From contig JAFCDT010000002.1 of the NCBI GenBank assembly GCA_017609525.1, positions 4,885-68,884 of the forward strand: a stretch of DNA of 64,000 nucleotides, read 5' to 3'. The position numbers and the translations under genes were made by a program. The notes below the pieces were generated by a model, which saw only the letters and a list, made by a program, of their open reading frames with translations, made no database searches and had not been told where the DNA came from. This document shows positions 1-64,000 of this stretch, piece by piece (position 1 is the first letter of the stretch; each line of letters begins with the position of its first letter). Source of the stretch: Candidatus Woesearchaeota archaeon (GTDB lineage Archaea; Nanobdellota; Nanobdellia; SCGC-AAA011-G17; JACPNG01).

Positions 1-969
1 CTTTGTTAGAATTTCTTCAATTATTTGGTCAGTGGTTATATTCTCTGCTTGACCTTCATAAGAAAGAAGTATCCTATGGCGTAAGACACTTTTTGCAATA
101 TTCTTAATGTTTTGAGGAGTGACGTATGTTTTTCCATTTAGCAGTGCGTCAGCTTTGGAAGCAATAAATAAACTTATTGAGGCTCTTGGAGAGGCCCCAT
201 ATAGAATATATTTCCCAAATTTTAGTTTTTGACTTTCTCTCGTAGCGTTAACAATTCTTACAATATAGTCTTCCAATTCCTTACTAAGATAGATATCTTG
301 GGTTAGTTTTTGTAAATGGTTTATTAATGAAGGTGTTAATACTGGTTTAAGATCAAATTCATCAAAATCTTTTAAGGAAATGTTTTGATTTAGTATTTTT
401 TGTTCTTCTTTGGTAGAAGGGTAACCCATATAAAGTTTAAACAAGAACCTATCTATCTGTGCTTCTGGTAATGGATAAACCCCTTCAGATTCTATTGGGT
501 TCATTGTTGCCATTACAAAAAAAGGCGATTCAAGAGGGTATGTTTTTTTAGCTAAGGTGACCTGCCTTTCTTGCATTGCTTCTAATAAAGCAGATTGTGT
601 TTTTGGAGAGCTTCTGTTTATTTCGTCTGCTAAGATAAAATTAGAAAATATTGGACCTTTTTGGGTAGTAAAGCCTTTCTTTGGATCGTAGGTTGTAATT
701 CCAATTATGTCTGTAGGTAATAAATCAACTGTGAATTGTATTCTAGAAAAGGTGCATCCTGTTGTTTTTGCTAGTGTTTTAATTAGCAATGTTTTTGCTA
801 TTCCTGGAACTCCTTCAACCAACACGTGCCCCTTGCATAAGATGGTTCTAAGTAATCCATCGAGTACTTCTTCTTGTCCAACAATTACCTTAGATACTTC
901 TTGTTTTAGTTTTTTAAAAAGAAGATTATATTTTTTAACCTCTTTTTCTTTTAATTTTGTTTTGGGCAT
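1..969 (-). CDS. MoxR-like AAA+ ATPase (C-terminus runs off window edge)
   Basis: Reverse-strand translation from ATG (complement of 967-969) gives MPKTKLKEKEV...VGQEEVLDGLLRTILCKGHVLVEGVPGIAKT (Walker A) ...ILADEINRSSPKTQSALLEAMQERQVT... with RHRILLSYEGQAENITTDQIIEEIL at the edge. This is a typical MoxR family protein. It is absent from the ORF track because no stop falls inside the window. Confidence 0.8.
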   Translation of the reverse strand, partial: MPKTKLKEKEVKKYNLLFKKLKQEVSKVIVGQEEVLDGLLRTILCKGHVLVEGVPGIAKTLLIKTLAKTTGCTFSRIQFTVDLLPTDIIGITTYDPKKGFTTQKGPIFSNFILADEINRSSPKTQSALLEAMQERQVTLAKKTYPLESPFFVMATMNPIESEGVYPLPEAQIDRFLFKLYMGYPSTKEEQKILNQNISLKDFDEFDLKPVLTPSLINHLQKLTQDIYLSKELEDYIVRIVNATRESQKLKFGKYILYGASPRASISLFIASKADALLNGKTYVTPQNIKNIAKSVLRHRILLSYEGQAENITTDQIIEEILTK

Positions 970-1040
970 TATATCTATTTTAGATTAATTGTGTTTAAAT
1001 AATTTACGCATTACTTGAGGATGGTGTTTGTTTAATTAGG

Positions 1041-2261
1041 TTAGATTTTATTAAGATAATCAATATCTTGTTTTTCAAGTTCTAGTTGTTCTTGTAATTC
1101 TTTGCTGTTTTTTAATAAAATTTTCAGATAGGGCAATTCTTCTAGGTTTCTTTGTGTTGATAGTCTTGTTTGTGTGGCTAATTTATCTGCAATCAGATAT
1201 TTTCTTTTTGAAACCAGGGACCATAGCCTAAAGTTCTGTTTTGGGGACCTTCTTGTTTTTTTTAGGATTATTTTTTCTGGTTTTTTATCCTTTGCATTTG
1301 CAATGCCTGCAGAAAGCAAAGAACCAATGTAAACTAAGAATCTGTAATGTTGGGATTTCATTATTTGTCTTTGGAATACATCTACTTTAGATAGGATATC
1401 AAATGCCTGGCTTAGTTCATTTAGTTGATAATTTCTTGGAATATTTTCTTCTATCCAGTATATTAATGCATTATCATCTGAGAAAACTGCAGGAGACCTG
1501 TTTGTTTTTCCAAAGTCGATTAGATTGACTACTGATTTTTTATCTGAAATAGCTTCATAAGCGATGTTTATATCTTTTGTTTTGAAAATTTTCAGAAGTA
1601 CATTTTTTATTTCTTCTGTTTTTTCCCTTGTTCCTAGTTCCAGTATTGCTTCTTTTGTTATTTTTTTGTTAGATAAAACTTGCAAGTCTGTTATTGCTGC
1701 CCTTAGGTCCCCTGAGGAGTATCTTGCAAGATAATCCAATGCAGAAGGTTCGTAGTCTAACTTTTCTTTTTTGGCTATTTCCTCTAGTTTTTTTGCTATT
1801 GCTTCTCTAGTTAGTGGTTCAAATTCTAATATTTGGCAATATTTTTTTAATGGCTCAATTTTATCTGCATCAAAACTAGTTGTAGTTAAGATTATTGGAA
1901 AGCTTGTATTTTGAATCACTTCAATTATGGCTTTTACTGCGCCCCTATCTATTGCTGAAAGTCCTTCTAATTCATCAATTAGGATTACCTTTCCATTGTT
2001 AAATAATGATTTTTGTTGAGTAGATGTTCCTAAGAGGGAGAGTATCTTTTCTTTGTTCCTAAAATTGCTTGCATTTAGTTCATATAATTCGTAATTTAAT
2101 TCCTGGGCTAATGCATATATCGTAGAGGTTTTACCAATTCCTGTTGGACCATAGATTAAAAGTGCTGATTTTGAATTTAATACAAATTTTTTTAGTTTTT
2201 CAACTGGGTGTTGTATTACTTGGTTAAGTTTTGTTGGTTTATATTTTTCTGTCCATAACAT
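1041..2261 (-). CDS. rfcL: replication factor C large subunit
   Basis: MLWTEKYKPTKL...LLIYGPTGIGKTS (Walker A), DELEGLS, and AAA+ clamp-loader domain order. Last gene of the rfcS-hyp-rfcL operon. Confidence 0.85.
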   Translation of the reverse strand: MLWTEKYKPTKLNQVIQHPVEKLKKFVLNSKSALLIYGPTGIGKTSTIYALAQELNYELYELNASNFRNKEKILSLLGTSTQQKSLFNNGKVILIDELEGLSAIDRGAVKAIIEVIQNTSFPIILTTTSFDADKIEPLKKYCQILEFEPLTREAIAKKLEEIAKKEKLDYEPSALDYLARYSSGDLRAAITDLQVLSNKKITKEAILELGTREKTEEIKNVLLKIFKTKDINIAYEAISDKKSVVNLIDFGKTNRSPAVFSDDNALIYWIEENIPRNYQLNELSQAFDILSKVDVFQRQIMKSQHYRFLVYIGSLLSAGIANAKDKKPEKIILKKTRRSPKQNFRLWSLVSKRKYLIADKLATQTRLSTQRNLEELPYLKILLKNSKELQEQLELEKQDIDYLNKI

Positions 2262-2832
2262 TTTGGAAAAATCTAACTATATCTGTATTGAATTTAGGAT
2301 ATAATTTGTTCGCAACCGGCCAAACTTCATCTTCTTCATCTGAAAGAAGTTCTTTTTCTAAGACTTTTTTGAAATATGCTTTTCCATAAAGATTTTCAAC
2401 TACTTTTCTTTCTACTAAACATAAAGGGATGTGAACTTTAAAGAAAACATCTTTTTCTGGGTAGAGATTGTGTAATGCTTTTATTAGTATTCTGCTTTTT
2501 TTTATGTTTCTTACAAATAAGATATGAATTAATTCATGGAGGATTGTTAGTTTTGTTTCCTCTAGGTTTTGATTCATTTTAATTGTAAATGGGTGAGAAA
2601 GTGCTTCGTATTCCATATTTTTAACTACATAACATTTTTCGTCGTGTCCGAATCTGAGTTTTGAAACCTTTTCTATTTCTTTTATGATCTTTTTCTGATA
2701 TTTATCCCAGAACTCTTCTATTTCATCGATATAGAGCTTGACTTCTGTAATTTGTTCTTCATGGTAAGGCAGATTGCTCATTATAGTAAGCATTCTGTCA
2801 TATGGAGCAGAATATATGAAATTTATTTTCAT
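2239..2832 (-). CDS. hypothetical protein with HExxH (HELIH) motif inside the RFC operon; possible metallopeptidase-like fold
   Basis: 197-aa ORF overlapping the rfcS stop by 4 nt (ATGA) and the rfcL start by 23 nt. LTILHELIHILF contains HExxH. No other recognisable family. Confidence 0.45.
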   Translation of the reverse strand: MKINFIYSAPYDRMLTIMSNLPYHEEQITEVKLYIDEIEEFWDKYQKKIIKEIEKVSKLRFGHDEKCYVVKNMEYEALSHPFTIKMNQNLEETKLTILHELIHILFVRNIKKSRILIKALHNLYPEKDVFFKVHIPLCLVERKVVENLYGKAYFKKVLEKELLSDEEDEVWPVANKLYPKFNTDIVRFFQNVMDRKI

Positions 2833-3767
2833 TTTTTAACAAAATTTGCAAGGAGTGCTTCAAGTTGGATGAACTCGTCAGAACCTTCTACCATCCTAAA
2901 CTCTATTTCCCCACATTTATTTATTAAATCTATTTTTTTATTATCAGGAATGTCTAAATTCCATATTTCTTTTTGTATTTGTTTTATTATGTCTAAACCA
3001 GTTAAACTATGTTCAAGCATTGTTTTTAGTAATATTTTTCGTGCTGTTAGAAAATCTCCTTTAATTGCTAAGTTTAATACTTCTTTTACTTCTTTGGGTC
3101 GTGCTGCAGAAACAATTTCGTATGTTAAAGATTCTGTTATGTTTTTATTTATTGAGGCACAGCTTTGTAAAATATTTTCAACTCTTCTTAGGTCTCCATT
3201 TGAAAGTTCATGGAGAATTCCATAAACTTTTTTATCTATCTTTAGTTTTTCTTCTTTAGCTATTTTATCCATTACTTTTGTTACTTGTTCTAAGGTTAAT
3301 GGTTTAAATCTAAAGATTGCACATCTTGATTGGATTGGGTCTATTATTCTTGTTGAATAGTTACATGAAAGAATAAATCTAACTGAATTAGAATAAGTTT
3401 CCATTGTTCTTCTTAATGCTTGTTGTGCATCTTTTGTTAAAGCATCTGATTCATCTAAGAATATTATTTTGTGGGTGCTTGTACTTAATGATCTAGTTCT
3501 AGCAAAGTCTTTTACTTCGTTTCTAATTATATCTATCCCCCTTGAGTCTGAAGCATTAAGTTCAAGAAAGTTGTGTTTCCAAGTATCTCCAAATAGTTTT
3601 TTAGCTATTATCAATGCTAATGTAGACTTGCCCACCCCTGCTGGACCCGAAAATAACAAATGAGGAATGTTTTTTTGCTCAACAAAAGCCTTAATTCTCT
3701 TAGCTACATGCTCTTGTCCCACAAAATCTTCAAAATCTTCTGGTCTGTATTTTTCAATCCATAGCAT
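2829..3767 (-). CDS. rfcS: replication factor C small subunit
   Basis: MLWIEKYRPEDFEDFVGQEHV...LLFSGPAGVGKST, DESDALT, SRC motif (QSRCAIFRF). Confidence 0.9.
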   Translation of the reverse strand: MLWIEKYRPEDFEDFVGQEHVAKRIKAFVEQKNIPHLLFSGPAGVGKSTLALIIAKKLFGDTWKHNFLELNASDSRGIDIIRNEVKDFARTRSLSTSTHKIIFLDESDALTKDAQQALRRTMETYSNSVRFILSCNYSTRIIDPIQSRCAIFRFKPLTLEQVTKVMDKIAKEEKLKIDKKVYGILHELSNGDLRRVENILQSCASINKNITESLTYEIVSAARPKEVKEVLNLAIKGDFLTARKILLKTMLEHSLTGLDIIKQIQKEIWNLDIPDNKKIDLINKCGEIEFRMVEGSDEFIQLEALLANFVKK

Positions 3768-3959
3768 AAGAAGTTTGAGTTTAATATGATTAAATAGGTT
3801 TTATATTGTGGAGTATATACATCATAAAATATCAAGATTTTTTTCAAAAACTATATAAACATCCTCTAAATCAGTAAACCTATGGTTTTGACTATTGAAT
3901 ACAAAATTATTTCTATCATTATATAGTCATACCTATTTTATGTGGGTGATTCTCAATGG

Positions 3960-3998
3960 CAAAATATTTATATTATAAGTGGGGGTTAAGGATTTAAG
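3960..3998 (+). promoter_or_regulatory. putative archaeal TATA/BRE and short leader for ileS, in the divergent rfcS/ileS intergenic region
   Basis: TTTATATTATAAG lies about 25-30 nt upstream of the ATG at 3999, followed by a G-rich SD-like GTGGGGG. Confidence 0.3.
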
Positions 3999-6827
3999 AT
4001 GTATGATTTTAAAGCTGTAGAACCAAAGATTTTTGATTTTTGGAAAAAGAATAAGATTTTAGAAAAAGCAAAAGAAAAGAATAAAGATAAAAAAACATTC
4101 TATTTCTTAGATGGGCCACCATATACTTCTGGACGGGTCCATATTGGTACTGCCTGGAATCAATGTCTGAAAGACCAAGTATTAAGATACAAAAGAATGC
4201 GTGGGTTTGATGTGTGGGATCGTGGGGGATATGACATGCATGGATTGCCTACTGCCCATAAGGTTCAAGCAAAATATAACCTAAATTATAAAGAAGATAT
4301 AGAAAAGTTTGGTGTTGATAAATTTGTTAAAGAATGTAAAGATTTCTCTATAAGAATGATGAAACGGATGAATGAAGAATTTGATCAACTGGCTGTTTCT
4401 TTAGACCATAAAAATCCCTATATGACAATAAGTGATGAATATATTGAAGGAATCTGGTGGTTGGTTAAGAAGGCGGATGAAAACAAGAGACTGTATCTTG
4501 GTGAAAAATCTATGACTTGGTGTTATGATTGTGAAACTGCTTTGGCCAAACATGAGTTAGAGTATAAAGAAGTTGAAGAGGACTCTATCTTTGTTAAGTT
4601 TAAGGTTCAAGGTAAAAAAAACGAGTATCTAATTATTTGGACAACAACTCCTTGGACCATTCCTTTTAATTTAGGGGTTATGGTAAATCCGGAATTAGAT
4701 TATGTTAGAGCTAAGGTTGATGATGAAATCTGGATTTTAGCTAAAGGTCTGGCTGCGCCTGTTGTAAGAAGTGTCGCCAATAAGAATCTAAAAATTATTG
4801 AAGAATTTAAAGGAGAAAAATTAAAAGGATTAAAGTATGAACATCCGTTTTATAACATTCTAAAGCATAAATATGATGAATTAACAAAAGAGTCTGATAA
4901 AGTTTTTACTGTGGTGTTATCTAAAGAATATGTAAACTTAAGTGCGGGTACTGGTTTGGTTCATATGGCTCCTGGCTGTGGTCCAGAAGATTATGAAGTT
5001 GGAAAAGAAAATGGAATTCCTCCATTTAACAATTTAACCCAATCTGGATTTTATCCTGATGATATGGGGAAATTTTCTGGTTTGAATGCTAAAAAAGATA
5101 ATGAAAAATTTATAGAGGCATTGGAAGAAAATGGGATGCTAATTGCAACTACTAAAGTTAGCCATGATTATGCTCATTGTTGGAGATGCAAGAATCCTGT
5201 TATCTATAGACTAACAAAACAGTGGTTCTTTAGGGTTGAAGATTTAGTTCCTAAGATGTTAGAACAAAATAAAAAAGTTAAATGGATTCCTAAAGAAATA
5301 AGTGATAGATATGAATTGTGGATTAAAAATCTCAAAGATAATTCTATTACAAGGCAAAGGTATTGGGGAACTCCTATGCCTTTATGGAAATGTGAAAACT
5401 GTGAAGAATACACCGTTGTTGGGTCTATTAAGGAATTAAAAAAATTATCTGGTAAAACTCCTAAAGATTTACATATTCCTTGGATCGATAAGATAACAAT
5501 TCCTTGCAAGAAATGTAAAGGGATTATGAAAAGAATTCCTGATGTTGTTGATGTATGGATGGATTCTGCAACTGCATCTTGGACTTGTTTAGATTATCCT
5601 GTAAGAGAAGATTTATTCAAAAAGTATTGGCCTGCTGATTTTATTTTAGAAGCTTCTGAACAAGCGAGACTATGGTTTTATGTTTTACAAGTAGCTTCAA
5701 ATATTACCATGGGTAAGAATTGTTACAAGGCAGTATATTCTCATGGCATGTTAAGGGATATTGAAGGAGAGAAAATGAGCAAGAGTTTGGGAAATATCAT
5801 TTCTCCTAAAGAGGTTACTGATAAGTATGGGGTTGACACTTTTAGATTATATACCATAACTGCAAAAGCAGGAGTTGATTTGAATTTTTCATGGGAAGAG
5901 ATTAAACTAAGATATAGGAATTTGGATGTGTTATTGAATATTGCTAATTATTTGATTAATTATTGTGATAAAATTCCTGCAAATTTGCCTGAAAAATTAG
6001 AAAAAGAGGATAGATGGATTTTATCTAGGTTGAATTCTGTAATCAAGGAATCAACTGAATTGTTAGATAGTTATCAATTGGATGTTGCTCCCCAGTTGGT
6101 AGAGAGATTATTTTTAGATTTAAGTAGGGAGTATATTAAATATACAAGAGACAGGGTTGATGATAAAGGAATCTTTAGAGTGATTTATGATATTTTAATT
6201 GAGATTGTTAAGATGATTTCGATTACTTGTCCTTATATTGCAGAACATCTTTATTTAAAATTAAAAGAAAAGTATGGTTTGAAAGAAGAAAGTGTTTTCT
6301 TATTAGACTGGCCCAAAGCAAATGAGAAAATAATTGATAAGGAATTAGAAAATAATATGGAGTTTGTGAGAGAGGTGATTCAAAAAATATTTGCTGAAAG
6401 AGAAAAAGCTAGAGTTGGGGTAAGGTGGCCCTTACTTAGGGTAGAGGTTCCATGTAAAGAACCTAAAAAATATGAAGGATTTAAAGATATAATCAAAAAA
6501 CAGGTTAATGTTAAAGAGGTTTTATTTTCAGACAAAATTGAAGATGTAAATTTAGATATAACTATGACTCCTGAATTAGAGTTGGAGGGTTTTGCGAGAG
6601 AATTAATTAGGAGGATCCAAAGCTTGAGAAAAGCAGCTAAATTAAGGAAGAGTAATAAGATAAGCTTGTATGTAAAAGGAGATTATGATTTGACCAATAT
6701 GGCTGAAGAAATTATGGAAAAAGTAGGAGCAGATAGCCTAGAATTTGGTGAAACAGAAACCGAGTTCAAATTGAATGTAAAAATAAAAGAGAAAGAATTT
6801 TTTATTGGTTTTGACATTTTGAAGTGA
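3999..6827 (+). CDS. ileS: isoleucyl-tRNA synthetase
   Basis: Class I aaRS. HIGH-like HIGTAW, KMSKSLGN, IleRS-specific WCYDCETA and HCWRCKNPVIYR zinc/editing motifs, 942 aa. Confidence 0.8.
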   Translation: MYDFKAVEPKIFDFWKKNKILEKAKEKNKDKKTFYFLDGPPYTSGRVHIGTAWNQCLKDQVLRYKRMRGFDVWDRGGYDMHGLPTAHKVQAKYNLNYKEDIEKFGVDKFVKECKDFSIRMMKRMNEEFDQLAVSLDHKNPYMTISDEYIEGIWWLVKKADENKRLYLGEKSMTWCYDCETALAKHELEYKEVEEDSIFVKFKVQGKKNEYLIIWTTTPWTIPFNLGVMVNPELDYVRAKVDDEIWILAKGLAAPVVRSVANKNLKIIEEFKGEKLKGLKYEHPFYNILKHKYDELTKESDKVFTVVLSKEYVNLSAGTGLVHMAPGCGPEDYEVGKENGIPPFNNLTQSGFYPDDMGKFSGLNAKKDNEKFIEALEENGMLIATTKVSHDYAHCWRCKNPVIYRLTKQWFFRVEDLVPKMLEQNKKVKWIPKEISDRYELWIKNLKDNSITRQRYWGTPMPLWKCENCEEYTVVGSIKELKKLSGKTPKDLHIPWIDKITIPCKKCKGIMKRIPDVVDVWMDSATASWTCLDYPVREDLFKKYWPADFILEASEQARLWFYVLQVASNITMGKNCYKAVYSHGMLRDIEGEKMSKSLGNIISPKEVTDKYGVDTFRLYTITAKAGVDLNFSWEEIKLRYRNLDVLLNIANYLINYCDKIPANLPEKLEKEDRWILSRLNSVIKESTELLDSYQLDVAPQLVERLFLDLSREYIKYTRDRVDDKGIFRVIYDILIEIVKMISITCPYIAEHLYLKLKEKYGLKEESVFLLDWPKANEKIIDKELENNMEFVREVIQKIFAEREKARVGVRWPLLRVEVPCKEPKKYEGFKDIIKKQVNVKEVLFSDKIEDVNLDITMTPELELEGFARELIRRIQSLRKAAKLRKSNKISLYVKGDYDLTNMAEEIMEKVGADSLEFGETETEFKLNVKIKEKEFFIGFDILK

Positions 6828-6911
6828 TGGCTTTTTTTAAATAGCTTTAAATATTTTTCTATATCTTTATAAATACTATTTATAAATGAAAATTTAGGGG
6901 GGATCAAAATT

Positions 6912-7475
6912 TGTGCTAAAAAATCTTCATCTAAAAAAGAGGTTAAACTACAGAATATTGTTGCTACGACGTCCTTAGGAAGAGATATTCCTTTGATTAA
7001 ACTTGCTGAGGCTTTGCCTAATACAGAATACAATCCAGAACAGTTTCCTGGTCTGGTAATGAGAATTAGGGATCCAAAAACAAGTGCTTTAATCTTTAGT
7101 TCCGGTAATGTTGTTTGTACTGGGGCAAAGTCTATGAAAAAAGTAAAAGAGTCTATTAAAGCAATTATTGCAAATATAGCAAAAATTAAGATAAGGATAA
7201 AAGAAGAGGGCGTACTTAAGAAAATAAAAGTGCAAAATATGGTGGCTTCAGGCAATATTGGCATGGATCTTAATCTTAATTCCTTAGCAATTCAGCTTGA
7301 GAATACAGAATATGAGCCAGAGCAGTTTCCAGGATTGGTGTATAAATTGGCAGGGACTAGGGCTACTTTCTTGTTGTTTAGCAATGGAAAGATTGTTTGC
7401 ACTGGCACCAGATCTGAGAAGAAACTTCATGAAGCAATAGATCAACTTGTTATTAATTTAAAAAAACAGAAATAG
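6912..7475 (+). CDS. tbp: TATA-box binding protein (5' boundary unresolved; first canonical start is TTG at 6993)
   Basis: Two TBP repeats (NIVATTSLGRDIPLIKLAEALPNTEYNPEQFPGLVMR... and NMVASGNIGMDLNLNSLAIQLENTEYEPEQFPGLVYK...). The conserved first-repeat residues lie upstream of any in-frame ATG/GTG/TTG. Confidence 0.8.
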   Translation, partial: CAKKSSSKKEVKLQNIVATTSLGRDIPLIKLAEALPNTEYNPEQFPGLVMRIRDPKTSALIFSSGNVVCTGAKSMKKVKESIKAIIANIAKIKIRIKEEGVLKKIKVQNMVASGNIGMDLNLNSLAIQLENTEYEPEQFPGLVYKLAGTRATFLLFSNGKIVCTGTRSEKKLHEAIDQLVINLKKQK

Positions 7476-7539
7476 TTTTTTGATTTTATATTGTTTTGTA
7501 TATATAAGTTTATAACTTTGAAGGTTCTCTCTTTTAAAA

Positions 7540-9558
7540 ATGGTAGATGCTCATGAACAGATTGAAAAATTCCAGGATTTTATAGATAGTGAGTATAAAA
7601 AAGAACTAAATAAAATAATTAACAAAGGTCTAAGGTCTCTGGTTGTGGATTTCAACGATATAGCTGAGTTTGATCACGTGTTGGCAGAACAGTTGTTAGA
7701 AGAGCCAGAAGATTCTATCAGGGCTGCAGAAATTGCTTTAGATAATTTGGGATTGGGGGGAAAGAGTATAAAATTTAGAGTGAAAAATTTGCCCAAGGCT
7801 CAGATGACTTTAATAAGAAATATAAGAAGCAATCATTTAAACAAGTTAATCAGTTTTGAAGGCATTGTCAGGCAGAGTTCTGATGTAAGACCTCAGGTTA
7901 CTCAAGCAAGGTTTGAATGTCCCAGCTGCGGGGATATAATTACTATCCTTCAGGTGGATACTAGTTTTAAGGAACCAAGAAGGTGCAGTTGTGGTAGAAA
8001 GGGAAAATTCAGATTATTAAGTAAAGACCTTGTTGATGCTCAACGATTAGTTATAGAAGAATCTCCTGAGCTGTTAGAAGGCGGAGAACAACCTAAAAGA
8101 CTGTCTGTTTTTCTAAAAGAGGATTTGGTTGAACCTAAGATGGAAAGAAAAACTACACCAGGAAGCAAAATTAAAATCACTGGTATAATAAAAGAGATTC
8201 CTGTTTATCTTCGGACCGGAGCCCAATCCATAAGGTATGACCTGATTGCAGAGACAAATTATATAGAGCCTGTTCAAGAAACCTTAGAGGATATTGAAAT
8301 TAGTGAAGAAGATGAAGATGCAATAAAATCTTTAGCTAAAGATCCTAAAATATACGAGAAATTGGTTATGAGTGTTGCTCCTTCAATATGGGGGCATGAA
8401 AAAATAAAAGAAGCATTAATCTTGCAATTGATGGGTGGGGTTAGAAAAGTAAGAGATGATGGTACTAAGACACGGGGGGATATGCACATTTTATTAGTTG
8501 GAGATCCAGGTAGTGGAAAATCACAGTTACTTCAATTTATTTCTAAGGCAGCTCCAAGAGCAAGATTTGTTTCTGGTAAAGGTGCTTCGTCTGCTGGATT
8601 AACTGCTTCTGTGGTCAGAGATGAGTTTCTTAAAGGTTGGGCTTTAGAAGCTGGTGCACTTATTTTAGCTAACTCAGGAATATTGTGCATAGATGAGATG
8701 GACAAGATTCCTCAAGAAGATACTTCTGCATTGCATGAAGCATTAGAACAACAAACAGTTACCATAGCAAAAGCTAATATTCAGGCAGTTTTAAGAGCAG
8801 AAACTGCGGTTTTGGCTGCAGCTAACCCAAAGCTTGGCAGATTCGATCCTTATAAGCCAATTCCTGATCAAATCGATATGCCTCCTACTTTGATTAACAG
8901 GTTTGATCTAATTTTTCCAATTAGGGACTTACCTAATAAAGAAATAGATGAAAAAATTGCTAAGCACATTCTTAAAATACAAAAAGAACCAACGAAAGTT
9001 CAAAGCATCATACCTAGAGATTTGCTTAAGAAGTATATTGCGTATGTTAAACAAAAGGTCCATCCCAAGTTAACTGATGCAGCAATCGAAGAAATAAAAA
9101 ACTTTTATGTTGAATTAAGAAACCAGGGTTCTTTTGGAGACGATGCAATAAAACCAATTCCTATAACAGCTAGACAGCTAGAGGCTTTAGTAAGATTGGC
9201 TGAAGGAAATGCTAGGATTAGGTTGGGCAAGCAAATAACTAAAGCTGATGCAAGACGAGCCATTAATATTTTGAGATACTGTTTAGAAATAGTGGGCTTA
9301 GATCCAGAAACCGGAAAGATAGATATTGATAGAATTTCAACTGGAATAACTGCTTCACAAAGAAGTAAGATTGTTATTATTAGAGAGATAATTTATGACT
9401 TGGAAGAAAGCATTGGCAAATCGATTCCTTTGGAAGAAATAATCAACAATGCTGCAGAAAAGGGAATACAACAAGAACAGGTTGAAGAAGTTATTGAAAG
9501 ATTAAAAAGGGAGGGAGAAGTTTTTGAGCCGCGAAGAGGATTTGTTAGCAGAATATGA
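7540..9558 (+). CDS. mcm: MCM replicative helicase
   Basis: C4 zinc finger CPSCGD...CSCG, Walker A GDPGSGKSQ, IDEMDKI (Walker B), arginine finger region SALHEALEQQTVTIAKA, C-terminal wH. No intein. Confidence 0.9.
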   Translation: MVDAHEQIEKFQDFIDSEYKKELNKIINKGLRSLVVDFNDIAEFDHVLAEQLLEEPEDSIRAAEIALDNLGLGGKSIKFRVKNLPKAQMTLIRNIRSNHLNKLISFEGIVRQSSDVRPQVTQARFECPSCGDIITILQVDTSFKEPRRCSCGRKGKFRLLSKDLVDAQRLVIEESPELLEGGEQPKRLSVFLKEDLVEPKMERKTTPGSKIKITGIIKEIPVYLRTGAQSIRYDLIAETNYIEPVQETLEDIEISEEDEDAIKSLAKDPKIYEKLVMSVAPSIWGHEKIKEALILQLMGGVRKVRDDGTKTRGDMHILLVGDPGSGKSQLLQFISKAAPRARFVSGKGASSAGLTASVVRDEFLKGWALEAGALILANSGILCIDEMDKIPQEDTSALHEALEQQTVTIAKANIQAVLRAETAVLAAANPKLGRFDPYKPIPDQIDMPPTLINRFDLIFPIRDLPNKEIDEKIAKHILKIQKEPTKVQSIIPRDLLKKYIAYVKQKVHPKLTDAAIEEIKNFYVELRNQGSFGDDAIKPIPITARQLEALVRLAEGNARIRLGKQITKADARRAINILRYCLEIVGLDPETGKIDIDRISTGITASQRSKIVIIREIIYDLEESIGKSIPLEEIINNAAEKGIQQEQVEEVIERLKREGEVFEPRRGFVSRI

Positions 9559-9615
9559 AAAATTTACGAATTAATCAATATTATTTTTATTAAAATGGAG
9601 ATTTTAATAAGATAG

Positions 9616-10302
9616 ATGGCACAAGCAATAAAAAGGCAAACAGCAGTAAAAATTTGGATTTCTAATCTCGTTAATGGTAACTATGTAAAGCAGGACGGGG
9701 ATTTTGAATCAAACTATGTTGAGGTCAATGGAAAACAAATTGGGAGAGTTAATATAATTGCCACTGTTGTTTTTAAGTTTCAAAGTGAAGATAACAATTA
9801 CCTGAGTATAACCTTAGATGATGGCAGTTGTCAAATAAGGGTTAAGGCTTGGAATGAGGCAACTGACTTTTTGAAAAATATAAATGTTGGGGATACAATA
9901 AATTTAATAGGAAGACCAAGAGAGTTCAATGAAGAAATTTACATTGTGCCTGAAATAGTTAAAAAAATAGTTGATCTTCATTGGGAGCTTGCTAGGAAAG
10001 CAGAATTGCTTAAGGAGTATGGAAAACCTATGAAGGTTGATTCCACAAAACAGAGCATGCCCCGAGAAAATACAAGGACAACTAAAGAGAGTGAAGTAGT
10101 TGAAGAAAAAGTAGAGGAATCAGAAAATAGGCAAAAAATTCTGGAATTAATTGAGAAATTGGGTGCGGAAGGAGGTGTTGAAACAGAAGAGATCACAAAA
10201 CAAAGCGGTATGGACAAGGACACTGTAGAAGAAGTTGTTTTGGAATTGCTAAAAAATGGTGAGATTTATGAACCCCGGCCTAATGTTTTAAGGGTTCTTT
10301 AA
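9616..10302 (+). CDS. OB-fold nucleic-acid-binding protein with C-terminal winged helix (RPA2/RPA32-like ssDNA-binding candidate)
   Basis: OB-fold-like core (VNGKQIGRVNIIATVV...ITLDDGSCQIRVKAWNE...GDTINLIGRPREFNEEIYI) plus an acidic linker and a wH-like tail (ILELIEKLGAEGGVETEEI...LLKNGEIYEPRPNVLRVL). Immediately downstream of mcm. Confidence 0.4.
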   Translation: MAQAIKRQTAVKIWISNLVNGNYVKQDGDFESNYVEVNGKQIGRVNIIATVVFKFQSEDNNYLSITLDDGSCQIRVKAWNEATDFLKNINVGDTINLIGRPREFNEEIYIVPEIVKKIVDLHWELARKAELLKEYGKPMKVDSTKQSMPRENTRTTKESEVVEEKVEESENRQKILELIEKLGAEGGVETEEITKQSGMDKDTVEEVVLELLKNGEIYEPRPNVLRVL

Positions 10303-10337
10303 AAACATTTATAAATTCAATTAAAATCTTTAGTTCT

Positions 10338-10745
10338 ATGAATTATGATGAATTATTAAAAAAAGCTAGAAAAGCCATGCCTAAAGGTGTAGCTAAGAAA
10401 GAAAGATTTGATGTCCCAAAGGTTAAAGGTCATGTGCAGGGCAATAAAACAGTAATTAGCAATTTTTGTCAACTTTGTGATATTTTTTGTAGAAATGAAA
10501 GCCATGTATTAAAATATTTACAGAGGGAACTTGCATCACCTGCCAGCCTAGATGGACCAAGGTTAGTTTTAGGAAGAAAAATCAGTTCGAGTCTTATTAA
10601 TGAAAAAATACAAAAATATGTTAAAGAATTTGTTCTTTGCAAGGAATGTGGTAAGCCTGATACAAAATTAATTGAAGAAGGCGGCGTGATATATGTAAAA
10701 TGCACAGCTTGCGGAGCCAAATACCCCATAAAATCTAAAATATGA
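10338..10745 (+). CDS. eif2b: translation initiation factor 2 beta subunit
   Basis: aIF2beta core plus a C-terminal C4 zinc ribbon CKEC...CTAC, 135 aa. Confidence 0.8.
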   Translation: MNYDELLKKARKAMPKGVAKKERFDVPKVKGHVQGNKTVISNFCQLCDIFCRNESHVLKYLQRELASPASLDGPRLVLGRKISSSLINEKIQKYVKEFVLCKECGKPDTKLIEEGGVIYVKCTACGAKYPIKSKI

Positions 10746-11029
10746 TCTTTGTCAAAACTCATAAGACTGAGGAAAGAGAAATTACAGCCATGTGTGATGA
10801 AGAGCTCTTGGGTAAATTTTTTGAAGATGGATCTTTATGTTTAGAGGTAAAAGAGAGTTTTTACAAAGGCAGGTTAGTTGACGAAGATGAAGCAGTCAAT
10901 ATCATAAAAAATGCAGACATATTAAACCTTGTTGGAGAAAGGGCTGTTGGCTTGGCTGTTAGGAGTGGAGTTGTGTCTAAAATCCATATAATAAAAATCA
11001 AAGGTATCCCCCATGCCCAGGTCATATAG
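10742..11029 (+). CDS. conserved archaeal small protein (DUF424-like)
   Basis: 95 aa, MIFVKTHKTEEREITAMCDEELLGK... resembles the archaeal DUF424 family often linked to translation-factor genes. 4-nt overlap with eif2b. Confidence 0.35.
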   Translation: MIFVKTHKTEEREITAMCDEELLGKFFEDGSLCLEVKESFYKGRLVDEDEAVNIIKNADILNLVGERAVGLAVRSGVVSKIHIIKIKGIPHAQVI

Positions 11030-11330
11030 GAAAGAATATTATGAAGCTGTAATTCAAATAAGACCTACTGATAAATCTGTTATTGATTTTATTAACAAAC
11101 AAATAGATAAAAGAGAGGATGTTTTTATTTCTAACATAATTAAAAAAAAATATGGAACAGATATCTACATAAGTTCACAAAAGTTTGCGAGAAGTTTAGG
11201 CAAGAAGTTAAAAAGCAATTTCAAGGGAGAACTAAAAATAAGTAAAACACTGCAGGGCAGGGACAAACAAAAGAGTAAATTAATTTATAGGGCTACTGTT
11301 TGTTTTAGGTGTAAACAAGAAGATTTATAA
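11013..11330 (+). CDS. hypothetical basic protein with C-terminal CxxC (possible NMD3-like fragment)
   Basis: 105 aa, YEAVIQIRP...GTDIYISSQKFARSLG...CFRCKQ. Overlaps the previous gene by 17 nt. Confidence 0.3.
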   Translation: MPRSYRKEYYEAVIQIRPTDKSVIDFINKQIDKREDVFISNIIKKKYGTDIYISSQKFARSLGKKLKSNFKGELKISKTLQGRDKQKSKLIYRATVCFRCKQEDL

Positions 11331-11353
11331 ATTTCACTAATTCTTTTTCTGTT

Positions 11354-11677
11354 ATGATAAAGAAACATGTTCCCCAAGAAGAATTTGTAAGAGTCAGATA
11401 TCCTAGAGGTAGAGAGGTAATAGGTACTTTAAAGCAAAGACTTGGAAGCAGCAGGATGAAGGTTGTTTGTATGGATGGCAAAACTAGGATTTGCAGAATT
11501 CCGGGAAGAATGAAAAGAAAGTTGTGGGTAAGGGAGGGAGATATTTTGCTGGTTGAACCATGGGAATTTGGTGGAGATGAAAAGGGGGATGTGGTTTATA
11601 AATATCGTCCAAACCAAGTAGCATTATTAAAGAAAAAAGGTTTAATTAAAGAAATAGAAGATCTAGAAGAATTTTAA
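11354..11677 (+). CDS. eif1a: translation initiation factor 1A
   Basis: S1-like OB fold (GKTRICRIPGRMKRKLWVREGDILLVEPWEF), 107 aa. Confidence 0.8.
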   Translation: MIKKHVPQEEFVRVRYPRGREVIGTLKQRLGSSRMKVVCMDGKTRICRIPGRMKRKLWVREGDILLVEPWEFGGDEKGDVVYKYRPNQVALLKKKGLIKEIEDLEEF

Positions 11678-11678
11678 G

Positions 11679-12203
11679 ATGTACCAAGAAGAAATAAATA
11701 TTCCCGAAGACAGGGTTGCAGTTCTTATTGGAAAAAAAGGAGAAACTAAAGCTGAGTTAGAAAGAAGGCTAAAGATTAGGCTTGAAGTGGATTCTAAGAC
11801 AGGAATGGTATCAATGACTGGAAGGGATAGTGTTGCTGTGTTTAATGCTAAGCCCGTTATTAATGCAATTGCGCATGGATTTCCTCCAGGCATTGCACTC
11901 TTACTTTTAAGAGATGGTTTTTGTTTTGAGATTATAGAAATAGAAAAGTTTAGCGGAAATTCAAAGAAAAAAATGATTAGATTAAAAAGCAGAGTCATTG
12001 GAACAAAAGGAAAATCGAGAGAAATGATTGAAAAAATGACCAATTGCAATATTTGTGTCTATGATAAAACCATTGGTATAATTGGGCAAGTTGAAAATGT
12101 TAATATTGCGAGATTAGCTTTAGTAAAATTACTTGGTGGTGCCCCACATGGTCATGCATATAAGTTGATACAGGATATGAAAATTAAAAACGAGATTAAA
12201 TGA
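11679..12203 (+). CDS. KH-domain RNA-binding protein, aDim2/Pno1-like
   Basis: Two KH-like segments (VAVLIGKKGETKAELERRL, SRVIGTKGKSREMIEKMT). Sits directly after eif1A as in the conserved archaeal eIF1A-(Rio)-Dim2 neighbourhood. No Rio kinase present. Confidence 0.6.
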   Translation: MYQEEINIPEDRVAVLIGKKGETKAELERRLKIRLEVDSKTGMVSMTGRDSVAVFNAKPVINAIAHGFPPGIALLLLRDGFCFEIIEIEKFSGNSKKKMIRLKSRVIGTKGKSREMIEKMTNCNICVYDKTIGIIGQVENVNIARLALVKLLGGAPHGHAYKLIQDMKIKNEIK

Positions 12204-12997
12204 TAGATTTAATAGTAAAAGAAATCAGAAAGAAAAAAGAATTTCAAAATTTAGATGCTCTTTTTGTTAAAAGTTTGATAAAAAAAGAATATGAAAGAGT
12301 TAAGGATGGTTTGATTGGACATGTTAATCCGAAAAAAAGTAAAGATTTTAAAAATATAATAAAAAATTCCAGAAAAATTTTACATGATATTTATGGTGTG
12401 TTTAATATTGATACTAAGAAAAGAAAAGAAATATTAGAAAAGATTAAGAAAAACCCACATAATAAAGATTTGCATAGGCATTTATTGGAAACACACAGAT
12501 CTAGTAAAGAAAGATTATTTTTTTATGAAAATTTATATGAAAAAATATTATCTAAAAAAGATAAAACAATTTTAGATATTGGGTGCGGGTTAAATCCTGT
12601 GAGTTGGATCTTTATGAAAAACAAACCTCAAAAATATATTGCCCTTGAATTAACTAATGAGGATTGTGCTTTTTTAAATGATTATTTTAAAGCTGTTAAA
12701 CTTAATGGTAAGGCATTACGAGTAGATTTATTGAAAGTAAAAAGTTTTGAGGCTGCTGATGTGTGTTTTATCTTTAAGGTTTTAGATTCTCTAGAAGAGG
12801 TTAAAAAAGGAATTAGTAAAGAAATATTAAATAAGCTACAATGCAAAAAAATCATTGTTAGCTTTCCTTCAAGAACTTTATCTGGCAAAGGAAGGATTGG
12901 TACAAGGAGATGGTTTGAAAGGTTAATTAAAAAGTTTGAAAAATTTGAGATAGAAAATGAGATATTTTATATAATAAATAAAGAAAATCTTTATTAA
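12200..12997 (+). CDS. class I SAM-dependent methyltransferase
   Basis: Motif I ILDIGCGLNP plus a downstream acidic motif. 4-nt overlap with the KH gene, suggesting an RNA methyltransferase partner. Confidence 0.55.
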   Translation: MIDLIVKEIRKKKEFQNLDALFVKSLIKKEYERVKDGLIGHVNPKKSKDFKNIIKNSRKILHDIYGVFNIDTKKRKEILEKIKKNPHNKDLHRHLLETHRSSKERLFFYENLYEKILSKKDKTILDIGCGLNPVSWIFMKNKPQKYIALELTNEDCAFLNDYFKAVKLNGKALRVDLLKVKSFEAADVCFIFKVLDSLEEVKKGISKEILNKLQCKKIIVSFPSRTLSGKGRIGTRRWFERLIKKFEKFEIENEIFYIINKENLY

Positions 12998-13021
12998 TGG
13001 GTGATTTGTTTCAGGGTTAAA

Positions 13022-14572
13022 ATGACAAAAACCAGAGCTGATGAATTAGCAAAAAAGCAAAGAGAAATTTCTATTTCTGAGTTTTTTACTAAAAATAGAC
13101 ATTTATTGGGATTTGATAATCCAATCAAAGCTTTAATGACTACAATAAAAGAAGCAGTTGATAATTCTTTAGACGCCTGTGAAGAAATGGGTGTTTTACC
13201 GGATATTTATGTTGGGATAAGACAATTATCAGAAGACAGATTTAAAGTTATTGTTGAGGATAATGGACCCGGTATTGTTAAGGAACAAATTCCAAAGATA
13301 TTTGCTAAACTATTGTATGGAAGCAAGTTCCATAAGTTAAGTCAATCAAGAGGGCAACAAGGAATTGGAATTAGTGCTTCTGTTATGTATGGCCAGCTAA
13401 CAACTGGAAAAAGTGCTAAGATAACATCTAAAACTGGGCCAAGAAAATCTGCACTTTTTTATGAATTACATGTGGATACTAAAACAAATGATCCAGAAAT
13501 CTTAAAGGATCAGGTTGTTGAATGGAAGAAAGACCATGGAACAAGAATAGAGATTGACCTTGAAGCAAAATATCAAAAAGGAAAGAGGGGTGTTGAAGAG
13601 TATTTGAAACAAACAGCAATTGCCAATCCCCATGTTACAATCACTTACAGCCCTCCAAGCGGAGAAGAAATTAAATTCTTAAGAGCTACTAAAGAAATGC
13701 CAAAGGAACCAAAAGAGATCAAACCACATCCTTATGGCGTTGAATTAGGTATGTTAATAAAAATGTTAAAAGATACTAAGGCCAAAACACTGCAATCTTT
13801 TTTAATGAATGATTTTTCAAGGGTTTCTGCCAAAGTTGCTAAAGAGATTTGTGAAAAAGCCAAGTTATATGAAAGATCAAGACCAGGCAGGATTGCTGCA
13901 CAGGAAGCAGACAATCTTTTCAAAGCAATTAAAAATGTAAAAATAATGAATCCTCCTACTAACTGTATTTCTCCTATTGGAGAGGATTTAATAATAAAGG
14001 GTCTGAAAAAAGAAATTAATGCAAGTTTTTATACTTCTGTTACCAGGCCGCCAAGCGTTTATAGAGGAAATCCTTTTCAAATAGAGGCTGGAATTGCTTA
14101 TGGTGGAGATTTACCTGGAGACGAACTTGTTAGATTATTAAGGTTTGCGAATAGAGTTCCCTTACTTTATCAACAAGGAGCATGTGCTATTACAAAGTCT
14201 GTTGTAAGTACACTTTGGAGGAATTATGGATTAAGTCAAAGCAGAGGGGCCTTACCTTCTGGCCCTTGTGTGATTTTGGTCCATATTGCTTCTGTTTGGG
14301 TGCCTTTTACTTCTGAGAGCAAGGAATCTATTGCCCATTATCCTGAGATTATTAAAGAAATTAAGCTAGCTTTGCAAGAATGTGGAAGAAGATTAGCCAG
14401 CCATATCAGGAAAAGGAAAAAAGCTGAACATGAAGCTAAGAAAAAAAGTTATATTGAAAAATACCTTCCTCATATCGGTGTTGGGTTAAGAGATATTCTG
14501 AAATTAAAAGAAAGTGAAGAGAAAAAAATGTTAAAGATTTTGAAAGATATTCTAGAAAGGAGTAGAAAATGA
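13022..14572 (+). CDS. top6B: DNA topoisomerase VI subunit B
   Basis: GHKL ATPase motifs [25 protein letters not shown], plus transducer domain. Start taken at ATG 13022 ([22 protein letters not shown]). Confidence 0.9.
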
Positions 14573-15651
14573 ATAAGACTTTACTAAAGATTAAGCATTC
14601 GGCAAAGGATGTTTATGATAAAATTATGAAGAAACAAAAACCTATTATGAAGTTTCCTATTAGGAGTCTTAATAATGTTAAATATGATCCAAAAAAAGGT
14701 TATTTTGAATTGTTAGGTACTAAAAAAGTAAGAACTTTAACAGTTAATACTGTAAAAACTTTTGCTCAAACATTAAGGATGATGGCTTTGAGTAAAGAGG
14801 TTATTGAGAAAGATGATATTGCTACAAAAAGAGAGGTATATTATGTAAGTAAAAATTGGGAAGATGCTAAATTCAATGAACAACCTGAATCAGATACTGT
14901 GATGGATGATATTGAAGCAATGTTTGCTGTTAATAGGGAACAGCTAGGTTTTATTCCTGAAGAAAAAGGGGGAGATGTTGCTGGAAAATTAATTGTTATA
15001 GATAAAGATCCTACAAGTGGTAAAGGGGTAAGGATAGATTGTACTAAGTTTGGTTCTGGAGCTTATTCTGTTCCAAGCGATGTTGAAAACCTAAAATTTG
15101 AAACTAAAGCAAAATTTATTTTAGCTATTGAAACCGCAGGTATGTTTGAAAGATTAAATAGGCATCAGTTCTGGAAAAAACATAATTGCATTTTAATTTC
15201 AATGGGAGGAGTTCCTTCTAGGGCATGTAGGAGATTTATTAGACGGTTAAGTGATGAAAAAAAAATTGATGTTTATGTATTTTGTGATAATGATCCGTAC
15301 GGTCATATGAATATATACAGAACTTTAAAGGTAGGAAGTGGAAATGCTGCCCATATAAATGAATATTTTTGTGTTCCCAAGGCAAAGTATTTGGGGGTAA
15401 CACCTCAAGATGTTATCGATTATAAATTGCCAACCCACCCACTAAAAGATGTTGATATTAAAAGGGCAAAAGATGCTTTAAAAAACGATCCTTTTGTTCA
15501 AAATCATAAAGAATGGCAAAAAGCCTTACAATTAATGTTGAAAATGGGTGTCAGAGCTGAGCAGCAAGCTCTTGCTAAGTGGGGACTTAATTACGTAATA
15601 GAAAATTATCTTCCAGAAAAGTTAAAGAACCCTAAGAGTTGGCTTCCATAG
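14569..15651 (+). CDS. top6A: DNA topoisomerase VI subunit A (Spo11-like)
   Basis: CAP/5Y-CAP and Toprim domains ([20 protein letters not shown]...[11 protein letters not shown]). 4-nt overlap with top6B. Confidence 0.9.
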
Positions 15652-15664
15652 AAGGCTTTTTTGA

Positions 15665-16747
15665 TTATAGATCAAAAATAAATGAAACAAAATTTTTATT
15701 GTTGATTATTTTTGTTGTTTTTCCTTTTATTCCAGATATATTGCTTATTATTTTATTTCTAGGAATTTTATTTATTTCAGAAAGCCTCAAAACAACACTT
15801 TTGTTAATTAAATTATTTCTGAACTGATAATAGAGGGTTAGGTATTTCATATCTAATTCCTTTGCTAACTTTCTTTTGTTCGTGCCACTTAATAATGTTT
15901 TTTTAAATTTTTCTGAGACTTGAAAATAAAAAGTCATCTGTTTCATATGATTTAAGATAGTTTTCTTCTTTCTTTCAGAAAGACAGATAATACCTTTATT
16001 AAACATTTTCCAATAATTTGACCAACTAGTTATTTGAACTAAAATTTCATTTTTATCTTTTCTTTCTATTAAAGTAGAGGTTATTGCTTCTTTTTCAAGA
16101 CAACTTTTAATTAATTCTGCTAATTTTTTTTCTTTTATAAGAGATAAATGATACCCCATATAAACAATATAATTCTCTTTTTTCATGGTATTTATGCTTC
16201 CTTCTGCTGCAAATAATCCTGACAAAAAAGCCTTTCTTAATGTTGAATTCTCCGTAAACTTAGACTTTAAAATTTGTTTTGTTAATTCTAAAAAAAGGGT
16301 TCTTAGAATCCTACTACCAACTTGTATAGCTAAACATTCATTTTTATGTCTTCGAGATGCCTTCAATCTGATTTTTGAATCATCCAAAGCTAAGTAATTT
16401 TGCCAATTCTTTAGTGAATCTTTTTTAATTTTTCTTGTTCTAAGAGTGTAACTTATTTTATTTTTGTTTATTCCAAAGTATTTCTCGAAAAAATGTAAAA
16501 TATTCTGACAAAGATCTATATCTCTAGAAGTAAACTCCAAATGATATTCATCTTTACTAATTTTTCCATCTCCCAAATATAGTGCCCAACTCTCAATAAA
16601 TTTTGGAGTTATTTTGAGAGTTTTATTTAGAATCATTGGTTTTGGAGAATTTCCTCTACCTTTATTTTGATAATAAACTTTTATTTTCTTTCTTTGTTTT
16701 ATTATTTTCCATTCTTTAGGTAATAATTTTATTATGCTGATTTCCAT
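15665..16747 (-). CDS. free-standing double-motif LAGLIDADG-type homing endonuclease-like protein
   Basis: Two LAGLIDADG-like motifs (WALYLGDGKIS and LSGLFAAEGSIN) about 100 aa apart, a basic C-terminal extension, no flanking intein or host protein sequence. Confidence 0.5.
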   Translation of the reverse strand: MEISIIKLLPKEWKIIKQRKKIKVYYQNKGRGNSPKPMILNKTLKITPKFIESWALYLGDGKISKDEYHLEFTSRDIDLCQNILHFFEKYFGINKNKISYTLRTRKIKKDSLKNWQNYLALDDSKIRLKASRRHKNECLAIQVGSRILRTLFLELTKQILKSKFTENSTLRKAFLSGLFAAEGSINTMKKENYIVYMGYHLSLIKEKKLAELIKSCLEKEAITSTLIERKDKNEILVQITSWSNYWKMFNKGIICLSERKKKTILNHMKQMTFYFQVSEKFKKTLLSGTNKRKLAKELDMKYLTLYYQFRNNLINKSVVLRLSEINKIPRNKIISNISGIKGKTTKIINNKNFVSFIFDL

Positions 16748-17435
16748 ATTGGTTATTTAATATTAAACTTTATAAAGTTGTTGTTTTAGTTTACATATTA
16801 ACTAAGAAATTAAAAGATAAGAAAACATGGTTGCCTTAAGTATATACTACAATCTTAAACATTCGTAGTCTAATTTTTTATTGATCTTCTTCCATTCAAG
16901 GGTGCATTGGAACATTTGTTTTTTCATTAGAGGTTTATGTAATATTGACATAATATCTTTTTGTAAGATTCAGTTTATGATCCACATGTATTTACTATTC
17001 TGAAAAACACATTTATATGATCCTTTTTCCTTACCTAAATCAGAATCTTCGGTACATTTACTCCATTGGTTATTATAACAAAGATATTTTTTAGATGGAT
17101 TCAATGTATCAGAATTTAAACAATCTCCTTTAGAGGATACACAATCAGTTATCTCATCACAACAACCTCCTCCTCCTTGATCAAAATAATACTCATTGTT
17201 ATCATCTCCGCAACAGTTGGGTGTGCCAAAGTTGTTTTGATCATCAAATAAGTTCCAATCTTCAGCAACCTCTTTAACATACGGTGTCCAAGTTCCGATT
17301 ACTATTCTTTTTTCTCCATTTATTGTTATATGTCCATCATCACTTACTCCTACTGTGTAAGGGCTTGTTTTCCAATTACACCCGTATTGGGATAAACAAC
17401 TTTGTTTTGTTTGGTACTTCGAACATAATTCTGCT

Positions 17436-17627
17436 TTTCCAATGCAAGCTACATTAGAATTCCAACTGCAAAGCCTGTTTTGCTTACAGAAAGATTCTGA
17501 CTTTCTACTATCACAAGAAGGTGTTTTCCCTCCATTACATAAAGCATGTACAGTATTTTTTGCAATCATCGCTTCCACAGCATTGATATCTCTTCCACCA
17601 ATTGCATGGTTGTGCTTTTCCTGTACA
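17436..17627. repeat. near-identical direct repeat copy 1 of 3 inside the Cys-rich gene
   Basis: TTTTCCAATGCAAGCTACATTAGAATTCCAACTGCAAAGCCTGTTTTGCTTACAGAAAGATTCTGACTTTCTACTATCACAAGAAGGTGTTTTCCCTCCATTACATAAAGCA...CCACCAATTGCATGGTTGTGCTTTTCCTGTACA shared with the copies at 19469 and 19801. Confidence 0.8.
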
Positions 17628-19468
17628 ACTTCCTGGTGAAGATTGCCATGAACAGCTTTGTTGAGATTCACATAATGATTCAGAATTAAAAAACTCACAT
17701 GTTGTTGCAATCCCTTGACACAACTCGGCTGTTGTATCTTCAGTTAACTCTGTACTTGAACTTCTATAAATCTTATACACTTTAACCTCATACCTTTGTA
17801 AAGTTATTTCGATATTCTGAAGTTGTTTTGGTGCTCCAGAAGGAATACCTTCAACAATCTCTTGTACTTTCCATGTTGTCTCTGTTCTTTTAATCAAATT
17901 CTTAATTACGTAATTAATTTGTATTTGTTGGTTTTTATTATTTAATACGATAAAATAATAATCATCATTATATTTTTTAACCAAATACTCAGGATTGGGA
18001 ACATTTGGGTTTTTAGTTACCAATGCTGGGCGAGGATAACCTTTTGTTGGCCAATAATCAGAATATTTAGGAATGTTTTTATTAATGGTTTTTGCTAAAA
18101 ATATTTTTTCTAATAATTTAATTTCATTTGTTATTCTCTTAACATTCTGAGATACAGGACTTTTAATAAAAGAAAAATACATAATTCCATCTGCGCCGTG
18201 CATTAATGATTGATAAGCCATATTTTTCATTTCAATATAATCAGGGTAACTCTTCCAATCACCAGTCCAAGTTACATTCATTCCTTCTAAAATAACAAAG
18301 AAAGGTTTATTTTTTCCCTCCAACATTTCCTTCATTCTTTCGGTAGTATATGCAACGGAATTAATATCAACATTGCCAAAGAAAGATTTGGCACCAACGT
18401 GAAATGGGTAAATATCAATGCTCACAATATCTGCAGCATCTAAATGTTTGCTTACCATTTCAGGATATCTTGTTTCATAATTCAAAATACGTACCAAATA
18501 ATTTCCATAAACTGGACAGGAAGGACAAACTTCTTTAATTAAAGTATACCCATTTCTAAGTTCTGTTAAACTCTCTTGGGTGGGGAATACATTTCTACCC
18601 CACTTATAATTCCATCCAGAAGGTTCATCAAATCCAATAAAGGTAAATAGGTTAGAATCTTTTATGCATGAATTATAAAAATCCCTAAATTCATTTATTC
18701 TTTGTTGTCTTGTTAATGGAGACGGTTCTCCAGATTTATGGTCATGATCATAATATTTTGAAATTACATAAGCTCCGCCGACATTATTCTGTTTAAGACC
18801 ATTAGAATATCTTTCACACTTCTCCATAGATTCATAGGGCGGTCCCCACCATAAAAAGTCTATATTATATTTATTGCCTTTATAATCAAAATCATAATAA
18901 CTATCATCAGACCATCCAATTCCGCTGTCTCCTGGAGTCTTATCCTGTGCAGATAAACATGTGTTCCTATCTATATCCGGATCTTCTAAATTTGTTATTT
19001 CTGTCCATTTAATTCCTCCATCATTTGCACATATGTAACTTCCAGAAACTTTACCTACATCAGAATCTTCAGTGCATTTGCTCCATTTATGGTTGTAGCA
19101 ATGCCATCCAGTTGAACCTGTGTCAGAATCAAAACACTTACCTATATAATTTACACAATCAGTTATCTCATCACAACAAGCATCTTCTCCTTGAGTAAAA
19201 TAGTACTCATTACTATCATCACCACAACATTTAGGATTTCCAAAGTTATTTGTATCATCAAATAAGCTACCGTCAGGAGAATCATCACTCCACCCAACAC
19301 CATCGTCTCCAGGGGTTTGATCTTGAGTAGCTAAGCACATGCTTCTATCTGTGTCTGGATCGTTTCCTGTTGTTGCCCAACCACACCCTGATTGAGCTTC
19401 ACAAGTTAATGGATCAGAAAAAGCAGAACACATTAAAGGATTTCCTCCACAATATCCTCCAGAATTCT

Positions 19469-19667
19469 CCCAACTGCAAAGCCTGTTTTGCTTACAGAAA
19501 GATTCTGACTTTCTACTATCACAAGAAGGTGTTTTCCCTCCATTACATAAAGCATCACCAGGTCCACAACAGTTCTGTCCGTTGTATGTACAGTATTTTT
19601 TGCAATCTCCACTCCAACAGCATTGATATCTCTTCCACCAATTGCATGGTTGTGCTTTTCCTGTACA
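19469..19667. repeat. direct repeat copy 2 of 3 (carries a roughly 33-nt insertion relative to copy 1)
   Basis: Same sequence as copy 1 read by eye. Located at the junction of ORF pieces 19433-19699/19555-19995 and 17535-19433. Confidence 0.8.
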
Positions 19668-19800
19668 TGCATTGTTGTTGTGTGGAAAAAGCTGAACATG
19701 AATCAGGATTGCCCGTACAAGAACCCTCAGAAGAATGCCAGCTACATCCCATTTGAGATTCGCAATCTAATGGTGTCAGAAGGTTTGAACATGATTTGAC

Positions 19801-19964
19801 TTTTCCAATGCAAGCTACATTAGAATTCCAACTGCAAAGCCTGTTTTGCTTACAGAAAGATTCTGACTTTCTACTATCACAAGAAGGTGTTTTCCCTCCA
19901 TTACATAAAGCATACAGCATTGATATCTCTTCCACCAATTGCATGGTTGTGCTTTTCCTGTACA
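19801..19964. repeat. direct repeat copy 3 of 3 (carries a roughly 30-nt deletion relative to copy 1)
   Basis: Same sequence as copy 1 read by eye. Located at the junction of ORF pieces 19815-20204 and 19555-19995. Confidence 0.8.
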
Positions 19965-20302
19965 GGTGGCTTCTCCTTCCAGATCCCATGTGCATCCTTG
20001 TTGGTTAATGCAATCTGTTTGAGTTTTTATGTCTGCACAATTAACAGATGCTCCTGTGCAGTAACTGCCAGAAGTTGCTTTTCCAGTTAACCTCTCACCC
20101 ATATCAAATTTAGAGATAATCTCGAATAAATTCTGGAAATCAAAAGCTGATACAGAGAATACAAAAACGAGTAAAATGATTAAAGACAGTATTATTTTTT
20201 TCATTGGTCCCTTTTTTATTTTATCTACTTTTAACTAATGGTTAAACTTATTTAAATTTTTTGATAGAAAGTTATTTATTGTAGTCTTGCCTAAATGGAA
20301 GG

Positions 20303-20683
20303 ATGGTTACCTTAAACTTTCAAACAAAGAAAAAATATGAAGTTTTAGATATCACCACTGAGGTTGAAAGAGTTCTAGAAGGGGATGGAGTTGTGATGGT
20401 ATTCGTTCCACATGCTACTGCGGCCATTGTTTTAAACGAAAGTGCTGATCCTAAAGTGGGAGAGGATTTGTTGGATGCTTTAAATAAATTGATTCCCGAA
20501 GGAGTTTGGCAACATGACAGAATTGATGATAATGCTGCTGCACACATTAAGGCTTCTATTCTAGGTCCCAGTGAATTGATTCCTTTTAAAGGTGGCAAAT
20601 TAGTGCTGGGAGCTTGGCAGAACATCTTCCTTGTTGATTTGGATGGTCCAAGAAATAGAAAAGTGATTGTTAAAATATTATAG
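20303..20683 (+). CDS. YjbQ/UPF0047 family protein (secondary thiamine-phosphate synthase-like)
   Basis: VMVFVPHATAAIVLNESADPKVGEDLL...DNAAAHIKASILGPSELIPFKGGKLVLGAWQNIFL is the canonical YjbQ fold signature. Confidence 0.75.
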   Translation: MVTLNFQTKKKYEVLDITTEVERVLEGDGVVMVFVPHATAAIVLNESADPKVGEDLLDALNKLIPEGVWQHDRIDDNAAAHIKASILGPSELIPFKGGKLVLGAWQNIFLVDLDGPRNRKVIVKIL

Positions 20684-20720
20684 AAACCTTTTTAAAGAAT
20701 TTTTGTGGGTTTAAAACTAA

Positions 20721-20792
20721 GTCCCGGTAGCTTAATGGTGGAGCACACGGCTGTTAACCGTGCGGTTACAGGTTCGAGTCCTGTCCGGGACG
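20721..20792 (+). tRNA. tRNA-Asn (GTT)
   Basis: Cloverleaf built by hand: acceptor GTCCCGG/CCGGGAC, D arm GCTTAATGGTGGAGC, anticodon stem CACGG/CCGTG with loop CTGTTAA, T arm ACAGGTTCGAGTCCTGT, discriminator G. No encoded CCA. Confidence 0.8.
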
Positions 20793-20795
20793 TAT

Positions 20796-20870
20796 GGGCC
20801 TGTGGCGTAGTCTGGCTAGCGCACCCGACTGATAATCGGGAGGTCCTGTGTTCAAATCACAGCAGGCCCA
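20796..20870 (+). tRNA. tRNA-Ile (GAT)
   Basis: Acceptor GGGCCTG/CAGGCCC, anticodon stem CCCGA/TCGGG with loop CTGATAA, T arm CTGTGTTCAAATCACAG, discriminator A. Lies 3 nt after tRNA-Asn. Confidence 0.8.
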
Positions 20871-20880
20871 TTTTTTCTTA
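20871..20880 (+). terminator. oligo-T archaeal terminator after the tRNA pair
   Basis: TTTTTTCTTATTT immediately 3' of tRNA-Ile. Confidence 0.3.
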
Positions 20881-20919
20881 TTTAGTTAAATTAATAAAAC
20901 ATTAAAAAAGAAGAATCCC

Positions 20920-21177
20920 ATGGAATTCTTACCAATTTTGACTACAATTACTGGAATTGGGATGAGTATTGGTTATTTTACACAAACCTATAAAATTTTT
21001 AAAAGAAAAAGTGCAATAGATGTTTCGTTAGGAACTTACTTATTTTTTGGTGTTGGTGTTATGGTTTGGTTAATCTATGGAATCTCTTTAAATAATTATG
21101 TCTTAATAATTACAAATGTTGTTGCTCTTGTTGGTGCTTTATCAGTTATAATCTCTTATTTTCTAAATAAACATTAA
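20920..21177 (+). CDS. SemiSWEET / PQ-loop (MtN3-like) three-helix membrane protein
   Basis: 85 aa with three predicted TM helices. GYFTQTYKIFKRKSAIDVSLGTY matches the PQ-loop consensus (PQ replaced by TQ), as in bacterial SemiSWEET sugar transporter units. Confidence 0.55.
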   Translation: MEFLPILTTITGIGMSIGYFTQTYKIFKRKSAIDVSLGTYLFFGVGVMVWLIYGISLNNYVLIITNVVALVGALSVIISYFLNKH

Positions 21178-21569
21178 TTTAATTTTTTAAATCTATATCC
21201 ACATCCTTTTGGCCTTGTTACTTCTGGTGTGGGAAATCTTTGACAAAATGCTGGTTTTTTTGAGTAGCCTCTTTCTTTGTGAATAACACATTTCTTGTTT
21301 TCTAAATATGGACATGTTAAACTTATTGTAAATTTCATTAGGTCTTTTGTTAGCCAGGTGATTCTTGAGGCTTCTACATCCTTGTAGCCTTTTTTTATGT
21401 ATCTTTGTATTTCTTTTTGTTTTTTGATTTTTGCTAATTCTTTTATTGATTTTCCGTTTGGTTCTATTGGTATTTCTACCTCCAACGCGAGATCTTTACA
21501 ACATTGACCACAGAGTTTACAGTTTCCTATTCTCTGGAAATTTTTTCCTTTGTGCTTATATATTCTCAT
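21174..21569 (-). CDS. YkgJ-family (UPF0153) putative zinc/iron-chelating Cys-cluster protein
   Basis: CKLCGQCC (CxxCxxCC) near the N-terminus plus downstream C...C...C. 131 aa. Confidence 0.6.
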   Translation of the reverse strand: MRIYKHKGKNFQRIGNCKLCGQCCKDLALEVEIPIEPNGKSIKELAKIKKQKEIQRYIKKGYKDVEASRITWLTKDLMKFTISLTCPYLENKKCVIHKERGYSKKPAFCQRFPTPEVTRPKGCGYRFKKLN

Positions 21570-21607
21570 TGGAATCTTTCCGCGAAAGAAGTAGTATAAA
21601 AAAGTTT

Positions 21608-21940
21608 CTATGATACTTTTGTTCCTTCTGGAATGTCTTTCTCTGGTGTTATTAAAACTACATTATCGTCTCTGCCGACTACTGCCGCCAATAACATTCC
21701 TTCTGATTTTACTCCCCTTAATACTGCTGGTTCAAGATTAGTAAATACAATTATTTTCTTTCCTATTAATTCTTCTTTTTTATAATGACTTTTTATTCCA
21801 GCCACAATGGTTCTTTGCTCATCACCTAAAGATACCTTTAGAACAAAGAGCTTGTCTGCATTTGGATGGTCTTCTGCTTCTAAAATCTTTGCAACCCTAA
21901 AATCAAATTTTTGCCATTCATTAAAATTTATTTTTTCCAT
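21608..21940 (-). CDS. stand-alone tRNA-binding domain protein (Trbp111/CsaA-like; equivalent to the MetRS C-terminal domain)
   Basis: FDFRVAKILEAEDHPNADKLFVLKVSLGDEQRTIVAGIKSHY...GKKIIVFTNLEPAVLRGVKSEGMLLAA is the OB-fold tRNA-binding domain that is normally fused to archaeal/bacterial MetRS. Confidence 0.7.
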   Translation of the reverse strand: MEKINFNEWQKFDFRVAKILEAEDHPNADKLFVLKVSLGDEQRTIVAGIKSHYKKEELIGKKIIVFTNLEPAVLRGVKSEGMLLAAVVGRDDNVVLITPEKDIPEGTKVS

Positions 21941-21942
21941 TT

Positions 21943-22134
21943 TTAACTCCTGTCTTTTATAAAAGCTTCAAAGCTTCTATCATATGTTGCTTCAGCTTCT
22001 TTTGAGAAACAACATGCTGGAAGCTGATTGCTCTTTAGATGATACTTTAAACATTCGCAACAAATTCCTTTTCTTGAACATCCAGGATAGGTGCATGGAC
22101 ACTCTTTTAAATTTTCATCTTTTTTACATCCCAT
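21943..22134 (-). CDS. small 8-Cys protein between the MetRS core and its detached tRNA-binding domain
   Basis: 63 aa, CPCTYPGCSRKGICCECLKYHLKSNQLPACCF. Start 2 nt after the metG stop and stop 3 nt before the next start, so it is operonic. Confidence 0.4.
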   Translation of the reverse strand: MGCKKDENLKECPCTYPGCSRKGICCECLKYHLKSNQLPACCFSKEAEATYDRSFEAFIKDRS

Positions 22135-22135
22135 T

Positions 22136-23593
22136 TTATATTTTTTTAAATAAATGTTCTCCTTTTTTAATTTTTGTTTTTTTAAGTAAATTGGGTTTAC
22201 AATCCTTTAATGTTCCGAGTTGTATATTTAATTGTTTATTTATTTTTTCTGAGGTTTCTGGTATAAAGGGGTGTAATAAAATTGATATAATTCTCAATGA
22301 GTCTGCTAAGGTATAAAGTATTTTTTCTAATTCTTTTTTATCTTTGATTTCCCATGGCTTTTTGTCGTTAATGTATTTATTACATTTATTAACAAATTTC
22401 CATATTTCTGCTAGTGCCTTATCTAGTTCATAGTTTTGCATTAGTTTGTCTATTTTTTCTATATCAAAAGTTAATTCTGATTTTGATTCTGGAATCTCTG
22501 AATTAAAATTCTTTTCAATTAGCGTTAAGGTTCTTGATAATAAATTACCTAAGTCATTTGCTAATTCGTTATTATTCCTGTTGATTAAAGATTTTTCTGA
22601 AAAGTCTCCATCCTCTCCATGGGGAATGTCCCTTATGATTGCATACCTTATTGGATCTATTTCATATTTATCAATTAAGAAAATTGGATCTATTACATTG
22701 CCTAAGCTTTTACTTATTTTTTTTCCATTTAAGGTTATATAACCGTGCACATAAACTGTTTTAGGTAATGGAATTCCTGCTGACATTAGCATTGCTGGCC
22801 ATATGATTGTATGAAACCAGTTAATTCCTTTTCCAATGTAATGGCAATCTGCTGGCCAGAATTCCTTATAGGGTTTTTCATCTGGATAACCTAATGCAGA
22901 AACATAGTTAATCAGGGCATCAAACCAAACATAAATTTTATGTTTTTTGTCTATTGGGGTTGTGATTCCCCAGTCCAGATTTGTTCTTGAAACACTTAAA
23001 TCTTTAAGACCTTCTGATTTTAATCGAGATATCATCTCGTTTCTTCTTTTTTGGGGCAGAATAAATGTGTTGGTTTCTATGAGTTTTAAGACTTTATCTT
23101 GGTATTTGGATAATTTAAAGAAATAACTTTCTTCTTTTAACCACTCTGGTTCTTTGTTATGTTCTGGGCATTTTCCATCTACTAATTCTTTTTCTGTTAT
23201 AAATGCTTCACAACCTTGACAGTAATAGCCTTCATAATTTCCTTTGTATATATCTCCTTTGTCAAAAACTTTTTTGAATATTTCTTGAGCAACTTTGGTG
23301 TGTCTTGCTTGAGTTGTTCTAATAAAATCATCATTAGAAAGGTTTAGTTTTTTGCATAATTCTTCAAATAATTTTGAGTTTTGATCTACGAACTTTTTTG
23401 TTTCTATCTTAGCTTCTTTTGCTGCCTGCTCGTTTTTTTGAGCATTTTCATCTGTTCCTGTCAAAAAATAAACTTTTTCTCCTTTAAGCCTGTGCCATCT
23501 AGCTATAACATCTGCACAAATTTTTTCATATGCGTGCCCAATGTGTGGGGGGGCATTGACATAGTCAATTGCTGTTGTTATGTAAAATTTCAT
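22136..23593 (-). CDS. metG: methionyl-tRNA synthetase catalytic core (lacks the fused C-terminal tRNA-binding domain)
   Basis: PPHIGHAYEKICADVIARW (HIGH), Zn knuckle region CQGCEAF...CPEH, KISKSLGN (KMSKS), anticodon-binding helical domain. 485 aa. Confidence 0.85.
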   Translation of the reverse strand: MKFYITTAIDYVNAPPHIGHAYEKICADVIARWHRLKGEKVYFLTGTDENAQKNEQAAKEAKIETKKFVDQNSKLFEELCKKLNLSNDDFIRTTQARHTKVAQEIFKKVFDKGDIYKGNYEGYYCQGCEAFITEKELVDGKCPEHNKEPEWLKEESYFFKLSKYQDKVLKLIETNTFILPQKRRNEMISRLKSEGLKDLSVSRTNLDWGITTPIDKKHKIYVWFDALINYVSALGYPDEKPYKEFWPADCHYIGKGINWFHTIIWPAMLMSAGIPLPKTVYVHGYITLNGKKISKSLGNVIDPIFLIDKYEIDPIRYAIIRDIPHGEDGDFSEKSLINRNNNELANDLGNLLSRTLTLIEKNFNSEIPESKSELTFDIEKIDKLMQNYELDKALAEIWKFVNKCNKYINDKKPWEIKDKKELEKILYTLADSLRIISILLHPFIPETSEKINKQLNIQLGTLKDCKPNLLKKTKIKKGEHLFKKI

Positions 23594-23644
23594 AGAGTTG
23601 AGCTAGAATAAATTTATTTAAAGGTTTTGATAGGTTTTAGGAAT

Positions 23645-23671
23645 ATAATTATTCTTAAAAGAATAAAGAAG
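23645..23671 (-). terminator. putative hairpin plus T-run terminator for the minus-strand tRNA-Glu/Val pair
   Basis: TTATTCTTAAAAGAATAA inverted repeat followed (minus-strand sense) by an oligo-T run immediately 3' of tRNA-Val. Confidence 0.25.
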
Positions 23672-23743
23672 TGGGCCCGGTGAGAATCGAACTCACTACC
23701 TTTACCGTGTGAGGGTAATGTCATACCAATAGACCACGGGCCC
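23672..23743 (-). tRNA. tRNA-Val (CAC)
   Basis: Reverse complement folds as acceptor GGGCCCG/CGGGCCC, anticodon stem TTACC/GGTAA with loop CTCACAC, T arm GTGAGTTCGATTCTCAC, discriminator A. Confidence 0.75.
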
Positions 23744-23745
23744 AA

Positions 23746-24883
<1,138 letters not shown>

Positions 24884-24886
<3 letters not shown>

Positions 24887-24956
24887 CCCCGGGAGGATTT
24901 GAACCTCCGTCCACAGATCCAGAGTCTGTAATGCTTGACCGCTACACCACAGGGCT
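24884..24956 (-). tRNA. tRNA-Gln (CTG)
   Basis: Reverse complement: A1:U72 acceptor AGCCCTG/CGGGGCT, anticodon stem ACAGA/TCTGT with loop CTCTGGA, T arm GGAGGTTCAAATCCTCC. The 3' end overlaps the gmd TAG stop codon. Confidence 0.7.
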
Positions 24957-25011
24957 TTAAATCACTTAAATTCAATAAGTTATTTAAATTTATCTTCCAT
25001 TCTAATAAATT

Positions 25012-25524
25012 ATGACAAAAGCTACTATTGTTAAAAAAGAAAAAAGAAAACCCAATCTTGCTGAGACAAAAGACTCTTGGTGGTTGGGGGAACTTGATTT
25101 AGCTAGACGTTTATTAAGAAGGTATAGGCGGGAAATAAAAACGCTGGAGGGAATTCCAGAAATAAGAGATGGTTTAAATGGGAATGATTTGGGGCTCTTA
25201 TTAAGTAGGGATACAAAAAAGATATATGCTTCTATTAAAATTGAACTAATTCCTTTAATCATAGATTTATTTCTTGGAGAAAGAGAAAAGGATTACAAGA
25301 TGCATCCGGGAACTGAGTCGTGCGAAAATCCAGACCACATTCGTGTTAAATGTAGCCGTAAAGGGGGAATCACGGCTTATTATTGGCCAGATGTTCTTCT
25401 TCATATATTGACTGTAAAGAAAAAAAACGTAAAGGGGGGGTATTGTTTAGAAGATTTTTGTTCTATAAATATAGAAAAAAGAAAAGGGAGAAATGACTGG
25501 TATGGAAGAAATCATTGGGTTTAG
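25012..25524 (+). CDS. hypothetical protein (basic N-terminus, His/Cys-containing C-terminal half)
   Basis: 170-aa ORF, no recognisable family. Confidence 0.35.
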   Translation: MTKATIVKKEKRKPNLAETKDSWWLGELDLARRLLRRYRREIKTLEGIPEIRDGLNGNDLGLLLSRDTKKIYASIKIELIPLIIDLFLGEREKDYKMHPGTESCENPDHIRVKCSRKGGITAYYWPDVLLHILTVKKKNVKGGYCLEDFCSINIEKRKGRNDWYGRNHWV

Positions 25525-26284
25525 TAAAGATTTAATTAGAAAGTTAATAAATAAAAAAAATATTTATCTTGTAAGTAAAGGGAATAAAGCAATAAAAATT
25601 ATTTCTAGAAAATTTAAAGATAAAACTTTCTTAATTCAAGATCAAGGAGGATGGATAACTTACTATCAATATCCTAAAAAGATTAAAAGATTAAAAACAG
25701 ATTATGGTGTTGTTGATGTTAACGATTTAAAGAAAAAGGTTAATAGTAATTCTGTTTTATTGATCAATAGTTTAACCGGATATTTTTCAGAGCAACCAAT
25801 GAAAGAAATTTATAATATTTGTAAAAAGAAAAAATGTTTAGTTATTAACGATGTTTCTGGGAGTATTGGTCTGGAAATTTCCAAAATAGGGGACATTATT
25901 CTTGGCAGCTTTGGTAAATGGAAAGTTATCGAGTTGGGCTATGGAGGGTTTATTGCCAGTAATGAGAATTTAAATATAAAAGAAGATTTTAAGGGAGATT
26001 ATAAAAAATTAAATGAACAATTAAAAAATATTAAAAAAAGATGGAAAGGATTTGATAGGTTAAACAAAAAAGTTAAGAATAACTTAAAGGAGCATGATAT
26101 AATTCATAAAAGTAAAAGAGGAATTAATGTTGTTGTTAGATTCCATAATAAAAAAGAAAAAGAAGAAATAATAAAATATTGTGAAAGTAATAATTATGAA
26201 TATACCTTATGTCCCAGATACATAAGAGTTAATTGTGATGCAATAAGTATTGAATTAAAAAGAAAAGATTTAAATAAAAAATAG
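25493..26284 (+). CDS. compact DegT/DnrJ/EryC1-family PLP-dependent sugar aminotransferase-like protein
   Basis: LVINDVSGSIG...GDIILGSFGKWKVIELGYGGFIAS matches the DegT active-site region (SF-x-x-K PLP lysine, GEGG-like). Lies downstream of gmd, consistent with GDP-4-keto-6-deoxymannose amination. Only 263 aa. Confidence 0.5.
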   Translation: MTGMEEIIGFSKDLIRKLINKKNIYLVSKGNKAIKIISRKFKDKTFLIQDQGGWITYYQYPKKIKRLKTDYGVVDVNDLKKKVNSNSVLLINSLTGYFSEQPMKEIYNICKKKKCLVINDVSGSIGLEISKIGDIILGSFGKWKVIELGYGGFIASNENLNIKEDFKGDYKKLNEQLKNIKKRWKGFDRLNKKVKNNLKEHDIIHKSKRGINVVVRFHNKKEKEEIIKYCESNNYEYTLCPRYIRVNCDAISIELKRKDLNKK

Positions 26285-26285
26285 A

Positions 26286-26714
26286 TTGCTTAGTAATAAA
26301 ATGTTAAAAGAACCAGAATCAATAGAGGAATGTGTATACTTTACTAGAAGGCTTATTGGGGAAGGCAAAGTTGTAGCGTGGGTTTTCAAGGCAAAGTGTA
26401 AAAAATGTGGCGAAGGGTTAATGGGTAAGCCCAAAGATCCTAAAACTGGAAAACCTAAAATAAGAGCTACTGAGTATGTGTGCCCAAGCTGTGGAAATGT
26501 TGAAGAAAAAAAAGAGTATGAAGAAAGATTAACTGTTAATATTAAATATAAATGTCCTCACTGTAGTTTTGAAGGAGAAATACAAATACCATTTAAAAGA
26601 AAAAAAGTTTCTAGAATTAATGAAGAAACTGGAAAAAGAGAAAGTGTGGATGCTTTAAGATTTCAATGCAATAAATGTGAAAAGAATATAGATATAACAA
26701 AAAAGATGAAATGA
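26286..26714 (+). CDS. zinc-ribbon protein (three CxxC pairs), function unknown
   Basis: CKKCG...CPSCG...CPHC...CNKC. 142 aa. Confidence 0.4.
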   Translation: MLSNKMLKEPESIEECVYFTRRLIGEGKVVAWVFKAKCKKCGEGLMGKPKDPKTGKPKIRATEYVCPSCGNVEEKKEYEERLTVNIKYKCPHCSFEGEIQIPFKRKKVSRINEETGKRESVDALRFQCNKCEKNIDITKKMK

Positions 26715-26927
26715 TTAACTTTTGTGGGCTAATTTAATGTCTATATCTTTTATTGTTTTTCTTCCAGAATGATTGGCTAATCTAACTGCTTTCTCGCCAA
26801 TTTCTTGTCCAATTTCTTCAAGAATATCTCTTAAAGCTTCTTTTGCACTATTGCTTACTCTTACTGCACTGGATTTTTTCTTTAAAAGGTGCTCCATTGC
26901 AGCCAAGGGCAAAATTCTTTTTGACAT
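26715..26927 (-). CDS. archaeal histone (HMf-type histone fold)
   Basis: 70 aa, LPLAAMEHLLKK...RVSNSAKEALRDILEEIGQEIGEKAVRLANHSGRKTIKDIDIKLA aligns with the HMfA/B histone fold including the RKTI L2 loop. Confidence 0.85.
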   Translation of the reverse strand: MSKRILPLAAMEHLLKKKSSAVRVSNSAKEALRDILEEIGQEIGEKAVRLANHSGRKTIKDIDIKLAHKS

Positions 26928-27039
26928 TTTAAATCACTTAAAACAGGAATATAACTAAAATATAAAAAGATTTCTGTTTTTTAAGGTATTTTTGGGGTTT
27001 TTTCTTTAAAAAAAGGGTTTTATGTGGATAATTTTAAAA

Positions 27040-27189
27040 ACAAAAAGCTTTATAAATAAGTTAATAAAAAGGAAAAATACCCTACTGATTATTTTAAAAT
27101 AGCCTTAGGCTATTAACAAGAAACAGCCGCTGATTCTAAAGGCGAGCGCAAGTTGACGTCTTTAACTTGCTACTTCTCGAAAGAGAAGT
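27040..27189 (+). promoter_or_regulatory. promoter (TATA CTTTATAAATAAG around 27048) and structured roughly 100-nt leader of the ribosomal L3 operon
   Basis: TATA-like box, then two hairpins in the leader: GCAAGTT-GACGTCTTT-AACTTGC (7 bp) and CTTCTC-GAAA-GAGAAG (6 bp, GNRA loop) ending 4 nt before the L3 ATG. Confidence 0.3.
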
Positions 27190-28152
27190 ATGGATACAGT
27201 CAAAATGGCAAAGAAGCATGCACCTAGAAGAGGAAGTTGGCAGTTTTGGCCTAGAAAGAGGAGTAAAAAATCAACCCCCAGGATAAGAAGCTGGTTTAAA
27301 CCTCAAGAGCCTAAAATTGCTGGATTTGCTGGCTACAAAGCTGGAATGACTCATATAGAGATGAAAGATAATCCAAAATCCCCAAATAAAGATAATTTTA
27401 AGATCACACCGGTGACAGTTATTGAGTGTCCGCCACTCAAGGTCATTGGTCTAAGGTTTTATAAAAAACACAATAAAAATCTTGTTTCTTTTTCTCATCT
27501 TCTTTCTTCAAACGTCGATAAGGAGCTACTGAGAAGAACAAAGTTAGGTAAATCAGAAGAGCCCCAAGAGTTTGATGAAGTAAGGTTATTAGTTCATACT
27601 CAACCAAAATTAACAGGTATTGGCAAGAAAAAGCCAGAATTATTTGAAATTGGGCTGGGTGGAAATAAAAAAGAAGCTTTAGAATTGGGTAAAAGTTATC
27701 TTGGCAAGGAGCTTACTATCAACGATGTTTTTAAGGAAGGCCAATTTTTAGATCTACATGGCATAACTAAAGGAAAGGGTTTTCAAGGAACTGTTAAGAG
27801 GTTTGGTGTAATAATTAGGCAACATAAATCTGAAAAAACTAAGAGGGGAATTGGAAATTTGGGTTCATGGACTCCTAAAAGGGTGCAGTATACTGTTCCT
27901 CAGCCAGGCAAGATGGGTTATCATCTTAGAACAGAATATAATAAATGGAATTTGATGATAGGGGATAATCCTGAAGATATAAACCCAAAAGGCGGATTTT
28001 TGCATTATGGGTTGGTTAAAAACAACTATTTATTACTAAAAGGCTCTGTACCAGGTCCTGCAAAAAGACTTGTCATATTAACAAATGCAAGAAGGTCTCA
28101 CAAAAGCCATCCAATAGAATTGAAGTATATCAGTAAGGAAAGTAAACAATGA
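27190..28152 (+). CDS. rpl3: ribosomal protein uL3
   Basis: FAGYKAGMTHIE... W-rich N-terminus. First gene of the archaeal L3-L4-L23-L2 cluster. Confidence 0.9.
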   Translation: MDTVKMAKKHAPRRGSWQFWPRKRSKKSTPRIRSWFKPQEPKIAGFAGYKAGMTHIEMKDNPKSPNKDNFKITPVTVIECPPLKVIGLRFYKKHNKNLVSFSHLLSSNVDKELLRRTKLGKSEEPQEFDEVRLLVHTQPKLTGIGKKKPELFEIGLGGNKKEALELGKSYLGKELTINDVFKEGQFLDLHGITKGKGFQGTVKRFGVIIRQHKSEKTKRGIGNLGSWTPKRVQYTVPQPGKMGYHLRTEYNKWNLMIGDNPEDINPKGGFLHYGLVKNNYLLLKGSVPGPAKRLVILTNARRSHKSHPIELKYISKESKQ

Positions 28153-28961
28153 ATATAATAAATTTAGATGGGACTAAAGGAAAGAGTTTTAATTTCCCTA
28201 GTCAGTTTAATGAAGAAATAAGGCCTGATTTAATTAAAAGGGCTGTTTTAGTTATTCAGAAGAATAAAAGACAGAGATATGGTGCCAAGCCTGATGCAGG
28301 AATGAGGGCTAGTGCAAAGGTATCAAGAAGGAGAAGAAAATATAGAGGAGCTTATGGGAGGGGTATTTCCAGGGTTCCCAGGAAAGTAGTATTAAAAAGA
28401 GGAACAAACATAATTTTTACTGCGGCATTTGCTCCAGGCACTGTTTCTGGTAGAAGAGCACATCCTCCTAAAGCTGAAAAAGAACTTGGAAGCAAGATAA
28501 ACATTAAAGAAAGAAGAAAGGCAATAAGATCTGCATTAGCTGCTACAAAAGATAAAGAATTAGTTAAAAAGAGAGGTCATTTGTTTAAAGAATATCCTTT
28601 GGTTGTTGATTCTAAGATTGAATCATTAAAGAAAACAAAAGATGTTAAAGATTTATTGTTAAAATTAGGATTAGAAAAAGAACTAGAAAGAATCGAAGAT
28701 AAAAAAGTCAGAAGCAAAAAAATCCGAAGCAGGGGGAGAAAATACAAAATAAAAAAAGGGCCTTTGATTGTAACTAGCAATGATTGCGATTTAATTAAGG
28801 CTGGAACCAACATACAAGGAGTTGATATTGTTAAGGTTGATTTGCTTAATACTGAATTGTTGGCTCCTGGAACTCATCCTGGAAGACTCACCATCTATAG
28901 TGAAAAAGCACTTGAAAGGATGGAAAAAGAAAAATTGTTTTTTGATAAAAAGAAAAAATGA
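28149..28961 (+). CDS. rpl4: ribosomal protein uL4
   Basis: Archaeal L4/L1e family, RYGAKPDAGMRASAKVSRRRRKYRG. Confidence 0.9.
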   Translation: MNIINLDGTKGKSFNFPSQFNEEIRPDLIKRAVLVIQKNKRQRYGAKPDAGMRASAKVSRRRRKYRGAYGRGISRVPRKVVLKRGTNIIFTAAFAPGTVSGRRAHPPKAEKELGSKINIKERRKAIRSALAATKDKELVKKRGHLFKEYPLVVDSKIESLKKTKDVKDLLLKLGLEKELERIEDKKVRSKKIRSRGRKYKIKKGPLIVTSNDCDLIKAGTNIQGVDIVKVDLLNTELLAPGTHPGRLTIYSEKALERMEKEKLFFDKKKK

Positions 28962-29203
28962 AAGGATATCCATTAACTACTGAAAAATCTGTAAGACTAA
29001 TGCAGTCGGAGAACAAATTAACATTCATCTTTGATAAAAGAATGAGTAAAGAAGAAATAAAAAAAGAGGTAGAAAAAGAATTTAAGGTTAAGGTGAAAAA
29101 AATCACTACAACCATTTTGCCTAATAATAAAAAAAAGGCTTTTTTGAAGCTTGACGAATCAACTCCTGCAATGGATGTAGCAACTCAGCTAGGGTTAATG
29201 TAA
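28958..29203 (+). CDS. rpl23: ribosomal protein uL23
   Basis: 81 aa, conserved position and fold signature (KLTFIFDKRMSKEEIKKEVEKEFKVKV). Confidence 0.85.
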   Translation: MKGYPLTTEKSVRLMQSENKLTFIFDKRMSKEEIKKEVEKEFKVKVKKITTTILPNNKKKAFLKLDESTPAMDVATQLGLM

Positions 29204-29204
29204 G

Positions 29205-29912
29205 ATGGGTAAATTAATTATAACACAAAGACGGGGAAAGGGAAGCTCAACTTATAGAGCTAGCGGACACAGGAATAAAGGCAGGATCAAGAATAAAAGT
29301 TTTGGCACAAAAAAAGAAAAAGGAGTTATAAAAGATATTGTTAATAGCAGAGGACATTCTGCACCCTTACTAGAAATATCTTATGAAAAAGAAAAGGTAT
29401 TAATCCCTGCTTCTTACGGATTGAAGGTCGGGGATGAAGTTTTAAGTGGTGAAAATATAGATGTGAATGTGGGAAATACATTGCCTTTAAAGAATATTCC
29501 TGAAGGAACACAGATTTATAATATTGAAGCTAAACCCGGAAAATCTGCATTTTGCAGATCTGCAGGAACTTTTGCAAAAGTAATTGCGAAATTTCCAGAC
29601 AGGGTTGTTATAAATCTTCCATCAAAGAAGAAAAAAAGTTTAAATCCAGAGTGCAGGGCTACTATTGGAATTGTAGCTGGAGGGGGAAGGAAAGAAAAAC
29701 CTTTTGTTAAAGCTGGAAAAAGGCATCATGCTATGAGAGCAAAAGGCAAACTTTATCCAAGAACAAGTGGAGTTGCAATGAACGCTGTTGATCATCCATT
29801 TGGATCTGGTAGGGGAAGACATATTGGTAAACCTAAAACAGCACCTAGACATGCTCCACCTGGAAGAAATGTTGGTTTAATAAAAGCAAGGAGAACTGGA
29901 AAGAAAAAGTAA
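29205..29912 (+). CDS. rpl2: ribosomal protein uL2
   Basis: [43 protein letters not shown]. Confidence 0.9.
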
Positions 29913-29913
29913 A

Positions 29914-30309
29914 ATGGCAAAAGAATTCACGCTTGGAGGAAAAACACTTGAAGAATTAAAACAAATGAGTATTAAAGATTTTGCTAAATTAATACCTGCA
30001 AGACAAAGAAGGTCTATAAGCAGAGGATTTACTGATGCGCAAAAAGTTTTGTTAGCTAAAATTAGAGCTACTAATAAAGGAACCTATAAAAAACCAATCA
30101 AAACTCATTGTAGAAATATGATTATTCTGCCTGAGATGGTTGGTTTAACCATTCATATTCATAGAGGAAAAGATTTTGTTCCAATAAATATTGTTCCTGA
30201 AATGTTGGGACATTATCTTGGAGAATTTAGTTTAACAAGAGGAAAGGTTGCACATTCTGCTCCGGGCGTAGGAGCAACTAAATCAAGTGCAGCAGTTAAG
30301 GTCAAATGA
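29914..30309 (+). CDS. rps19: ribosomal protein uS19
   Basis: [42 protein letters not shown]. Confidence 0.85.
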
Positions 30310-30746
30310 GTGAAGAACATATTGCAAAGGTTAATGGTAAGGATTTACCAATATCTACAAAGAACAGTATCGAAGTGTGTAATTTTATTAGAAATAAGAC
30401 TGTTGCTGATTCAAAAAGAATCCTGCAGGGCGTTTTAGAAGAAAAAAGGGCAATTCCTGCTAAAAGGTTCAATAAAGACAGAGGCCATAAAAGAGGGAGG
30501 ATTGCTGCAGGAATCTACCCGAAAAATGTTTGTAGGCAGATAATGATGTTGTTGGAATCGGCTGAAGCAAATGCTCAAAATAAAGGACTTAATGTTGACA
30601 ATTTAATAATTAAATCCATCACTGTTAACAAGGCTTCTGCGCCTTGGAGATATGGAAGATTTAGGAGAAGAAAAACAAAAAGGACACACATTAGTGTTGT
30701 TGTTGAAGAAGTAGAAAAAAAGCCAAAAGAGGGGGCTAAGAAATGA
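30306..30746 (+). CDS. rpl22: ribosomal protein uL22
   Basis: Position and conserved core ([18 protein letters not shown]..., [18 protein letters not shown]). Confidence 0.85.
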
Positions 30747-31504
30747 TAGAAAGAAAATTTGTATCTCAAAAAATAAAAGAACATATGGTCCAGGAATTTA
30801 TAGCTAATGAGCTTGATAAGTCTGGACACAATAGAATAGAAATAAAAAGAACCCCTCTTGGAGAGAAAATTATCATTTATACTCCTCGCCCTGGTTTAAT
30901 TGTGGGTAGAAAGGGAGAAAACATCAAGAAATTAACTGCTACTTTAAAAAATAAATTTCAAATGGAAAACCCTCAAATAGAGGTTTCTGAAATAGAAGAT
31001 CCATTTTTAGATCCCAATGCTGTTGTTGATAAGATAGTCTATACTCTTGAGAGGTTTGGACCTAAGCGGTTTAAATTTGTAGGTTATCAAACTCTTCAAA
31101 GGATCATGGATGCTGGAGCACTTGGAGCTGAGATTGTAATTGGAGGAGTGGGGGTGCCTGGAGCTAGAGCAAAGAGTTGGAGATTTTCAGATGGTTACTT
31201 GAAAAAAGTTGGGAATGTTTCTCAAACACAGGTGTTAAGAGCTGAGGCTGTGGCAAACCTTAGAAGGGGGAGCATTGGAGTTAAGATTAGTATCTTGCCA
31301 CCGGACTTGAAGCTACCTGACAAAATCTTAATTAAAAAAGAGGAAAAAGAAGTTGAGAAGGTGGAAGAAAAAACTCAGGAAATTGTTAAAGAAGAACCTG
31401 AAGAAAAGAAAGAGGAAAACGAAAAGAAACCTAAGGAAGAAAAATCAGAAGAAAATAATAAAAAAACCGTAAAGGAAAAAGATGGCAATAATAAAAAAAA
31501 GTGA
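30743..31504 (+). CDS. rps3: ribosomal protein uS3, with a roughly 60-aa Lys/Glu-rich C-terminal extension
   Basis: KH domain (IEIKRTPLGEKIIIYTPRPGLIVGRKGENIKKL) and S3 C-domain. The tail [53 protein letters not shown] is low complexity. Confidence 0.9.
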   Translation: MIERKFVSQKIKEHMVQEFIANELDKSGHNRIEIKRTPLGEKIIIYTPRPGLIVGRKGENIKKLTATLKNKFQMENPQIEVSEIEDPFLDPNAVVDKIVYTLERFGPKRFKFVGYQTLQRIMDAGALGAEIVIGGVGVPGARAKSWRFSDGYLKKVGNVSQTQVLRAEAVANLRRGSIGVKISILPPDLKLPDKILIKKEEKEVEKVEEKTQEIVKEEPEEKKEENEKKPKEEKSEENNKKTVKEKDGNNKKK

Positions 31505-31700
31505 AATGAAAAATATGGGTGAAGCTCAACTAAAGGCTAAACTCAAAGATCTCAATACAGAATTAATTAAAATAAATGCTCAAATTTCAAGTGGAACTGC
31601 ACCTCAAAATCCAGGGAATGTTCGCGAAATTAAAAAAACAATTGCAAAAATATTAACAAAACTAAATGAAAAGAAAAGGGAGGGTAAAGAAAAGGAATGA
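31482..31700 (+). CDS. rpl29: ribosomal protein uL29
   Basis: [30 protein letters not shown], 72 aa. Confidence 0.8.
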
Positions 31701-32011
31701 CTGAAATATGCCCCAAATGTGGGCTTCCAAAAGATACTCTTTGCATGTGCGAAGTTATAGCCAAAGAAGATCAAAAAATCAAGATAAAAACTGTAAAAAG
31801 AAAGTTTGGAAAGTTAATGACTGTGATTGAGGGCATAAATCAAAAGGAGATTGGTATCAAGGACCTTACAAAAAAACTTAAATCACAGCTTGCATGTGGA
31901 GGTACTGCTAAAGGAGGTATAATTGAACTCCAAGGGAATCATGCTGATAAAGTTGTTGAGGCATTAATTGGATTGGGATTTTCAAAGGAGAGCATCACAA
32001 AAACCAAATAA
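31697..32011 (+). CDS. sui1: translation initiation factor SUI1 (aSUI1/eIF1)
   Basis: Zn-ribbon N-terminus [14 protein letters not shown] plus SUI1 fold (KLMTVIEGI...[26 protein letters not shown]). Confidence 0.8.
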
Positions 32012-32012
32012 G

Positions 32013-32288
32013 ATGGGGGTTTATGATTATATCGCAAAAGGTGAATTGATAGGTTTAAATTTAAAGATAATTGAATCAAAAAACCAAGATTTGGTGGGAT
32101 TGCAAGGAAAGGTAATTGATGAAACAAAAAACATGCTAACAATCGAAACAAAAAAAGGAATTAAAAAAATAATAAAATCAGAAATCAAAATGAGATTGAA
32201 CGTAAAAGGGAAAGAATTTGATGTTGATGGAAAAATATTAGTGAGAAGACCAGAAGATCGGATAAAAAAAGTAAGAGGATTAAAATGA
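32013..32288 (+). CDS. rnp1: RNase P protein subunit Rpp29/Pop4 (Rnp1)
   Basis: GELIGLNLKIIESKNQDLVGLQGKVIDETKNMLTIETKKG...ILVRRPEDR (Sm-like fold), in the conserved position between L29/SUI1 and S17. Start taken at ATG 32013. Confidence 0.65.
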   Translation: MGVYDYIAKGELIGLNLKIIESKNQDLVGLQGKVIDETKNMLTIETKKGIKKIIKSEIKMRLNVKGKEFDVDGKILVRRPEDRIKKVRGLK

Positions 32289-32602
32289 ACATTGGAATTA
32301 ATGTAAAGCTGCCTAAGAAAAAATGTGAAGACAAAAAATGTCCCTTTCATGGAAAGATTAAACCTAGGGGAAGATCTTTTTTAGGTGAAGTTTTGAAAGT
32401 CAATCTGCATAAAACAATTGTTGTGGGATGGAAGCGAACAATTTATCTTCCAAAATATGAGAGATATGAAAAAAGAAATACAAAATTACATGTTCACAAA
32501 CCAGATTGTATTGATGTTAATGTGGGTGATAAGGTTAGGATTATGGAAGTCAGGCCTATTAGCAAAATGAAGAATTTTGTTGTTATTGAGGTAATGAAAT
32601 GA
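32285..32602 (+). CDS. rps17: ribosomal protein uS17
   Basis: CEDKKCPFHGKIKPRGRSFLGEVLKV...VGDKVRIMEVRPISKMKNFVVIEV. Confidence 0.85.
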   Translation: MNIGINVKLPKKKCEDKKCPFHGKIKPRGRSFLGEVLKVNLHKTIVVGWKRTIYLPKYERYEKRNTKLHVHKPDCIDVNVGDKVRIMEVRPISKMKNFVVIEVMK

Positions 32603-33000
32603 AAGCAAAGAATGCTAGAGTAACAAGGGGAATACCTACCGGTGCCAGAGTTAAAACATGCGATAACTCTGGAGCAAAAATAGTTAGAATATTTACAGTT
32701 TATGGAGTTGGTACTACAAAGAGAAGAAGAGCTGCGGCTGGTGTGGGGGATAAAGTTATGGGCTCTGTGATTAAAGGAAGGCCCGATATGAGAAAAAAAG
32801 TAGTACAATGCGTGATTGTCAGGCAAAAAAAAGAATACAGAAGACCTAATGGAAGGAGAATAAAATTTGAAGATAATGCCTTAGTGGTATTAAAAGATGA
32901 AAAAGGGAATCCAAAAGGTACTATGTTTAAGGGACCTATTGCTAAGGAGGCAGCTACTCGTTGGCCTGCAATATCTAAGATAGCGGGGATGATAGTATGA
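32599..33000 (+). CDS. rpl14: ribosomal protein uL14
   Basis: TCDNSGAKIVRIF...GDKVMGSVIKGRPDMRKKVVQCVIVRQKKEYRRPNG. Confidence 0.9.
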   Translation: MKAKNARVTRGIPTGARVKTCDNSGAKIVRIFTVYGVGTTKRRRAAAGVGDKVMGSVIKGRPDMRKKVVQCVIVRQKKEYRRPNGRRIKFEDNALVVLKDEKGNPKGTMFKGPIAKEAATRWPAISKIAGMIV

Positions 33001-33389
33001 AAGAGTGGTCTAATGCATGGAAAAGTAGTAAGAACCCTGGGAAACAAAGAAAGTATAGATATAATGCTCCTTTGCACATTAAAAAAAGGTTCTTAACTGT
33101 CAATCTGGCTAAAGACCTTAGAACCAAATTTAAAAGGAGAAATATAGGAGTAAGAAAAAAAGATAAAGTAAAGATCCTTCGGGGGCAGTTTAAAAATAAA
33201 ACTGGGATAGTGAATAAAATTAGTGTAAAAAAATGTAAGGTTTATGTGGATGGTATTGAGCAAGTGAGGAAAGACGGAACAAAATCATTTTATCCATTAA
33301 CTCCCTCAAATCTTCAAATAATTGAATTGAATTTAGATGATAAAAGGAGAATTAAAATAAAGAAAGATGGTAAAGAGACACCTAAGTAG
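32997..33389 (+). CDS. rpl24: ribosomal protein uL24 (KOW)
   Basis: KKDKVKILRGQFKNKTGIVNKISVKKCKVYVDGIE. Confidence 0.85.
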   Translation: MKEWSNAWKSSKNPGKQRKYRYNAPLHIKKRFLTVNLAKDLRTKFKRRNIGVRKKDKVKILRGQFKNKTGIVNKISVKKCKVYVDGIEQVRKDGTKSFYPLTPSNLQIIELNLDDKRRIKIKKDGKETPK

Positions 33390-34056
33390 ATTAAATGCGC
33401 CAAAAAATTGGCCAATAAAGAGGAAAGGAATTAAATTTATAGCTAGACCTCTGCCAGGTGCGCACCCATTAAGACAATGTATTACATTAAGTGTTGTTAT
33501 GAAAGATATCTTGAATTATGCTAAAACTGCAAGGGAACTTAAGACAATATTGAATGCGGGCAAGGTTTTAGTTAATAAAAAAATAATAAAAAATCCTAGA
33601 TTTAGTATGGGGATAATGGATATTCTGGAGATTCCTGAGACAAAGGAAACTTATGTGCTATTGCTAAATAAAAAAAATAAATTTTATCTCAATAAAATTA
33701 AAGATAGTGAAGATAAATTTTGTAAGATAAATGGTAAGACTATTTTAAAGAAAGGAAAACTGCAATTAAATCTTTTTGATGGAAGAAATGTATTGGTGGA
33801 TAAAAAAGACGGATACAATGTAGGAGATAGTATCATCTTAGATCTTACCAAAAATAAGATTAAAAAGCATTTAAAATTGGAAAAAGGAGCATTAATCTAT
33901 TTAATTGGCGGAAAACACCTTGGTATGGTTGGTGTTGTAGAGGATATTAAAAAGAAAGAAAATGAAAAGCCAAAAATTACATTCAAAACAAAAAAAGACC
34001 GATTTGAAACACTTAAGGAATATGCTTTTGTTATTAGCGGAGATATTGTGAAATGA
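33367..34056 (+). CDS. rps4e: ribosomal protein eS4
   Basis: MVKRHLSRLNAPKNWPIKRKGIKFIARPLPGAHPLRQCITL (S4e N-domain), KOW region. Confidence 0.85.
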   Translation: MVKRHLSRLNAPKNWPIKRKGIKFIARPLPGAHPLRQCITLSVVMKDILNYAKTARELKTILNAGKVLVNKKIIKNPRFSMGIMDILEIPETKETYVLLLNKKNKFYLNKIKDSEDKFCKINGKTILKKGKLQLNLFDGRNVLVDKKDGYNVGDSIILDLTKNKIKKHLKLEKGALIYLIGGKHLGMVGVVEDIKKKENEKPKITFKTKKDRFETLKEYAFVISGDIVK

Positions 34057-34550
34057 AAGAAATAAAGATAGACAAGGTTACTTTGAACATTGGGGTTGGA
34101 GAACCTGGTGATAGGTTGGATAAAGCAATGAAATTATTGGCTAATCTCACTGGGTCTAAGCCTGTACAAACAAAGGCCAAGGATAGAATTCCTACCTGGA
34201 GCATAAGGCCTGGTTTAGCAATTGCAGCAAAAATAACCTTAAGAAAAGAAAAAGCTAAGGAGATTTTGAAAAGATTACTTGAAGCTGTTAACAATGAACT
34301 TAACAATAGGTGTTTTGATAATGAAGGAAACTTTTCATTTGGGATTAAGGAATACCTTGACATTCCTGGAACTAAATATGATGCCAGCGTTGGAATGATG
34401 GGATTGGAAGTTGCAGTTACCCTTATGAGGCCAGGATTTAGGGTTAAAAGAAGAAGGATTCGCCGATGTAAGATTCCGGCTAAGCACAGAATAAGTAAGG
34501 AGGAAACCATTGAATTCATGAAAAAAGAATTCGGTGTGATTGTAAAATGA
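34053..34550 (+). CDS. rpl5: ribosomal protein uL5
   Basis: [20 protein letters not shown]...[18 protein letters not shown]. Confidence 0.9.
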
Positions 34551-34777
34551 CCATAAGTGATTACAAGAAGGTTTTCAAACAATTGAAGAATAACCCTGTG
34601 AAGTTAAAGAAATTTTTAAAGCATAATAAACCAAAAGCTAGGAGGTTTGGTAAATCAACTAAGAAGTGCAAAAGGTGTGGTACAAGCAGAGGCTATATTG
34701 GGAAATATCACCTTGGATATTGTAGGCGGTGCTTTAGAGAGAATGCACGAGAGTTAGGTTTCCAAAAATACCGATAA
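34547..34777 (+). CDS. rps14: ribosomal protein uS14 (zinc-binding type)
   Basis: [25 protein letters not shown]. Confidence 0.85.
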
Positions 34778-34778
34778 A

Positions 34779-35168
34779 ATGATGAATGATATATTGGCTA
34801 ATGCATTATCTAATATTATTAATGCAGAACGCGTTGGAAAAGAGTTTTGCATAGTCAAGCCTACCTCAAAAGTTATTAAAAAAGTGTTGGATATTTTGCA
34901 TGAAAATCATTATATTGGAGAGATAAAATATATTGAAAATAACAAAGGAGGAATTTATAAAATAAATTTGATAGGAAAAATAAACAATGTAGGAGTTGTT
35001 AAGCCAAAGTTTTCTGTTAAAAGCGGAGGTTTTGAGAAATTTGAAAAAAGATTTCTTCCTGCACAGGACTTCGGTTTATTGGTGGTTTCTACTTCTCAAG
35101 GCATTATGACTCATTATCAAGCTAAAGAAAAGAAAATTGGAGGAAAATTGCTAGCCTTTTGTTATTAA
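34779..35168 (+). CDS. rps8: ribosomal protein uS8
   Basis: MMNDILANALSNIINAERVGK... Confidence 0.85.
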   Translation: MMNDILANALSNIINAERVGKEFCIVKPTSKVIKKVLDILHENHYIGEIKYIENNKGGIYKINLIGKINNVGVVKPKFSVKSGGFEKFEKRFLPAQDFGLLVVSTSQGIMTHYQAKEKKIGGKLLAFCY

Positions 35169-35169
35169 A

Positions 35170-35715
35170 ATGAAGAAAGATATCAAGGTAGAAATAGAAA
35201 TTCCAGAAAATGTGGAAGTTGAACTAGCTGGAAAAAAATTAAGAGTTAAGGCAGGCAATAATGAAGTAGAAAGAAGTTTTTTGGATCCTTGCATTGAGAT
35301 TAAAAAAGAGGGCAATAAAATAGTTTTATTTTCAAAAAAAGGCACTAAAAGAGAAAAGGCAATGGTTGGGACATTCAAGGCACACATAGCCAACATAATG
35401 AAGGGTGTCAGTGAAGGATTTGAATATAGGTTAAAGATTTGTTCTAGCCATTTTCCGATGTCAGTTAATGTGGAGGATAATCATGTATTAATAAAAAATT
35501 TCTTGGGAGAAAAAATTCCAAGAAAAGCTAAAATCTTGAAGGGTGTGGATATTAAAATAGATGGAGAAGAGATTGTTGTGAAAGGGGATGATATTGAAAA
35601 AGTTGGACAAACTGCTGCAAATATAGAACAAGCATGCAGGATTAATAAAAGAGACAGAAGAGTTTTCCAAGATGGATGTTATATTACAAAAAAAGCTAGA
35701 GGAGATTTAGCATGA
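35170..35715 (+). CDS. rpl6: ribosomal protein uL6
   Basis: Two L6 repeats. Conserved cluster position. Confidence 0.85.
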   Translation: MKKDIKVEIEIPENVEVELAGKKLRVKAGNNEVERSFLDPCIEIKKEGNKIVLFSKKGTKREKAMVGTFKAHIANIMKGVSEGFEYRLKICSSHFPMSVNVEDNHVLIKNFLGEKIPRKAKILKGVDIKIDGEEIVVKGDDIEKVGQTAANIEQACRINKRDRRVFQDGCYITKKARGDLA

Positions 35716-36287
35716 AAGAATTATTAAATGTCAGGAAGGAATTAAAAAAGAAGAAACCAACCTTTCTTAGACAGGATGCTCATAAAGTAAAAAGACTAAA
35801 GAAAAATTGGCGGAGGCCTAAAGGAAGACACTCAAAGATGAGGTTAAGATTCGGGGGGTATAGGAAATTGCCGGCAGTGGGTTATTCTTCTCCTAAAAAA
35901 GTAAGAGGATTAACCAGAGAAGGATTTAAGGAAATTATTGTCAACAATATCAAAGATTTAGACAGGATAAATGAGAACTCTGTCGCTGTTATCGGGAGTA
36001 CTGTTGGATTGAAGAAAAGGTTGGAGATATTAAAAAAAATAAAAGAACTGAAACTTAAATGTAATTTTAAAGATATTGATGGTTTTATTAAAAAGGCTAT
36101 GGAAAACATTGAGAAGAAAAAAGCCCTAGCAAAGAAAAAAATTGAACTTAAAGAAAAAGCAAAGAAAGAAGCATTGAAAAAAGTAGAACAAAAGAAAGAG
36201 AAAAAACCCACTGAAAAAGAGATAAAAGAAGAGAAAAAGAAAGTACTAGAGAAAAGAAGAAAAGGAAGAGAGGGTGAGCTTACATGA
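35712..36287 (+). CDS. rpl32e: ribosomal protein eL32, with a roughly 70-aa Lys/Glu-rich C-terminal extension
   Basis: FLRQDAHKVKRLKKNWRRPKGRHSKMRLRFGGYRKLPAVGYSSPKKVRG core, then KKIELKEKAKKEALKKVEQKKEKKPTEKEIKEEKKKVLEKRRKG tail. Confidence 0.8.
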   Translation: MKELLNVRKELKKKKPTFLRQDAHKVKRLKKNWRRPKGRHSKMRLRFGGYRKLPAVGYSSPKKVRGLTREGFKEIIVNNIKDLDRINENSVAVIGSTVGLKKRLEILKKIKELKLKCNFKDIDGFIKKAMENIEKKKALAKKKIELKEKAKKEALKKVEQKKEKKPTEKEIKEEKKKVLEKRRKGREGELT

Positions 36288-36772
36288 AAGGGTTAGCTAA
36301 TAAAAAAAGACTGGCCGCCCAATTATTGAAGGTGGGGGAAAATCGAGTCTGGTTAGATAGATCCCGATTAGATGAAATAAAAGAAGCTATTACCAAGGTT
36401 GATGTTAAAGGTTTAATCAAAGATAGAGCAATTCAGGCTAGACCTGTCAGTGGACAGTCTGGTCATAGGAGAAGAAAAAAGATAGTCCAAAAAAGAAAGG
36501 GAAGACTTAGAGGACCTGGATCAAGAAAAGGGAAAAGAACCGCCAGGTTATCAAAAAAAGAAGCATGGATGATTAAAATCAGAAAGCAGAGGGCAACCTT
36601 AAAAGATTTGAAAGATAAAAAATTAATATCCACTAAGGATTATCGTATGGCTTATAAAAAAGCAAAAGGAGGTTTTTTTAGGAGCAAAAGACATGTCTTG
36701 TTGTTTTTAGAGGAACAAGGATTATTGAAGAAAAATGAAAGGGTTCAAGAGAAAAAAACAGGGAAAAACTGA
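36284..36772 (+). CDS. rpl19e: ribosomal protein eL19
   Basis: MKGLANKKRLAAQLLKVGENRVWLD... Confidence 0.8.
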   Translation: MKGLANKKRLAAQLLKVGENRVWLDRSRLDEIKEAITKVDVKGLIKDRAIQARPVSGQSGHRRRKKIVQKRKGRLRGPGSRKGKRTARLSKKEAWMIKIRKQRATLKDLKDKKLISTKDYRMAYKKAKGGFFRSKRHVLLFLEEQGLLKKNERVQEKKTGKN

Positions 36773-37292
36773 TTATAAACAAAGATTAAGATTAATCAGT
36801 TCAGGGAAAATAAGACTAGTAATTAGAAAAACGAATAAGAATGTGATCGTTCAGTTTATTGAATACGCTCCTAAAGGAGATCTTATCAAGGTTTCAAGTC
36901 ACACCAATGAACTAAAAAAATATGGATGGAATGGTTCAAGAAGGAATAGCTATTGCGCATATCTTGCAGGATTATTAGCAGGATTAAAGGCTATTAAAAA
37001 AGATATACCCTCGGCCATTTTAGACATTGGGCTTAATAAATCTATTAAAGGGAGCATCTTATATGCTGCACTTAAAGGAGTATTAGACTCTGGTGTAAAT
37101 GTTCCACATTCAAAAGATATCTTACCAAAAGAGGAAAGAATTAAAGGACAACAAGTTGCAGAATATGCTAAAAAAATTGGAGAAGAAAAAAATAAAAGAT
37201 TTTCAGGGTACTTAAAGAATAAAGTTAATCCAGAAGAAATACCTAAACTTTTTGAAGTTGTTAAGAAGAAAATATTAGAAAAATGGAAATAA
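36735..37292 (+). CDS. rpl18: ribosomal protein uL18
   Basis: GKTDYKQRLRLISSGKIRLVIRKTNKNVIVQFIEY. Confidence 0.8.
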   Translation: MKGFKRKKQGKTDYKQRLRLISSGKIRLVIRKTNKNVIVQFIEYAPKGDLIKVSSHTNELKKYGWNGSRRNSYCAYLAGLLAGLKAIKKDIPSAILDIGLNKSIKGSILYAALKGVLDSGVNVPHSKDILPKEERIKGQQVAEYAKKIGEEKNKRFSGYLKNKVNPEEIPKLFEVVKKKILEKWK

Positions 37293-37999
37293 AAAAGGAA
37301 AATACTGGGGAAAAAGGGAAAAAGAATCCTTCATTTGATAAAGAAAGCTGGAAGCCTAAAACAAAATTGGGTAAAATGATTAAGGCTGGAAAAGTAAAAA
37401 CCATGGATGAAGTTTTAGAAAAGGGTTATAAGATTTTAGAGCCTGAAATAGTTGATTGTCTTTTACCTAATTTAGAGTCTGATTTACTCTCATTTGGACA
37501 GTCTAAAGGTAAGTTTGGAGGAGGCAAAAAAAGTATTTGGAGACAAACTCAGAAAAAAACAAAAGAAGGCAATAAACCAAGATTCTCAGCTTTAGCTATT
37601 GTTGGTACCAAAGATGGTTACATTGGTGTTGGCAGAGGCAAAGCAAAAGAAACAGTACCTGCCAGAGAAAAGGCAGTTAGAAGAGCTAAACTAAATATAA
37701 TCAAGATTAAAAAAGGGTGTGGTTCTTGGGAGGGTGATCCAAGCGGAGATAATTCAATTCCTTTTAAGGTTAGAGGAAAATGCGGAAGTGTTATTATTGA
37801 ATTAATTCCTGCTCCAGTGGGAAGTGACTTAAAGGTAGAAGAAGAATGTAAAAAACTGCTAAGCTTAGCAGGAATAAGAGATCTTTATTCCAGGACATAT
37901 GGTAAGACTAAAACTAAAATAAACTTAATTTATGCTTGTTTTAATGCATTAAAACAACTAACTAAAATGAAGGTTAATGAAGGACTAAAGAAAAAGTGA
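37283..37999 (+). CDS. rps5: ribosomal protein uS5
   Basis: dsRBD-like and S5 C-domain (RFSALAIVGTKDGYIGVGRGKAKETVPAREKAVRRAK...). Confidence 0.85.
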   Translation: MEIKKENTGEKGKKNPSFDKESWKPKTKLGKMIKAGKVKTMDEVLEKGYKILEPEIVDCLLPNLESDLLSFGQSKGKFGGGKKSIWRQTQKKTKEGNKPRFSALAIVGTKDGYIGVGRGKAKETVPAREKAVRRAKLNIIKIKKGCGSWEGDPSGDNSIPFKVRGKCGSVIIELIPAPVGSDLKVEEECKKLLSLAGIRDLYSRTYGKTKTKINLIYACFNALKQLTKMKVNEGLKKK

Positions 38000-38466
38000 A
38001 AAGAATAGCAATAATCAGGATTAGAGGAAGAGTAAAGGTAAAGAAAGAAATAGAAGATACTATGAGATTATTAAGGTTATTCAATAAACACTCTTGCGTT
38101 GTGGTGAGCAGTACTGAAAGTGTTGTTGGTATGATTAAAAAGATTAAAGATTATGTAACTTGGGGCGAAATTAATGAAGAAACTTTCAAAAATTTATTAG
38201 AGAAAAGAGGAAAACTGGCTGGAAAACAGAAGTTTAGTGAAGCATATTTAAAAGAAAAAACAAAACTTAATTTAAATGATTTCGTTAAAGAGTTTTTTGA
38301 ATTTAAAAAAGAACTTAAAGACATTCCGGGTTTAAAACTCTTCTTTAAATTATGTTCTCCCCGAAAGGGATTTGAAAAAAAAGGTATTAAGGTTCCTTTT
38401 TCTCTAGGAGGGGTTTTGGGCTATAGAAAAGAAAAGATAAATGATCTTATTATGAGGATGCTGTAA
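37996..38466 (+). CDS. rpl30: ribosomal protein uL30
   Basis: MKRIAIIRIRGRVKVKKEIEDTMRLLRL... archaeal long-form L30. Confidence 0.8.
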   Translation: MKRIAIIRIRGRVKVKKEIEDTMRLLRLFNKHSCVVVSSTESVVGMIKKIKDYVTWGEINEETFKNLLEKRGKLAGKQKFSEAYLKEKTKLNLNDFVKEFFEFKKELKDIPGLKLFFKLCSPRKGFEKKGIKVPFSLGGVLGYRKEKINDLIMRML

Positions 38467-38467
38467 G

Positions 38468-38872
38468 ATGATTAGCAGAAGAAAAAAGAAAGTAAAGAGA
38501 AGAGGACATAAAACTCATGGTTGGGGTAGTAAGAAAAAGAGAAGGGGGGCAGGAAATCGTGGAGGAAGAGGAATGGCTGGATCTGGAAAGAGAGCAGATC
38601 AGAAAAAGCCCAGCATAATAAAAAAGTATGGCAATAAATACTTTGGAAAAAGAGGGTTTAAAAGACCTCAAAATCAAATTAAGAAAATAAAAACAATTAA
38701 TGTTCATGAGCTAAATCAGTTTAAGGACAAGGTAGATTTAATAGAGTTAGGTTATAATAAGTTATTAGGCAAGGGAAAAATAGAAAAAGCCATTGAGGTT
38801 AAAGTTGCTTTTGCTTCAAAAAAAGCTGTAGAAAAAGTAGAAAAAGTTGGAGGAAAAGTAATAAACGAGTAA
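38468..38872 (+). CDS. rpl15: ribosomal protein uL15
   Basis: RRGHKTHGWGSKKKRRGAGNRGGRGMAGSGKR. Confidence 0.8.
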   Translation: MISRRKKKVKRRGHKTHGWGSKKKRRGAGNRGGRGMAGSGKRADQKKPSIIKKYGNKYFGKRGFKRPQNQIKKIKTINVHELNQFKDKVDLIELGYNKLLGKGKIEKAIEVKVAFASKKAVEKVEKVGGKVINE

Positions 38873-38873
38873 A

Positions 38874-40277
38874 ATGGGATTTTTTAAGAATCTCTTAATG
38901 AATTTGCCTGAGGTAAGGGGTCCTGCTCAGAAAAAACTTTCTTTTAAGGAAAAGCTAAGATGGACCCTGCTTATGCTAGTTGCTTTTTTTGTATTATCTG
39001 TTATCCCTCTTTTTGGACTGGGTGATAACCAATTAGCACAGTTTGAACAATTATCTATCATTCTTGGAGCAAACTTTGGTTCCATTATGTCCTTAGGGAT
39101 AGGACCAATTGTTACTGCATCTATTGTATTACAATTATTAAAAGGGTCTGGATTACTGAAGTTGGATACAACTACTCATGAAGGAAGGACTTTTTTTCAA
39201 GGTATTCAAAAAGTATTGGCTGTATTTTTTATTGTATTTGAAGCAATTATTTATGTTTTAATGGGCGGTTTGGCGCCATCTGCTACTTTGATGCCGGCGG
39301 CACATTCTTTTGCTCAATTTTTATTGATAATCCAATTATGTTTTGGTGGGTTTTTAGTATTATTCATGGATGAAGTAATACAGAAATGGGGATTTGGTTC
39401 TGGTATTAGTTTATTCATTGCAGCCGGAGTATCTAGCCAACTGGTTGTAAGAGCATTTTCACCCTTAACAGTTAATGGTTTGTGGGCTTTTGGCACATCC
39501 CAGGCACCTGTTGGACAAATTTGGGTGTTCTTTGGATCATTACTCTCAAGAAATCCTGTCGGGGCTTCTTTGGCACTTAGTGCAATATTGGCAACCATTG
39601 TAGTTTTTATGTTTTCCATATATGGTCAAGCAATGAAGGTAGAGATACCACTAAGCTTTGGAAGGATAAGGGGGCATGGTATCAGATGGCCTTTGAATTT
39701 TATTTATACAAGCAATATTCCAGTAATTTTGGTTGCTGCTTTGTTAGCGAATATACAGTTATGGGCGAAGTTATTAGAAAGATGGGGCCATCCTATTTTA
39801 GGAACTTTTGTTGGAAACCAGCCAGTGAGCGGGTTTGTTTCGTGGATCTTTGCCCCGAGTATCATAGGTGATATTATTAAAGGAACTTTTACTCCTTCAG
39901 TATTAGTTCATGCTTTAGTATACTGTCTATTCATGATTGGAGGAGCAGTACTATTTTCTATTTTTTGGATGCAAACTGCTGGAATGGACGCAAGAAGTCA
40001 GGCTCAGCAAATAATGAGTTCTGGATTACAGATTCCAGGTTTTAGAAGAGACCCAAGAGTCATAGAGCAAATTTTAAAAAGGTATATCTTTCCTTTAACT
40101 GTGATGGGCGGAGCGACTGTTGGTTTTTTAGCAGCATCTGCTGACTTATTGGGGGCACTAAGCAGAGGGACAGGGATATTATTGACTGTTATGATTGTGT
40201 ATAGGCTATATGAAGAAATTGCGCAACAACACATGGTGGATATGAATCCTATGTTTAGGAAAATGATGGGTAAATAA
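38874..40277 (+). CDS. secY: preprotein translocase subunit SecY
   Basis: 467 aa, 10 TM pattern, plug/hinge motifs (SLGIGPIVTASIVLQLL, GISLFI), terminal gene of the spc-like cluster. Confidence 0.9.
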   Translation: MGFFKNLLMNLPEVRGPAQKKLSFKEKLRWTLLMLVAFFVLSVIPLFGLGDNQLAQFEQLSIILGANFGSIMSLGIGPIVTASIVLQLLKGSGLLKLDTTTHEGRTFFQGIQKVLAVFFIVFEAIIYVLMGGLAPSATLMPAAHSFAQFLLIIQLCFGGFLVLFMDEVIQKWGFGSGISLFIAAGVSSQLVVRAFSPLTVNGLWAFGTSQAPVGQIWVFFGSLLSRNPVGASLALSAILATIVVFMFSIYGQAMKVEIPLSFGRIRGHGIRWPLNFIYTSNIPVILVAALLANIQLWAKLLERWGHPILGTFVGNQPVSGFVSWIFAPSIIGDIIKGTFTPSVLVHALVYCLFMIGGAVLFSIFWMQTAGMDARSQAQQIMSSGLQIPGFRRDPRVIEQILKRYIFPLTVMGGATVGFLAASADLLGALSRGTGILLTVMIVYRLYEEIAQQHMVDMNPMFRKMMGK

Positions 40278-40278
40278 A

Positions 40279-40722
40279 ATGTTTAATGATTTTTTTAATG
40301 CAATTTTTGGAAGATTAATCGAGTACAATCCCTTATATGGGCTGTTAGTAATTTCATTTATTATTACTTTGATTGTTACTTTAGTATATAAGTTTGCAAC
40401 AGATCAAAAAGAGCTTAAAAGAATTAAAGAAGAAACTAAAGGGATAAGGGAACAGATGAAGATTCATAAAGATAACCCGCAAAAGGTTTCTGAATTACAA
40501 AAAAAATCTTTGGAAATCAGCATGGGCAGTTTTAAACACCAGTTTAAACCAATGATTATAACTATTATCCCTGTTCTTATAATCTTCGGATGGTTAAAAG
40601 AGACTTACGCTAACTACAGTAACCTTAATTTTTTGGGTTTTATAGATACATGGATTTGGGCATATATCGTAAGTGCATTGATATTTAGTATTATATTAAG
40701 GAAGATATTTAAGGTTCATTAA
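40279..40722 (+). CDS. DUF106-family membrane protein (archaeal Oxa1/EMC3-like insertase candidate)
   Basis: 147 aa. TM1, a charged coiled-coil loop (KELKRIKEETKGIREQMKIHKDNPQKVSELQKK), then TM2-3. Directly after secY, where archaea usually carry adk plus DUF106. Confidence 0.5.
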   Translation: MFNDFFNAIFGRLIEYNPLYGLLVISFIITLIVTLVYKFATDQKELKRIKEETKGIREQMKIHKDNPQKVSELQKKSLEISMGSFKHQFKPMIITIIPVLIIFGWLKETYANYSNLNFLGFIDTWIWAYIVSALIFSIILRKIFKVH

Positions 40723-40723
40723 A

Positions 40724-40969
40724 ATGAAAAAAAGAAAAGTTTATGTTAGAACAATAAGCAAAACAAGAAGTATGCTAAAAACCAGAAAACCAAGTGGAGC
40801 TAAGTGTGCGGGATGCGGGGTTAAACTTAAAGGAGTTCCAAGAATGACCAAATCTAAAATGAGAAATATGGCTAAAACTGTCAAAAGACCCTCAAGACCA
40901 TATGGAGGAGTTCTATGCCCCAAATGTTTAAAAATAAAAATAAGAAAGGAGTCTAGAAAAAATGTTTGA
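40724..40969 (+). CDS. rpl34e: ribosomal protein eL34
   Basis: C4 zinc ribbon (CAGCG...CPKC) in a basic 81-aa protein. Confidence 0.8.
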   Translation: MKKRKVYVRTISKTRSMLKTRKPSGAKCAGCGVKLKGVPRMTKSKMRNMAKTVKRPSRPYGGVLCPKCLKIKIRKESRKNV

Positions 40970-41312
40970 GGTTGGAAGATTATGCTTAAAACTGTCTGGG
41001 AGAGATGCTAACCAATATTGTGTAGTAGTTGACAAGATTGACAAGAACCATGTGTTAATCGATGGCAATACTAGGAGGAGAAAGTGTAATGTTAAACATC
41101 TAGAGCCTTTAGATCAGGTTTTCAAAATAAGTAAAGGTGCCAAAACTGAAGAAATCCATAAATTGTTTGTTGCATCTAAGATTAAGGTAACTAAAAAAGA
41201 AATTAAAAAAGAAAAAAAATCTAAAGAAAAACCAGTAAAGCAGAGAAAGGGGAAAGGGGGAGAGTTGGATACTAAAAAAGATGGCGGAAAAAAACCAGAA
41301 AAAAGTACTTGA
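40962..41312 (+). CDS. rpl14e: ribosomal protein eL14 (KOW) with a Lys-rich tail
   Basis: MFEVGRLCLKLSGRDANQYCVVVDKIDKNHVLIDG plus a KKEIKKEKKSKEKPVKQRKGKGG tail. Confidence 0.75.
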   Translation: MFEVGRLCLKLSGRDANQYCVVVDKIDKNHVLIDGNTRRRKCNVKHLEPLDQVFKISKGAKTEEIHKLFVASKIKVTKKEIKKEKKSKEKPVKQRKGKGGELDTKKDGGKKPEKST

Positions 41313-41676
41313 ATTTTATTCTTTAAATCAAAAGATTAAACAAATACAGGAGCAGTTGGAGCTTTTGAATCATCAAATCACAGAGCTGTTTGTTTTAGAA
41401 GAGAGTATCAAAGATGTTGAGAAAGGTAAGAAAGAAGTTTTTATGCCTCTTGGTGGAGGAGTTTTTATAAATGCAGAAATAAAAGATACTGAAAAACTCC
41501 TAGTAAATGTTGGCGGGGGTGTTTTTGTTAAAAAGGGACTAAAAGAATCCAATGTGTTAGTCAGAGAACAACAAGAGGAGATAAGGCAAGCAATGGAGAG
41601 GTTGGATGTTGAACTCAAGAGCGGCATTAAGGAGCTTAAGCTCTTGCAAAAAGAAATATCTAAAGAAGAACAATAA
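41281..41676 (+). CDS. pfdA: prefoldin alpha subunit
   Basis: Coiled coil - two beta hairpins (MPLGGGVFINAEIKD, VNVGGGVFVKKGLKE) - coiled coil. 131 aa. Confidence 0.65.
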   Translation: MAEKNQKKVLEFYSLNQKIKQIQEQLELLNHQITELFVLEESIKDVEKGKKEVFMPLGGGVFINAEIKDTEKLLVNVGGGVFVKKGLKESNVLVREQQEEIRQAMERLDVELKSGIKELKLLQKEISKEEQ

Positions 41677-41707
41677 TAATTATATAATCATTCTTTAATT
41701 CCTTAGG

Positions 41708-42943
41708 TTGATGTTGGATTATTATTCTAGGCCAGATATTCAGGAAGAGATTTTTATAGCTTCTAGACACAGGGAAATTGGGGTGATGTATAAAGACAGG
41801 GGTTTTGGTAAAAGGCCAGATATCTTACAATTTAAAAGTGATGTAGGAGAGTTCGCTAAACAAGGGGCAAGTTCTTTTCATATTTCATTGGAAAGGTGGA
41901 AAAATCCTTTAGAGTTAAAGTCTGGTATGTCTAAAAAAGAGTTAGATGGCTTAAGAGAGGGGTGGGATTTTATAGCTGACATAGATTGTAAATATTTTGA
42001 ATTTTCAAAGATTGCTGCTTTTCTTTTAATTGAAGCTCTAAGATTTCACGAAATTGAGAATATAAGCTTAAAGTTTTCTGGGAATCGCTCTTTTCATGTT
42101 GGTGTTGCATTTGAAACCTTTCCTAAAGTGGTAAATAATATACAAATAAAGGATATTTTTCCACAAGGAGTTAGAATTATTGCTGATTACTTAAAATCAA
42201 TGATCAAAAATGAATTAAGGGAAAGAATATTAAAAATAAGTCCTGAAATGGGAGAAAATTTCGATCCTTTTTCAATCGTTGATATTGATTCTGTGGCTAT
42301 TTCAAGCAGGCATATGATTCGAGCACCTTATTCACTAAATGAAAAATCTGGATTGGTTAGTTTGCCCATAAAGATTGAGGAGTTAAAAAATTTTGAACTT
42401 AAACAGGCAAGAGTAGAAAATGTTAAAACCAAAGTCAGGTTTCTTGATAAAGGTGAACCAAATGAGGCTTCTAACCTACTTGTACAAGCTTTTGATTGGA
42501 ATATGAAAGCTAAAAGGAATGAGCCAGAAGTAATTGTTAAAAAAAGAGAATACGAAATTCCTAGCGTAGCGATTAAAGAAGAATTTTTTCCTCCATGTAT
42601 AAAACAAATATTAAATGGAATAGAAAAAGATGGAAGAAAACGGGCAGTATTTATTTTAATTAATTTTTTAGGACAAATGGGATGGGATTATAATGCTATA
42701 AAAAAGATTTTGTTAGAATGGAACAAGAAGAACTATGAAGAATTAAAAGAAGGGTATATTTTAAGTCAACTAAGCTGGCATAAAAGACAGGGTAAAAAAA
42801 TTTTGCCGCCTAATTGTGACAATAAGTCATACTACTTTGATATAGGTGTGAAGTGCGATGACCCCTTATGTAAAAAAGTGAAGAATCCTGTTAATTATGC
42901 CATGAGAAAGGTGAGCTTTAAAAAAAATATTAGGAAGAGATAG
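41708..42943 (+). CDS. priS: DNA primase small (catalytic) subunit PriS
   Basis: DFIADIDCKY (DxD), SGNRSFHVGV, RAPYSLNEKSGLVSLPI. C-terminal Cys cluster CDNKSYYFDIGVKCDDPLC. Confidence 0.7.
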   Translation: MMLDYYSRPDIQEEIFIASRHREIGVMYKDRGFGKRPDILQFKSDVGEFAKQGASSFHISLERWKNPLELKSGMSKKELDGLREGWDFIADIDCKYFEFSKIAAFLLIEALRFHEIENISLKFSGNRSFHVGVAFETFPKVVNNIQIKDIFPQGVRIIADYLKSMIKNELRERILKISPEMGENFDPFSIVDIDSVAISSRHMIRAPYSLNEKSGLVSLPIKIEELKNFELKQARVENVKTKVRFLDKGEPNEASNLLVQAFDWNMKAKRNEPEVIVKKREYEIPSVAIKEEFFPPCIKQILNGIEKDGRKRAVFILINFLGQMGWDYNAIKKILLEWNKKNYEELKEGYILSQLSWHKRQGKKILPPNCDNKSYYFDIGVKCDDPLCKKVKNPVNYAMRKVSFKKNIRKR

Positions 42944-45263
42944 CCATCCTATCCAATTGCTGGAAGAGTTGCTCTTCCTCTTTTGTGAGCTTTTTGAACT
43001 TATTCGTTTTTTTGTATCTTATTTCTGAAGCTTTTTTGATCCATTCATAATTTGGTTGTTCTTTTATTCTTATTTTGGGGAAGGCTTCTATTATTTGTTC
43101 TTTTTGGGTTTTGTATTTCATTTGTTCAAGTTTATTCATCTTTTCTTCTAATTCTATCTCCTGTTTATCTAATTCTGTTGTTTTTTGCGATATTTTTGGA
43201 GTTATTTCTGGTATGTTCAGGTGAAGTTTAACTTTTGGTTTTTCTATTTCTTTCAATGCTTCTTGCATTTGCTGTTGTCTCCTGAGGTTTTCAAGGTTAA
43301 CCATCTTGGACACTAGGCTAAGTTCCTGTTTTTCAAGAAGTTTATTTTGCAGAGTTTTGATTTGTTTAGGCGGAGTTATTTTAAGCTCATCTAAAGATAC
43401 CAATCTATCTGAAATAGGTGTACCCCTCAGTTTAGCAACCCTTATCATTTCCTGTAAAGATTTTTTGATTATTGGTGCTTGTTCTGATAATTTGTGTGCC
43501 CCATGTTCTTGGATTTGCTGTATGCTTGTTAGTAATGAACTTAAAGGATTAGTTAGGCGCGGAGTTTTTTTGATTTGTGGCAACATTACTCTTTCTGGTT
43601 TTAGGAGCTTGGGTTGAAATCTTTTTTGAATTTTATCTAAGAAGGCAAGTTCGGTTTTATGTAGTTGGTATATTCCCTCTCTTTGTTTTATATTTATTTC
43701 CTGAAGCATGTCTTGGATTTTGTGAATTATTTTTATTTCACCTTTTTTGAGTCTATAAAAGTAAAGTTCTATTGAATCTTTTAGATTTTCTAAATTCTGA
43801 TTAATTTTTTCAAGAGCTTTATATTCTTTTACAGTGGGGTACTGTAATTCTTCAATCTTTATCTGTTCTAGGTCTTTCTTTTTTTGTATTTCTATATTGA
43901 ATTTAAGATGTTTTCTTTTTTCATAATTTTTTTGTAATTGGTTTAGTTGATTTTTAATTGAGAATAGTTGCTGTTTAACCTTTGTTTTTTCTGCAGTGAG
44001 GGTTCCTTTTATTCCTTCTTTGAGTTTTTCTTCTTTTTCTATTGTTTTATGTTTTTTCTCTTTTAATTTTGTTATTTGGTTTTTTATTTTATTTGCTAGT
44101 TGTTTTTCTTTTTCATGAAGGTTATGGGCCCATTTATGCTCTATTTGGGCTAACTGGGGCAATGTAGTTTTGTAAATGTCTTTGATCCAGTTATGTTTGT
44201 ATTTAGAAAATAAAGATAGAGAAGATTTTATAGTTGAAAGATAGTGTTTTTCCTCTTTTGTAACTATCCCACCTTTTTCGGTTACTTGATTCAGTTGTTG
44301 GGTCAATAGATCCAGTTTTCTCGATTCCTCATTAAGTCGTTCTTGCTCTATTCTATTATAAAGATTTACCAAAGAGATTCCATACTCTTTTTCTTGCTCT
44401 ATTGGTAATTTATAATATAGCATCAATGCTTGAGAGTAAAGTTTCTTTGCTTCTGGAATTTGATGTATGTTTCTTGTTGCTTTTTTAAGTATTTTATTGA
44501 TCTTTCTTTTTTGGAAACATAGCGTAAACGGATTCAAAAACCGCAGTATTTCTGGTTTTTCTTCTTCTAGCCTTATCTTGAATCTTTTTATCTCTCTTTT
44601 TGATACCTTAGGAGCTTTTTTAAGTGGTTTGAGCCTTTCTTTTACTAATTGGATGAACTCTTTGAAACTTTTTTGCCTGCCTATTAATATTTGCTTTAAT
44701 GTTTCTATTCTGCGTTGGGGTTTTTTAACAGGAATACGTTTTTTTAATTCTGTAATCTCTATAAACTGGTCAGAAATTTCTTTTATGTTTTGTTTTGTGT
44801 ATGTCTTTCCACTATATTTATATTCTAAGATTTTTTCTATAATCTCTTTTAATTGTGGTTTCTTTTTTTCTAGTTTTGCTACTAATTCTTCATGCGTTAA
44901 TTCATGTTTTATTTCTAAAATATTGTAAGCATATTCTTTTATTAATCCTGACAGTTGTTTAAGCGCTGTTTCTTCAGAAAGAGAACGAAGTTTTTTTGCA
45001 AATATTAATGCTTCTTTGTGATAGTCTGTTTCTGGTAGTTCTTGTATTTCTTTTTTTAGTCTTTTCTTTTTGACGTTAATCTTGGGAATTTTAAATTTTG
45101 GTAAGTGGTCTTTGATAAAAATTACTAAAAATACAAGGAGGGAAAGCAAAATTAAAACTAAAGGTGCAAGAAAAAATGGGGAATACGATCTTGAGCCTAT
45201 AGTTATTTCTTGCGCATATGCAAAAGGCATAGTTAAAAGAAATATTGCGACCTCTTTTTTCAT
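42930..45263 (-). CDS. 777-aa signal-anchored coiled-coil protein (Lys/Glu/Gln-rich)
   Basis: N-terminus MKKEVAIFLLTMPFAYAQ (signal) then a TM (FFLAPLVLILLSLLVFLVIFI), followed by about 700 aa of heptad-like K/E/Q/L sequence. Converges on and overlaps priS by 14 nt. Confidence 0.5.
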   Translation of the reverse strand: MKKEVAIFLLTMPFAYAQEITIGSRSYSPFFLAPLVLILLSLLVFLVIFIKDHLPKFKIPKINVKKKRLKKEIQELPETDYHKEALIFAKKLRSLSEETALKQLSGLIKEYAYNILEIKHELTHEELVAKLEKKKPQLKEIIEKILEYKYSGKTYTKQNIKEISDQFIEITELKKRIPVKKPQRRIETLKQILIGRQKSFKEFIQLVKERLKPLKKAPKVSKREIKRFKIRLEEEKPEILRFLNPFTLCFQKRKINKILKKATRNIHQIPEAKKLYSQALMLYYKLPIEQEKEYGISLVNLYNRIEQERLNEESRKLDLLTQQLNQVTEKGGIVTKEEKHYLSTIKSSLSLFSKYKHNWIKDIYKTTLPQLAQIEHKWAHNLHEKEKQLANKIKNQITKLKEKKHKTIEKEEKLKEGIKGTLTAEKTKVKQQLFSIKNQLNQLQKNYEKRKHLKFNIEIQKKKDLEQIKIEELQYPTVKEYKALEKINQNLENLKDSIELYFYRLKKGEIKIIHKIQDMLQEINIKQREGIYQLHKTELAFLDKIQKRFQPKLLKPERVMLPQIKKTPRLTNPLSSLLTSIQQIQEHGAHKLSEQAPIIKKSLQEMIRVAKLRGTPISDRLVSLDELKITPPKQIKTLQNKLLEKQELSLVSKMVNLENLRRQQQMQEALKEIEKPKVKLHLNIPEITPKISQKTTELDKQEIELEEKMNKLEQMKYKTQKEQIIEAFPKIRIKEQPNYEWIKKASEIRYKKTNKFKKLTKEEEQLFQQLDRMAISS

Positions 45264-45298
45264 GTTAATTGTGTGTAATCTTTAATATAAAAATGTTA

Positions 45299-46291
45299 TC
45301 ATATTACTTTTAATGCTCTTTTGAGGTATCGCTTAGCAAGTTCTGTTTCATGTTCTGATAAAGCTCCCTCTTTTAGTTTGTTAAACAAGAAGAGGATCTC
45401 CTGTTTGAGGTTGCCCTCGATTCCCTCCTTGTGTAATTTGTTGTTTAATTCTGATAGGGAAGAATTAGCAGTAATGCCCAGTTTTTGGAAAAAAGTTTCA
45501 ATTAAATAGAAAATATGCGCGGATGCGGTTGCTTTAGGCATTTTTTTAATTTTTGTTAGGCCACTTTTTATTGTTTTTTCATGTTTTGTTTTTTTGAACT
45601 TTAATCCCTCAGTTGCTTTTTTGATTGAGAATGCAATAATAATCAGTATTAGTATGACAAGGGTGATCATAATTGGTTTTTTTACATTGAATTTTAATGC
45701 ACTTTCATCCACTGCTCCTTGTTTGTTTAATAGTTGGATGGAGTATGTGGGAACATCATCTTTAATGGAAACATTAATTTCTACTTCGTCATTGATTACA
45801 ACAAATAAATGATCTTCCAAAATTCTTGAATAAATTTTTTCTATTGGTTTTTCTTCTATCTCTCTTAGTAAGGGCAAAAGGTTGATGGTTTCATTAAACA
45901 TTTCCCTAGTTTTTGCAGAAGAAATTATTTTTGGATAATCCTGGATTAATTTTGTTATATTTACTACTTGTGATGCTTCATATAGCTCTTCTTTTTCAAT
46001 TAATACTGATTCATTAACTGCAAATATAACTGTTTCTGATCCAGTAAATGAATTTAAAGGAGTAATTGTAGCGGTTCCATCTTTTACTGTAACTTGAACA
46101 TTTTCTGTATAATTTATGAAATAATCGGCCTGTTTTGGAAGATGTTTATAAAGATTTATTACAACTTCGTTTGGAGAATGCAATCTTATTATTAATTTGT
46201 CTTCCAAGGCTAAGGAAAATGGAATTAATAATATAATGATTGAGATAATCCGTAAGATTTGCGGAATTTTTTTGTCTTTTTGTTTGGACAT
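45299..46291 (-). CDS. type-I membrane protein (signal peptide, ectodomain, one TM, basic cytoplasmic tail)
   Basis: ILRIISIIILLIPFSLA signal. TM ITLVILILIIIAFSI near residue 215. Co-directional, 35 nt upstream of the coiled-coil gene. Confidence 0.45.
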   Translation of the reverse strand: MSKQKDKKIPQILRIISIIILLIPFSLALEDKLIIRLHSPNEVVINLYKHLPKQADYFINYTENVQVTVKDGTATITPLNSFTGSETVIFAVNESVLIEKEELYEASQVVNITKLIQDYPKIISSAKTREMFNETINLLPLLREIEEKPIEKIYSRILEDHLFVVINDEVEINVSIKDDVPTYSIQLLNKQGAVDESALKFNVKKPIMITLVILILIIIAFSIKKATEGLKFKKTKHEKTIKSGLTKIKKMPKATASAHIFYLIETFFQKLGITANSSLSELNNKLHKEGIEGNLKQEILFLFNKLKEGALSEHETELAKRYLKRALKVI

Positions 46292-46378
46292 TTATATCAC
46301 TTTACTCTTTTTTAAGTTTCTCTTTTATTAAATTGATCAATTTTTTTATTTTTTATTTCAAATGAAATTGTTTTCTTC

Positions 46379-46792
46379 CTATCCAAGTTTCTTCTCTATT
46401 GTTCTCATTAATTTTTTAATTATCTTTTTAATATCTCCTAGCTTTCTTTTAATATAATCTTTTTCTACAAAGAAACCATCATAAGCTATTTTATTTCTCA
46501 CGTTTCTTAAATCATCAATGAGAAATGTTTCATAACCATCAAATTCTGCATAATTATTTTTGAGGTAGCCTATTAGTTTCTTATGGGCACCTTCTCCATA
46601 TGTTTTATAGCCGTCCAGCAAAAGGATCACACTTAATAGTTCCCTTATAATCTCATAGTATTCTTTAGTAACATTTGATGGAAATTTATTTATATCTATG
46701 CTTTTAACTAATTCTAGGGTAGTTTCCACCATTTTTAAGATAGATCTTGCTTTTTCTTTATCTGGTGTGACTTTAATTAAATTTTCTTCCAT
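46379..46792 (-). CDS. HEPN-domain protein (putative toxin-like partner of the adjacent nucleotidyltransferase)
   Basis: 137 aa, all-alpha, contains LRNVRNKIAYDG (Rx4-6 HEPN-like motif; His replaced by Tyr). Lies 1 nt downstream of the MNT gene. Confidence 0.5.
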   Translation of the reverse strand: MEENLIKVTPDKEKARSILKMVETTLELVKSIDINKFPSNVTKEYYEIIRELLSVILLLDGYKTYGEGAHKKLIGYLKNNYAEFDGYETFLIDDLRNVRNKIAYDGFFVEKDYIKRKLGDIKKIIKKLMRTIEKKLG

Positions 46793-46793
46793 T

Positions 46794-47333
46794 TTAAAAA
46801 ACCTTTAGGTACCCTTTTAGTATTATGCCATTAATTACATTATTTTTTAATTCTTTACTTAACTTCTTAAAATCTTCACTAAAAAAAAGATTTATTCTCC
46901 TATTTAATTTTTTTTCATATTGATTTAAATCTAATTTTTTTTCCTTGCATAATAAAAATAAATCCATATCGCTGTCCTTCAGATCCTCTCCTTTTGAAGC
47001 TGAACCAAAGAGAATAATGGTGTCGGGCATACAGCTGTCTAATAAATAATTCAATAAACCAGATTCCTCTATCCTTATGATATTATCTATTTTTTTAAGA
47101 AATATAAAATTCTCGTTATCTTTATTTGCATAGTAAATAGGATAACCATGTATCCTGTGTTTTTCTTTAACGATTAATCTTTCTTTTTCAAGCTCACCTA
47201 AATATCTCTTAACAGATGCTGGTGCAAGACTTATTTTTCTGCTTATCTCTCTAAGCTGAAAGCCTATGCCTTTAGGTAGCGGATCCTCAAAAAATATTTC
47301 CAAAATCCTATGCCTGTTATCTTTTTGTAACAT
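46794..47333 (-). CDS. winged-helix + minimal nucleotidyltransferase (MNT) protein
   Basis: N-terminal wHTH (ISRKISLAPASVKRYLGELEKERLIV) plus NTase signature ILFGSASKGEDLKDSDMDLFLL (GS...D-x-D). Confidence 0.65.
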   Translation of the reverse strand: MLQKDNRHRILEIFFEDPLPKGIGFQLREISRKISLAPASVKRYLGELEKERLIVKEKHRIHGYPIYYANKDNENFIFLKKIDNIIRIEESGLLNYLLDSCMPDTIILFGSASKGEDLKDSDMDLFLLCKEKKLDLNQYEKKLNRRINLFFSEDFKKLSKELKNNVINGIILKGYLKVF

Positions 47334-47748
47334 ATGTAATAATATTATTACAACTGTTATTTAAATATTGCTATCTTGAGGCATATATGTTTCACTAGTT
47401 ATAACTTTGTTTTTAACTATAAATGTGTAACTTTATGTTTTATAAATTAAATTTACTTAAATATCATGTTTATTTACTTATTTAGAGGATGGTTTTACTT
47501 ATATTATAAGTATTATTACTGATATTCTTTTATTTTATATATTATGTATATTTTATATTAATAGAAATATTTATATAGAAGTTAGTATACTAAATATATT
47601 GGTGAATTTGTGAATTTAACTGGATGAAATAACTACAATAAGAGTTAGTAAAAAAACTAAGTTTCGTTTAATGAAGCATGGTAAAATGATCGAAACAATG
47701 GATGATCTCATAAATAGAGTTCTTGATGCTTTTGAAAGAGAGGAGGAG

Positions 47749-47932
47749 AATGAAAAGTAAAAAGATTATTCTTATTTTAATTATTTTAGTGATTATTTTG
47801 GGTATTGGTTATATGATAATTAGTTTTAATGATTGGGAAAAAGAGGATATGGTTAAAGGAGACATAGTAAAAAATAACCTTGGAGAGGGTGGAGGGTATA
47901 GAATCCAAATCTTAGAAAAGGGGGCTGGTTGA
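47749..47932 (+). CDS. small single-TM protein heading the surface locus
   Basis: MKSKKIILILIILVIILGIGYMII then a Gly-rich tail. 4-nt overlap with the next gene. The start could also be 47723. Confidence 0.3.
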
Positions 47933-50844
47933 TGAAAGGAGGGATAGCAGTAATCATATTTATTGTACTTATTGGGTTAGTTGGTGCTATCGATGATTTG
48001 TTGGCTTTACAAGGAAAGGTTGATCAAAGCGGAACATTGGTTGAATCAGGAGATATTGTAGTAGAGATATGGGATGATGCGACTGCTGGAAATTTAATTT
48101 ATAATTCTACTTCGGATTTTAATGGCGCAATCCAGGGAGGCTTTTTTGATATTGTACTTGGTAGCGGAAGCAATAGCTTAACTTTGAATTTAAGTCAGAC
48201 TTACTATATGGATATAGCTATTGAAGGACAAGACATTGATTGGGGAGGTGATGAAAGGAGGCAGTTTCAGGCTACTGTCGGAAGGCCTTACTTTGAAGAA
48301 GAGGTTGTTTTGAATGATACACTATATACTAAAGATGGAAATGTTGGAATCAACGATGCAAATCCGGGCCATACTTTAAGTGTTGAGGGAAATTTAAGTT
48401 TGGATTCTTCTGTATATGCAAGTTGTACTGCACTGGAGACCGATTCTGCTGGAGGGATAGTCTGTGGAACTGATGATGCTGGAACTTCATCCACCTCATT
48501 TTGGGCAGGAAGTGCTGTAAATGAAATTTATAATGATACTACTGCTGGAGTTGGTATTGGAACTAATAATCCAAGTTATAAATTAGAGGTAAATTCTGTA
48601 GATAGTGCATTAAATGTAAGTGGGATGTTGTATGTTAATTCAAGTAGTGTTGGTATTGGGACTGACGTTCCTGGCAACCCTATATCTATAAGCGGAGTTA
48701 TTGGGATTACAGACAACATTCTTTTTGATAATGGTGTTGATTTCTTTTGGAAAAATTCTTCTGGGACTTCATGGAGCATAATAACATTGCACACAAATAA
48801 CAATCTTTATTTAACATCGCCCGCAGATGCAGATATGATATTTAGAGTTGGTGGATATACTGAAAGAATGAGAATAGACAGTTCAGGAAATGTAGGTATA
48901 GGAACAACAAGTCCAAATAAAACTCTTACAATATTAGGTAATTTGAGTTTGGCTGGTCCTGAGTATATTAGCTGTACTTCTTTGGAGACTGATGCTGAGG
49001 GAGGAATTAGGTGTGGGACTGATGACACTGGCTCTGGGGGAATAACTAATTGGGACAGCAATATTGCTTTCTTGAATGAAAGTCAAACTTTTGCTGAGAA
49101 TAATACCTTTGATGAGAATGTTGTTATTAATACGAGACTAGGAGTTGGAATCGATAACCCCGATGTTACCATGCATGTAAATTCTTCAGCAATTGGGGGA
49201 ATCAAGATCTCGGGAAATTTTCCTCTTTTACAACTACACGACTTCGCTACTGAGAATAAAATGAATATTGAACTTGGAAGAATTGATGCAGGAATGACTA
49301 TATATGATAATGGTTTTGGTGGTGTTGTCTTCTATATTGAAAATACTACAGGAAATGTTGGAATTGGAACTACTACTGTAAATAAAACATTAACAATATT
49401 GGGTAATTTAAGTTTGGCTGGTCCTGAGTATATTAGCTGTACTTCTTTGGAGACTGATGCTGAAGGAGGGATTAGGTGTGGGGCTGATGCTGGAGAGGGA
49501 GGAGGAGTATTTCTTGGATGGGACTCTAATCTGGTGTGGCATAATCAAAGCTTAAATTCAACAATAGCATTGTGGATTGAAAATGATACAACATTAACAG
49601 ACGCGCAAGTAGATGATTTTGCTTTCAATGATAATTCTTCATTGGATACAAGGTATGTAAGCAGGAGCGATTGGACTACAATAGATAACTATCCTTCTGC
49701 TTGTGCTGGAGGACAGTATGTAAGCGGGATAGGGGATACCTTAACTTGTTCAACACCTTCAGGAGGTACAACCTATTGGACAGGAAGTGGAAATTTAATT
49801 TATAATGATACTACTGCTGGAGTTGGAATTGGTACTAATAATCCAAGTTATAAATTAGAAGTAAATGATGCTTCAACAAGCTCTGTTAATCTTTCTGGAG
49901 CTTTATATGTTGATGGAAGCGAAAGGCTTATTGGTATTGGAACTGATAGTCCGTTTAAGGCACTAACGGTTTTGGGAAAGGCGGCTATTGGAGATTCAAT
50001 TAATAGCTCAAGAGCTTCAAGAGCCTTTAATGTTATTGATACTAATGCCGTAGTTAAAATTATGAGGATTAGTGATGATTCTATACTAGCAGCTCCTGCT
50101 TTTGAATTAATACATGAGAACGCTGATGGAGCAAGAGATGTCTATTGGGATTTCTTTGCTAGTGTTGATGGTATAAGTATGAGAGATAGACTGGCGGGAG
50201 AGCAAAGATCTCTCTTTATAGAGGCAGCCACACCAACCAATACCCTTTATTTATCAAGTGGTGGTAATGTAGGTATAAGAACAGCAAGTCCAAATAAAAC
50301 TCTTACAATATTAGGTAATTTGAGTTTGGCTGGTCCTGAGTATATTAGCTGTACTTCTTTGGAGACTGATGCTGAGGGAGGAATTAGGTGTGGAACAGAT
50401 GCTACTGGGACTTCATCCCCTTCATTTTGGGCAGGAAGTGCTGTAAATGAAATTTACAATGATACTACTGTTGGAGTTGGAATTGGTACTAATAATCCAA
50501 GTTATAAATTAGAAGTAAATTCTGTAGATAATGCTATGAATGTAAGTGGGATGTTGTATGTTAATTCAAGTAGTGTTGGTATTGGTGTTATCAACCCAAG
50601 ATATGAATTAGATTTGGATACAGGCACTATAAGGGCACATAGAGTTGTAGGTTCAAGTGGATTAAACTTAACTACAACAGGAAATGTGCCTGTTGTTATT
50701 TATACATCTGACACAGAAAGAATGAGAATTGATTCTTCTGGAAATGTAGGTATAGGAACTAATAATCCAGATTTTAAGTTAGATGTTATAGGAACAATAA
50801 AAGCTAATGATAGCATTAAAATAGGCACATGGTGGAAAGAGTAA
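47929..50844 (+). CDS. giant secreted tail-fibre-like repeat protein (N-terminal part; may be continuous with 50852-52657)
   Basis: Signal-anchor MMKGGIAVIIFIVLIGLVGA. More than 12 copies of the NVGIGTxxPxxxLxVxG fibre repeat. Three copies of LTILGNLSLAGPEYISCTSLETDAEGGIRCG. Long near-identical nucleotide repeats. Confidence 0.65.
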   Translation: MMKGGIAVIIFIVLIGLVGAIDDLLALQGKVDQSGTLVESGDIVVEIWDDATAGNLIYNSTSDFNGAIQGGFFDIVLGSGSNSLTLNLSQTYYMDIAIEGQDIDWGGDERRQFQATVGRPYFEEEVVLNDTLYTKDGNVGINDANPGHTLSVEGNLSLDSSVYASCTALETDSAGGIVCGTDDAGTSSTSFWAGSAVNEIYNDTTAGVGIGTNNPSYKLEVNSVDSALNVSGMLYVNSSSVGIGTDVPGNPISISGVIGITDNILFDNGVDFFWKNSSGTSWSIITLHTNNNLYLTSPADADMIFRVGGYTERMRIDSSGNVGIGTTSPNKTLTILGNLSLAGPEYISCTSLETDAEGGIRCGTDDTGSGGITNWDSNIAFLNESQTFAENNTFDENVVINTRLGVGIDNPDVTMHVNSSAIGGIKISGNFPLLQLHDFATENKMNIELGRIDAGMTIYDNGFGGVVFYIENTTGNVGIGTTTVNKTLTILGNLSLAGPEYISCTSLETDAEGGIRCGADAGEGGGVFLGWDSNLVWHNQSLNSTIALWIENDTTLTDAQVDDFAFNDNSSLDTRYVSRSDWTTIDNYPSACAGGQYVSGIGDTLTCSTPSGGTTYWTGSGNLIYNDTTAGVGIGTNNPSYKLEVNDASTSSVNLSGALYVDGSERLIGIGTDSPFKALTVLGKAAIGDSINSSRASRAFNVIDTNAVVKIMRISDDSILAAPAFELIHENADGARDVYWDFFASVDGISMRDRLAGEQRSLFIEAATPTNTLYLSSGGNVGIRTASPNKTLTILGNLSLAGPEYISCTSLETDAEGGIRCGTDATGTSSPSFWAGSAVNEIYNDTTVGVGIGTNNPSYKLEVNSVDNAMNVSGMLYVNSSSVGIGVINPRYELDLDTGTIRAHRVVGSSGLNLTTTGNVPVVIYTSDTERMRIDSSGNVGIGTNNPDFKLDVIGTIKANDSIKIGTWWKE
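48500..48660. repeat. intragenic repeat B, copy 1 (copy 2 at 50424-50585; partial copies near 49790 and 51000)
   Basis: TTTTGGGCAGGAAGTGCTGTAAATGAAATTTATAATGATACTACTGCTGGAGTTGG...AATTCTGTAGATAGTGCATTAAATGTAAGTGGGATGTTGTATGTTAATTCAAGTAGTGTTGGTATTGG. Confidence 0.75.
48895..49013. repeat. intragenic near-identical repeat A, copy 1 (other copies 49396-49483 and 50272-50392)
   Basis: GGTATAGGAACAACAAGTCCAAATAAAACTCTTACAATATTAGGTAATTTGAGTTTGGCTGGTCCTGAGTATATTAGCTGTACTTCTTTGGAGACTGATGCTGAGGGAGGAATTAGGTGTGG repeated almost exactly at 50272. Confidence 0.8.
50272..50392. repeat. intragenic repeat A, copy 3
   Basis: Identical by eye to 48895-49013 over about 120 nt. Copy 2 (49396-49483) is more diverged. 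Confidence 0.8.
50424..50585. repeat. intragenic repeat B, copy 2
   Basis: About 160 nt nearly identical to 48500-48660. Confidence 0.75.
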
Positions 50845-50851
50845 TACTGGG

Positions 50852-52657
50852 GTGATGATTGGCTCAAACAATGATTTTTCTGGATGGGGAAATCAGATAG
50901 ATGGAATGGATACAGATAATTCTGGTAGTTATTCTAGTTTATATTTAAATTACAGGGGTGGAAAGAAAATCATTTTAACAAATTCGAGTGATGGTAATGT
51001 AGGTATAGGAACAACAAATCCTAGTTATAAATTAGAAGTAAATTCTGTAGATAGTGCATTAAATGTAAGTGGAAATTTGTATGTTAATTCTAGTAATGTT
51101 GGTATAGGGTTTGACAATCCACAACATACCCTTCATATTGAAAACTCATCTGGAGATCTTGTAAGTGCAGTAAAGGTTACTGATGGAAGAAATAGTGTCT
51201 TTTTACAAGCAAGCAGAAGCGTGGGGGATGGGGGGGTTATAGGCACAAGATTGGTCTTGGATGATAATGGGGCGAGCGGTAAAAGATGGGATATTACTAC
51301 AGGAATTAAAGAGGGGGGTTTAGTATTTAGGAATAATGATGATGGAATTAACGCTTTGACATTAAATTCTTCTGGAGATGTAGGTATAGGAACAACAAGT
51401 CCAGATAGAAATTTAGAAGTATCAGGAACGGGAGCACAACAAATTGAAGTAGAATCTACATCAACCGACGCTGATTTAATTATTGATGCCAATACTGATT
51501 CAGATGCAAGAATTATTTTACAAGAAGCAGGAGTAAATTTAGGTTGGATAAGATTAGATGGAGATGATGGTAATAAAATAAAATTTCAGTATAGCACAAG
51601 TGCTACTGATGCAATGACTATCGACCAAACTGGAAAAATAGGTATAGGAACTGCTTTTCCTGGTGCTAAATTACATGTTTCTGAAACAAATAATTCTGCC
51701 TTTGATGCTGCAGTTGCTATTACTAGAACCGCCAGCGGAGGAGACTCTCTTGCATTCCTCAATATAGGTAGTAATTGGTACTTTGGAAGAGATAGTGCGG
51801 GAAACGCTTTTCAGGCTAGATACGCTAATTGGGACTTGACCGAAGACAGGTGGGAATCTACTTATACTGGTAGTATTGTGGGGCCTGTTTTTACCCAATA
51901 TGAGTACAATGGAGACATAAACTTTAAATCAATGGCTCCTCAATCCTTGACAGAAGGGGATGCTTTAAGTTTCGTAAATGTTATGACTTTGAAAGGGGGA
52001 GGAAATGTGGGTATAGTGACAACAAATCCACAGGCAAGATTAGAGGTTGATGATAATAATTATTGGTATAGTACAAAATATCCTGCGGTTGGTATTAAAA
52101 GCATAAGGCCTGCACTTGCTTTTTATGATGATAATTCAGAAGGTAAAAATGTAACAGTCCTTTATCAAGACCAGCAAACTTTCAAGATAGCTAAAACTGC
52201 ATTTACTACTAATGATTGGGGTTATGATGAGAAAATAGATGCATTAAAAATAGATTCAGACGCGAGCATAACATTTCCATATGTTTATTCTGATATTGTT
52301 GGTGGAACGAATAGAGATTTATATATAGACAATACAGGTTTGATAGGTTATGTTAGTTCTAGTATAAGATATAAAGAAAACATAAAAGATATTGGAAATG
52401 GTTCAGAAAAGCTTTATGATTTAAGACCCGTTTCCTTTAATTATAAAGGAGATAATTCCTCTAGCCTTCAATATGGTTTAATTGCTGAAGAAGTTGAAGA
52501 GGTTATGCCTGAGATAGTAAGCTATGATGAAGAAGGTAATCCAGAAACAGTAAGCTACAGTAAGCTAATAAGCCCAATGCTTAATGAGATCCAACAACTT
52601 AAGGAAGAGAATGAAGAATTAAAAAAGAGGATTGAAGTTTTAGAAAAAAAGATTTAG
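50852..52657 (+). CDS. tail-fibre-like repeat protein with a C-terminal intramolecular chaperone (peptidase S74-like) auto-processing domain
   Basis: NVGIGTTNP fibre repeats, then SSSIRYKENIKDIGNGSEKLYDLRPVSFNYKGDNSSSLQYGLIAEEVEEVMPEIVSYDEEGNPETVSYSKLISPMLNEIQQLKEENEELKKRIEVLEKKI. This matches the phage tail-spike/endosialidase C-terminal chaperone domain (Ser in S-x-R-x-K, LIAQEVEEV-like box, terminal coiled coil). No signal peptide of its own. Confidence 0.7.
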   Translation: MMIGSNNDFSGWGNQIDGMDTDNSGSYSSLYLNYRGGKKIILTNSSDGNVGIGTTNPSYKLEVNSVDSALNVSGNLYVNSSNVGIGFDNPQHTLHIENSSGDLVSAVKVTDGRNSVFLQASRSVGDGGVIGTRLVLDDNGASGKRWDITTGIKEGGLVFRNNDDGINALTLNSSGDVGIGTTSPDRNLEVSGTGAQQIEVESTSTDADLIIDANTDSDARIILQEAGVNLGWIRLDGDDGNKIKFQYSTSATDAMTIDQTGKIGIGTAFPGAKLHVSETNNSAFDAAVAITRTASGGDSLAFLNIGSNWYFGRDSAGNAFQARYANWDLTEDRWESTYTGSIVGPVFTQYEYNGDINFKSMAPQSLTEGDALSFVNVMTLKGGGNVGIVTTNPQARLEVDDNNYWYSTKYPAVGIKSIRPALAFYDDNSEGKNVTVLYQDQQTFKIAKTAFTTNDWGYDEKIDALKIDSDASITFPYVYSDIVGGTNRDLYIDNTGLIGYVSSSIRYKENIKDIGNGSEKLYDLRPVSFNYKGDNSSSLQYGLIAEEVEEVMPEIVSYDEEGNPETVSYSKLISPMLNEIQQLKEENEELKKRIEVLEKKI

Positions 52658-52762
52658 TATGATACTTACATAACAAGTAAAAACATAAGCTTTATATACT
52701 ATTTTACTTACTTTATGAGTAGAAAACCATTATAAGTAAAATTACTTATATAGTGAGTATTA

Positions 52763-53248
52763 ATGGATAAATTAAATAAAAAAGAGGGAATTAGTTCTGA
52801 TAAAGACTTTGAAAAATTAAAAAAAATATTAAGCTCCTTAGAAATAAAGTATAAGAAAACTAAAAAAGAAATTCTCAATTTGATTGAAGAAATGGAAACA
52901 ATGCCTGTTTCAATCTTTAATAACACTAAGCTTTCCATACCAGAATCAATTGTTAAGTATTTTGTTGAAGAAAAAAATTACAAATATAGTAAGATTTCTA
53001 AGATCATCAAACGGGACCAAAGGACTGTTTGGGGCTTTTATAACAAAGCTAGGAAGAAATTTCCTAAAAAGTTGAAAATTAATGATTCTAAATTAATTCC
53101 TGTTTCAATTTTTAGTAAAAAAAGCTTGCTAGAAACTATTGCGATTTATCTTAAGAAAAATTTTGATTTAAGTTACCATGATGTTGCTGTTTTACTTAAT
53201 AGAGATGATAGAACGATTTGGACTGTTTGTAATAGGAAGAAAAAATGA
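52763..53248 (+). CDS. tandem helix-turn-helix DNA-binding protein (two sigma-r4/LuxR-like HTH units), candidate locus regulator
   Basis: Internal duplication: IPESIVKYFVEEKNYKYSKISKIIKRDQRTVWGFYNKARKKF and IPVSIFSKKSLLETIAIYLKKNFDLSYHDVAVLLNRDDRTIWTVCNRKKK. 4-nt overlap with the 1070-aa gene. Confidence 0.5.
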   Translation: MDKLNKKEGISSDKDFEKLKKILSSLEIKYKKTKKEILNLIEEMETMPVSIFNNTKLSIPESIVKYFVEEKNYKYSKISKIIKRDQRTVWGFYNKARKKFPKKLKINDSKLIPVSIFSKKSLLETIAIYLKKNFDLSYHDVAVLLNRDDRTIWTVCNRKKK

Positions 53249-56200
53249 ACGAAAGTATCAAGGCAATTATGATTAGTATAATGGTTTTCGTAGTGTTAAG
53301 TGGGCTAATTTATGGTGCCTTTATCTTTACGAGTTATACGGGTTTTGCTGTTAAGGAAATAGTAAGCATTCCTTATGAAGAAGGATTTGAAAATGGAACC
53401 ATAAAGGTAAGTTTAAATGAAACTATTTGGGAGTTTGAAGTTCAAGAACTTGTTAAAGATAAAGATATCATTTTGAATTTAACTAGTCTGGAAACTAATG
53501 AATATGGAGAATTATATATCGACATCATTGTTAATGGAACTGTTGTTGAAAGTAAAAAAGTGATTATTGAAGGAAAGGAAGAAAAACCTTTTGTTACAGA
53601 AGAAGTTAATGAGACAGTTGAAGAAAAATTTTCTGAAGCTAATAATAGTGCTTTTGGAGAAATAAATGTGTCTGTTGAGGAAATTAACAAAACTATTGGG
53701 CTGGTTAATAAGACAGTTGAAGAATCTGATAATGAGATTGTAAATCAAACAGAACCACTAAGAAAGATCAATAAAACCTTAGAAATAAATGAAACGGTTG
53801 AAGAAGTTAATATTACTCTACCAAAAAATATTACTGAAAATTTGAATGAATCTAAGGTAGTAGATAAAGTTTCTATTGTAGAAGAGACAGAAGAAGTAAT
53901 ACAACCTTTAGTTGTGATAAATCAGCCAGTTAGGTGGGTTAAAAAGGTTAGATTAGAGAATTATTCAAATAGTCTTACTGTTGAGGTTCCTAAAGAAGCA
54001 AAGAACATTAGTGTTAAAAAAATTGAAGATGGAAAGGGAAGAGCAATTGAAGAGAAAAAAATCAAGGTTAAAGAAAAAGGAGAAATTAAAGACTTAGAAG
54101 AATTTAATACAATAACTGCGCAGGCGGTCGCTGTTGGTTCTGGCAAACCTTATTTAAGAAACTTTTTCGACTTGATTTCGAAATTTATTAATTCTTTACT
54201 CAAAAAACCCGCAGTAACTGGATTAGTTACTGGTGAAGATAAAGGAACTAAAGAGGTTATTATTGGAGAGTCTGTTAAGGAAGTAGAAATCAAGTATGAA
54301 ATTCCTGGTCCAGGTGTAATAGAATCAGACAAGGCAGATGGTAAGATCATAACAATATTTTCTGAGATTCACTATGAGAATATATTAGCATATACAGAAG
54401 TAGAAGAAACGGATCCAGAGGGTATAAAACTTTACTGGAAACAAAATGGTTCTAGTATTTTGGTTGAAAATGTGGATTACCTAGATGAAAATCAAAATGG
54501 ATTGATAGATAAAATCCAGTGGATTGTTCCACATTTAAGCAATCAGACATATGAGATTGATTTAATTGTTTTAAATGTTCAGAGTTATCCTTATGTTGGG
54601 GGCAATTGGACAGTAAAATTTAACACTACCGGAATAGCAAATTTAACGATAAGTGCATTTAATGGTACTACTTTTGAAGATTATCATAATGATAGCGTGA
54701 TTCATGATTTAGAATTTTTAGAGTTAAGATGTGGCTCTGAATTAATTGCTAATAATCTTACTGCTAATAATAGTTTATTTGTTTCAGATTATAGTTGTAC
54801 AAGTACTAGCTTTGAAACAAGTAAAGTTTTAACACCAGGTGACCACTATATTAAATTTGAGTTTGGACCAATAACTAAATATGCAAAAAACCTTGCTGGT
54901 GAATTTGGAGGGTTGGCTGGAGGAGGAAATGCTAGTGGTACAATGAATTTAATTACCGGTGCCTTTGGTTTTACTGGTTCTAACGAAACAACTGGATCAT
55001 ATACCACTATGCTGCATGGACTACTGAGTGTAGGAAAAAACATAACTTCTGGCGTTTATACATTAGGTTTAGGTTATATTTACATGCTTGATATTGTTCA
55101 GAAGGTTTTTGTTAACCTTGTTAGCCCCGCAGAAGGGGAAACAATTGCTACTGCTACTTTTATTTATATTCCAAACGCTGATGAAATACACAGTTGTAGT
55201 TTGTATGGTAATTGGACCACTGGTTGGCATGCCAATCAAACTGATTATTCTATAGCATTAAGTTCCACTAACCAGTTTACACTAGGTGAATTAGAAGAAG
55301 GCAGGTTTCAGTGGAATGTTATGTGCAACAATAGCCAGGGGGATTTTTTTGCAGAAAACAATTATACTTTTGTACTAAACCGTGTACCAAGTGTGCCAGA
55401 CTTGAATGAACCTTTAAATAACAGCATGTGGAATAGTAGCATTCCTGAACTTAATTGGTCCAACAGCACAGATACAACAGGAGATGATATATTTTATTAT
55501 TTGGAAATTGATGATTCAATAGCTTTTGATAGTGTGGATTATGCAAATAGTACAATAAAAGAAAATGTAAATACAACATCGGATCTTCCTAGCGGACTAG
55601 TTGCAGGAAACTATTGGTGGAGGGTTTTAGCTTATGATGGCAACGCAAACTCTTCATGGTCAGAGGTAAGAAATTTATCAATAAGATTTAATGATGCTCC
55701 TAGTGTTCCTGAATTATTTTTGCCATATAACGATACACAAATAACAGATAGGACTCCTACTTTTAGCTGGAGCAATTCTACTGATCCAGATGGAGATACT
55801 ATCACATATCACATTCAAATAGATGGAGTTATAGACTTTTCAAGTCCTGAGGTGGATGGTTTTGATGTAGGGGGCATTGCTGAAACTGCAAATACAACAA
55901 ACTGGACTGCAACATCTGATTTGCAACAATTAGACACAGAGTACTTTTGGAGGGTTAGAGCGTATGATGGAATTGCTTATAGCAATTGGTCTGAAATAAG
56001 GAATTTTTCGATTGCCAGTACAGTGATTATCACTCTTCCAACAGACAGCATAAACTTTACTGTTGCTAATCCAGGGGATAGTGACGACACTAGTGATGAT
56101 TCCCCTACTCCGATTGTAATAAGAAATAGCGGAAATACTGGTGCTGATGTTAATATCAGTTTGGCCTCTGGGAGCACTGGTCTTTGGGCAAGCAAAGTAA

Positions 56201-56457
56201 GTCCTACGAGTTATTTTCAATATAAAATAGATAATAAGACAGGAGAGGAGGGGGCTTTTAACTGGTCGGATTCTATTACTGGATGGACCGATGTTGATGT
56301 TGCTAACTCAAGTTACAAAATTAGAAATCTTAACTATAGTGATTCTACTGATGAAGCAGAGTTAGACATTAAAATTATTGTGCCAAATGATGAACCTTCT
56401 GGGGAAAAGTCGGCAAGTTTGGTTATAACGGGGGCGATTACAAGTGAAATCCCATAA
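53245..56457 (+). CDS. 1070-aa signal-anchored glycoprotein with many N-x-S/T sequons, tandem repeats of about 95 aa (FSWSNSTDPDGD...YFWRVRAYDG) and a conserved C-terminal EPSGEK...TG motif
   Basis: N-terminal TM MISIMVFVVLSGLIYGAFIF. More than 50 N-x-S/T sequons. Three clear repeats (NWSNSTDTTGDDIFYYLEID...YWWRVLAYDG; FSWSNSTDPDGDTITYHIQID...YFWRVRAYDG; plus a degenerate copy). C-terminus IVPNDEPSGEKSASLVITGAITSEIP. Confidence 0.65.
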   Translation: MNESIKAIMISIMVFVVLSGLIYGAFIFTSYTGFAVKEIVSIPYEEGFENGTIKVSLNETIWEFEVQELVKDKDIILNLTSLETNEYGELYIDIIVNGTVVESKKVIIEGKEEKPFVTEEVNETVEEKFSEANNSAFGEINVSVEEINKTIGLVNKTVEESDNEIVNQTEPLRKINKTLEINETVEEVNITLPKNITENLNESKVVDKVSIVEETEEVIQPLVVINQPVRWVKKVRLENYSNSLTVEVPKEAKNISVKKIEDGKGRAIEEKKIKVKEKGEIKDLEEFNTITAQAVAVGSGKPYLRNFFDLISKFINSLLKKPAVTGLVTGEDKGTKEVIIGESVKEVEIKYEIPGPGVIESDKADGKIITIFSEIHYENILAYTEVEETDPEGIKLYWKQNGSSILVENVDYLDENQNGLIDKIQWIVPHLSNQTYEIDLIVLNVQSYPYVGGNWTVKFNTTGIANLTISAFNGTTFEDYHNDSVIHDLEFLELRCGSELIANNLTANNSLFVSDYSCTSTSFETSKVLTPGDHYIKFEFGPITKYAKNLAGEFGGLAGGGNASGTMNLITGAFGFTGSNETTGSYTTMLHGLLSVGKNITSGVYTLGLGYIYMLDIVQKVFVNLVSPAEGETIATATFIYIPNADEIHSCSLYGNWTTGWHANQTDYSIALSSTNQFTLGELEEGRFQWNVMCNNSQGDFFAENNYTFVLNRVPSVPDLNEPLNNSMWNSSIPELNWSNSTDTTGDDIFYYLEIDDSIAFDSVDYANSTIKENVNTTSDLPSGLVAGNYWWRVLAYDGNANSSWSEVRNLSIRFNDAPSVPELFLPYNDTQITDRTPTFSWSNSTDPDGDTITYHIQIDGVIDFSSPEVDGFDVGGIAETANTTNWTATSDLQQLDTEYFWRVRAYDGIAYSNWSEIRNFSIASTVIITLPTDSINFTVANPGDSDDTSDDSPTPIVIRNSGNTGADVNISLASGSTGLWASKVSPTSYFQYKIDNKTGEEGAFNWSDSITGWTDVDVANSSYKIRNLNYSDSTDEAELDIKIIVPNDEPSGEKSASLVITGAITSEIP

Positions 56458-56926
56458 ATGGTTTGTGATCCTGAATATCGCGTTTGTGATTTTAATAGTT
56501 GGAACAATCTTTTATATCACTCCAAGGGGGCCGGAAGGAAAAATCTACGATCGGCGTCCCTTGTTTAGTTGGACTGGTTATGCAACTAAATTGATAATCG
56601 ATGATAATCCGGATTTTTCCAGTCCGCAAGTCATTGACCTAAAAGGAAGAGATTATCAATTTAAAGAAAATCTTGATTTGGGGGATTATTTCTGGAAATT
56701 AAAGGGGCTTTATGAAACCAAACCCAAGAAATTTAATTTAGAGTCTGAGGTGGCAATAAAACTGTACAAGACTGAATCTTTGAATCTAGAAAACGATGGC
56801 AATACTCGACTGAATGTTACTATTGAAGAACATGATTCTGGGGTGACTGGTCAGATTGTTCTTGATTTGGGGGAAATTGCTGTTGTGAAAGAAAATTCGG
56901 ACATTAAAGCAAAGCAAGATGAATAA
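56444..56926 (+). CDS. single-domain membrane-anchored paralog carrying one copy of the FSW...YFWK repeat
   Basis: TM FVILNIAFVILIVGTIFYI, then RPLFSWTGYATKLIIDDNPDFSSPQVIDL...LGDYFWKLKG. Confidence 0.5.
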   Translation: MKSHKWFVILNIAFVILIVGTIFYITPRGPEGKIYDRRPLFSWTGYATKLIIDDNPDFSSPQVIDLKGRDYQFKENLDLGDYFWKLKGLYETKPKKFNLESEVAIKLYKTESLNLENDGNTRLNVTIEEHDSGVTGQIVLDLGEIAVVKENSDIKAKQDE

Positions 56927-58118
56927 GAAATTATGGTTGGGAATTGTAGCAATTTTGATAGTTTCAAGTATCAATGTTTTTGCAATAGGAATTAGTCCAG
57001 GTAAAACAATTTTAGATTTTTCGCCAAACACCCAACAAGACATTGTATTCAGGGTGCTAAATAATGAAAAAAAAGAGATGGATGTTTTGTTATATGTGGG
57101 AGAAAGTGAATTAAGTGATATTGTTACCCTCTATGATTCTATTATTAGCTTTAAATCTGAAGAAGAAAGTAAAGAATTCAGATACACTGTGAATTTTCCT
57201 GACAAAATTGACACTCCCGGAGATCATGAAATACAAATTATTGCTTTAGAGATTCCCAAAGGTACAAAAGGAAATAATTTTGTTGGTGCTACTGCTGCTG
57301 TTGCAACCATCCTAAAAGTCAGGGTCCCATATCCTGGAAAATATGCGAAAATTGAATTAGCGGTTTCTGATGCTAAAGTCGGAGAAGAAATGACTTTTGT
57401 TGTTCCTGTCTGGAATCTGGGAACAGATGATATTATTAATGCCCAAGCAAGTATTGATATCTTGGGGCCTACTAATGAAAAAATTGCTACGCTTAGTACA
57501 GAAAAAAAAGGGATTAAATCCAAAAGCAAGAGCGAATTAGTTGCAAAATGGGAAGCAGATACAAATGCCGGCAAGTATTTTGCTGTGGCTACTTTAACAT
57601 ATGATGGAAAAACTGCAAGGGCTGAAAAAATTTTTGCCTTAGGTGATCTGTTTATTGATATTATTGATATTAATGTTAAAAACTTTAATTTGGGTGAAGT
57701 AGCTAAATTTAATATTTTAGTTGAAAATAAATGGAATGATTTAATCACAAATATTGTTCCAGAAATTAAGATTAGTGATAAGAATGGCAATGAAGTTGCT
57801 GTATTTAAAGGAGCAGGAGCGGATGTAGATGCTTTAAGTAAAGCAGAATTAAATGCATATTGGGATACTGAAGGAGTTAAAGAAGGAGTTTATGATGGTA
57901 AAGCAATTTTGCATTATTCTGGAAAGACTACAGAAAAACAACTTAAAACAGATATTAGTTTAAATGGAATTAAGGTTTCATTTTTGGGACAGACCGCTCA
58001 AGTTGTTAGGGGAGGAGCAGGTGTTGGAAGGAACTCTGTATTAGTGATTTTAGTTATGATCTTAATTATTATAAATGTGGGTTGGTTTATATATATCAAA
58101 AGGATGAAAAGAGGATAG
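56919..58118 (+). CDS. CARDB-like surface protein with signal peptide and C-terminal TM plus KRMKRG tail (paralog of 59008-60129)
   Basis: Signal WLGIVAILIVSSINVFA. Repeated Ig-like units starting PYPGKYAKIELAVSDAKVGEEMTFVVPVWNLG. C-terminal VLVILVMILIIINVGWFIYIKRMKRG. Confidence 0.55.
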   Translation: MNKKLWLGIVAILIVSSINVFAIGISPGKTILDFSPNTQQDIVFRVLNNEKKEMDVLLYVGESELSDIVTLYDSIISFKSEEESKEFRYTVNFPDKIDTPGDHEIQIIALEIPKGTKGNNFVGATAAVATILKVRVPYPGKYAKIELAVSDAKVGEEMTFVVPVWNLGTDDIINAQASIDILGPTNEKIATLSTEKKGIKSKSKSELVAKWEADTNAGKYFAVATLTYDGKTARAEKIFALGDLFIDIIDINVKNFNLGEVAKFNILVENKWNDLITNIVPEIKISDKNGNEVAVFKGAGADVDALSKAELNAYWDTEGVKEGVYDGKAILHYSGKTTEKQLKTDISLNGIKVSFLGQTAQVVRGGAGVGRNSVLVILVMILIIINVGWFIYIKRMKRG

Positions 58119-58156
58119 AAAAACTTAAAAATATTGAATATCAGATAGGATACAGA

Positions 58157-58369
58157 ATGGTCAAAAAAAGGGGCAAAAAAAAGGTTTCTAAAAATTTGTT
58201 AGCCATACTTTTAGTTATTGCAATTTTGTTATCTGTTGTAGGGACCTATATGGCTATTTACAATGCCAATGTTGTAAGGGTAATTGAGATTGAGCCCGCT
58301 TCCTTGGGAAAGGTCGGGGTTTATGTTAACAATCCAGAACTCCCCGCAGGAGATGAAGGTGGCGGATAA
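58157..58369 (+). CDS. small N-terminally anchored protein (pilin-like candidate)
   Basis: MVKKRGKKKVSKNLLAILLVIAILLSVVGTYMAI: basic N-terminus plus one hydrophobic helix, 70 aa. The six-frame ORF 58082-58369 extends it upstream of the likely start. Confidence 0.35.
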   Translation: MVKKRGKKKVSKNLLAILLVIAILLSVVGTYMAIYNANVVRVIEIEPASLGKVGVYVNNPELPAGDEGGG

Positions 58370-58979
58370 AAAAGAAGTTTCCAATGGGGTCTTAGTAGCT
58401 TTAGCTGGAATTGCCATAATTGTTTCTTTAGTAGGCATACTTACAATGATTGGTAAGCCAATGCCAATTCTTGGTGCTGTTGTGGGTACTGTAAATGTTA
58501 CCATAAATGAAAGTGTTGGTATAAGTTTGGTTACTGAAAGTATTAACTTTACAACTTCAGGTATAAACGATGTGAAAGACACGACGACTGCGACAGATGT
58601 TCAGGGTTGTAGTGCTGCTCCTTGTGGATTCAATATCACAAACGATGGGAGCATCAATATCAACATTAGTATAGATGTAACCTCGGATATGTTTGTAAGC
58701 TCTAGTACAAATGCTAGTTCATTTATGTGTAATGCTACTAACTTTGATTCAAATAGTAATGCCTCTGCACAAGGGTGGACAGGAGATTGCACATACGCAG
58801 AATGGGTAGACTGCAGAGATGGTCAGGCAGTTGAAACTGGCAATTGTTTTGCTGATATTAATTTTACAGATGGTGCTGATACTGTTTACTTAGAGGTACA
58901 AATCGCGGTTCCAGATGCAGAACCTTCTGGGGATAAGCAGGCATCAATTACATTTACTGGAACTAGTGCTGGAACTTAA
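58353..58979 (+). CDS. N-terminally anchored secreted protein with sequons, a Cys pattern and the C-terminal EPSGDK...TG motif (pilin-like or adhesin subunit candidate)
   Basis: Start at ATG 58353 (MKVADKKEVSNGVLVALAGIAIIVSLVG). Ectodomain with 6 Cys and multiple N-x-T/S. C-terminus IAVPDAEPSGDKQASITFTGTSAGT is shared with the 1070-aa protein. Confidence 0.5.
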   Translation: MKVADKKEVSNGVLVALAGIAIIVSLVGILTMIGKPMPILGAVVGTVNVTINESVGISLVTESINFTTSGINDVKDTTTATDVQGCSAAPCGFNITNDGSININISIDVTSDMFVSSSTNASSFMCNATNFDSNSNASAQGWTGDCTYAEWVDCRDGQAVETGNCFADINFTDGADTVYLEVQIAVPDAEPSGDKQASITFTGTSAGT

Positions 58980-59007
58980 TTATTTAGAAAGTTTTATATA
59001 AAAAGTT

Positions 59008-60129
59008 TTGTTTAAAGTTCTTATGAAAAGGGGTTTTTTATTTGTGTTATTCTTTTTGTTTTTGGCTAATTCTGTTTTTGCTATTCTAATCACTCCTGCT
59101 AGTTTGGAGATGGAATTTGCTCCGAACAAAGAGTATGATTGTAGTTTTATTGTTAGAGTAAATAAACAAACCGACTTACTGGTATATGCCCGTGGAGAGC
59201 TAAATCAAAGTGTGAGTTTTTCTAAGAATAAACTAAAAGCTGTTCCTGGTGAATGGAATAGTGTGGGGTGCAAAATAAAAATGCCTCAGGATATGAAACC
59301 AGGGTTAAACAAAAATTTTGTTGGAGTTGTAGAAGATACTAGTGGCAAGGGGGTTGTTGGAGGTGTGACTGGCGTGGAGGTCACATTATTTATAAGAAAA
59401 CCTTACCCTGGGAAATACTTAGAATTAGAGAAATTTGAAGCCAATAATGCAGAAATAAATGAAAAAGTTAATTTTTTAATTGAGGTTATTAATAGGGGAA
59501 AAGAAAAAATAAACAATGCCTTTGCATTGATAGAAGTGTATGATAAAGATAAAAAAATTGATCAGGTTGAATCAAATCATATTGAGATTGTTAGTAATGG
59601 TGTTTTTAAAGCAGAATGGAAAACAAGTGTGGCGGGAAGATATAAAGCTTTGGCAAGAATAAATTATGATGGCTCTATTTTAGAAGAAAAAAAGAATTTT
59701 AATGTAGGAGAGCGTTTAGCTAAGATTCTAAATATTTCTGATGCAAAGGTAAAAAAAGGAGACATTGCTAAATTTGATATCAATATTCAAAGTTATTGGA
59801 ATGAAATAATAAAAGATGTCTACTTAGAGTTAAAGGTGGTTGGGCAAGAGGTGAATTCTAGGACAGAGTCCATATCCTTGGGTCCTTGGGACAGTAGGAC
59901 CATTACTGGTTTCTTGGAGACTTCTTCGCTAGAAGAAGGGGAATATGAAGTTGATGTTACTTTAAATTATGATGATAAATATTCAGAAGCTAAAACGAGT
60001 TTGGTGGTAACAAAGGGGTTTAGTCTCTCTGTGACTACAATTGTTCTAATCGTAATTATAGCTATCCTTATCTTGCTGGTTATTATTAATATTGTTATGT
60101 TTAAGAAAAAATGGAAAAAAAGAAAGTAA
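59008..60129 (+). CDS. CARDB-like surface protein, paralog of 56919-58118, with C-terminal TM plus KKKWKKRK
   Basis: Signal FLFVLFFLFLANSVFA. PYPGKYLELEKFEANNAEINEKVNFLIEVINRG unit. C-terminal TIVLIVIIAILILLVIINIVMFKKKWKKRK. Confidence 0.55.
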   Translation: MFKVLMKRGFLFVLFFLFLANSVFAILITPASLEMEFAPNKEYDCSFIVRVNKQTDLLVYARGELNQSVSFSKNKLKAVPGEWNSVGCKIKMPQDMKPGLNKNFVGVVEDTSGKGVVGGVTGVEVTLFIRKPYPGKYLELEKFEANNAEINEKVNFLIEVINRGKEKINNAFALIEVYDKDKKIDQVESNHIEIVSNGVFKAEWKTSVAGRYKALARINYDGSILEEKKNFNVGERLAKILNISDAKVKKGDIAKFDINIQSYWNEIIKDVYLELKVVGQEVNSRTESISLGPWDSRTITGFLETSSLEEGEYEVDVTLNYDDKYSEAKTSLVVTKGFSLSVTTIVLIVIIAILILLVIINIVMFKKKWKKRK

Positions 60130-60524
60130 TCTTCTTATTTAGTGGAATTGCTATTGTCATCTTTTTCCTATTTATCTTTTTTTATAATTTCTTTTTTGTT
60201 CTGGGCGTGAAAAACATTGATTTTTCTATTAAAGTAGGAGATACAATTGGATTAAATGTTGATACTGACAAATTGTATTTTGGTACTGTTCCAAGAGGGG
60301 GAACAGCTGATAGGGGCATCCTAGTAAAAAACGAAGAACATTCCTTGGTTAAAACTAATATAAAAGTGCAGAGCGATATTAAAGACTGGCTGTATGTTAA
60401 TAACAATAATTTCTTTTTAAAAAAAGATGAGAAAAAAGATATTAATTTTAAGGTTAAGGTGCCTTTGGATGCTGAATATGGGGAATATGATGGACAGATA
60501 ATCCTTATTTTTACCCGGTTCTAG
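60111..60524 (+). CDS. small signal-anchored beta-rich protein
   Basis: TM VIFLFSGIAIVIFFLFIFFYNFFFVL then a 100-aa domain. 19-nt overlap with the preceding gene. Confidence 0.45.
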   Translation: MEKKKVIFLFSGIAIVIFFLFIFFYNFFFVLGVKNIDFSIKVGDTIGLNVDTDKLYFGTVPRGGTADRGILVKNEEHSLVKTNIKVQSDIKDWLYVNNNNFFLKKDEKKDINFKVKVPLDAEYGEYDGQIILIFTRF

Positions 60525-60563
60525 AAATCTATATAAATAACCATACTCTAATTTTATCTAACA

Positions 60564-62321
60564 ATGAAAGAGGTTCCAGATAAGTTACTGTTATTTTTAT
60601 ACATAACTTTTATTTTCACATTTCTAATTGGTTTGATATTAATTGTTACTAATGCTCCTCTATTTTTAAGTATAATCACTGGAAAAGTTGCAAGTACTGG
60701 TTTGGTTGGTTTATGTGTGGGTGTTACTCCTGCCATAAGCAGCATAGGGTATCAGGAAGGTTTTGTTGATACAGAATTTTATTATGATGTTGAAGCTTCT
60801 GCCGGAGATGATCCTATAAGTTTTAGTGATGATAGTGATTTGTTTGTTATTGATGCAGACAGCGGGGAAATCAATTTTACTCCAAGTTCTACAGATAAAG
60901 GCAACTATTCGATAACTATCACAGTAACCAACACTATTTGTGCTGACGGGGGTCCAACTGCTGAGGAAGTGTTTACACTTGAAATTAAGTCTGAACCACC
61001 TGTTTTGGATCCCATAGGAAATCAGACACTTACAGAAGATGTGGCTTATTACTATGATGTCAATGCTTCTGATCCTGACCCCGGAGATAATGCAAGCTTA
61101 GTATTTTTAGATGACACTGGTTTGTTTGATATTAATGAAAGCACTGGAATTATTAGTTTTACTCCTGTAAATGATGATGTGGGGGTTCATGAAGTTAGAA
61201 TAACTGTTACTGATCCTAGCGGAGCTTCTGATTTCGAAGACCTTAATTTTACTGTGGAGAATGTAAATGATGCTCCTGTATTAGATGAGATCCCTAATTT
61301 TACTGTTGCTGATGCAATAAGTGAAGATGTTGAATTCTACTATGATGTAAATGCAACTGACATAGATGTTGGTGATATTTTGAGGTATACTGATAATACT
61401 CCGCTATTTGTGATTGGTGAAACTTTTGGAATAATACAGTGGACACCAAGCAATGCGCAAATTGGTAATTATTCAATAACGATTTATGTTGATGATGGTG
61501 AAGCATTAGACTCTCAGGTGTTTAATGTTGAAGTGCTGGCAGTTGATGATCGTCCAATCTTAGAACCAATTGGTGCCCAGACTGCTGATGTAAATGTTAG
61601 TTTCTTTTTGGATGTTGAAGCTTCTGATGAAGAAGATGGGGATGAGTCAACTGGAAATCTTACATTTAGTGACAATACTACTTTGTTTAATATTAGTTCT
61701 AGCAATGGACAAATAAACTTTACTCCTACAGATAGTGATATTGGCACATATAATATAAATATAAGTGTTAATGATTCTACTGGCCAGGTTAGTTCTGAAG
61801 TGATATCTTTTACTGTGGCAGTAATTAATGATGCTCCAACTATTGATTCTTATGTTCCAACTGATTTAACTCCTTCAGTAGATGAAGGTGATACTTTATT
61901 CTTCAATATAACAATGTCTGATCCTGATGGGTCTGATCCTGATGGAACAACCCCGAGTGTCCAGTGGTATTTAGATGCGGCCGCTATAAGTGGAGAAACC
62001 AACATGCATTATAATTATAATCCTAATTTTGACTCACAAGGGACACATAATATGACTGTAATCATTACAGATGGATCTTTATATGACTCTGTGGAATGGA
62101 TAGTAACTGTAAATAATGTGGTACAGGTTGATAAAGGTCCTTCTGGTGGAGGGGGTGGTGGAGGAAGCAAGGGTTGTAGTGAAAGGTGGAATTGTAGTGA
62201 TTGGAGTCCTTGTCAGTATCCTGGAATACAAATCAGAACATGCAGTGATATGAAAAATTGTGGTACAACCCGATTTAAGCCTGGCGAGAGAAAACGGTGT
62301 GAATTTTTGATGGAATATTAA
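60564..62321 (+). CDS. cadherin-like repeat surface protein (N-terminal 585 aa; frame-broken from its CGG-x-C/TM C-terminus)
   Basis: Signal-anchor, at least five cadherin-like units with YYYDVxAxD...NDAP(V/T)(L/I) boundaries, a Gly7 linker, and a Cys-rich CSERWNCSDWSPCQYPGIQIRTCSDMKNCG knot. Stops 2 codons after a T5 run. Confidence 0.6.
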   Translation: MKEVPDKLLLFLYITFIFTFLIGLILIVTNAPLFLSIITGKVASTGLVGLCVGVTPAISSIGYQEGFVDTEFYYDVEASAGDDPISFSDDSDLFVIDADSGEINFTPSSTDKGNYSITITVTNTICADGGPTAEEVFTLEIKSEPPVLDPIGNQTLTEDVAYYYDVNASDPDPGDNASLVFLDDTGLFDINESTGIISFTPVNDDVGVHEVRITVTDPSGASDFEDLNFTVENVNDAPVLDEIPNFTVADAISEDVEFYYDVNATDIDVGDILRYTDNTPLFVIGETFGIIQWTPSNAQIGNYSITIYVDDGEALDSQVFNVEVLAVDDRPILEPIGAQTADVNVSFFLDVEASDEEDGDESTGNLTFSDNTTLFNISSSNGQINFTPTDSDIGTYNINISVNDSTGQVSSEVISFTVAVINDAPTIDSYVPTDLTPSVDEGDTLFFNITMSDPDGSDPDGTTPSVQWYLDAAAISGETNMHYNYNPNFDSQGTHNMTVIITDGSLYDSVEWIVTVNNVVQVDKGPSGGGGGGGSKGCSERWNCSDWSPCQYPGIQIRTCSDMKNCGTTRFKPGERKRCEFLMEY

Positions 62322-62335
62322 ACCAAGATGAAATT

Positions 62336-62833
62336 TTGGTAGATTGTGGTGGAGTTTGTAAAGCTTGTCCTACTTGTGATGATGGAATTAAAAATCAAGG
62401 AGAGGTGGAGATAGATTGCGGTGGACCATGTCCTGGTTGTCCTAAAACAGAAAAACCCTCTAGATTGGTTACAATTTTATGTGGAAATGGTCAAATAGAC
62501 AGAGTTGGTGAGATATTTACATGCTTCAAGGATAGTTGGTATATCTGGTTAATTGTCTTGGTTGTCATTTTATTACTCTTATTAAGAAAAAGAATAAAGA
62601 AAGCTAAGAAATCTTTAGAATTTACAAACCTAGATAGAGAGAGGATTGGTAGGATAAAAAGATTGATTAAGGTTGCTGATCTGGCCTTGAGAGAAAAGCA
62701 AATCAGTAAACTAAAAGTTACTTGCGATAGAATTGAGATTCTATACAATGGTTTACAAAGTGAGAGAAGCAAGAGAAAAGTCTATAGAAAGATTAAGAAA
62801 CTTAATAATAGGATAAATAATTTTAAATCTTAG
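62336..62833 (+). CDS. C-terminal module: tandem DCGG-x-C cysteine knot, TM and a coiled-coil cytoplasmic tail. Very likely the continuation of 60564-62321 after a single-nucleotide frame error
   Basis: The reading frame is open from 62303 (IFDGILNQDEILVDCGGVCKACPTCDDGIKNQGEVEIDCGGPCPGCPK...) with no start codon until the TTG at 62336. A +1 shift in TTTTT (62304-62308) fuses it to the upstream ORF. TM IWLIVLVVILLLLL plus a basic tail. Confidence 0.5.
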   Translation: MVDCGGVCKACPTCDDGIKNQGEVEIDCGGPCPGCPKTEKPSRLVTILCGNGQIDRVGEIFTCFKDSWYIWLIVLVVILLLLLRKRIKKAKKSLEFTNLDRERIGRIKRLIKVADLALREKQISKLKVTCDRIEILYNGLQSERSKRKVYRKIKKLNNRINNFKS

Positions 62834-62906
62834 AAATCTTTATAAGTTAGTTATACTACATTTTTCTCAGTTATTTTATTTGTTATACTACAAAAAGAGG
62901 GATTTG

Positions 62907-63380
62907 ATGGTTCATAAGAGGTATATTAAAAAAGGGGGCAAAGTGTATGGTCCTTATTTCTATAAAACAGTAAGAGATAAGGACGGAAGCGTTAAAAATA
63001 TATATCTTGGAAGCGTTGAAAAAGAAAAAAAAAGTGTAGTACAACCAAAATATCTCTATGTTTTTTTAAGTTTATTCTTAATGGTTTTAGTTTTAGCTGG
63101 TTTTTATTTTAGTGAATATACAGGAAATGTTGTAAGGTTAGGAGAAATCTCTTTACCTGATTTTAAAAGCCAAAATTTAAGCAGGGGTGATTTTTTTTCT
63201 GCTAAAGTTGTTTCTGATTTGAGAGCGGCTTATTTTACAGATGATAGTGATCTCTTTAACATTAGTTCAGATGGATTTATTGAGTTTAGAGCGGAAGAAA
63301 GAGGAGAATATCCTGTGGCCATAATTGCCAAATCTGAAGAAGGATTTGAGTATCAGATTGTTAAATTTTTAATAAAATGA
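62907..63380 (+). CDS. small signal-anchored protein with a cadherin-like N-terminal unit
   Basis: Likely start MVHKRYIKKGGKVYGPYFY at 62907. TM YLYVFLSLFLMVLVLAGFYF. YFTDDSDLFNISSDGFIEF resembles the start of the neighbouring cadherin-like units. Confidence 0.4.
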   Translation: MVHKRYIKKGGKVYGPYFYKTVRDKDGSVKNIYLGSVEKEKKSVVQPKYLYVFLSLFLMVLVLAGFYFSEYTGNVVRLGEISLPDFKSQNLSRGDFFSAKVVSDLRAAYFTDDSDLFNISSDGFIEFRAEERGEYPVAIIAKSEEGFEYQIVKFLIK

Positions 63381-64000
63381 AAAAAACGTGGTTTATACTC
63401 ATTTTTGTATTTTTAATAAGTATTGTAATTGCTACTAATCCTGTTTTTGATGAAGGTTTGCCTCCAGATGGAGTTACTTTGACTGAAGATGTTGCTGTTT
63501 ATTATGATATTAATGCAAGCGATGCAGAAGATGGTGATGAAAGTTCTGGGAATCTCACTTATAGCGATGATACTGATTTGTTTGATATTAATGAAACAAC
63601 CGGGATTATTAGTTTTACTCCTGACAATAACAGTGTGGGGGTTTATAACTCAACATACAATAATTCTGTGGCTATAATTGTGAAAGATTCCACTGAAGAG
63701 GCCACTATAGACATCTGGACATTTGAGATTGTGGCTGTTAATGATGCACCGAACATAACCACTGTTAGTTTAGCTGATGCTACAGAAGATAGTGCTTATA
63801 CTGCCACTATTGAGGCGACTGATGAAGAAGGAAATACTCCTCTTGGGTTTGAAGCAAATGAAACTTTTGTGAATATGACAAATCTAACAGCTACTAGCGG
63901 GATAATAGCTTTCACGCCCAATAACACCCAGGTTGGAACATGGAATATTAATATTACTGTAACCGATAGTAATGGGAGCGACTCTAAGAGTGGGAGCAAG
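63377..64000 (+). CDS. cadherin-like repeat surface protein (5' part; continues beyond window)
   Basis: ATG 63377 overlaps the previous stop. Signal MKKTWFILIFVFLISIVIA. Units VYYDINASDAEDGDESSGNLTYSDDTDLFDINETTGIISFTP...VAVNDAPNITTV... The frame is open to the window end. Confidence 0.55.
   Translation, partial: MKKTWFILIFVFLISIVIATNPVFDEGLPPDGVTLTEDVAVYYDINASDAEDGDESSGNLTYSDDTDLFDINETTGIISFTPDNNSVGVYNSTYNNSVAIIVKDSTEEATIDIWTFEIVAVNDAPNITTVSLADATEDSAYTATIEATDEEGNTPLGFEANETFVNMTNLTATSGIIAFTPNNTQVGTWNINITVTDSNGSDSKSGSK

Follow-up and report, generated by a model that had tools for sequence, protein, structure and literature searches.

Three repeat-associated frame breaks in a modular, cysteine-rich glycoside hydrolase-like gene of a Candidatus Woesearchaeota archaeon

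A gene encoding a secreted, cysteine-rich modular protein with a glycoside hydrolase-like core was found on the minus strand of the analyzed window, a stretch of 64,000 nucleotides (64 kb) from a Candidatus Woesearchaeota archaeon. According to the frame map, positions 20204-16970 represent one coding unit that is split by three frame changes. All three breaks (3/3) lie inside the copies of a near-identical repeat or at their edges; for randomly placed lesions the chance of such an arrangement would be (564/3232)^3 = 0.005. The explanation which we favor, with somewhat more confidence than doubt, is a recent copying of a cassette within the gene (ectopic gene conversion) with imprecise junctions, which would have left a young pseudogene or null allele.

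A preliminary description of this DNA had proposed a single minus-strand gene with a signal peptide, C-x-W modules and modules of the CCGDD/CCDEITDCV type, and the frame map from 20204 to 16970 bore this out. From the N- to the C-terminus the gene of this low-GC archaeon encodes a signal peptide, an array of cysteine-rich CxxQxxCxW-type modules of approximately 30 aa each, CCGDD module 1, the hydrolase, further cysteine modules and CCGDD module 2. The division into five ORFs described initially was correct insofar as the gene is broken. However, there are three breaks and four segments with a sensible frame, and the "fifth ORF" of 88 aa (19433-19699) is a by-product read in the wrong frame.

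Segment 1 (20204-19914, frame 0) carries the start codon, an N-terminal Sec-type signal peptide (MKKIILSLIILLVFVFSVSA, followed by FD), a module here named M1 (CADIKTQTDCINQQGCTW) and the first block of one of the repeat copies (R1 of copy C, see below). Segment 2 (19911-19669, frame 2) reads ALCNGGKTPSCDSRKSESFCKQNRLCSW, CSNLLTPLDCESQMGCSW and CTGNPDSCSAFSTQQQC in this order, the final module being truncated. CCGDD module 1 (19361-19005; DPDTDR...CCGDDSNEYYF...CCDEITDCV...GGIKW) and the stop-free glycoside hydrolase-like core (18983-17760) are both located in segment 3 (19667-17548, frame 0). Segment 4 (17545-16973, frame 1) consists of the R2 module of a repeat copy, CSKYQTKQSCLSQYGCNW, a spacer and CCGDD module 2 (17273-17031), which is the second module of the CCGDDxNEYYF...CCDEITDCV type in the gene, and is closed by a stop codon at 16972-16970. 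All these features are orientated on the minus strand.

In total, 1075 codons are read in the sensible frames and none of them is a stop codon. Conceptual repair of the breaks resulted in clean ORFs of 790, 989 or 1108 aa. As assembled, translation from the ATG at 20204 runs out of frame past the first break and terminates at 19815-19817 with a product of 129 aa, and the pieces downstream of this break have no signal peptide. The 632-aa ORF is open already from 19766.

The central region of approximately 370-400 aa matched the Pfam profile Glyco_hydro_42 (E=1.3e-7; 31.8 bits with a cut-off of 21), the match being a partial one of about 140 of the 376 profile positions. The AF2 model of the core consists of a (beta/alpha)8 barrel followed by a C-terminal beta-sandwich (residues ~190-560, pLDDT mostly 70-94). 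Foldseek matched this model to GH79, GH30, GH13 and GH51 with E values of 1e-12 to 1e-9. In the family alignment of 20 sequences D269 and E270 were invariant and E437 was nearly invariant; these residues may include the two catalytic glutamates of clan GH-A on strands 4 and 7. A sequence search of the PDB yielded no match, and the identity to any solved structure was about 10%.

The core is predicted to be a clan-A-like TIM-barrel glycoside hydrolase. With clan GH-A (Glyco_hydro_42; GH30/GH79/GH51-like folds) it shares the modeled barrel and sandwich and the above-threshold GH42 match, and the invariant D-E pair may be a further common feature. The Pfam match and the TIM-barrel model are also in agreement with the glycoside hydrolase-like region of about 400 aa recognized earlier. 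In contrast to this gene, characterized GH42 enzymes are not seen with cysteine-rich flanking modules.

Searches of Pfam, NCBIfam and PDB sequences with the cysteine modules gave no match. A word-indexed and an exhaustive HMMER search of approximately 15 billion proteins retrieved the pieces of the gene itself, one orthologue, and distant proteins matching only the CCGDD modules or only the hydrolase core. The protein family is very rare, with two members among these 15 billion proteins. Protein patterns had no match among metagenome and genome contigs, and scans for the exact R1 and R2 DNA and exact-protein look-ups were empty as well. A literature search on such cysteine modules in DPANN archaea returned nothing relevant.

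Outside of the family, the closest resemblance was found in P0004, P0005, P0010, P0025 and P0027, large secreted proteins whose sources are uncultivated archaea and bacteria. These share the motif pair CCGDDxNEYY / CC-x-TDC, its spacing and its repetition within multi-module proteins. They differ from the protein analyzed here by the absence of a hydrolase core and of the CNWWKRYQCC insert discussed below.

The three near-identical repeat copies mentioned in the preliminary description were recovered on the minus strand at 17627-17434 (copy A), 19667-19463 (copy B) and 19964-19800 (copy C). Each copy contains a block R1 of 51 nt and a block R2 of 86 nt, which are 100% identical among the three copies and have sharp edges; with shuffled sequences as a control, the expected number of such matches was 0. 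In copy B, R1 (19667-19617) and R2 (19555-19470) are separated by a linker of 61 nt (19616-19556). The linker of copy A comprises 29 nt (17576-17548), located between R1 (17627-17577) and the start of R2 at 17547. In copy C the linker is 0 nt long, and R1 (19964-19914) is followed immediately by R2 from 19913 onwards.

The size differences between the copies, initially given as 30-nt indels, are in fact 32 nt (copy A shorter than copy B), 61 nt (copy C shorter than copy B) and 3 nt at the 3' end of R2. Behind R2, the copies A and C have 29 nt more in common, resulting in a run of identity of 114 nt that extends to 19800 in copy C. The other paralogous modules of the gene are only about 75-80% identical; since R1 and R2 are 100% identical, the copying of the cassette appears to be recent. 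Both linker deletions end at one right-hand point, directly in front of ATGCTTTATG, with 0-2 nt of microhomology. Furthermore, the copies A and B differ at 5 of the 9 positions with which the linker opens, all surrounding positions being identical.

The first break is located at the R1-R2 join of copy C (19914/19913), where the frame changes from 0 to 2. The second one (19668/19667) is formed by the 5' edge of copy B, at which a module is abruptly cut short; here, one extra base is present between TGC and TGT of R1, and the frame changes from 2 to 0. The third one is found at the join of linker and R2 in copy A (17548/17547), with a change from frame 0 to 1. The initial statement that every break lies inside a repeat thus has to be extended to the repeat edge for the second break.

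Copy B is the only intact copy and can be read in a single frame as CTGKAQPCNWWKRYQCCWSGDCKKYCTYNGQNCCGPGDALCNGGKTPSCDSRKSESFCKQNRLCSW. It carries an in-frame insert of 108 nt coding for 36 aa with 9 cysteines (CNWWKRYQCCWSGDCKKYCTYNGQNCCGPGDALCNG). When 200,000 random sequences of 36 codons with a matching composition were examined, not a single one was free of stop codons and contained at least 9 cysteines. Because of the single-frame reading and this improbable number of cysteines, we regard the insert of copy B as coding and the copies A and C as its deletion derivatives. The proposal that the repeat can be translated into cysteine-rich modules in two frames did not hold: only one frame makes sense for R1 (CTGKAQPCNWWKRYQCC) and only one for R2 (ALCNGGKTPSCDSRKSESFCKQNRLCSW), and in copy B both blocks are read in the same frame. 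The CNWWKRYQCC insert matched no other protein in the word-indexed and HMMER searches, and since the cassette is absent from all other proteins among the approximately 15 billion, its donor was most likely located within the gene.

The inserts of the three copies have lengths of 47, 76 and 108 nt. Their excision would restore CTGKAQP joined to GKTPSC in all copies, as it is found in the orthologue, and would restore the frame at the first and the third break. Together with pairing between R1 and R2 around the insert (AAAGCA/UGCUUU, UACA/UGUA), present in 3/3 folds, this would be compatible with an intact gene that is read by programmed recoding, i.e. ribosomal frameshifting, transcript slippage or intron-like removal of the insert. 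However, the second break is left without rescue by such a removal, the insert of copy B is plainly coding, and the RNA folds were no better than those of shuffled sequences (z -1.0 to -1.9) and contained no bulge-helix-bulge motif. The three shifts also differ in direction, no slippery heptamer or homopolymer was found at the junctions, and the breaks cut the modules physically short, which frameshifting would not do. We consider recoding to be very improbable.

A surface-protein gene with three repeat copies in an archaeon of small genome size, together with a 9-nt patch that differs between the linkers A and B, could also point to a diversity-generating retroelement or another form of templated hypermutation acting on the repeats. 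This seems hardly credible, as R1 and R2 are 100% identical in the copies without any adenine differences and the differences in the linker patch are not specific for adenine. Furthermore, a Pfam scan of 20 ORFs of the window, namely flanking and larger ones, revealed no reverse transcriptase.

The sole orthologue found (P0002/L001) shared 69% identity and has an ORF of 798 aa. It is in frame through the sites corresponding to the copies A and B and lacks the cassette at both of them; for position C there is no counterpart. At the site of copy A it carries a plain in-frame module (CVGIAQAGTRSCNSRNTESLC...), and the window is 76 nt longer here. At the site of copy B an intact module is present in the orthologue; copy B replaces 43 nt of the orthologue with a net gain of 166 nt. 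Both gains (+76 and +166 nt) leave a remainder of one when divided by three. Positions 760-811 of L001 align with 19719-19668, so that the alignment ends at the exact edge of copy B. The orthologous comparison envisaged in the preliminary description thus showed the sites A and B in frame without the cassette. However, the orthologue is not intact throughout, since it is independently frameshifted by a 13-nt tandem duplication outside any repeat, which places its C-terminal module out of frame.

With one orthologue as reference and at dS values of 0.6-1.4, the dN/dS ratio was estimated as 0.15 for CCGDD module 1 (86% amino acid identity), 0.15 for the hydrolase, 0.34 for the modules after the third break and 0.16 for CCGDD module 2. 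These ratios are low even downstream of the breaks and no stop codon is present in the sensible frames, which argues for recent frame breaks. An old, decaying pseudogene was rejected: dN/dS ranged from 0.15 to 0.34, the four sensible segments contained 0 stops and all lesions were confined to the repeats.

A functional appearance of the remaining gene (dN/dS of 0.15, no stops) would also be expected if the true gene were intact, for example in the 989-aa or the 1108-aa form, and if an assembler facing three repeats and perhaps several strains had produced junctions or a path that do not occur in any single genome. The identical blocks of the repeats, in which all the defects are located, reach a length (86-114 nt) at which short-read graphs can become confused, and both linker deletions end exactly where the three-way identity restarts. 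Additionally, dropping the 297-nt loop between two R1 copies would place the signal peptide and everything up to and including the hydrolase in one frame, and a graph traversal could add such a loop. However, mis-pairing of the flanks across R1 or R2 neither makes nor removes the breaks. Whatever their flanks, the linkers of 0 and 29 nt leave R2 in another frame than R1, which makes a simple collapse or mis-threading of the repeats less likely.

In de Bruijn assembly every k-mer derives from reads, and one would therefore expect to find CAATGCTGT/ATGCTTT, ACTGTAC/ATGCTTT and CAATGCA/TGTACAGG, the three junctions (slashes mark the joins), among the reads. These three junctions have 0-2 nt of homology, in contrast to the k-1 overlaps that are typical of chimeric joins. 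None of the other genes within the 64 kb is broken. Since the neighboring housekeeping genes (TopoVI, MCM, RFC and aminoacyl-tRNA synthetases) are all intact, the assembly does not appear to have a general indel problem. The orthologue, which was assembled independently, is frame-broken as well, and this by a duplication outside of repeats. An assembly artefact or strain chimera is therefore unlikely in our view. Of the explanations offered initially, shuffling of a module cassette and pseudogenization are thus best combined, given a cassette that is absent or different in the orthologue; long decay is at odds with a dN/dS of about 0.15, and an assembly collapse with the linker frames.

The anatomy of the gene, the identity blocks, the frame arithmetic, the comparison with the orthologue and the signature of past purifying selection are direct results, whereas the way in which the cassette was copied, the sequence of steps and the loss of function are inferred as follows. 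One cysteine module would have gained the 108-nt in-frame insert, its native site being position A. Very recently, two other modules of the gene may have received this cassette of about 200 nt by non-reciprocal copying, probably through ectopic gene conversion or through a switch of template while a break was repaired or the DNA was replicated. In each copying, one side would have been resolved within the conserved C-x-W homology and the other side or the interior imprecisely. This would account for the absence of the 61-nt linker from copy C, for the loss of 32 nt from copy A and for the 5' edge of copy B, which was joined illegitimately in the middle of a module. Each of the three lesions shifts the frame, and the assembled gene would yield only a secreted stub of 129 aa and a hydrolase without a signal peptide, which would make it a very young pseudogene or null allele.

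Two variants of this scheme were discarded. A single-event origin of the first and second break, by tandem duplication or by a 297-nt insertion, was rejected since every scenario needed at least two or three events. Hairpin-promoted slippage as a source of the 32-nt deletion was rejected as well, the DNA hairpin having only -3.4 kcal/mol and being no better than shuffles. Three independent frame-breaking lesions in a gene that is otherwise under strong purifying selection are a lot for one young pseudogene. Furthermore, the common right-hand end point of both linker deletions is not explained by random deletion, and the 9-nt patch differences between the linkers A and B are not explained by a simple history with one donor.

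Cassette copying of this kind resembles repeat-mediated intragenic recombination and ectopic gene conversion in modular surface-protein genes, from which young pseudogenes result, with regard to the tandem paralogous modules, the sharp-edged identical tracts within diverged modules and the repeat-confined lesions in an otherwise pristine gene. Different here are the illegitimate nature of one end of the tracts (0-2 nt of homology), the two deletions with a common end point and the frame-breaking outcome of all three events.

The same cassettes could serve as homology arms of a contingency locus, in which conversion or crossover repeatedly breaks and restores the frame. ON and OFF alleles of a surface enzyme would then be present side by side in the population, and the assembly would have caught an OFF state. 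A crossover between R1 of copy C and R1 of copy B would remove exactly 297 nt (99 codons) and erase the first and second break. The resulting hydrolase of 790 aa would bear the signal peptide and come near to the 798-aa ORF of the orthologue, and a further conversion of linker A from copy B would extend it to 989 aa. Strong past purifying selection on parts that are now out of frame suggests expression at present or until very recently. In the orthologue the C-terminal module is OFF, and its 13-nt tandem duplication could in principle revert. However, given two non-zero shifts, the arithmetic of a restorative crossover works out in about one of two cases, and homologous exchange does not reversibly generate an illegitimate junction such as that at the 5' side of copy B. 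No simple-sequence tract, invertase or silent-cassette locus was found, and as the family has only two members, the fact that both genes are broken may be due to chance or to parallel loss. We therefore regard a contingency locus as rather improbable.

Bacterial contingency loci and cassette-based antigenic variation are exemplified by pilE/pilS and vlsE. To our knowledge, such systems are not established in archaea. The locus analyzed here resembles them in its secreted or surface protein and in repeated cassettes whose exchange by homologous recombination might alter the expressed product; a single crossover would restore the frame. It differs in the archaeal host and in having neither a separate silent-cassette locus nor a simple-sequence repeat. 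That the cassettes constitute a recombination-driven on/off and length switch of the secreted hydrolase, with the broken orthologue as a second instance, is distinctly improbable.

The breaks would gain in importance only as reversible variants within the population, and if a switch were indeed present, it would represent a cassette-type phase-variation system in archaea. Most likely, we are dealing with an ordinary though tidy repeat-associated gene disruption in a very rare family and not with a new mechanism. The locus is also a warning for annotation, since what looks like four or five hypothetical proteins belongs to a single gene. If the sequence is real, a modular surface-enzyme gene would have been caught just after intragenic cassette copying disabled it, and it would illustrate the rearrangement and loss of repeat-rich secreted proteins in uncultivated archaea.

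A three-frame map of positions 20204-16970 on the minus strand revealed a single coding unit made up of four stop-free, sensible segments. Segment 1 (20204-19914, frame 0) starts as MKKIILSLIILLVFVFSVSA|FDF..., where MKKIILSLIILLVFVFSVSA is a predicted Sec-type signal peptide assigned by inspection, and continues with a CxxQxxCxW module followed by CTGKAQPCNWWKRYQCC. Segment 2 (19911-19669, frame 2) begins with ALCNGGKTPSCDSRKSESFCKQNRLCSW... and has CSAFSTQQQC as its last residues. The intact cassette, CCGDD module 1, a core of ~400 aa and one Cys module are found in segment 3 (19667-17548, frame 0), which terminates in CTGKAQPCNWWKRYQCCGSDDCKKYC; segment 4 (17545-16973, frame 1) consists of ALCNGG..., more Cys modules, CCGDD module 2 and the stop. 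The repeat-linked frame breaks in one gene reported in the preliminary description were essentially right, but there are three rather than the four implied by its five ORFs (19914|19913, 19668|19667 and 17548|17547, here named breaks 1 to 3), and the 88-aa ORF at 19433-19699 is an out-of-frame by-product. The modules were absent from the rest of the window.

Alignment and exact-block analysis identified two blocks that were 100% identical in all three repeat copies (A, 17627-17434; B, 19667-19463; C, 19964-19800). R1 has a size of 51 nt (A 17627-17577, B 19667-19617, C 19964-19914, minus strand) and R2 of 86 nt (minus strand, starting at 17547, 19555 and 19913, respectively), with a further 29 nt common to A and C giving 114 nt in total. 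Beyond the blocks the identity drops sharply to ~50-80%, the usual level among the other paralogous modules of the gene. The linker between R1 and R2 comprises 29 nt in A, 61 nt in B and none in C, and only the 61-nt linker places both blocks in one frame; copy B reads CTGKAQPCNWWKRYQCCWSGDCKKYCTYNGQNCCGPGDALCNGGKTPSCDSRKSESFCKQNRLCSW. Compared with B, 32 nt are missing from A and 61 nt from C, both deletions having a common end base (|ATGCTTTATG) and a microhomology of 0-2 nt. The linkers of A and B also differ in a 9-nt patch with 5 differing positions. Hairpin slippage as cause of the 32-nt loss was unsupported. That the repeat encodes Cys modules in two frames, as initially read, was a misreading, the two frames being those of R1 and R2 with one sensible frame each.

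An insert interrupts the module in every copy; its length is 76 nt in A, 108 nt in B and 47 nt in C. The 108-nt form (19539-19646, minus strand) encodes 36 aa with 9 Cys, CNWWKRYQCCWSGDCKKYCTYNGQNCCGPGDALCNG, and is real coding sequence, since none of 200,000 random composition-matched sequences was stop-free with that many Cys. An intron or non-coding element was ruled out by this Cys-rich coding content. The CC...C...C spacing loosely recalls hevein or knottin-type mini-domains; no relatives were found in any database searched.

The proposed glycoside-hydrolase-like nature of the central region was supported. Pfam Glyco_hydro_42 matched the core partially (E=1.3e-7, exceeding the gathering score). 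An AlphaFold2 model built from 20 distant homologues was confident at residues ~190-560 and showed a (beta/alpha)8 barrel plus beta-sandwich, with Foldseek matches to GH79, GH30, GH13 and GH51 (E 1e-12 to 1e-9). Sequence searches against PDB and NCBIfam gave no match, and the core is a putative glycoside-hydrolase-like domain.

Among ~15 billion proteins a single orthologue was found (P0002, 798 aa, 69% identity), encoded on the 2,955-nt contig L001 (JGI 3300033148). At position A its module is plain and in frame, CVGIAQAGTRSCNSRNTESLCAQDPLCLW, while the counterpart in the window is interrupted by the 76-nt insert. At position B the alignment reaches 19668 and restarts at 19458, with 209 nt of cassette standing in place of 43 nt from an ordinary module (net +166 nt, ≡ 1 mod 3). 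Comparison of module order with a relative, as suggested in the preliminary description, showed that the orders differ: SP-CCGDD1-M4-M5-GH in L001 (250-2953) and SP-M1-U-M3-M4-U-M5-CCGDD1-GH in the window (20204-16970), M denoting CxxQxxCxW-type modules, so that CCGDD1 lies ahead of M4-M5 in the former and behind them in the latter. A DPDxDR motif is present at both possible exchange points. Furthermore, an exact 13-nt tandem duplication in L001 (~2573-2598, CATAAATGGAGAA twice) shifts the C-terminal CCGDD module out of frame. It is located at another site than the breaks in the window and outside any repeat, and the gene family has thus been disrupted a second time, independently.

Nei-Gojobori dN/dS ratios between both genes (dS 0.6-1.4) were 0.15 for CCGDD1, 0.15 for the core, 0.34 for the modules directly after break 3 and 0.16 for CCGDD2, which is 3' of a frameshift in both lineages. 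Together with the absence of stops among 1075 sensible codons, these low values indicate that purifying selection acted on the gene through nearly all of its divergence from L001. Like the R blocks with their perfect identity, the breaks are either very recent or not real.

An assembly artefact or strain chimera would fit defects confined to the repeats, the common end point of two deletions and the pristine remainder of the gene. In addition, the 297 nt between the two N-terminal R1 copies act like an extra loop, and their removal in silico yields an in-frame 790-aa ORF with signal peptide and hydrolase. However, the error that repeats usually cause, a swap of flanks over R1 or R2, can neither make nor mend the breaks because linkers of 0 and 29 nt disrupt the frame whatever the context. 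Homology at the three junctions is 0-2 nt, and such junctions enter a k-mer assembly only if present in reads, no further gene is broken within the 64 kb, and the independently assembled orthologue is frame-broken as well. Of the options initially proposed, we favor cassette copying with a young pseudogene and regard an artefact as unlikely.

The best-supported account is that ectopic gene conversion or template switching recently copied the cassette non-reciprocally inside the gene. In this account, position A would be the native site, orthologous to the plain L001 module, and positions B and C the recipients. The 3' tract ends would fall in conserved C-x-W homology, while the tracts would either have an illegitimate 5' end (break 2) or carry internal linker losses (breaks 1 and 3). 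The common deletion end point, the 9-nt patch and the lesion count of three are not covered by this copying.

A recombinational switch appears improbable. Crossover at R1 restores the 790-aa ORF, converting linker A from B yields one of 989 aa, and both family members are 'off', each differently, but the family has two members only. Recoding is very improbable; frameshifting, a BHB intron and transcript slippage were rejected as routes. A DGR is scarcely credible, given the identity of the repeats and the lack of any reverse transcriptase among the window ORFs scanned against Pfam.

The surrounding low-GC (33%) archaeal chromosome segment carries tRNAs and intact ORFs for topoisomerase VI B/A, MCM, RFC, primase and aminoacyl-tRNA synthetases, and GC skew is negative over 16-20 kb, matching other minus-strand genes. 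Immediately downstream of the broken gene, with topoisomerase VI A on its other side, is a free-standing 360-aa LAGLIDADG-type ORF (15665-16747, minus strand; Pfam LAGLIDADG_3); a homing endonuclease adjoining a gene with break-repair-like scars may hint at a connection. The tRNA pairs Asn-Ile (20721-20871) and Val-Glu (23671-23821), with 1-3 nt between partners, are located nearby, upstream on the promoter side. ORFs of 777 aa (42930-45263) and 330 aa (45299-46291), both on the minus strand and without Pfam family, lie where AT skew is strongly negative (43-46 kb). A series of very large plus-strand ORFs (47929-62321) resembles a surface-protein or tail-fibre-like cluster, including a C-terminal Peptidase_S74 intramolecular-chaperone domain (50852-52657), a Rha78A-like Ig domain (53245-56457) and a He_PIG/PKD protein (60564-62321); its 971-aa and 399-aa ORFs had no Pfam match.

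As assembled, the gene yields a 129-aa stub, predicted to be secreted, and would thus be a young pseudogene or null allele. Disruption of modular surface-protein genes in association with repeats is a known kind of event, to which this case belongs; its interest stays modest unless reads show switching.

Follow-up and report, generated by a model that had tools for sequence, protein, structure and literature searches.

The WxL/Csc cluster of Firmicutes is the nearest architectural analogue of the locus described here, and we know of no report that it polymerises. Such a cluster encodes a small protein consisting of the characteristic domain only, a large protein that ends in this domain and has host-binding domains in front of it, and a protein with the order signal-Ig-Ig-TM (PMC9772566, PMC10599100). 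The WxLIP protein is predicted to insert a strand into the WxL domain (PMC10599100). In the TasA superfamily (AbpA, TasA, cannulae, Sulfolobus threads and TLP-1), the subunits are Sec-exported and heavily glycosylated beta-sandwiches of ~200 aa with a conserved N-terminal strand, and need neither an ATPase nor an usher; accessory beta-sandwich proteins, AbpB/TapA, are encoded alongside in the ABP/TasA operons. Chaperone-usher pili (FimA/FimH/FimC) are made of incomplete Ig-fold subunits, with a tip adhesin composed of a binding domain and a C-terminal pilin domain, and use an outer-membrane usher and a soluble periplasmic PapD-like chaperone. For DPANN archaea, host attachment is largely unknown since most lineages are uncultured, and nearly all knowledge of the Woese-, Pace- and Aenigmatarchaeota comes from metagenome-assembled genomes. 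Unannotated extracellular DPANN families are mentioned by Castelle 2021 and Makarova 2019, but no description of the cassette reported below was found in the searchable literature under DPANN surface clusters, donor strand, WxLIP/DUF916/DUF3324 in archaea, or NEQ255.

The locus lies in a 64,000-nucleotide stretch of DNA from a Candidatus Woesearchaeota archaeon, the whole of which was analysed and is called the window hereafter. The window is archaeal, as it contains a fused PriS-PriL primase, MCM and topo VI. From 47.7 kb to its end (47750-64000), it carries 15 ORFs on one strand with gaps of -19 to +105 nt (Table 1), in agreement with the original prediction of co-directional genes with short gaps or overlaps. 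Signal and TM segments were called by a Kyte-Doolittle script, not SignalP. This hydropathy scan found an N-terminal hydrophobic helix in g0, g1, g4, g5, g6, g6b, g7, g8, g9, g10, g12 and g13; in g6, g8 and g11, a TM helix with a basic tail behind it was found at the C-terminus. The claim that all proteins but the tandem-HTH protein g3 are secreted or anchored was correct for most of them, but g2, with neither a signal nor a TM segment in the scan, is a second exception.

Table 1. Features of the locus, with their positions in the window and the analyses on which each assignment is based.
Gene	Positions	Strand	Description	Basis
g0	47750..47932	+	60 aa; N-terminal TM helix and short ectodomain; accessory	Hydropathy
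g1	47929..50844	+	971-aa N-anchored repetitive fibre, tail-fibre/MAT-like; accessory and variable	PHROG, repeats
g2	50852..52657	+	601-aa fibre with C-terminal S74 intramolecular chaperone	Pfam, PDB, PHROG
g3	52763..53248	+	161-aa tandem-HTH protein, putative operon regulator	Half-versus-half comparison, Pfam
g4	53245..56457	+	1070-aa N-anchored protein, proposed tip adhesin or displayed cargo	hhalign, Pfam, sequons
g5	56444..56926	+	160-aa N-anchored protein; FN3-like unit and first pilin-like strands	BLASTP, hhalign
g6	56919..58118	+	399 aa; signal peptide, three Ig-like beta-sandwich domains, C-terminal TM, basic tail; WxLIP-like	
g6b	58157..58369	+	70-aa mini-protein, proposed strand-only anchor/initiator/terminator	hhalign
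g7	58353..58979	+	208-aa small pilin-like protein, proposed major subunit	Family alignment, fold
g8	59008..60129	+	373-aa g6 paralog; signal peptide, three Ig-like domains, C-terminal TM, basic tail	
g9	60111..60524	+	137-aa N-anchored single Ig-like domain	hhalign, Pfam
g10+g11	60564..62833	+	One cadherin-like type I membrane protein, frameshifted	Pfam, L001 orthologue
g12	62907..63380	+	~157 aa; TM helix, one cadherin-like unit	
g13	63377..64000	+	N-anchored He_PIG/Big_9 repeat protein, cut by window end	He_PIG E 1.8e-7

Comparison with related loci showed that the conserved unit is not the whole 16 kb, as had been proposed, but a core at 52763-62833, which comprises the tandem-HTH gene, a large variable adhesin, two 3-Ig/TM paralogs, small proteins and the cadherin-like protein; the fibre genes g1/g2 are accessory, and the N-termini of the g4-like proteins are variable. 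The order of this cassette is kept in 83 non-redundant related loci of Nanoarchaeia, Woese-, Pace- and Aenigmatarchaeota; the cassette is also present in the relatives L001, L003 and L004 and in the distant L005-L007, and is syntenic in 121 species-level genomes. Upstream of the first Ig/TM gene, 38 of 41 loci encode a large protein with a C-terminal pilin-like domain, and a g5-like gene lies directly upstream of g6 in 39/54. In 43 of 58 loci, another Ig/TM gene is located no more than 6 kb away; between the two Ig/TM genes there is a small pilin-like gene in 42/43 loci and g6b in 33/43, and g9 follows the second one in 36/43. At least 27 of 42 loci have a g10-like gene after the cassette, 11 loci have a g3-like HTH gene at its head, and g5, g6b and g9 are absent from a minority. 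Because the orthologues are clustered and not scattered in related genomes, these data indicate that the locus is a dedicated, co-inherited surface apparatus, as originally predicted, and not a chance run of surface genes. What had been a list of 'hypothetical membrane proteins' becomes a defined cassette in more than 100 species-level genomes with a testable assembly mechanism. A few related loci occur under non-DPANN MAG labels (Methanosarcinales, Bacteriovoracaceae), for which a comparison of GC content was uninformative.

Curated annotation was found for none of the core families, and the NCBIfam search gave nothing useful for any core gene. The homologies among their parts indicate that the core is built of two protein modules, a pilin-like domain and an Ig-like domain, each reused several times, so that the earlier labels 'CARDB-like', 'pilin-like' and 'cysteine-knot cadherins' (three of them) describe it only loosely. 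Our interpretation, to which we give a little less than an even chance, is that the core is a conserved DPANN operon for a glycosylated fibre or stalk on the cell surface, in which incomplete Ig-like (pilin-like) domains complement one another by beta-strands.

The pilin-like domain occurs complete in g7 and at the C-terminus of g4. The g4 protein consists of a variable N-terminal part, two FN3-like domains (~714-923; Pfam matches Ig_Rha78A_N/fn3) and the pilin-like domain (~920-1063), which matched the g7 family with an hhalign probability of 99.7% (E 5e-26; BLASTP E 3e-8). The three small N-anchored core proteins g5, g6b and g9 derive from the same two modules as the larger ones. g5 resembles residues 832-938 of g4 (BLASTP E 2e-4) and the g4 C-terminus (hhalign 89%, E 2e-6), whereas g6b is homologous to the g7 N-terminus only, namely the n-region, the TM helix and the G-x-V-x-V strand (g7 residues 3-52; hhalign 97.3%, E 2e-11). 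Two small proteins had been described as N-terminally anchored and pilin-like; N-terminal anchors were indeed found, and g5, g6b and g9 are truncated derivatives of the modules. A 231-aa ORF at 58284-58979 is overlapped by the separate g6b gene, and g7 more likely starts at the ATG at 58353.

In g7, a conserved n-region and TM helix are followed by an ITG motif, a G-x-VNVTI strand, and then a Cys-containing beta-sandwich with sequons. The family has more than 1,600 cluster representatives and no Pfam match; a word-indexed profile search returned 33 proteins, all without a name, and a cluster look-up of 10 representatives returned 'hypothetical protein' entries from Nano- or Woesearchaeota only. 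The predicted fold of g7 best matches donor-strand-exchange subunits, namely archaeal bundling pilin, TLP-1 and chaperone-usher pilins; in a Foldseek search of the model, the TLP-1a/b donor-strand-exchange fibrils ranked first (probability 0.98), followed by ~40 chaperone-usher pilin chains. ITG and G-x-VNVTI are among the most conserved positions of the family, and this segment is a low-confidence coil in the monomer model (pLDDT 63-65). In the TLP-1 study, the AF2-predicted homologue A0A2M8AA21 that served as the modelling reference has an N-terminal segment that is predicted to be disordered but forms the donor strand in the fibril (PMC11494351). We counted this parallel in favour of G-x-VNVTI as a candidate donor strand of g7, and the resemblance of the folds suggests that g7 may polymerise.

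The TasA superfamily includes the best structural matches of the g7 model. No Pfam match to Peptidase_M73/TasA and no TasA/AbpA match in the PDB, even with a profile at E<=10, were obtained for g7. More generally, sequence and profile searches linked neither g7, g6 nor g4 to TasA/Peptidase_M73, to WxL or to any PDB chain. The dedicated signal peptidase SipW is confined to bacterial TasA, and no peptidase family was detected in any of the 15 proteins; nor does the locus carry a dedicated signal peptidase, an usher or an ATPase. In contrast to ABP or TasA loci, the cassette has its subunit domain also at the C-terminus of a large adhesin, and its membrane-anchored Ig proteins and strand-only mini-gene are without counterpart there; its filaments, moreover, are putative. 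It differs from the chaperone-usher systems in that there is no outer membrane, no usher, no soluble PapD-like chaperone at the locus and no sequence homology, the putative helpers being membrane-anchored and three-domain.

Since the N-termini of g7 and the other small proteins are charged and lead into a hydrophobic helix, we also considered an archaeal adhesion pilus related to type IV pili, in which they would be pilins with class III signal peptides; DPANN loci with unrecognisable pilins have been proposed (PMC6393860). However, neither the 15 genes nor the flanks of related loci include a PilB/FlaI ATPase, a TadC/FlaJ platform or a prepilin peptidase. The conserved ITG motif comes after the hydrophobic helix, not before it, and the g7 model is an all-beta sandwich with no pilin alpha1-helix packed on the sheet. 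We rejected this explanation as extremely improbable.

The second module is represented by g6, g8 and g9. g6 and g8 are paralogs (26% identity, E 3e-28; hhalign 100%), and the paralogy, TM helices and basic tails foreseen in the original prediction were all observed, whereas the CARDB/DUF11 matches behind the name 'CARDB-like' are weak. The TTG start of g8 is uncertain, and an ATG at 59023 is the alternative. g6 is the most conserved gene of the cassette, with 45-58% identity across very distant lineages and a highly conserved C-terminal TM helix (IN-x-GWF-x-Y). In g6/g8, a conserved VGAT-x-AV strand comes after a disordered loop (117-123) and is a candidate for completing the pilin-like domain. 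g9 corresponds to domain 1 of g6 (residues 23-110; hhalign 96.8%, E 2e-10), a domain that is also homologous in g8, and gave weak Pfam matches to PapD-like, ASH and WxLIP_PGBD. WxLIP_HBD is the commonest Pfam match of the g6 family, found in 17 of 40 members; the best match is just at the 28.9-bit cut-off and the others are weak (g8, E 2.5e-4).

These matches, in equivalent positions of the cassette, raise the possibility of a static display complex like WxL/Csc, in which g6 and g8 would bind the pilin-like domains of g4 and g7 in a one-to-one ratio, perhaps with insertion of a strand, so that a variable adhesin and a small partner are kept at the cell surface and no fibre is formed. The architecture fits the definition of the WxL cluster point for point (PMC9772566, PMC10599100): a small domain-only protein, a signal-Ig-TM protein with a basic tail, and a large protein with the domain of the small one at its C-terminus, here g4, although that domain is not WxL. 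The conserved long TM helix of g7, together with that of g6, suggests a membrane-embedded complex; the N-terminal hydrophobic segment of g7, of ~22 residues, is itself conserved and may serve as a lasting anchor instead of being cleaved off as a signal, which would favour a static complex. On the other hand, g7 lacks WxL motifs, since neither of its two Trp residues is in a conserved W-x-L motif, PF13731 matched 0/49 members of the g7 family, and no WxL model matched any of these 49 at E<=0.01. The fold of g7 is nearest to polymerising subunits, and the strand-only g6b, the one or two g7 copies per locus and the heavy glycosylation predicted for g7 would be more usual in a filament system. WxL domains are regarded as peptidoglycan-binding, whereas the organism here is an archaeon, and archaea are not known to have murein. 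Further differences are that the Ig/TM protein of the cassette is three-domain and duplicated, whereas WxLIP (DUF916-DUF3324-TM helix) is two-domain, that the cassette has the extra truncated derivatives g5, g6b and g9 and no LPXTG protein, and that its Pfam scores are at or below the cut-off. We regard a static complex as a real possibility, albeit an unlikely one.

The distribution of N-x-S/T sequons separates the proteins of the locus into two groups. Sequons are enriched 2-3.5x in g4, g7, g10 and g13, and are absent or as expected in g5, g6, g6b, g8 and g9; family-wide densities are 4.3-5.1 per 100 aa in the enriched parts vs 0.25 in the others. This partition fits exposed structural parts as opposed to assembly or base parts. 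With 54 sequons vs 15 expected from shuffles, g4 is predicted to be heavily glycosylated, in line with the 1070-aa glycoprotein originally proposed. An operon in which a large sequon-rich secreted protein neighbours a beta-sandwich protein of ~400 aa with a C-terminal TM helix would also suit a two-component S-layer of the SlaA/SlaB type, with g4 as the outer canopy and g6/g8 as membrane stalks, and comparative genomics has labelled Ig-domain membrane proteins near such genes 'S-layer-like' (PMC5898192, PMC6393860). Instead of a uniform canopy, however, the g4-like proteins range from ~400 to >3,300 aa across loci, have unrelated N-terminal domains (Laminin_G_3, DUF2341, beta-helix) and conserve only the C-terminal domain. 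The identity of g6 across distant lineages is unlike that of lattice proteins, and in the g6 model a short disordered linker, with no coiled-coil stalk, joins the third Ig domain to the TM helix. An S-layer would also leave g6b, g7, g9 and the duplicated pairing without explanation. A plain S-layer operon was therefore rejected, and we consider it very unlikely.

Taken together, the data are best read as an adhesive fibre or display complex that is specific to DPANN archaea, depends on Sec and is assembled by strand complementation. According to this model, g3 would control transcription; its two halves are 33% identical (E 2e-10), which agrees with the predicted tandem HTH and points to duplication of one HTH unit, its Pfam HTH matches (Sigma70_r4_2, HTH_23, DUF134) are weak and all below threshold, and its end overlaps the g4 start by 4 nt. 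The unusually conserved N-terminal anchors of g4, g7 and g6b would direct their insertion through Sec, and the three proteins are probably cleaved at the shared I/Y-T-G motif. g7 would be the repeating subunit, whose N-terminal G-x-VNVTI strand fills the groove of a neighbour. As g4 ends in the same domain, with FN3 spacers and a lineage-variable adhesin part in front, its place would be the distal tip, as for FimH in type 1 pili. g6, beside g4/g5, and g8, beside g6b/g7/g9, may be membrane-tethered chaperones or anchors for pilin-like domains, the role that WxLIP is proposed to play for WxL domains. g6b (strand only), g5 (FN3 and half a domain) and g9 (one Ig domain) may start, cap or anchor the structure, to which the cadherin-like g10/g11 and the MAT-like fibres g1/g2 would add further adhesins. 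If strand complementation holds true, the family of chaperone-free or chaperone-assisted donor-strand-exchange filaments extends to DPANN, and the cassette offers a mechanistic model for the enigmatic WxL clusters of enterococci, listeriae and lactobacilli.

The putative secretion system of Makarova et al. (arCOG01314/DPANN family cls.004306, NEQ255) also combines DPANN-conserved, predicted secreted proteins and Ig-domain membrane proteins, and the Aenigmatarchaeota cassettes L005 and L006 adjoin BatA/vWA/DUF58/MoxR genes. The window locus differs in having no arCOG01314-like, vWA or MoxR gene.

Upstream of the core, g0 is preceded by a GGAGG-like site, its stop overlaps the g1 start, and its Pfam matches are all sub-threshold. 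The fibre proteins with an auto-chaperone that had been predicted were recognised in g1 and g2, both of which match tail-fibre PHROGs (g1, 9942/18345, E 8e-30) and have repeats in common (E 4e-23). g2 has a Peptidase_S74 domain at residues 503-556 (E 3.5e-15, 56 bits vs a cut-off of 22), in which SSIRYK retains the S-x4-K spacing of the Ser...Lys dyad; g1, with 30 sequons vs 15 expected, lacks S74. The beta-helical fibre repeats of g2 are related to those of Bd2133/Bd1334 of Bdellovibrio (residues 247-312 vs 8ond_A of Bd2133, E 1.4e-10; 166-281 vs 8ojn_C, E 4.8e-5), and g2 is 24-29% identical to phage tail fibres. The pair thus resembles the Bdellovibrio MAT fibres in combining an S74 and a non-S74 member and in being encoded by a cell that has to recognise others. 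It differs in its archaeal host, in the N-terminal TM anchor of g1, and in that g2 has no export signal. MAT proteins trimerise and cleave themselves, and have a conserved ~130-aa beta-rich domain directly after the signal peptide. With neither a signal nor a TM segment, g2 may be the continuation of g1 after a frameshift, or else a partner subunit.

Alternatively, a provirus or a virus-derived island could have left the tail-fibre genes, the HTH regulator and the Ig-repeat proteins as remnants. The many tail-fibre PHROG matches of g1 and g2, the S74 chaperone, weak 'virion structural' and Hoc-like PHROG matches of g4 and g10, and a slightly raised GC content in the g1/g2 region (0.365-0.377 vs 0.328) are in its favour. 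However, no capsid, terminase, portal or integrase gene was found, the core genes g5-g9 have no PHROG match, and the cassette, with its wide synteny, lies among primase, ribosomal-protein, MCM and tRNA-synthetase genes. Cell-encoded tail-fibre-like adhesins are also established in Bdellovibrio (PMC10769870). A viral origin was rejected and appears to us scarcely credible. The fibre genes (47932-52657) are absent from the closest relatives L003 and L004, which indicates that g1/g2 are accessory to the core; similar fibres recur beside some distant cassettes, and tblastn of g1/g2 against the fibres of L005, L014 and L017 was ambiguous because of the repeats.

Returning to the strand-complementation model, a role of the cassette in host contact is plausible: the adhesins vary in their N-termini, and the fibres are similar to those with which Bdellovibrio recognises its prey. 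The cassette is a concrete candidate for how DPANN cells grip their hosts, and the adjacent MAT-like fibres suggest convergence with Bdellovibrio on phage-type fibres for cell-cell recognition. A bolder proposal, which we hold to be decidedly unlikely, is a new class of archaeal surface organelle: a Sec-dependent donor-strand-exchange pilus with membrane-anchored Ig-domain chaperones and a lineage-variable tip adhesin, which would be the main means of host attachment in Nanoarchaeota-related and Aenigmatarchaeota DPANN. A common origin with the WxL/WxLIP complexes of Gram-positive bacteria would be possible, in which case these too would be strand-complementation assemblies.

The downstream part of the locus was predicted to encode at least three cadherin-like proteins with DCGG-x-C motifs. 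A motif scan of the whole window found two occurrences, both in g11. Between g10 and g11 there is a frameshift, located in the T5 run at 62304-62308, and the 768-aa L001 orthologue aligns in frame 1 over residues 1-583 and in frame 3 over 592-762. Since g10 and g11 are one split gene, the window has one cadherin-like protein with Cys-rich modules, not three. It consists of an N-terminal anchor, about 4-5 He_PIG/Big_9/PKD repeats (He_PIG in g10, E 2.8e-24), the Cys-rich modules, a TM helix, and a cytoplasmic tail that is basic and helical. g12 has the cytoplasmic N-terminal motif KRYIKKGGKxYGPYxY and a YTGNVV motif. g13 contains 13 sequons vs 4.4 expected, and g12 is fused to a g13-like repeat protein of 1431-1450 aa in L001, L008 and L009.

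Between 47750 and the window end, 15 ORFs were listed, all on one strand and separated by -19 to +105 nt, in agreement with the original prediction of a same-strand run with short gaps or overlaps. The window is an archaeal chromosome segment with a GC content of 33%, and upstream of the locus lie housekeeping genes for RFC, the Ile/Val- and Met-tRNA synthetases, MCM and topoisomerase VI, together with a block of ribosomal-protein genes and a gene for a fused PriS-PriL primase. The nearest named relatives of the locus proteins were MAGs labelled Candidatus Nanoarchaeia, which makes an origin from a DPANN archaeon a reasonable assumption. A hydropathy scan detected an N-terminal hydrophobic helix in all ORFs except g2 (601 aa) and g3 (161 aa). 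The predicted non-surface gene, g3, thus lacked the helix, but it was not the only one, g2 being a second exception. We found that g3 is indeed a tandem-HTH protein with an internally duplicated unit (E 2e-10; HTH matches in Pfam all sub-threshold), and the proposed auto-chaperone of the fibre proteins was recovered as a Peptidase S74 domain in g2 (Pfam, E 3.5e-15). The supposed CARDB-like paralogs g6 and g8 are paralogous (E 3e-28) and, like g11, additionally carry a C-terminal TM helix with a basic tail behind it, but their CARDB/DUF11 matches in Pfam were sub-threshold only. He_PIG/Big_9/PKD repeats were present in g10 and g13 (Pfam). The DCGG-x-C motif, expected in at least three cadherin-like proteins, occurred only twice, both times in g11. 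Furthermore, g10 and g11 are a single gene interrupted by a frameshift at a T5 run, since the 768-aa orthologue of the relative L001 aligns across both frames. The frameshift may reflect faulty assembly, a pseudogene or a slippage site; the L003 orthologue is likewise split, at another place. A 231-aa ORF proved to be two genes, g6b (~70 aa) and g7 (208 aa), consistent with the annotation of related contigs.

Comparison with related genomes showed that the orthologues are clustered, the same gene run recurring on three contigs encoding close g7 homologues and on three distant contigs (Aenigmatarchaeota and other DPANN MAGs). The g6 protein was conserved at 45-58% identity between lineages (356 matches), and a scan of one genome per species located it in 121 genomes, nearly all labelled Nanoarchaeia, Woese-, Pace- or Aenigmatarchaeota. 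Synteny was counted in 83 non-redundant loci scanned with family HMMs. A large protein with a g7-type domain lay immediately upstream of the first Ig/TM gene (g6/g8 type) in 38/41 loci, and the small gene g5 directly beside that Ig/TM gene in 39/54. A second Ig/TM paralog was found within 6 kb in 43 of 58 loci; these 43 had a small g7-like gene between both paralogs in 42 cases, g6b in 33 and g9 immediately afterwards in 36. A g10/g11-like protein followed the cassette in at least 27 of 42 loci, and a g3-like HTH gene stood at its head in 11. In the Aenigmatarchaeota loci L005 and L006, genes of the BatA/vWA, DUF58 and MoxR-type AAA+ families come after the cassette on the opposite strand; they are components of the putative secretion system that has been proposed for archaea around arCOG01314.

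Families were assembled from the loci and compared profile against profile, which showed the cassette to be composed of two modules. In g4, the large glycoprotein, the C-terminal ~150 aa correspond to the g7 domain (99.7%, E 5e-26), g6b matches only the g7 N-terminus (n-region, TM helix and G-x-V-x-V strand; 97.3%), and g5 combines an FN3 unit with the initial strands of a g7-type domain (89%). The g9 protein is a lone copy of the g6/g8 domain 1 (96.8%). The g4-like proteins ranged from ~400 to >3,300 aa, with a constant C-terminal domain and unrelated N-terminal domains (Laminin_G_3, DUF2341, beta-helix). N-glycosylation sequons divided the genes into two classes, with a 2-3.5-fold enrichment in g1, g4, g7, g10 and g13, and with none, or the expected number, in g2, g5, g6, g6b, g8 and g9. 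Family-wide, their density was 4.3-5.1 per 100 aa in the pilin-like domain versus 0.25 in g6.

The g7 family comprised 1,673 representatives at 50% clustering and had no match among Pfam, NCBIfam or PDB sequences. In its AlphaFold model (pLDDT 84.5), a TM helix and an unplaced segment (residues 34-56) come before a beta-sandwich. The best Foldseek matches were the TLP-1a/b fibrils (probability 0.98); ~40 chaperone-usher pilin chains and the Natrinema Tafi pilus came next, and all of these are donor-strand-exchange assemblies. The authors of the TLP-1 study took the homologue A0A2M8AA21 as their modelling reference and noted that the AF2 model of that protein predicts a disordered donor strand (PMC11494351). 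The unplaced segment of g7 contains I-T-G and G-x-VNVTI, among the most conserved positions of the family. In g4 the last strand of an FN3 domain fills the corresponding position; the pilin-like domain of g4 would therefore have no free donor strand, resembling tip adhesins such as FimH of chaperone-usher pili.

The evidence best supports a model in which a Sec-dependent surface assembly is held together by beta-strand complementation. In it, g7 would be the glycosylated subunit that repeats, and g4 would be the adhesin at the distal end; g6 and g8 would serve as membrane-tethered chaperones or anchors, and the truncated derivatives as initiators, caps or anchors. A near-invariant IN-x-GWF-x-Y motif in the g6/g8 TM helix and the likewise conserved N-terminal helix of g7/g6b suggest contacts within the membrane. 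A WxL cluster comprises a small WxL protein, a large one that ends in a WxL domain, and WxLIP, for which insertion of a strand into WxL has been predicted (PMC9772566, PMC10599100). The cassette is organised by the same logic, and WxLIP_HBD was the most frequent Pfam match of the g6 family (17/40 members, the best only just at the cut-off); however, a WxL signature is lacking in g7. A polymerising assembly is a plausible reading that we hold tentatively, and a static display complex of the WxL kind is somewhat improbable; both have the strand-complementation core in common. Unlikely readings are a SlaA/SlaB-like S-layer, a provirus and a type IV pilus locus.

The fibre genes g1/g2, which share repeats (E 4e-23), are accessory to the cassette; the closest relatives, L003 and L004, lack them, and similar fibres lie beside the cassettes of L005, L006, L014 and L017. 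Among solved structures, g2 matched fragments of the Bdellovibrio MAT fibres Bd2133 (E 1.4e-10) and 8ojn; it also matched cyanophage and pelagiphage tail fibres at 24-29% identity. MAT fibres are cell-encoded, occur in S74 and non-S74 forms and function in prey recognition (PMC10769870), and provide a good functional analogy for an episymbiont. Having no export signal and no sequon enrichment, g2 may be a frameshifted continuation of g1. The GC content of g1/g2 (0.365-0.377, versus a window mean of 0.328) is compatible with horizontal transfer.

No description of the cassette was found in the searchable literature. We would place it among strand-complementation surface assemblies; it fell outside every named family tested. 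Makarova et al. reported a DPANN-specific 'secreted protein' family, cls.004306/NEQ255, adjoining predicted S-layer-like or secretion-system genes (PMC6393860, PMC5898192), and Castelle et al. extracellular DPANN families without annotation (PMC8204110); the cassette families possibly overlap with these.

Several further features were noted (table below). The g12 N-terminus bears a conserved cytoplasmic motif, MVHKRYIKKGGKxYGPYxYKSxRxxDGKVKNIYLG, ahead of its TM anchor, as do many very large surface proteins of related loci; it had no Pfam match and may mark some of the exported proteins for targeting or regulation. In these archaea, many secreted proteins carry [I/Y/L]-T-G-[F/L/N]-[A/V]-[V/I] soon after the N-terminal hydrophobic helix, with a hydrophobic 15-mer directly before 26 of 58 N-terminal occurrences. 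The motif probably serves in processing or sorting; g6 and g8 carry a site of the ordinary V-F-A type in its place. Upstream of g0/g1, the divergent, AT-rich intergenic region contains a 46-aa ORF that matched Pfam DUF7557 above cut-off (E 4e-7). The ORF has no in-frame ATG, GTG or TTG start, the first codons after the upstream stop being CTG (47620), GAT, GAA and ATA (47629), and may either encode a small regulator that starts unusually or represent a decayed gene.

Positions of features in the window and in related loci (L numbers)
Feature	Window	Related loci	Remark
g6b	58157-58369		
g7	58353-58979		
T5 run, g10/g11	62304-62308 (within 62296-62310)		
g1/g2, raised GC	48001-52000		
g12-type motif	62907-63011	L001 16339-, L008 15946-, L009 15938-, L036 16431-, L028 2062-	
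ITG-type motif	g4 53335-53355, g7 58467-58475, g10 60672-60692, g12 63111-63131	many ORFs in L001-L087	
DUF7557 ORF	47620-47760 (+)		
MNT + partner	46379-47333 (-)	L006 5623-6700, L007 16697-17798	L006 partner HEPN-like
Two membrane proteins	42930-46291 (-)		no Pfam match
BatA/vWA, DUF58, MoxR		L005 16603-18731, L006 19903-21194	
LAGLIDADG_3 ORF	15665-16747 (-)		360 aa

In the window, as in two distant genomes, the neighbours of the cassette include a wHTH-nucleotidyltransferase (MNT) gene and its small partner gene; Makarova et al. described an unusually conserved MNT-HEPN family in a DPANN 'house-keeping context'. Outside the conserved cassette, two more membrane proteins are encoded on the opposite strand, a 777-aa protein that spans the membrane once and whose cytoplasmic part is an extremely long, K/E-rich coiled coil, and a 330-aa bitopic protein. 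The free-standing LAGLIDADG_3 ORF lies directly 3' of the topoisomerase VI genes.

Follow-up and report, generated by a model that had tools for sequence, protein, structure and literature searches.

A candidate S74-capped surface fibre, encoded by a split gene, in a Woesearchaeota-type DPANN archaeon

The window analysed here, by which we mean the whole 64-kb stretch of DNA, carries genes for an MCM with an archaeal winged helix, Topo VI A and B, RFC, RPA, SecY and prefoldin, together with a fused PriS-PriL primase and an operon of e-type ribosomal proteins. This gene content agrees with the initial annotation, which had described the genome as otherwise archaeal. All named relatives of the MCM belong to Nanoarchaeota, Nanoarchaeia or Woesearchaeota, and sequence places the host among DPANN archaea of the Nanoarchaeota/Woesearchaeota type. 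The fibre gene occupies the slot after the ribosomal-protein/SecY/primase block, a position that is the same in four related assemblies (with synteny in L001, L002 and L093), one of which is only 77% identical in DNA. It appears in the window as two open reading frames, ORF1 and ORF2 (Table 1). Directly 5' of it, with a stop codon that overlaps the fibre ATG (TGATG), is the gene for a membrane protein of 69 aa, orthologues of which hold the same place in L093, L002 and L001 and mark it as a conserved partner; this protein had nothing above the Pfam cut-off, and a PHROG search with it was also empty. On the 3' side are genes for large surface proteins of the Ig/fn3/PKD/He_PIG kind. Further archaeal contigs bear S74 fibres adjoining PCNA and primase (L005) or DUF835, CARDB and PKD (L094). 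The G+C content of the fibre gene is 0.37, against 0.27-0.30 in its immediate flanks and 0.34-0.35 in the ribosomal operon; being close to that of the operon, its base composition is unusable as evidence for transfer. Scans for sigma-70 promoters and terminators gave background levels only, the sigma-70 scan being uninformative for an archaeon, and an exact-protein look-up found neither ORF2 of the window nor its NTase neighbour on record.

Table 1. Features of the fibre locus, with coordinates in the window
Feature	Position	Strand	Evidence
Small single-pass membrane protein, 69 aa	47723..47932	+	ORF list
ORF1, N-terminal 971 aa of the fibre	47929..50844	+	ORF list; database gene call P0005, 970 aa
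Frame-break zone	50825..50851	+	Sequence, three-frame translation, pairwise alignment with L002
ORF2, C-terminal 601 aa of the fibre: fibre modules, then S74	50852..52657	+	ORF list, Pfam, PDB search
62-nt segment present here, deleted in L002	50879..50940	+	Pairwise alignment
Fibre modules similar to Bdellovibrio MAT beta-helix fibres Bd2133 (8OND) and Bd3182 (8OJN)	51254..51787	+	phmmer against PDB
S74 intramolecular chaperone/autoprotease domain	52358..52654	+	Pfam, invariant Ser/Lys, PDB profile, AF2, Foldseek, translation

ORF1 and ORF2 lie in different frames, that of ORF2 being open from 50825 and that of ORF1 stopping at 50842-50844. Relative to the strain contig L002, which is 99.6-99.8% identical to the window in pairwise alignment, 29 nt (CTTACTAATGCATCGATATTAACAGTTGG) are absent here between 50829 and 50830. 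The database protein P0121, a cluster mate (at least 90% identity) of the ORF1 call P0005, continues into ORF2 sequence, and both it and L002 run across the ORF1/ORF2 junction as ...IKIGTLTNASILTVGGGKSNTGVMIGSNNDF. Reinsertion of the 29 nt yields a single ORF of 4,758 nt and 1,585 aa that has no internal stop, reads in the order signal peptide, beta-sandwich N-domain, 17 loop motifs and S74, and contains a junction module whose length matches homologous modules without gaps. On these sequence comparisons, ORF1 and ORF2 together make up a single gene that encodes about 1,585 aa. The initial annotation had placed more than 1,400 aa of fibre repeats upstream of the C-terminal domain; the repeats are indeed present, but the 29-nt deletion means that they do not form a single ORF in this window. 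Two other ways of reading the junction were considered and rejected. A programmed +1 frameshift at AAA-G (50837-50840) would give ...TWWK-SNTGV..., with no stimulatory element evident, and is made unnecessary by a near-identical strain that has 29 more bases and is in frame. ORF2 as an independent gene would lack a signal peptide, and a module started in ORF1 is finished by the first ~50 residues of ORF2.

L002 lacks a 62-nt segment that is present here and consequently carries a different frameshift, which leaves the C-terminus of P0121 out of frame; the 29-nt site and the 62-nt segment together form an indel hotspot of about 110 nt. L001 and L002, the two related contigs with coverage of this region, are likewise frame-broken, at other positions, an observation that could mean decay rather than use and that would then count against a functional fibre. 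A metagenome scan for copies of the junction found no near-identical contig; it was dominated by the common peptide DTERMRID and returned 80 distant relatives, most of them 25-44% identical over the best segment. As assembled, ORF1 has no C-terminal cap and ORF2 no signal peptide, and this copy may therefore be non-functional. The frame break in this assembly may be either a real deletion or an assembly artefact.

ORF1 opens with a signal peptide (about 47932-47988) and continues with a beta-sandwich N-domain of ~110 aa; the fibre modules that follow are repeated, and four of them are Cys-loop modules (C[TS]xLETDxxGGxxCG). Its start (MKGGIAVIIFIVLIGLVGA, followed by IDD) is hydrophobic, as had been proposed, yet judged by eye it looks like a cleavable Sec signal peptide and not the signal anchor of the initial reading. 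The loop motif VGIGTxxPxxxL occurs in 17 copies in the reconstructed protein (pattern [VILM]G[IVL]x[T..]xx[PV]xxx[LMI]), whereas shuffling the residues produced 0.05 copies on average and never more than 2. A phmmer search of the PDB matched ORF2 aa 135-312 to 8ond (E=1.4e-10) and 8ojn (E=4.8e-5), structures that correspond to Bd2133 and Bd3182, respectively, two mosaic adhesive trimer (MAT) fibres of Bdellovibrio (PMC10769870). The 17 loop motifs are copies of the MAT capping-loop motif V-G-G/N-pi-x-x-P-x-x-x-L (PMC10769870). Sequence similarity thus makes the fibre body a homologue of trimeric beta-helix fibres of known structure.

At the end of ORF2, the Pfam model PF13884 (Peptidase_S74) matches aa 503-556, or 57 of the 58 model positions, with E=3.5e-15 and 56.4 bits against a cut-off of 22, and so bears out the suggestion that an S74 domain ends this frame. 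The Ser-Lys dyad that had been put forward as a check on that suggestion is also there, in the motif S-S-I-R-Y-K, as Ser503 (52358-52360) and Lys508 (52373-52375) of the translation. Among 36 aligned homologous C-termini, only this Ser, this Lys and one Gly are invariant. The residue after the predicted nucleophile is Ser where the SDxxxK consensus has Asp, in a column that is variable among the 36 homologues. Ser503, the predicted nucleophile, begins the domain, which takes in the general base Lys508 and ends with a C-terminal helix; cleavage is predicted to release a fragment of 99 aa. A profile of the C-terminus compared with PDB sequences recovered S16 gp37 (6f45; 1.9e-21), 8jov, T5 pb1 (8hqz) and MyRF ICA (7dc3; 5e-12). 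In an AF2 monomer model of the C-terminus, the domain, from model residue 81 to the end, has pLDDT values of 86-98 (means over 10-residue blocks); with this model, Foldseek ranked MyRF ICA (7dc3) first in the PDB at E 3.6e-5, followed by 4uw8, 3gw6 and 3gud at non-significant E values of about 0.09-0.12. NCBIfam had no match for either ORF1 or ORF2. By sequence, catalytic dyad and predicted fold, the C-terminus of ORF2 is a true S74 intramolecular-chaperone domain.

Related proteins carry interchangeable C-terminal tips, with and without S74, on related shafts. P0002 combines the same N-domain and an ORF2-type module with a different end, a borderline Peptidase_G2 (24.5 bits against 25), while P0016 has C1q plus S74 and P0006 has no S74. 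Moreover, a segment of 129 nt is 98.4% identical between L001 and the window, whereas the alignable flanking DNA is only 74% identical. On this sequence evidence, modules and tips are swapped between related genomes. A scan of a genome collection from which the source genome was absent returned only two loci, one of them in a Bacteriovoracaceae predator. This bacterial MAG (L003; CALHBF010000011.1) encodes a fibre of 1,698 aa with an S74 end (E 3.3e-15) and has the ORF2 module with ...NDWGYDEK... in common with the archaeal protein; the two differ in the N-terminal region, and identity over the match is only 29%.

The closest parallel among characterised proteins is with the MAT fibres of Bdellovibrio bacteriovorus, of which Bd3182 (PDB 8OJN/8ONB/8ONC) represents the S74 subgroup and Bd2133 (8OND) the NS74 members (Caulton et al. 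2024, PMC10769870). MATs are surface-exposed; Bd3182 cleaves itself at the Ser of its S74 domain, and glycans of the prey are bound by Bd2439 (PMC10769870). Like the archaeal fibre, the MAT is a cellular and not a virion protein in which a signal peptide precedes a beta-rich N-domain and an extended shaft with the same type of capping loop, and in the Bd3182 type it carries a C-terminal S74 domain and its Ser...Lys dyad. In both cases relatives exchange tips, ORF2 is directly similar in sequence to Bd2133 and Bd3182, and the organism lives, or in the case of the archaeon is presumed to live, through contact with other cells. Other features differ. The archaeal host has no outer membrane and a different envelope, and anchoring of its fibre must therefore differ from that of a MAT. 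The archaeal protein is longer (about 1,585 aa, against a Bd2133 construct that ends at residue 1,031), has the nucleophile motif SSxxxK in place of SDxxxK, and adds Cys-loop modules and the conserved small membrane-protein partner upstream. There is one fibre copy in this 64-kb window, compared with 21 MATs in the whole Bdellovibrio genome, and comparisons of the archaeal N-domain (~110 aa) with the beta-rich N-domain of MATs (~130 aa) did not establish homology.

Phage proteins offer a second set of parallels. The chaperone domains of K1F endosialidase (3GW6), the GA-1 neck appendage (3GUD), the L-shaped tail fibre pb1 of T5 (4UW8/8HQZ) and S16 gp37 (6F45) belong to the same Pfam family as the archaeal domain and have in common with it the predicted fold, the Ser/Lys dyad, the extreme C-terminal position on a beta-helical fibre of the trimeric kind and the long terminal helix. 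However, phage fibres are virion parts encoded among structural genes, whereas the archaeal fibre has a signal peptide and neighbours that encode housekeeping and surface proteins. That the S74 module works outside viruses is illustrated by the eukaryotic MyRF ICA (7DC3), the best structural match of the modelled archaeal C-terminus, although MyRF is no surface fibre but a membrane-bound transcription factor whose cleavage frees its N-terminal part. The likeness to phage spikes that was first noticed holds for the S74 chaperone fold but does not amount to kinship with phages only; the closest characterised relatives also include the cellular MATs of Bdellovibrio, and the architecture is accordingly already known in cells.

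Because the fibre body matches Bd2133 and Bd3182, the best reading of the locus is an archaeal, MAT-like, S74-capped trimeric adhesin. Specifically, we give a probability of roughly 0.6 to a secreted, homotrimeric surface fibre of the phage-tail-fibre/Bdellovibrio-MAT type, encoded by one gene of ~1,585 aa in a DPANN archaeon. In such a system the chain would be exported by Sec via its N-terminal signal peptide, and, by analogy with K1F, T5 and Bd3182, three S74 domains would pair through their long terminal helices and template the registered folding of an intertwined beta-helical shaft. Once the shaft had folded, the conserved dyad suggests that Ser1487 (Ser503 of ORF2), activated by Lys1492 (Lys508), would cut the chain, freeing a chaperone fragment of ~11 kDa and leaving a stable fibre, perhaps around 60 nm long if scaled from Bd2133, with its distal tip exposed. 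The N-terminal beta-sandwich might fix the base of the fibre to the cell, perhaps helped by the small membrane protein co-transcribed with it, though this step is speculative. By analogy, the fibre would bind some structure on the surface of a second cell, which would most plausibly be the host of the presumed episymbiont, and from this we infer a role in host attachment.

Several other accounts of the gene must be weighed against this one. The fibre could be a decaying pseudogene, once functional and now being lost, with out-of-frame deletions that are real and fixed and no fibre made. It is split here by a 29-nt deletion, the near-identical L002 has another out-of-frame deletion of 62 nt about 50 nt away, and the more distant L001 copy changes frame too. 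Against decay, the two halves are fully open over 971 and 601 codons besides the indels and have kept their motifs, dyad and signal peptide. Each strain, moreover, has one different lesion and the simple composite is intact, which suggests that an intact allele existed very recently or persists in the population. Three of the four contigs stop inside the fibre gene, two of them at the same coordinate, a pattern that assemblies typically show when they run into difficulty where repeats and several strains coincide. We consider decay unlikely on balance, while giving it more weight than any other rival. Slightly less probable still is a real surface fibre that does something other than bind a host, whether as a particle or biofilm adhesin, an intraspecies aggregation factor, or a decoy or receptor for viruses. 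No ligand is identified by the sequence, S74-capped fibres exist in non-predatory bacteria (the Bryobacterales MAG L004, and P0093 on a contig annotated as Acidobacteriota), and mosaic, fast-varying surface proteins are expected from virus-driven selection as well. Yet the only cellular relatives that have been studied experimentally serve a predator in binding other cells (PMC10769870), the S74 fibre of the Bacteriovoracaceae predator contains an ORF2 module, and cultivated DPANN archaea depend on host contact (PMC11329633).

The initial annotation also allowed that the protein might be the remnant of a tailed provirus, a proposal that we extend to a tailocin or eCIS fibre and regard as highly improbable. 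Phage tail fibres typically combine an S74 cap with this loop motif, and in tblastn searches cyanophage and pelagiphage tail fibres were 24-29% identical across 70-89% of ORF2. GenBank phage fibres, however, reach at most 43% identity to ORF2, and that over the S74 domain alone, or at most 29% where most of ORF2 is covered; scans of viral contigs likewise gave ORF2 matches confined to the S74 domain, at no more than 43% identity, and none to ORF1, so that the viral contigs scanned yielded no close relative of the fibre body. As first noted, no other virion genes are visible: Pfam searches of about 35 larger ORFs found no capsid, portal, terminase, tail, sheath, baseplate or integrase gene, and PHROGs had no match among 10 neighbouring proteins. 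With no virion genes in the window and the same site occupied in four assemblies, a provirus remnant is not supported. An apparent Sec-type signal peptide is also present, which virion fibres do not need.

The MAT-like surface fibre is our preferred reading, and it can be taken further. The fibre could be a DPANN host-recognition organelle, fixed in place, module-swapping, matured by S74, of the MAT type and anchored by the small membrane protein, in which the clustered deletions are real off-switch variants of the distal half. We find this combined proposal unlikely. If it were true, clustered out-of-frame deletions in co-occurring strains would represent a phase-variation-like or escape mechanism and not assembly error.

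To our knowledge, little has been learned about the means by which DPANN archaea locate and keep hold of a host, and hardly any Woesearchaeota-type lineages have been cultured. A literature search found no paper naming S74 together with DPANN and no description of such an archaeal fibre. If the gene is merely decaying, or its frameshifts are artefactual, the finding shrinks to a correct domain annotation. Otherwise, the locus is a concrete, sequence-defined candidate for a DPANN adhesin, with a solved-structure precedent in a bacterial predator and a candidate biochemical read-out in SDS-stable trimers and the release of an ~11 kDa fragment, for which a single Ser and a single Lys would be required. 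It would extend to cellular archaeal genes the phage-derived S74/MAT architecture that is known in viruses, bacteria and the eukaryotic MyRF. Furthermore, with its mosaic tips and conserved locus, the gene would serve well in metagenomes as a marker for host-range diversification.

The end of ORF2, the downstream of two reading frames that carry the two halves of a giant fibre gene, can be assigned securely to the Peptidase_S74 family of intramolecular chaperone and autoprotease domains, because sequence, catalytic residues and predicted fold agree. In Pfam, ORF1 has no match, and ORF2 matches Peptidase_S74 (PF13884), as the initial annotation had proposed, over residues 503-556 (57 of the model's 58 positions; E = 3.5e-15; 56.4 bits, gathering score 22). 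This stretch opens with S-S-I-R-Y-K, whose Ser503 (52358-52360) and Lys508 (52373-52375) supply the Ser-Lys dyad that the same annotation had sought; when the last 175 residues of ORF2 were aligned with 35 homologous C-termini, that Ser, that Lys and one Gly were the only invariant columns. A PDB search with the alignment profile retrieved phage S16 gp37 (6f45, 1.9e-21), the tail fibre 8jov (2.8e-17), T5 pb1 (8hqz, 6.8e-13) and the S74-type chaperone (ICA) domain of MyRF (7dc3, 5.1e-12). In an AlphaFold2 monomer of the same 175 residues, pLDDT averaged over 10-residue blocks is 86-98 from residue 81 onwards, and the model terminates in a long helix. Foldseek against PDB placed the MyRF ICA domain at the top (E 3.6e-5), followed, at non-significant E of about 0.09-0.12, by T5 pb1 with its chaperone (4uw8) and the chaperones of K1F endosialidase (3gw6) and GA-1 (3gud). 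The archaeal fibre has every feature of the S74 family that sequence can test.

That the region encodes one large protein, as first annotated, holds once 29 nt are restored; it does not hold for the gene as assembled, which is split between two frames, leaving ORF1 without a C-terminal cap and ORF2 without an export signal. ORF1 terminates at 50842-50844, and the frame of ORF2 is free of stops from 50825 onwards. The second member of the ORF1 90%-identity cluster is P0121, a 1,008-aa gene call on another contig, L002, from a near-identical strain (99.6-99.8% identity to the window across 13.5 kb), and it passes from ORF1 into ORF2 sequence without a break, reading ...KLDVIGTIKANDSIKIGTLTNASILTVGGGKSNTGVMIGSNNDF. 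Of these two contigs, only L002 has the 29 nt between window positions 50829 and 50830; L002 in turn lacks the 62 nt at 50879-50940 and so is itself frameshifted. With the 29 nt restored, the window contains a 4,758-nt ORF of 1,585 aa with zero internal stops, and in both length and pattern the junction stretch is that of an ordinary fibre module, across which several homologues align essentially ungapped. Because of this read-through, the intact restored ORF and the fit of the module, ORF1 and ORF2 are taken as a single gene, whose indels may be real variants or artefacts. A frame change also occurs inside the fibre gene of L001, a more distant relative with the same locus. Three of the four related contigs end within the gene, L001 and L002 both at the equivalent of window position 51491, and direct repeats inside the gene are 73-272 nt long and 85-95% identical. 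At the contig end, L001 13130-13258 is 98.4% identical to window 51363-51491 (129 nt), against only 74% for the alignable L001 flanks. Contig ends, repeats and shared segment are the signature of a repeated, multi-strain, recombining and assembler-unfriendly region. The shared segment itself may mean either that distinct lineages recently exchanged a fibre module or that genomes cross-talked in the assembly graph.

By eye, the N-terminus of the reconstructed protein, MKGGIAVIIFIVLIGLVGA followed by IDD, looks like a Sec signal peptide with small residues at the cleavage site between the two; at the corresponding site the orthologue on the related contig L093 has LVSA followed by SDD. The shaft holds 17 copies of the loop motif [VILM]G[IVL]x[T..]xx[PV]xxx[LMI] (shuffle mean 0.05), which bears out the fibre repeats originally described, and four copies of a Cys-loop module, C[TS]xLETDxxGGxxCG. 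Against solved structures, ORF2 residues 135-312 match Bd2133 (8OND, E = 1.4e-10) and Bd3182 (8OJN, E = 4.8e-5), both "mosaic adhesive trimer" (MAT) fibres of Bdellovibrio bacteriovorus (PMC10769870). The MAT family is defined by a signal peptide and conserved beta-rich N-domain, a trimeric beta-helical shaft with the capping-loop motif V-G-G/N-pi-x-x-P-x-x-x-L, and an end that is either S74 with SDxxxK or a non-S74 tip (PMC10769870). The NVGIGTxxPxxKL repeat is this capping-loop motif, and the archaeal fibre matches the MAT superfamily in shaft, motif and tip mosaicism, although its dyad motif reads SSIRYK rather than SDxxxK. Homologues numbered 1,224 in a protein search. In P0002, the N-domain is the same and an ORF2-type module is present, but the end is a borderline Peptidase_G2 match, not S74. 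Three archaeal homologues lie in cellular contexts: P0016 combines C1q with S74 and adjoins DUF835, CARDB and PKD genes; P0007 has S74 and adjoins PCNA and a fused-type primase; and P0006, from a Woesearchaeota MAG, neighbours a 2,986-aa LamG protein. Of two matches in the species-representative genome collection, one is a 1,698-aa S74 fibre from a MAG of the predatory Bacteriovoracaceae, with an ORF2 module in common. Both the S74 and the MAT fibre families are already known, and the archaeal protein appears to belong to them.

The window is ordinary archaeal chromosome, in agreement with the setting first described. It carries genes for the RFC large and small subunits, MCM with an archaeal winged helix, RPA and Topo VI B and A, alongside IleRS, MetRS, a ribosomal-protein operon, SecY, prefoldin and a fused PriS-PriL primase. 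All MCM relatives with names (64-68% identity) are "Nanoarchaeota", "Candidatus Nanoarchaeia" or "Candidatus Woesearchaeota" MAGs, and the source organism is therefore a DPANN archaeon. The primase, with both small- and large-subunit domains, is consistent with a DPANN/Nanoarchaeota-type replication apparatus. The free-standing LAGLIDADG_3-domain protein adjoining the Topo VI genes may be a homing-endonuclease-like gene.

The fibre might alternatively be a remnant of a tailed provirus, as was initially considered, and GenBank phages do offer matches, namely cyanophage and pelagiphage tail fibres at 24-29% identity. Viral-contig scans matched ORF2 through the S74 domain only, at no more than 43% identity, and returned nothing with ORF1. 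Pfam detected no capsid, portal, terminase, tail, sheath, baseplate or integrase family among the ORFs scanned in the window, and PHROGs gave no match for ten neighbouring proteins without assigned function, as expected from the earlier remark that no other virion genes were visible. In L001, L002 and L093, moreover, the fibre gene occupies the same place, preceded by a small membrane-protein gene and, further upstream, by ribosomal proteins, SecY, EMC3-like, L34e, prefoldin, primase and at least two minus-strand genes; L093 is only 77% identical to the window in DNA. Because the locus is conserved, virion families are absent from the ORFs scanned and matches on viral contigs are confined to the S74 domain, a provirus remnant is not supported.

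Features of the fibre locus and its surroundings (window positions unless a contig is named)
Feature	Position	Strand	Description
LAGLIDADG_3 protein	15665-16747	-	360 aa
Fused PriS-PriL primase	41708-42943	+	411 aa
Lys/Glu-rich protein	42930-45263	-	777 aa; N-terminal hydrophobic segment, probably coiled-coil
Membrane protein	45299-46291	-	330 aa
Nucleotidyltransferase and partner	46379-47333	-	Polbeta/NTP_transf_2, N-terminal wHTH; partner 137 aa
Duplicated intergenic segment	47547-47609; L002 about 9560-9690		63 nt
Small single-pass membrane protein	47723-47932; L093 15149-15328; L002 9819-10001; L001 9636-10004	+ (window)	59-122 aa, NNLGEGGGYRIQILE tail
ORF1	47929-50844	+	971 aa; N-terminal part of fibre
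ORF2	50852-52657	+	601 aa; C-terminal part of fibre
Tandem-HTH protein	52763-53248	+	161 aa; weak Sigma70_r4_2 and HTH_23 matches, two HTH-like repeats
Run of large secreted/surface proteins	53245-62321	+	downstream of fibre

The small membrane-protein gene lies directly 5' of the fibre gene in the window, L093, L002 and L001, with a conserved ...NNLGEGGGYRIQILE... tail, and in the window the two genes overlap, the stop codon of the first sharing bases with the fibre ATG (TGATG). Neither Pfam nor PHROGs places its product in a family, and this product may anchor the fibre base or act as its partner. L002 aligns twice to the 63-nt intergenic segment 5' of the small membrane-protein gene and therefore has a 63-nt tandem duplication that the window does not. 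In the window, L001 and L002, the nucleotidyltransferase and its partner separate the conserved minus-strand genes from the fibre operon; the pair is absent from the syntenic L093 and looks like an inserted NTase-type toxin-antitoxin-like pair. The Lys/Glu-rich protein and the larger membrane protein have no Pfam or PHROG match, and conservation of both extends to all four syntenic loci. Directly 3' of the fibre gene, the tandem-HTH protein has a 42%-identical homologue (E 7e-24) on L094, the archaeal contig with P0016, at 5935-6465, where it adjoins another archaeal S74 fibre/surface-protein cluster; it may regulate genes for surface proteins. The run that follows includes a 1,070-aa Ig_Rha78A_N/fn3-like protein, a 585-aa He_PIG/Big_9/PKD protein, several ORFs without family and a weak WxL-interacting-like protein. 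With these large Ig/fn3/PKD/He_PIG proteins downstream, the fibre locus thus belongs to a cell-surface gene cluster or island.

By analogy with K1F, T5 and Bd3182, the three C-terminal domains would come together and act as a template on which the intertwined shaft folds. The conserved Ser, with Lys as its activator, would then cut away a 99-aa fragment, and a stable fibre would remain with its tip exposed. Scaled from Bd2133 (370 aa per 150 Å; PMC10769870), a mature chain of about 1,466 aa would give a fibre of roughly 60 nm. We speculate that it is anchored via the N-domain, perhaps together with the conserved upstream membrane protein. A full-text literature search gave no paper joining DPANN with S74, and papers on Woesearchaeota with "tail fiber" or on Peptidase_S74 with archaea do not, in their accessible portions, appear to describe such a cellular fibre; an S74/MAT-type fibre in archaeal cells therefore appears undescribed in the searchable literature. 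Tempered by the broken frame as assembled, the annotation is solid, and a testable biological role is plausible. The fibre may, speculatively, bind a host cell, which would be the most economical reading in view of the precedent in Bdellovibrio and of the contact-dependent way of life of DPANN archaea in cultivation (PMC11329633).
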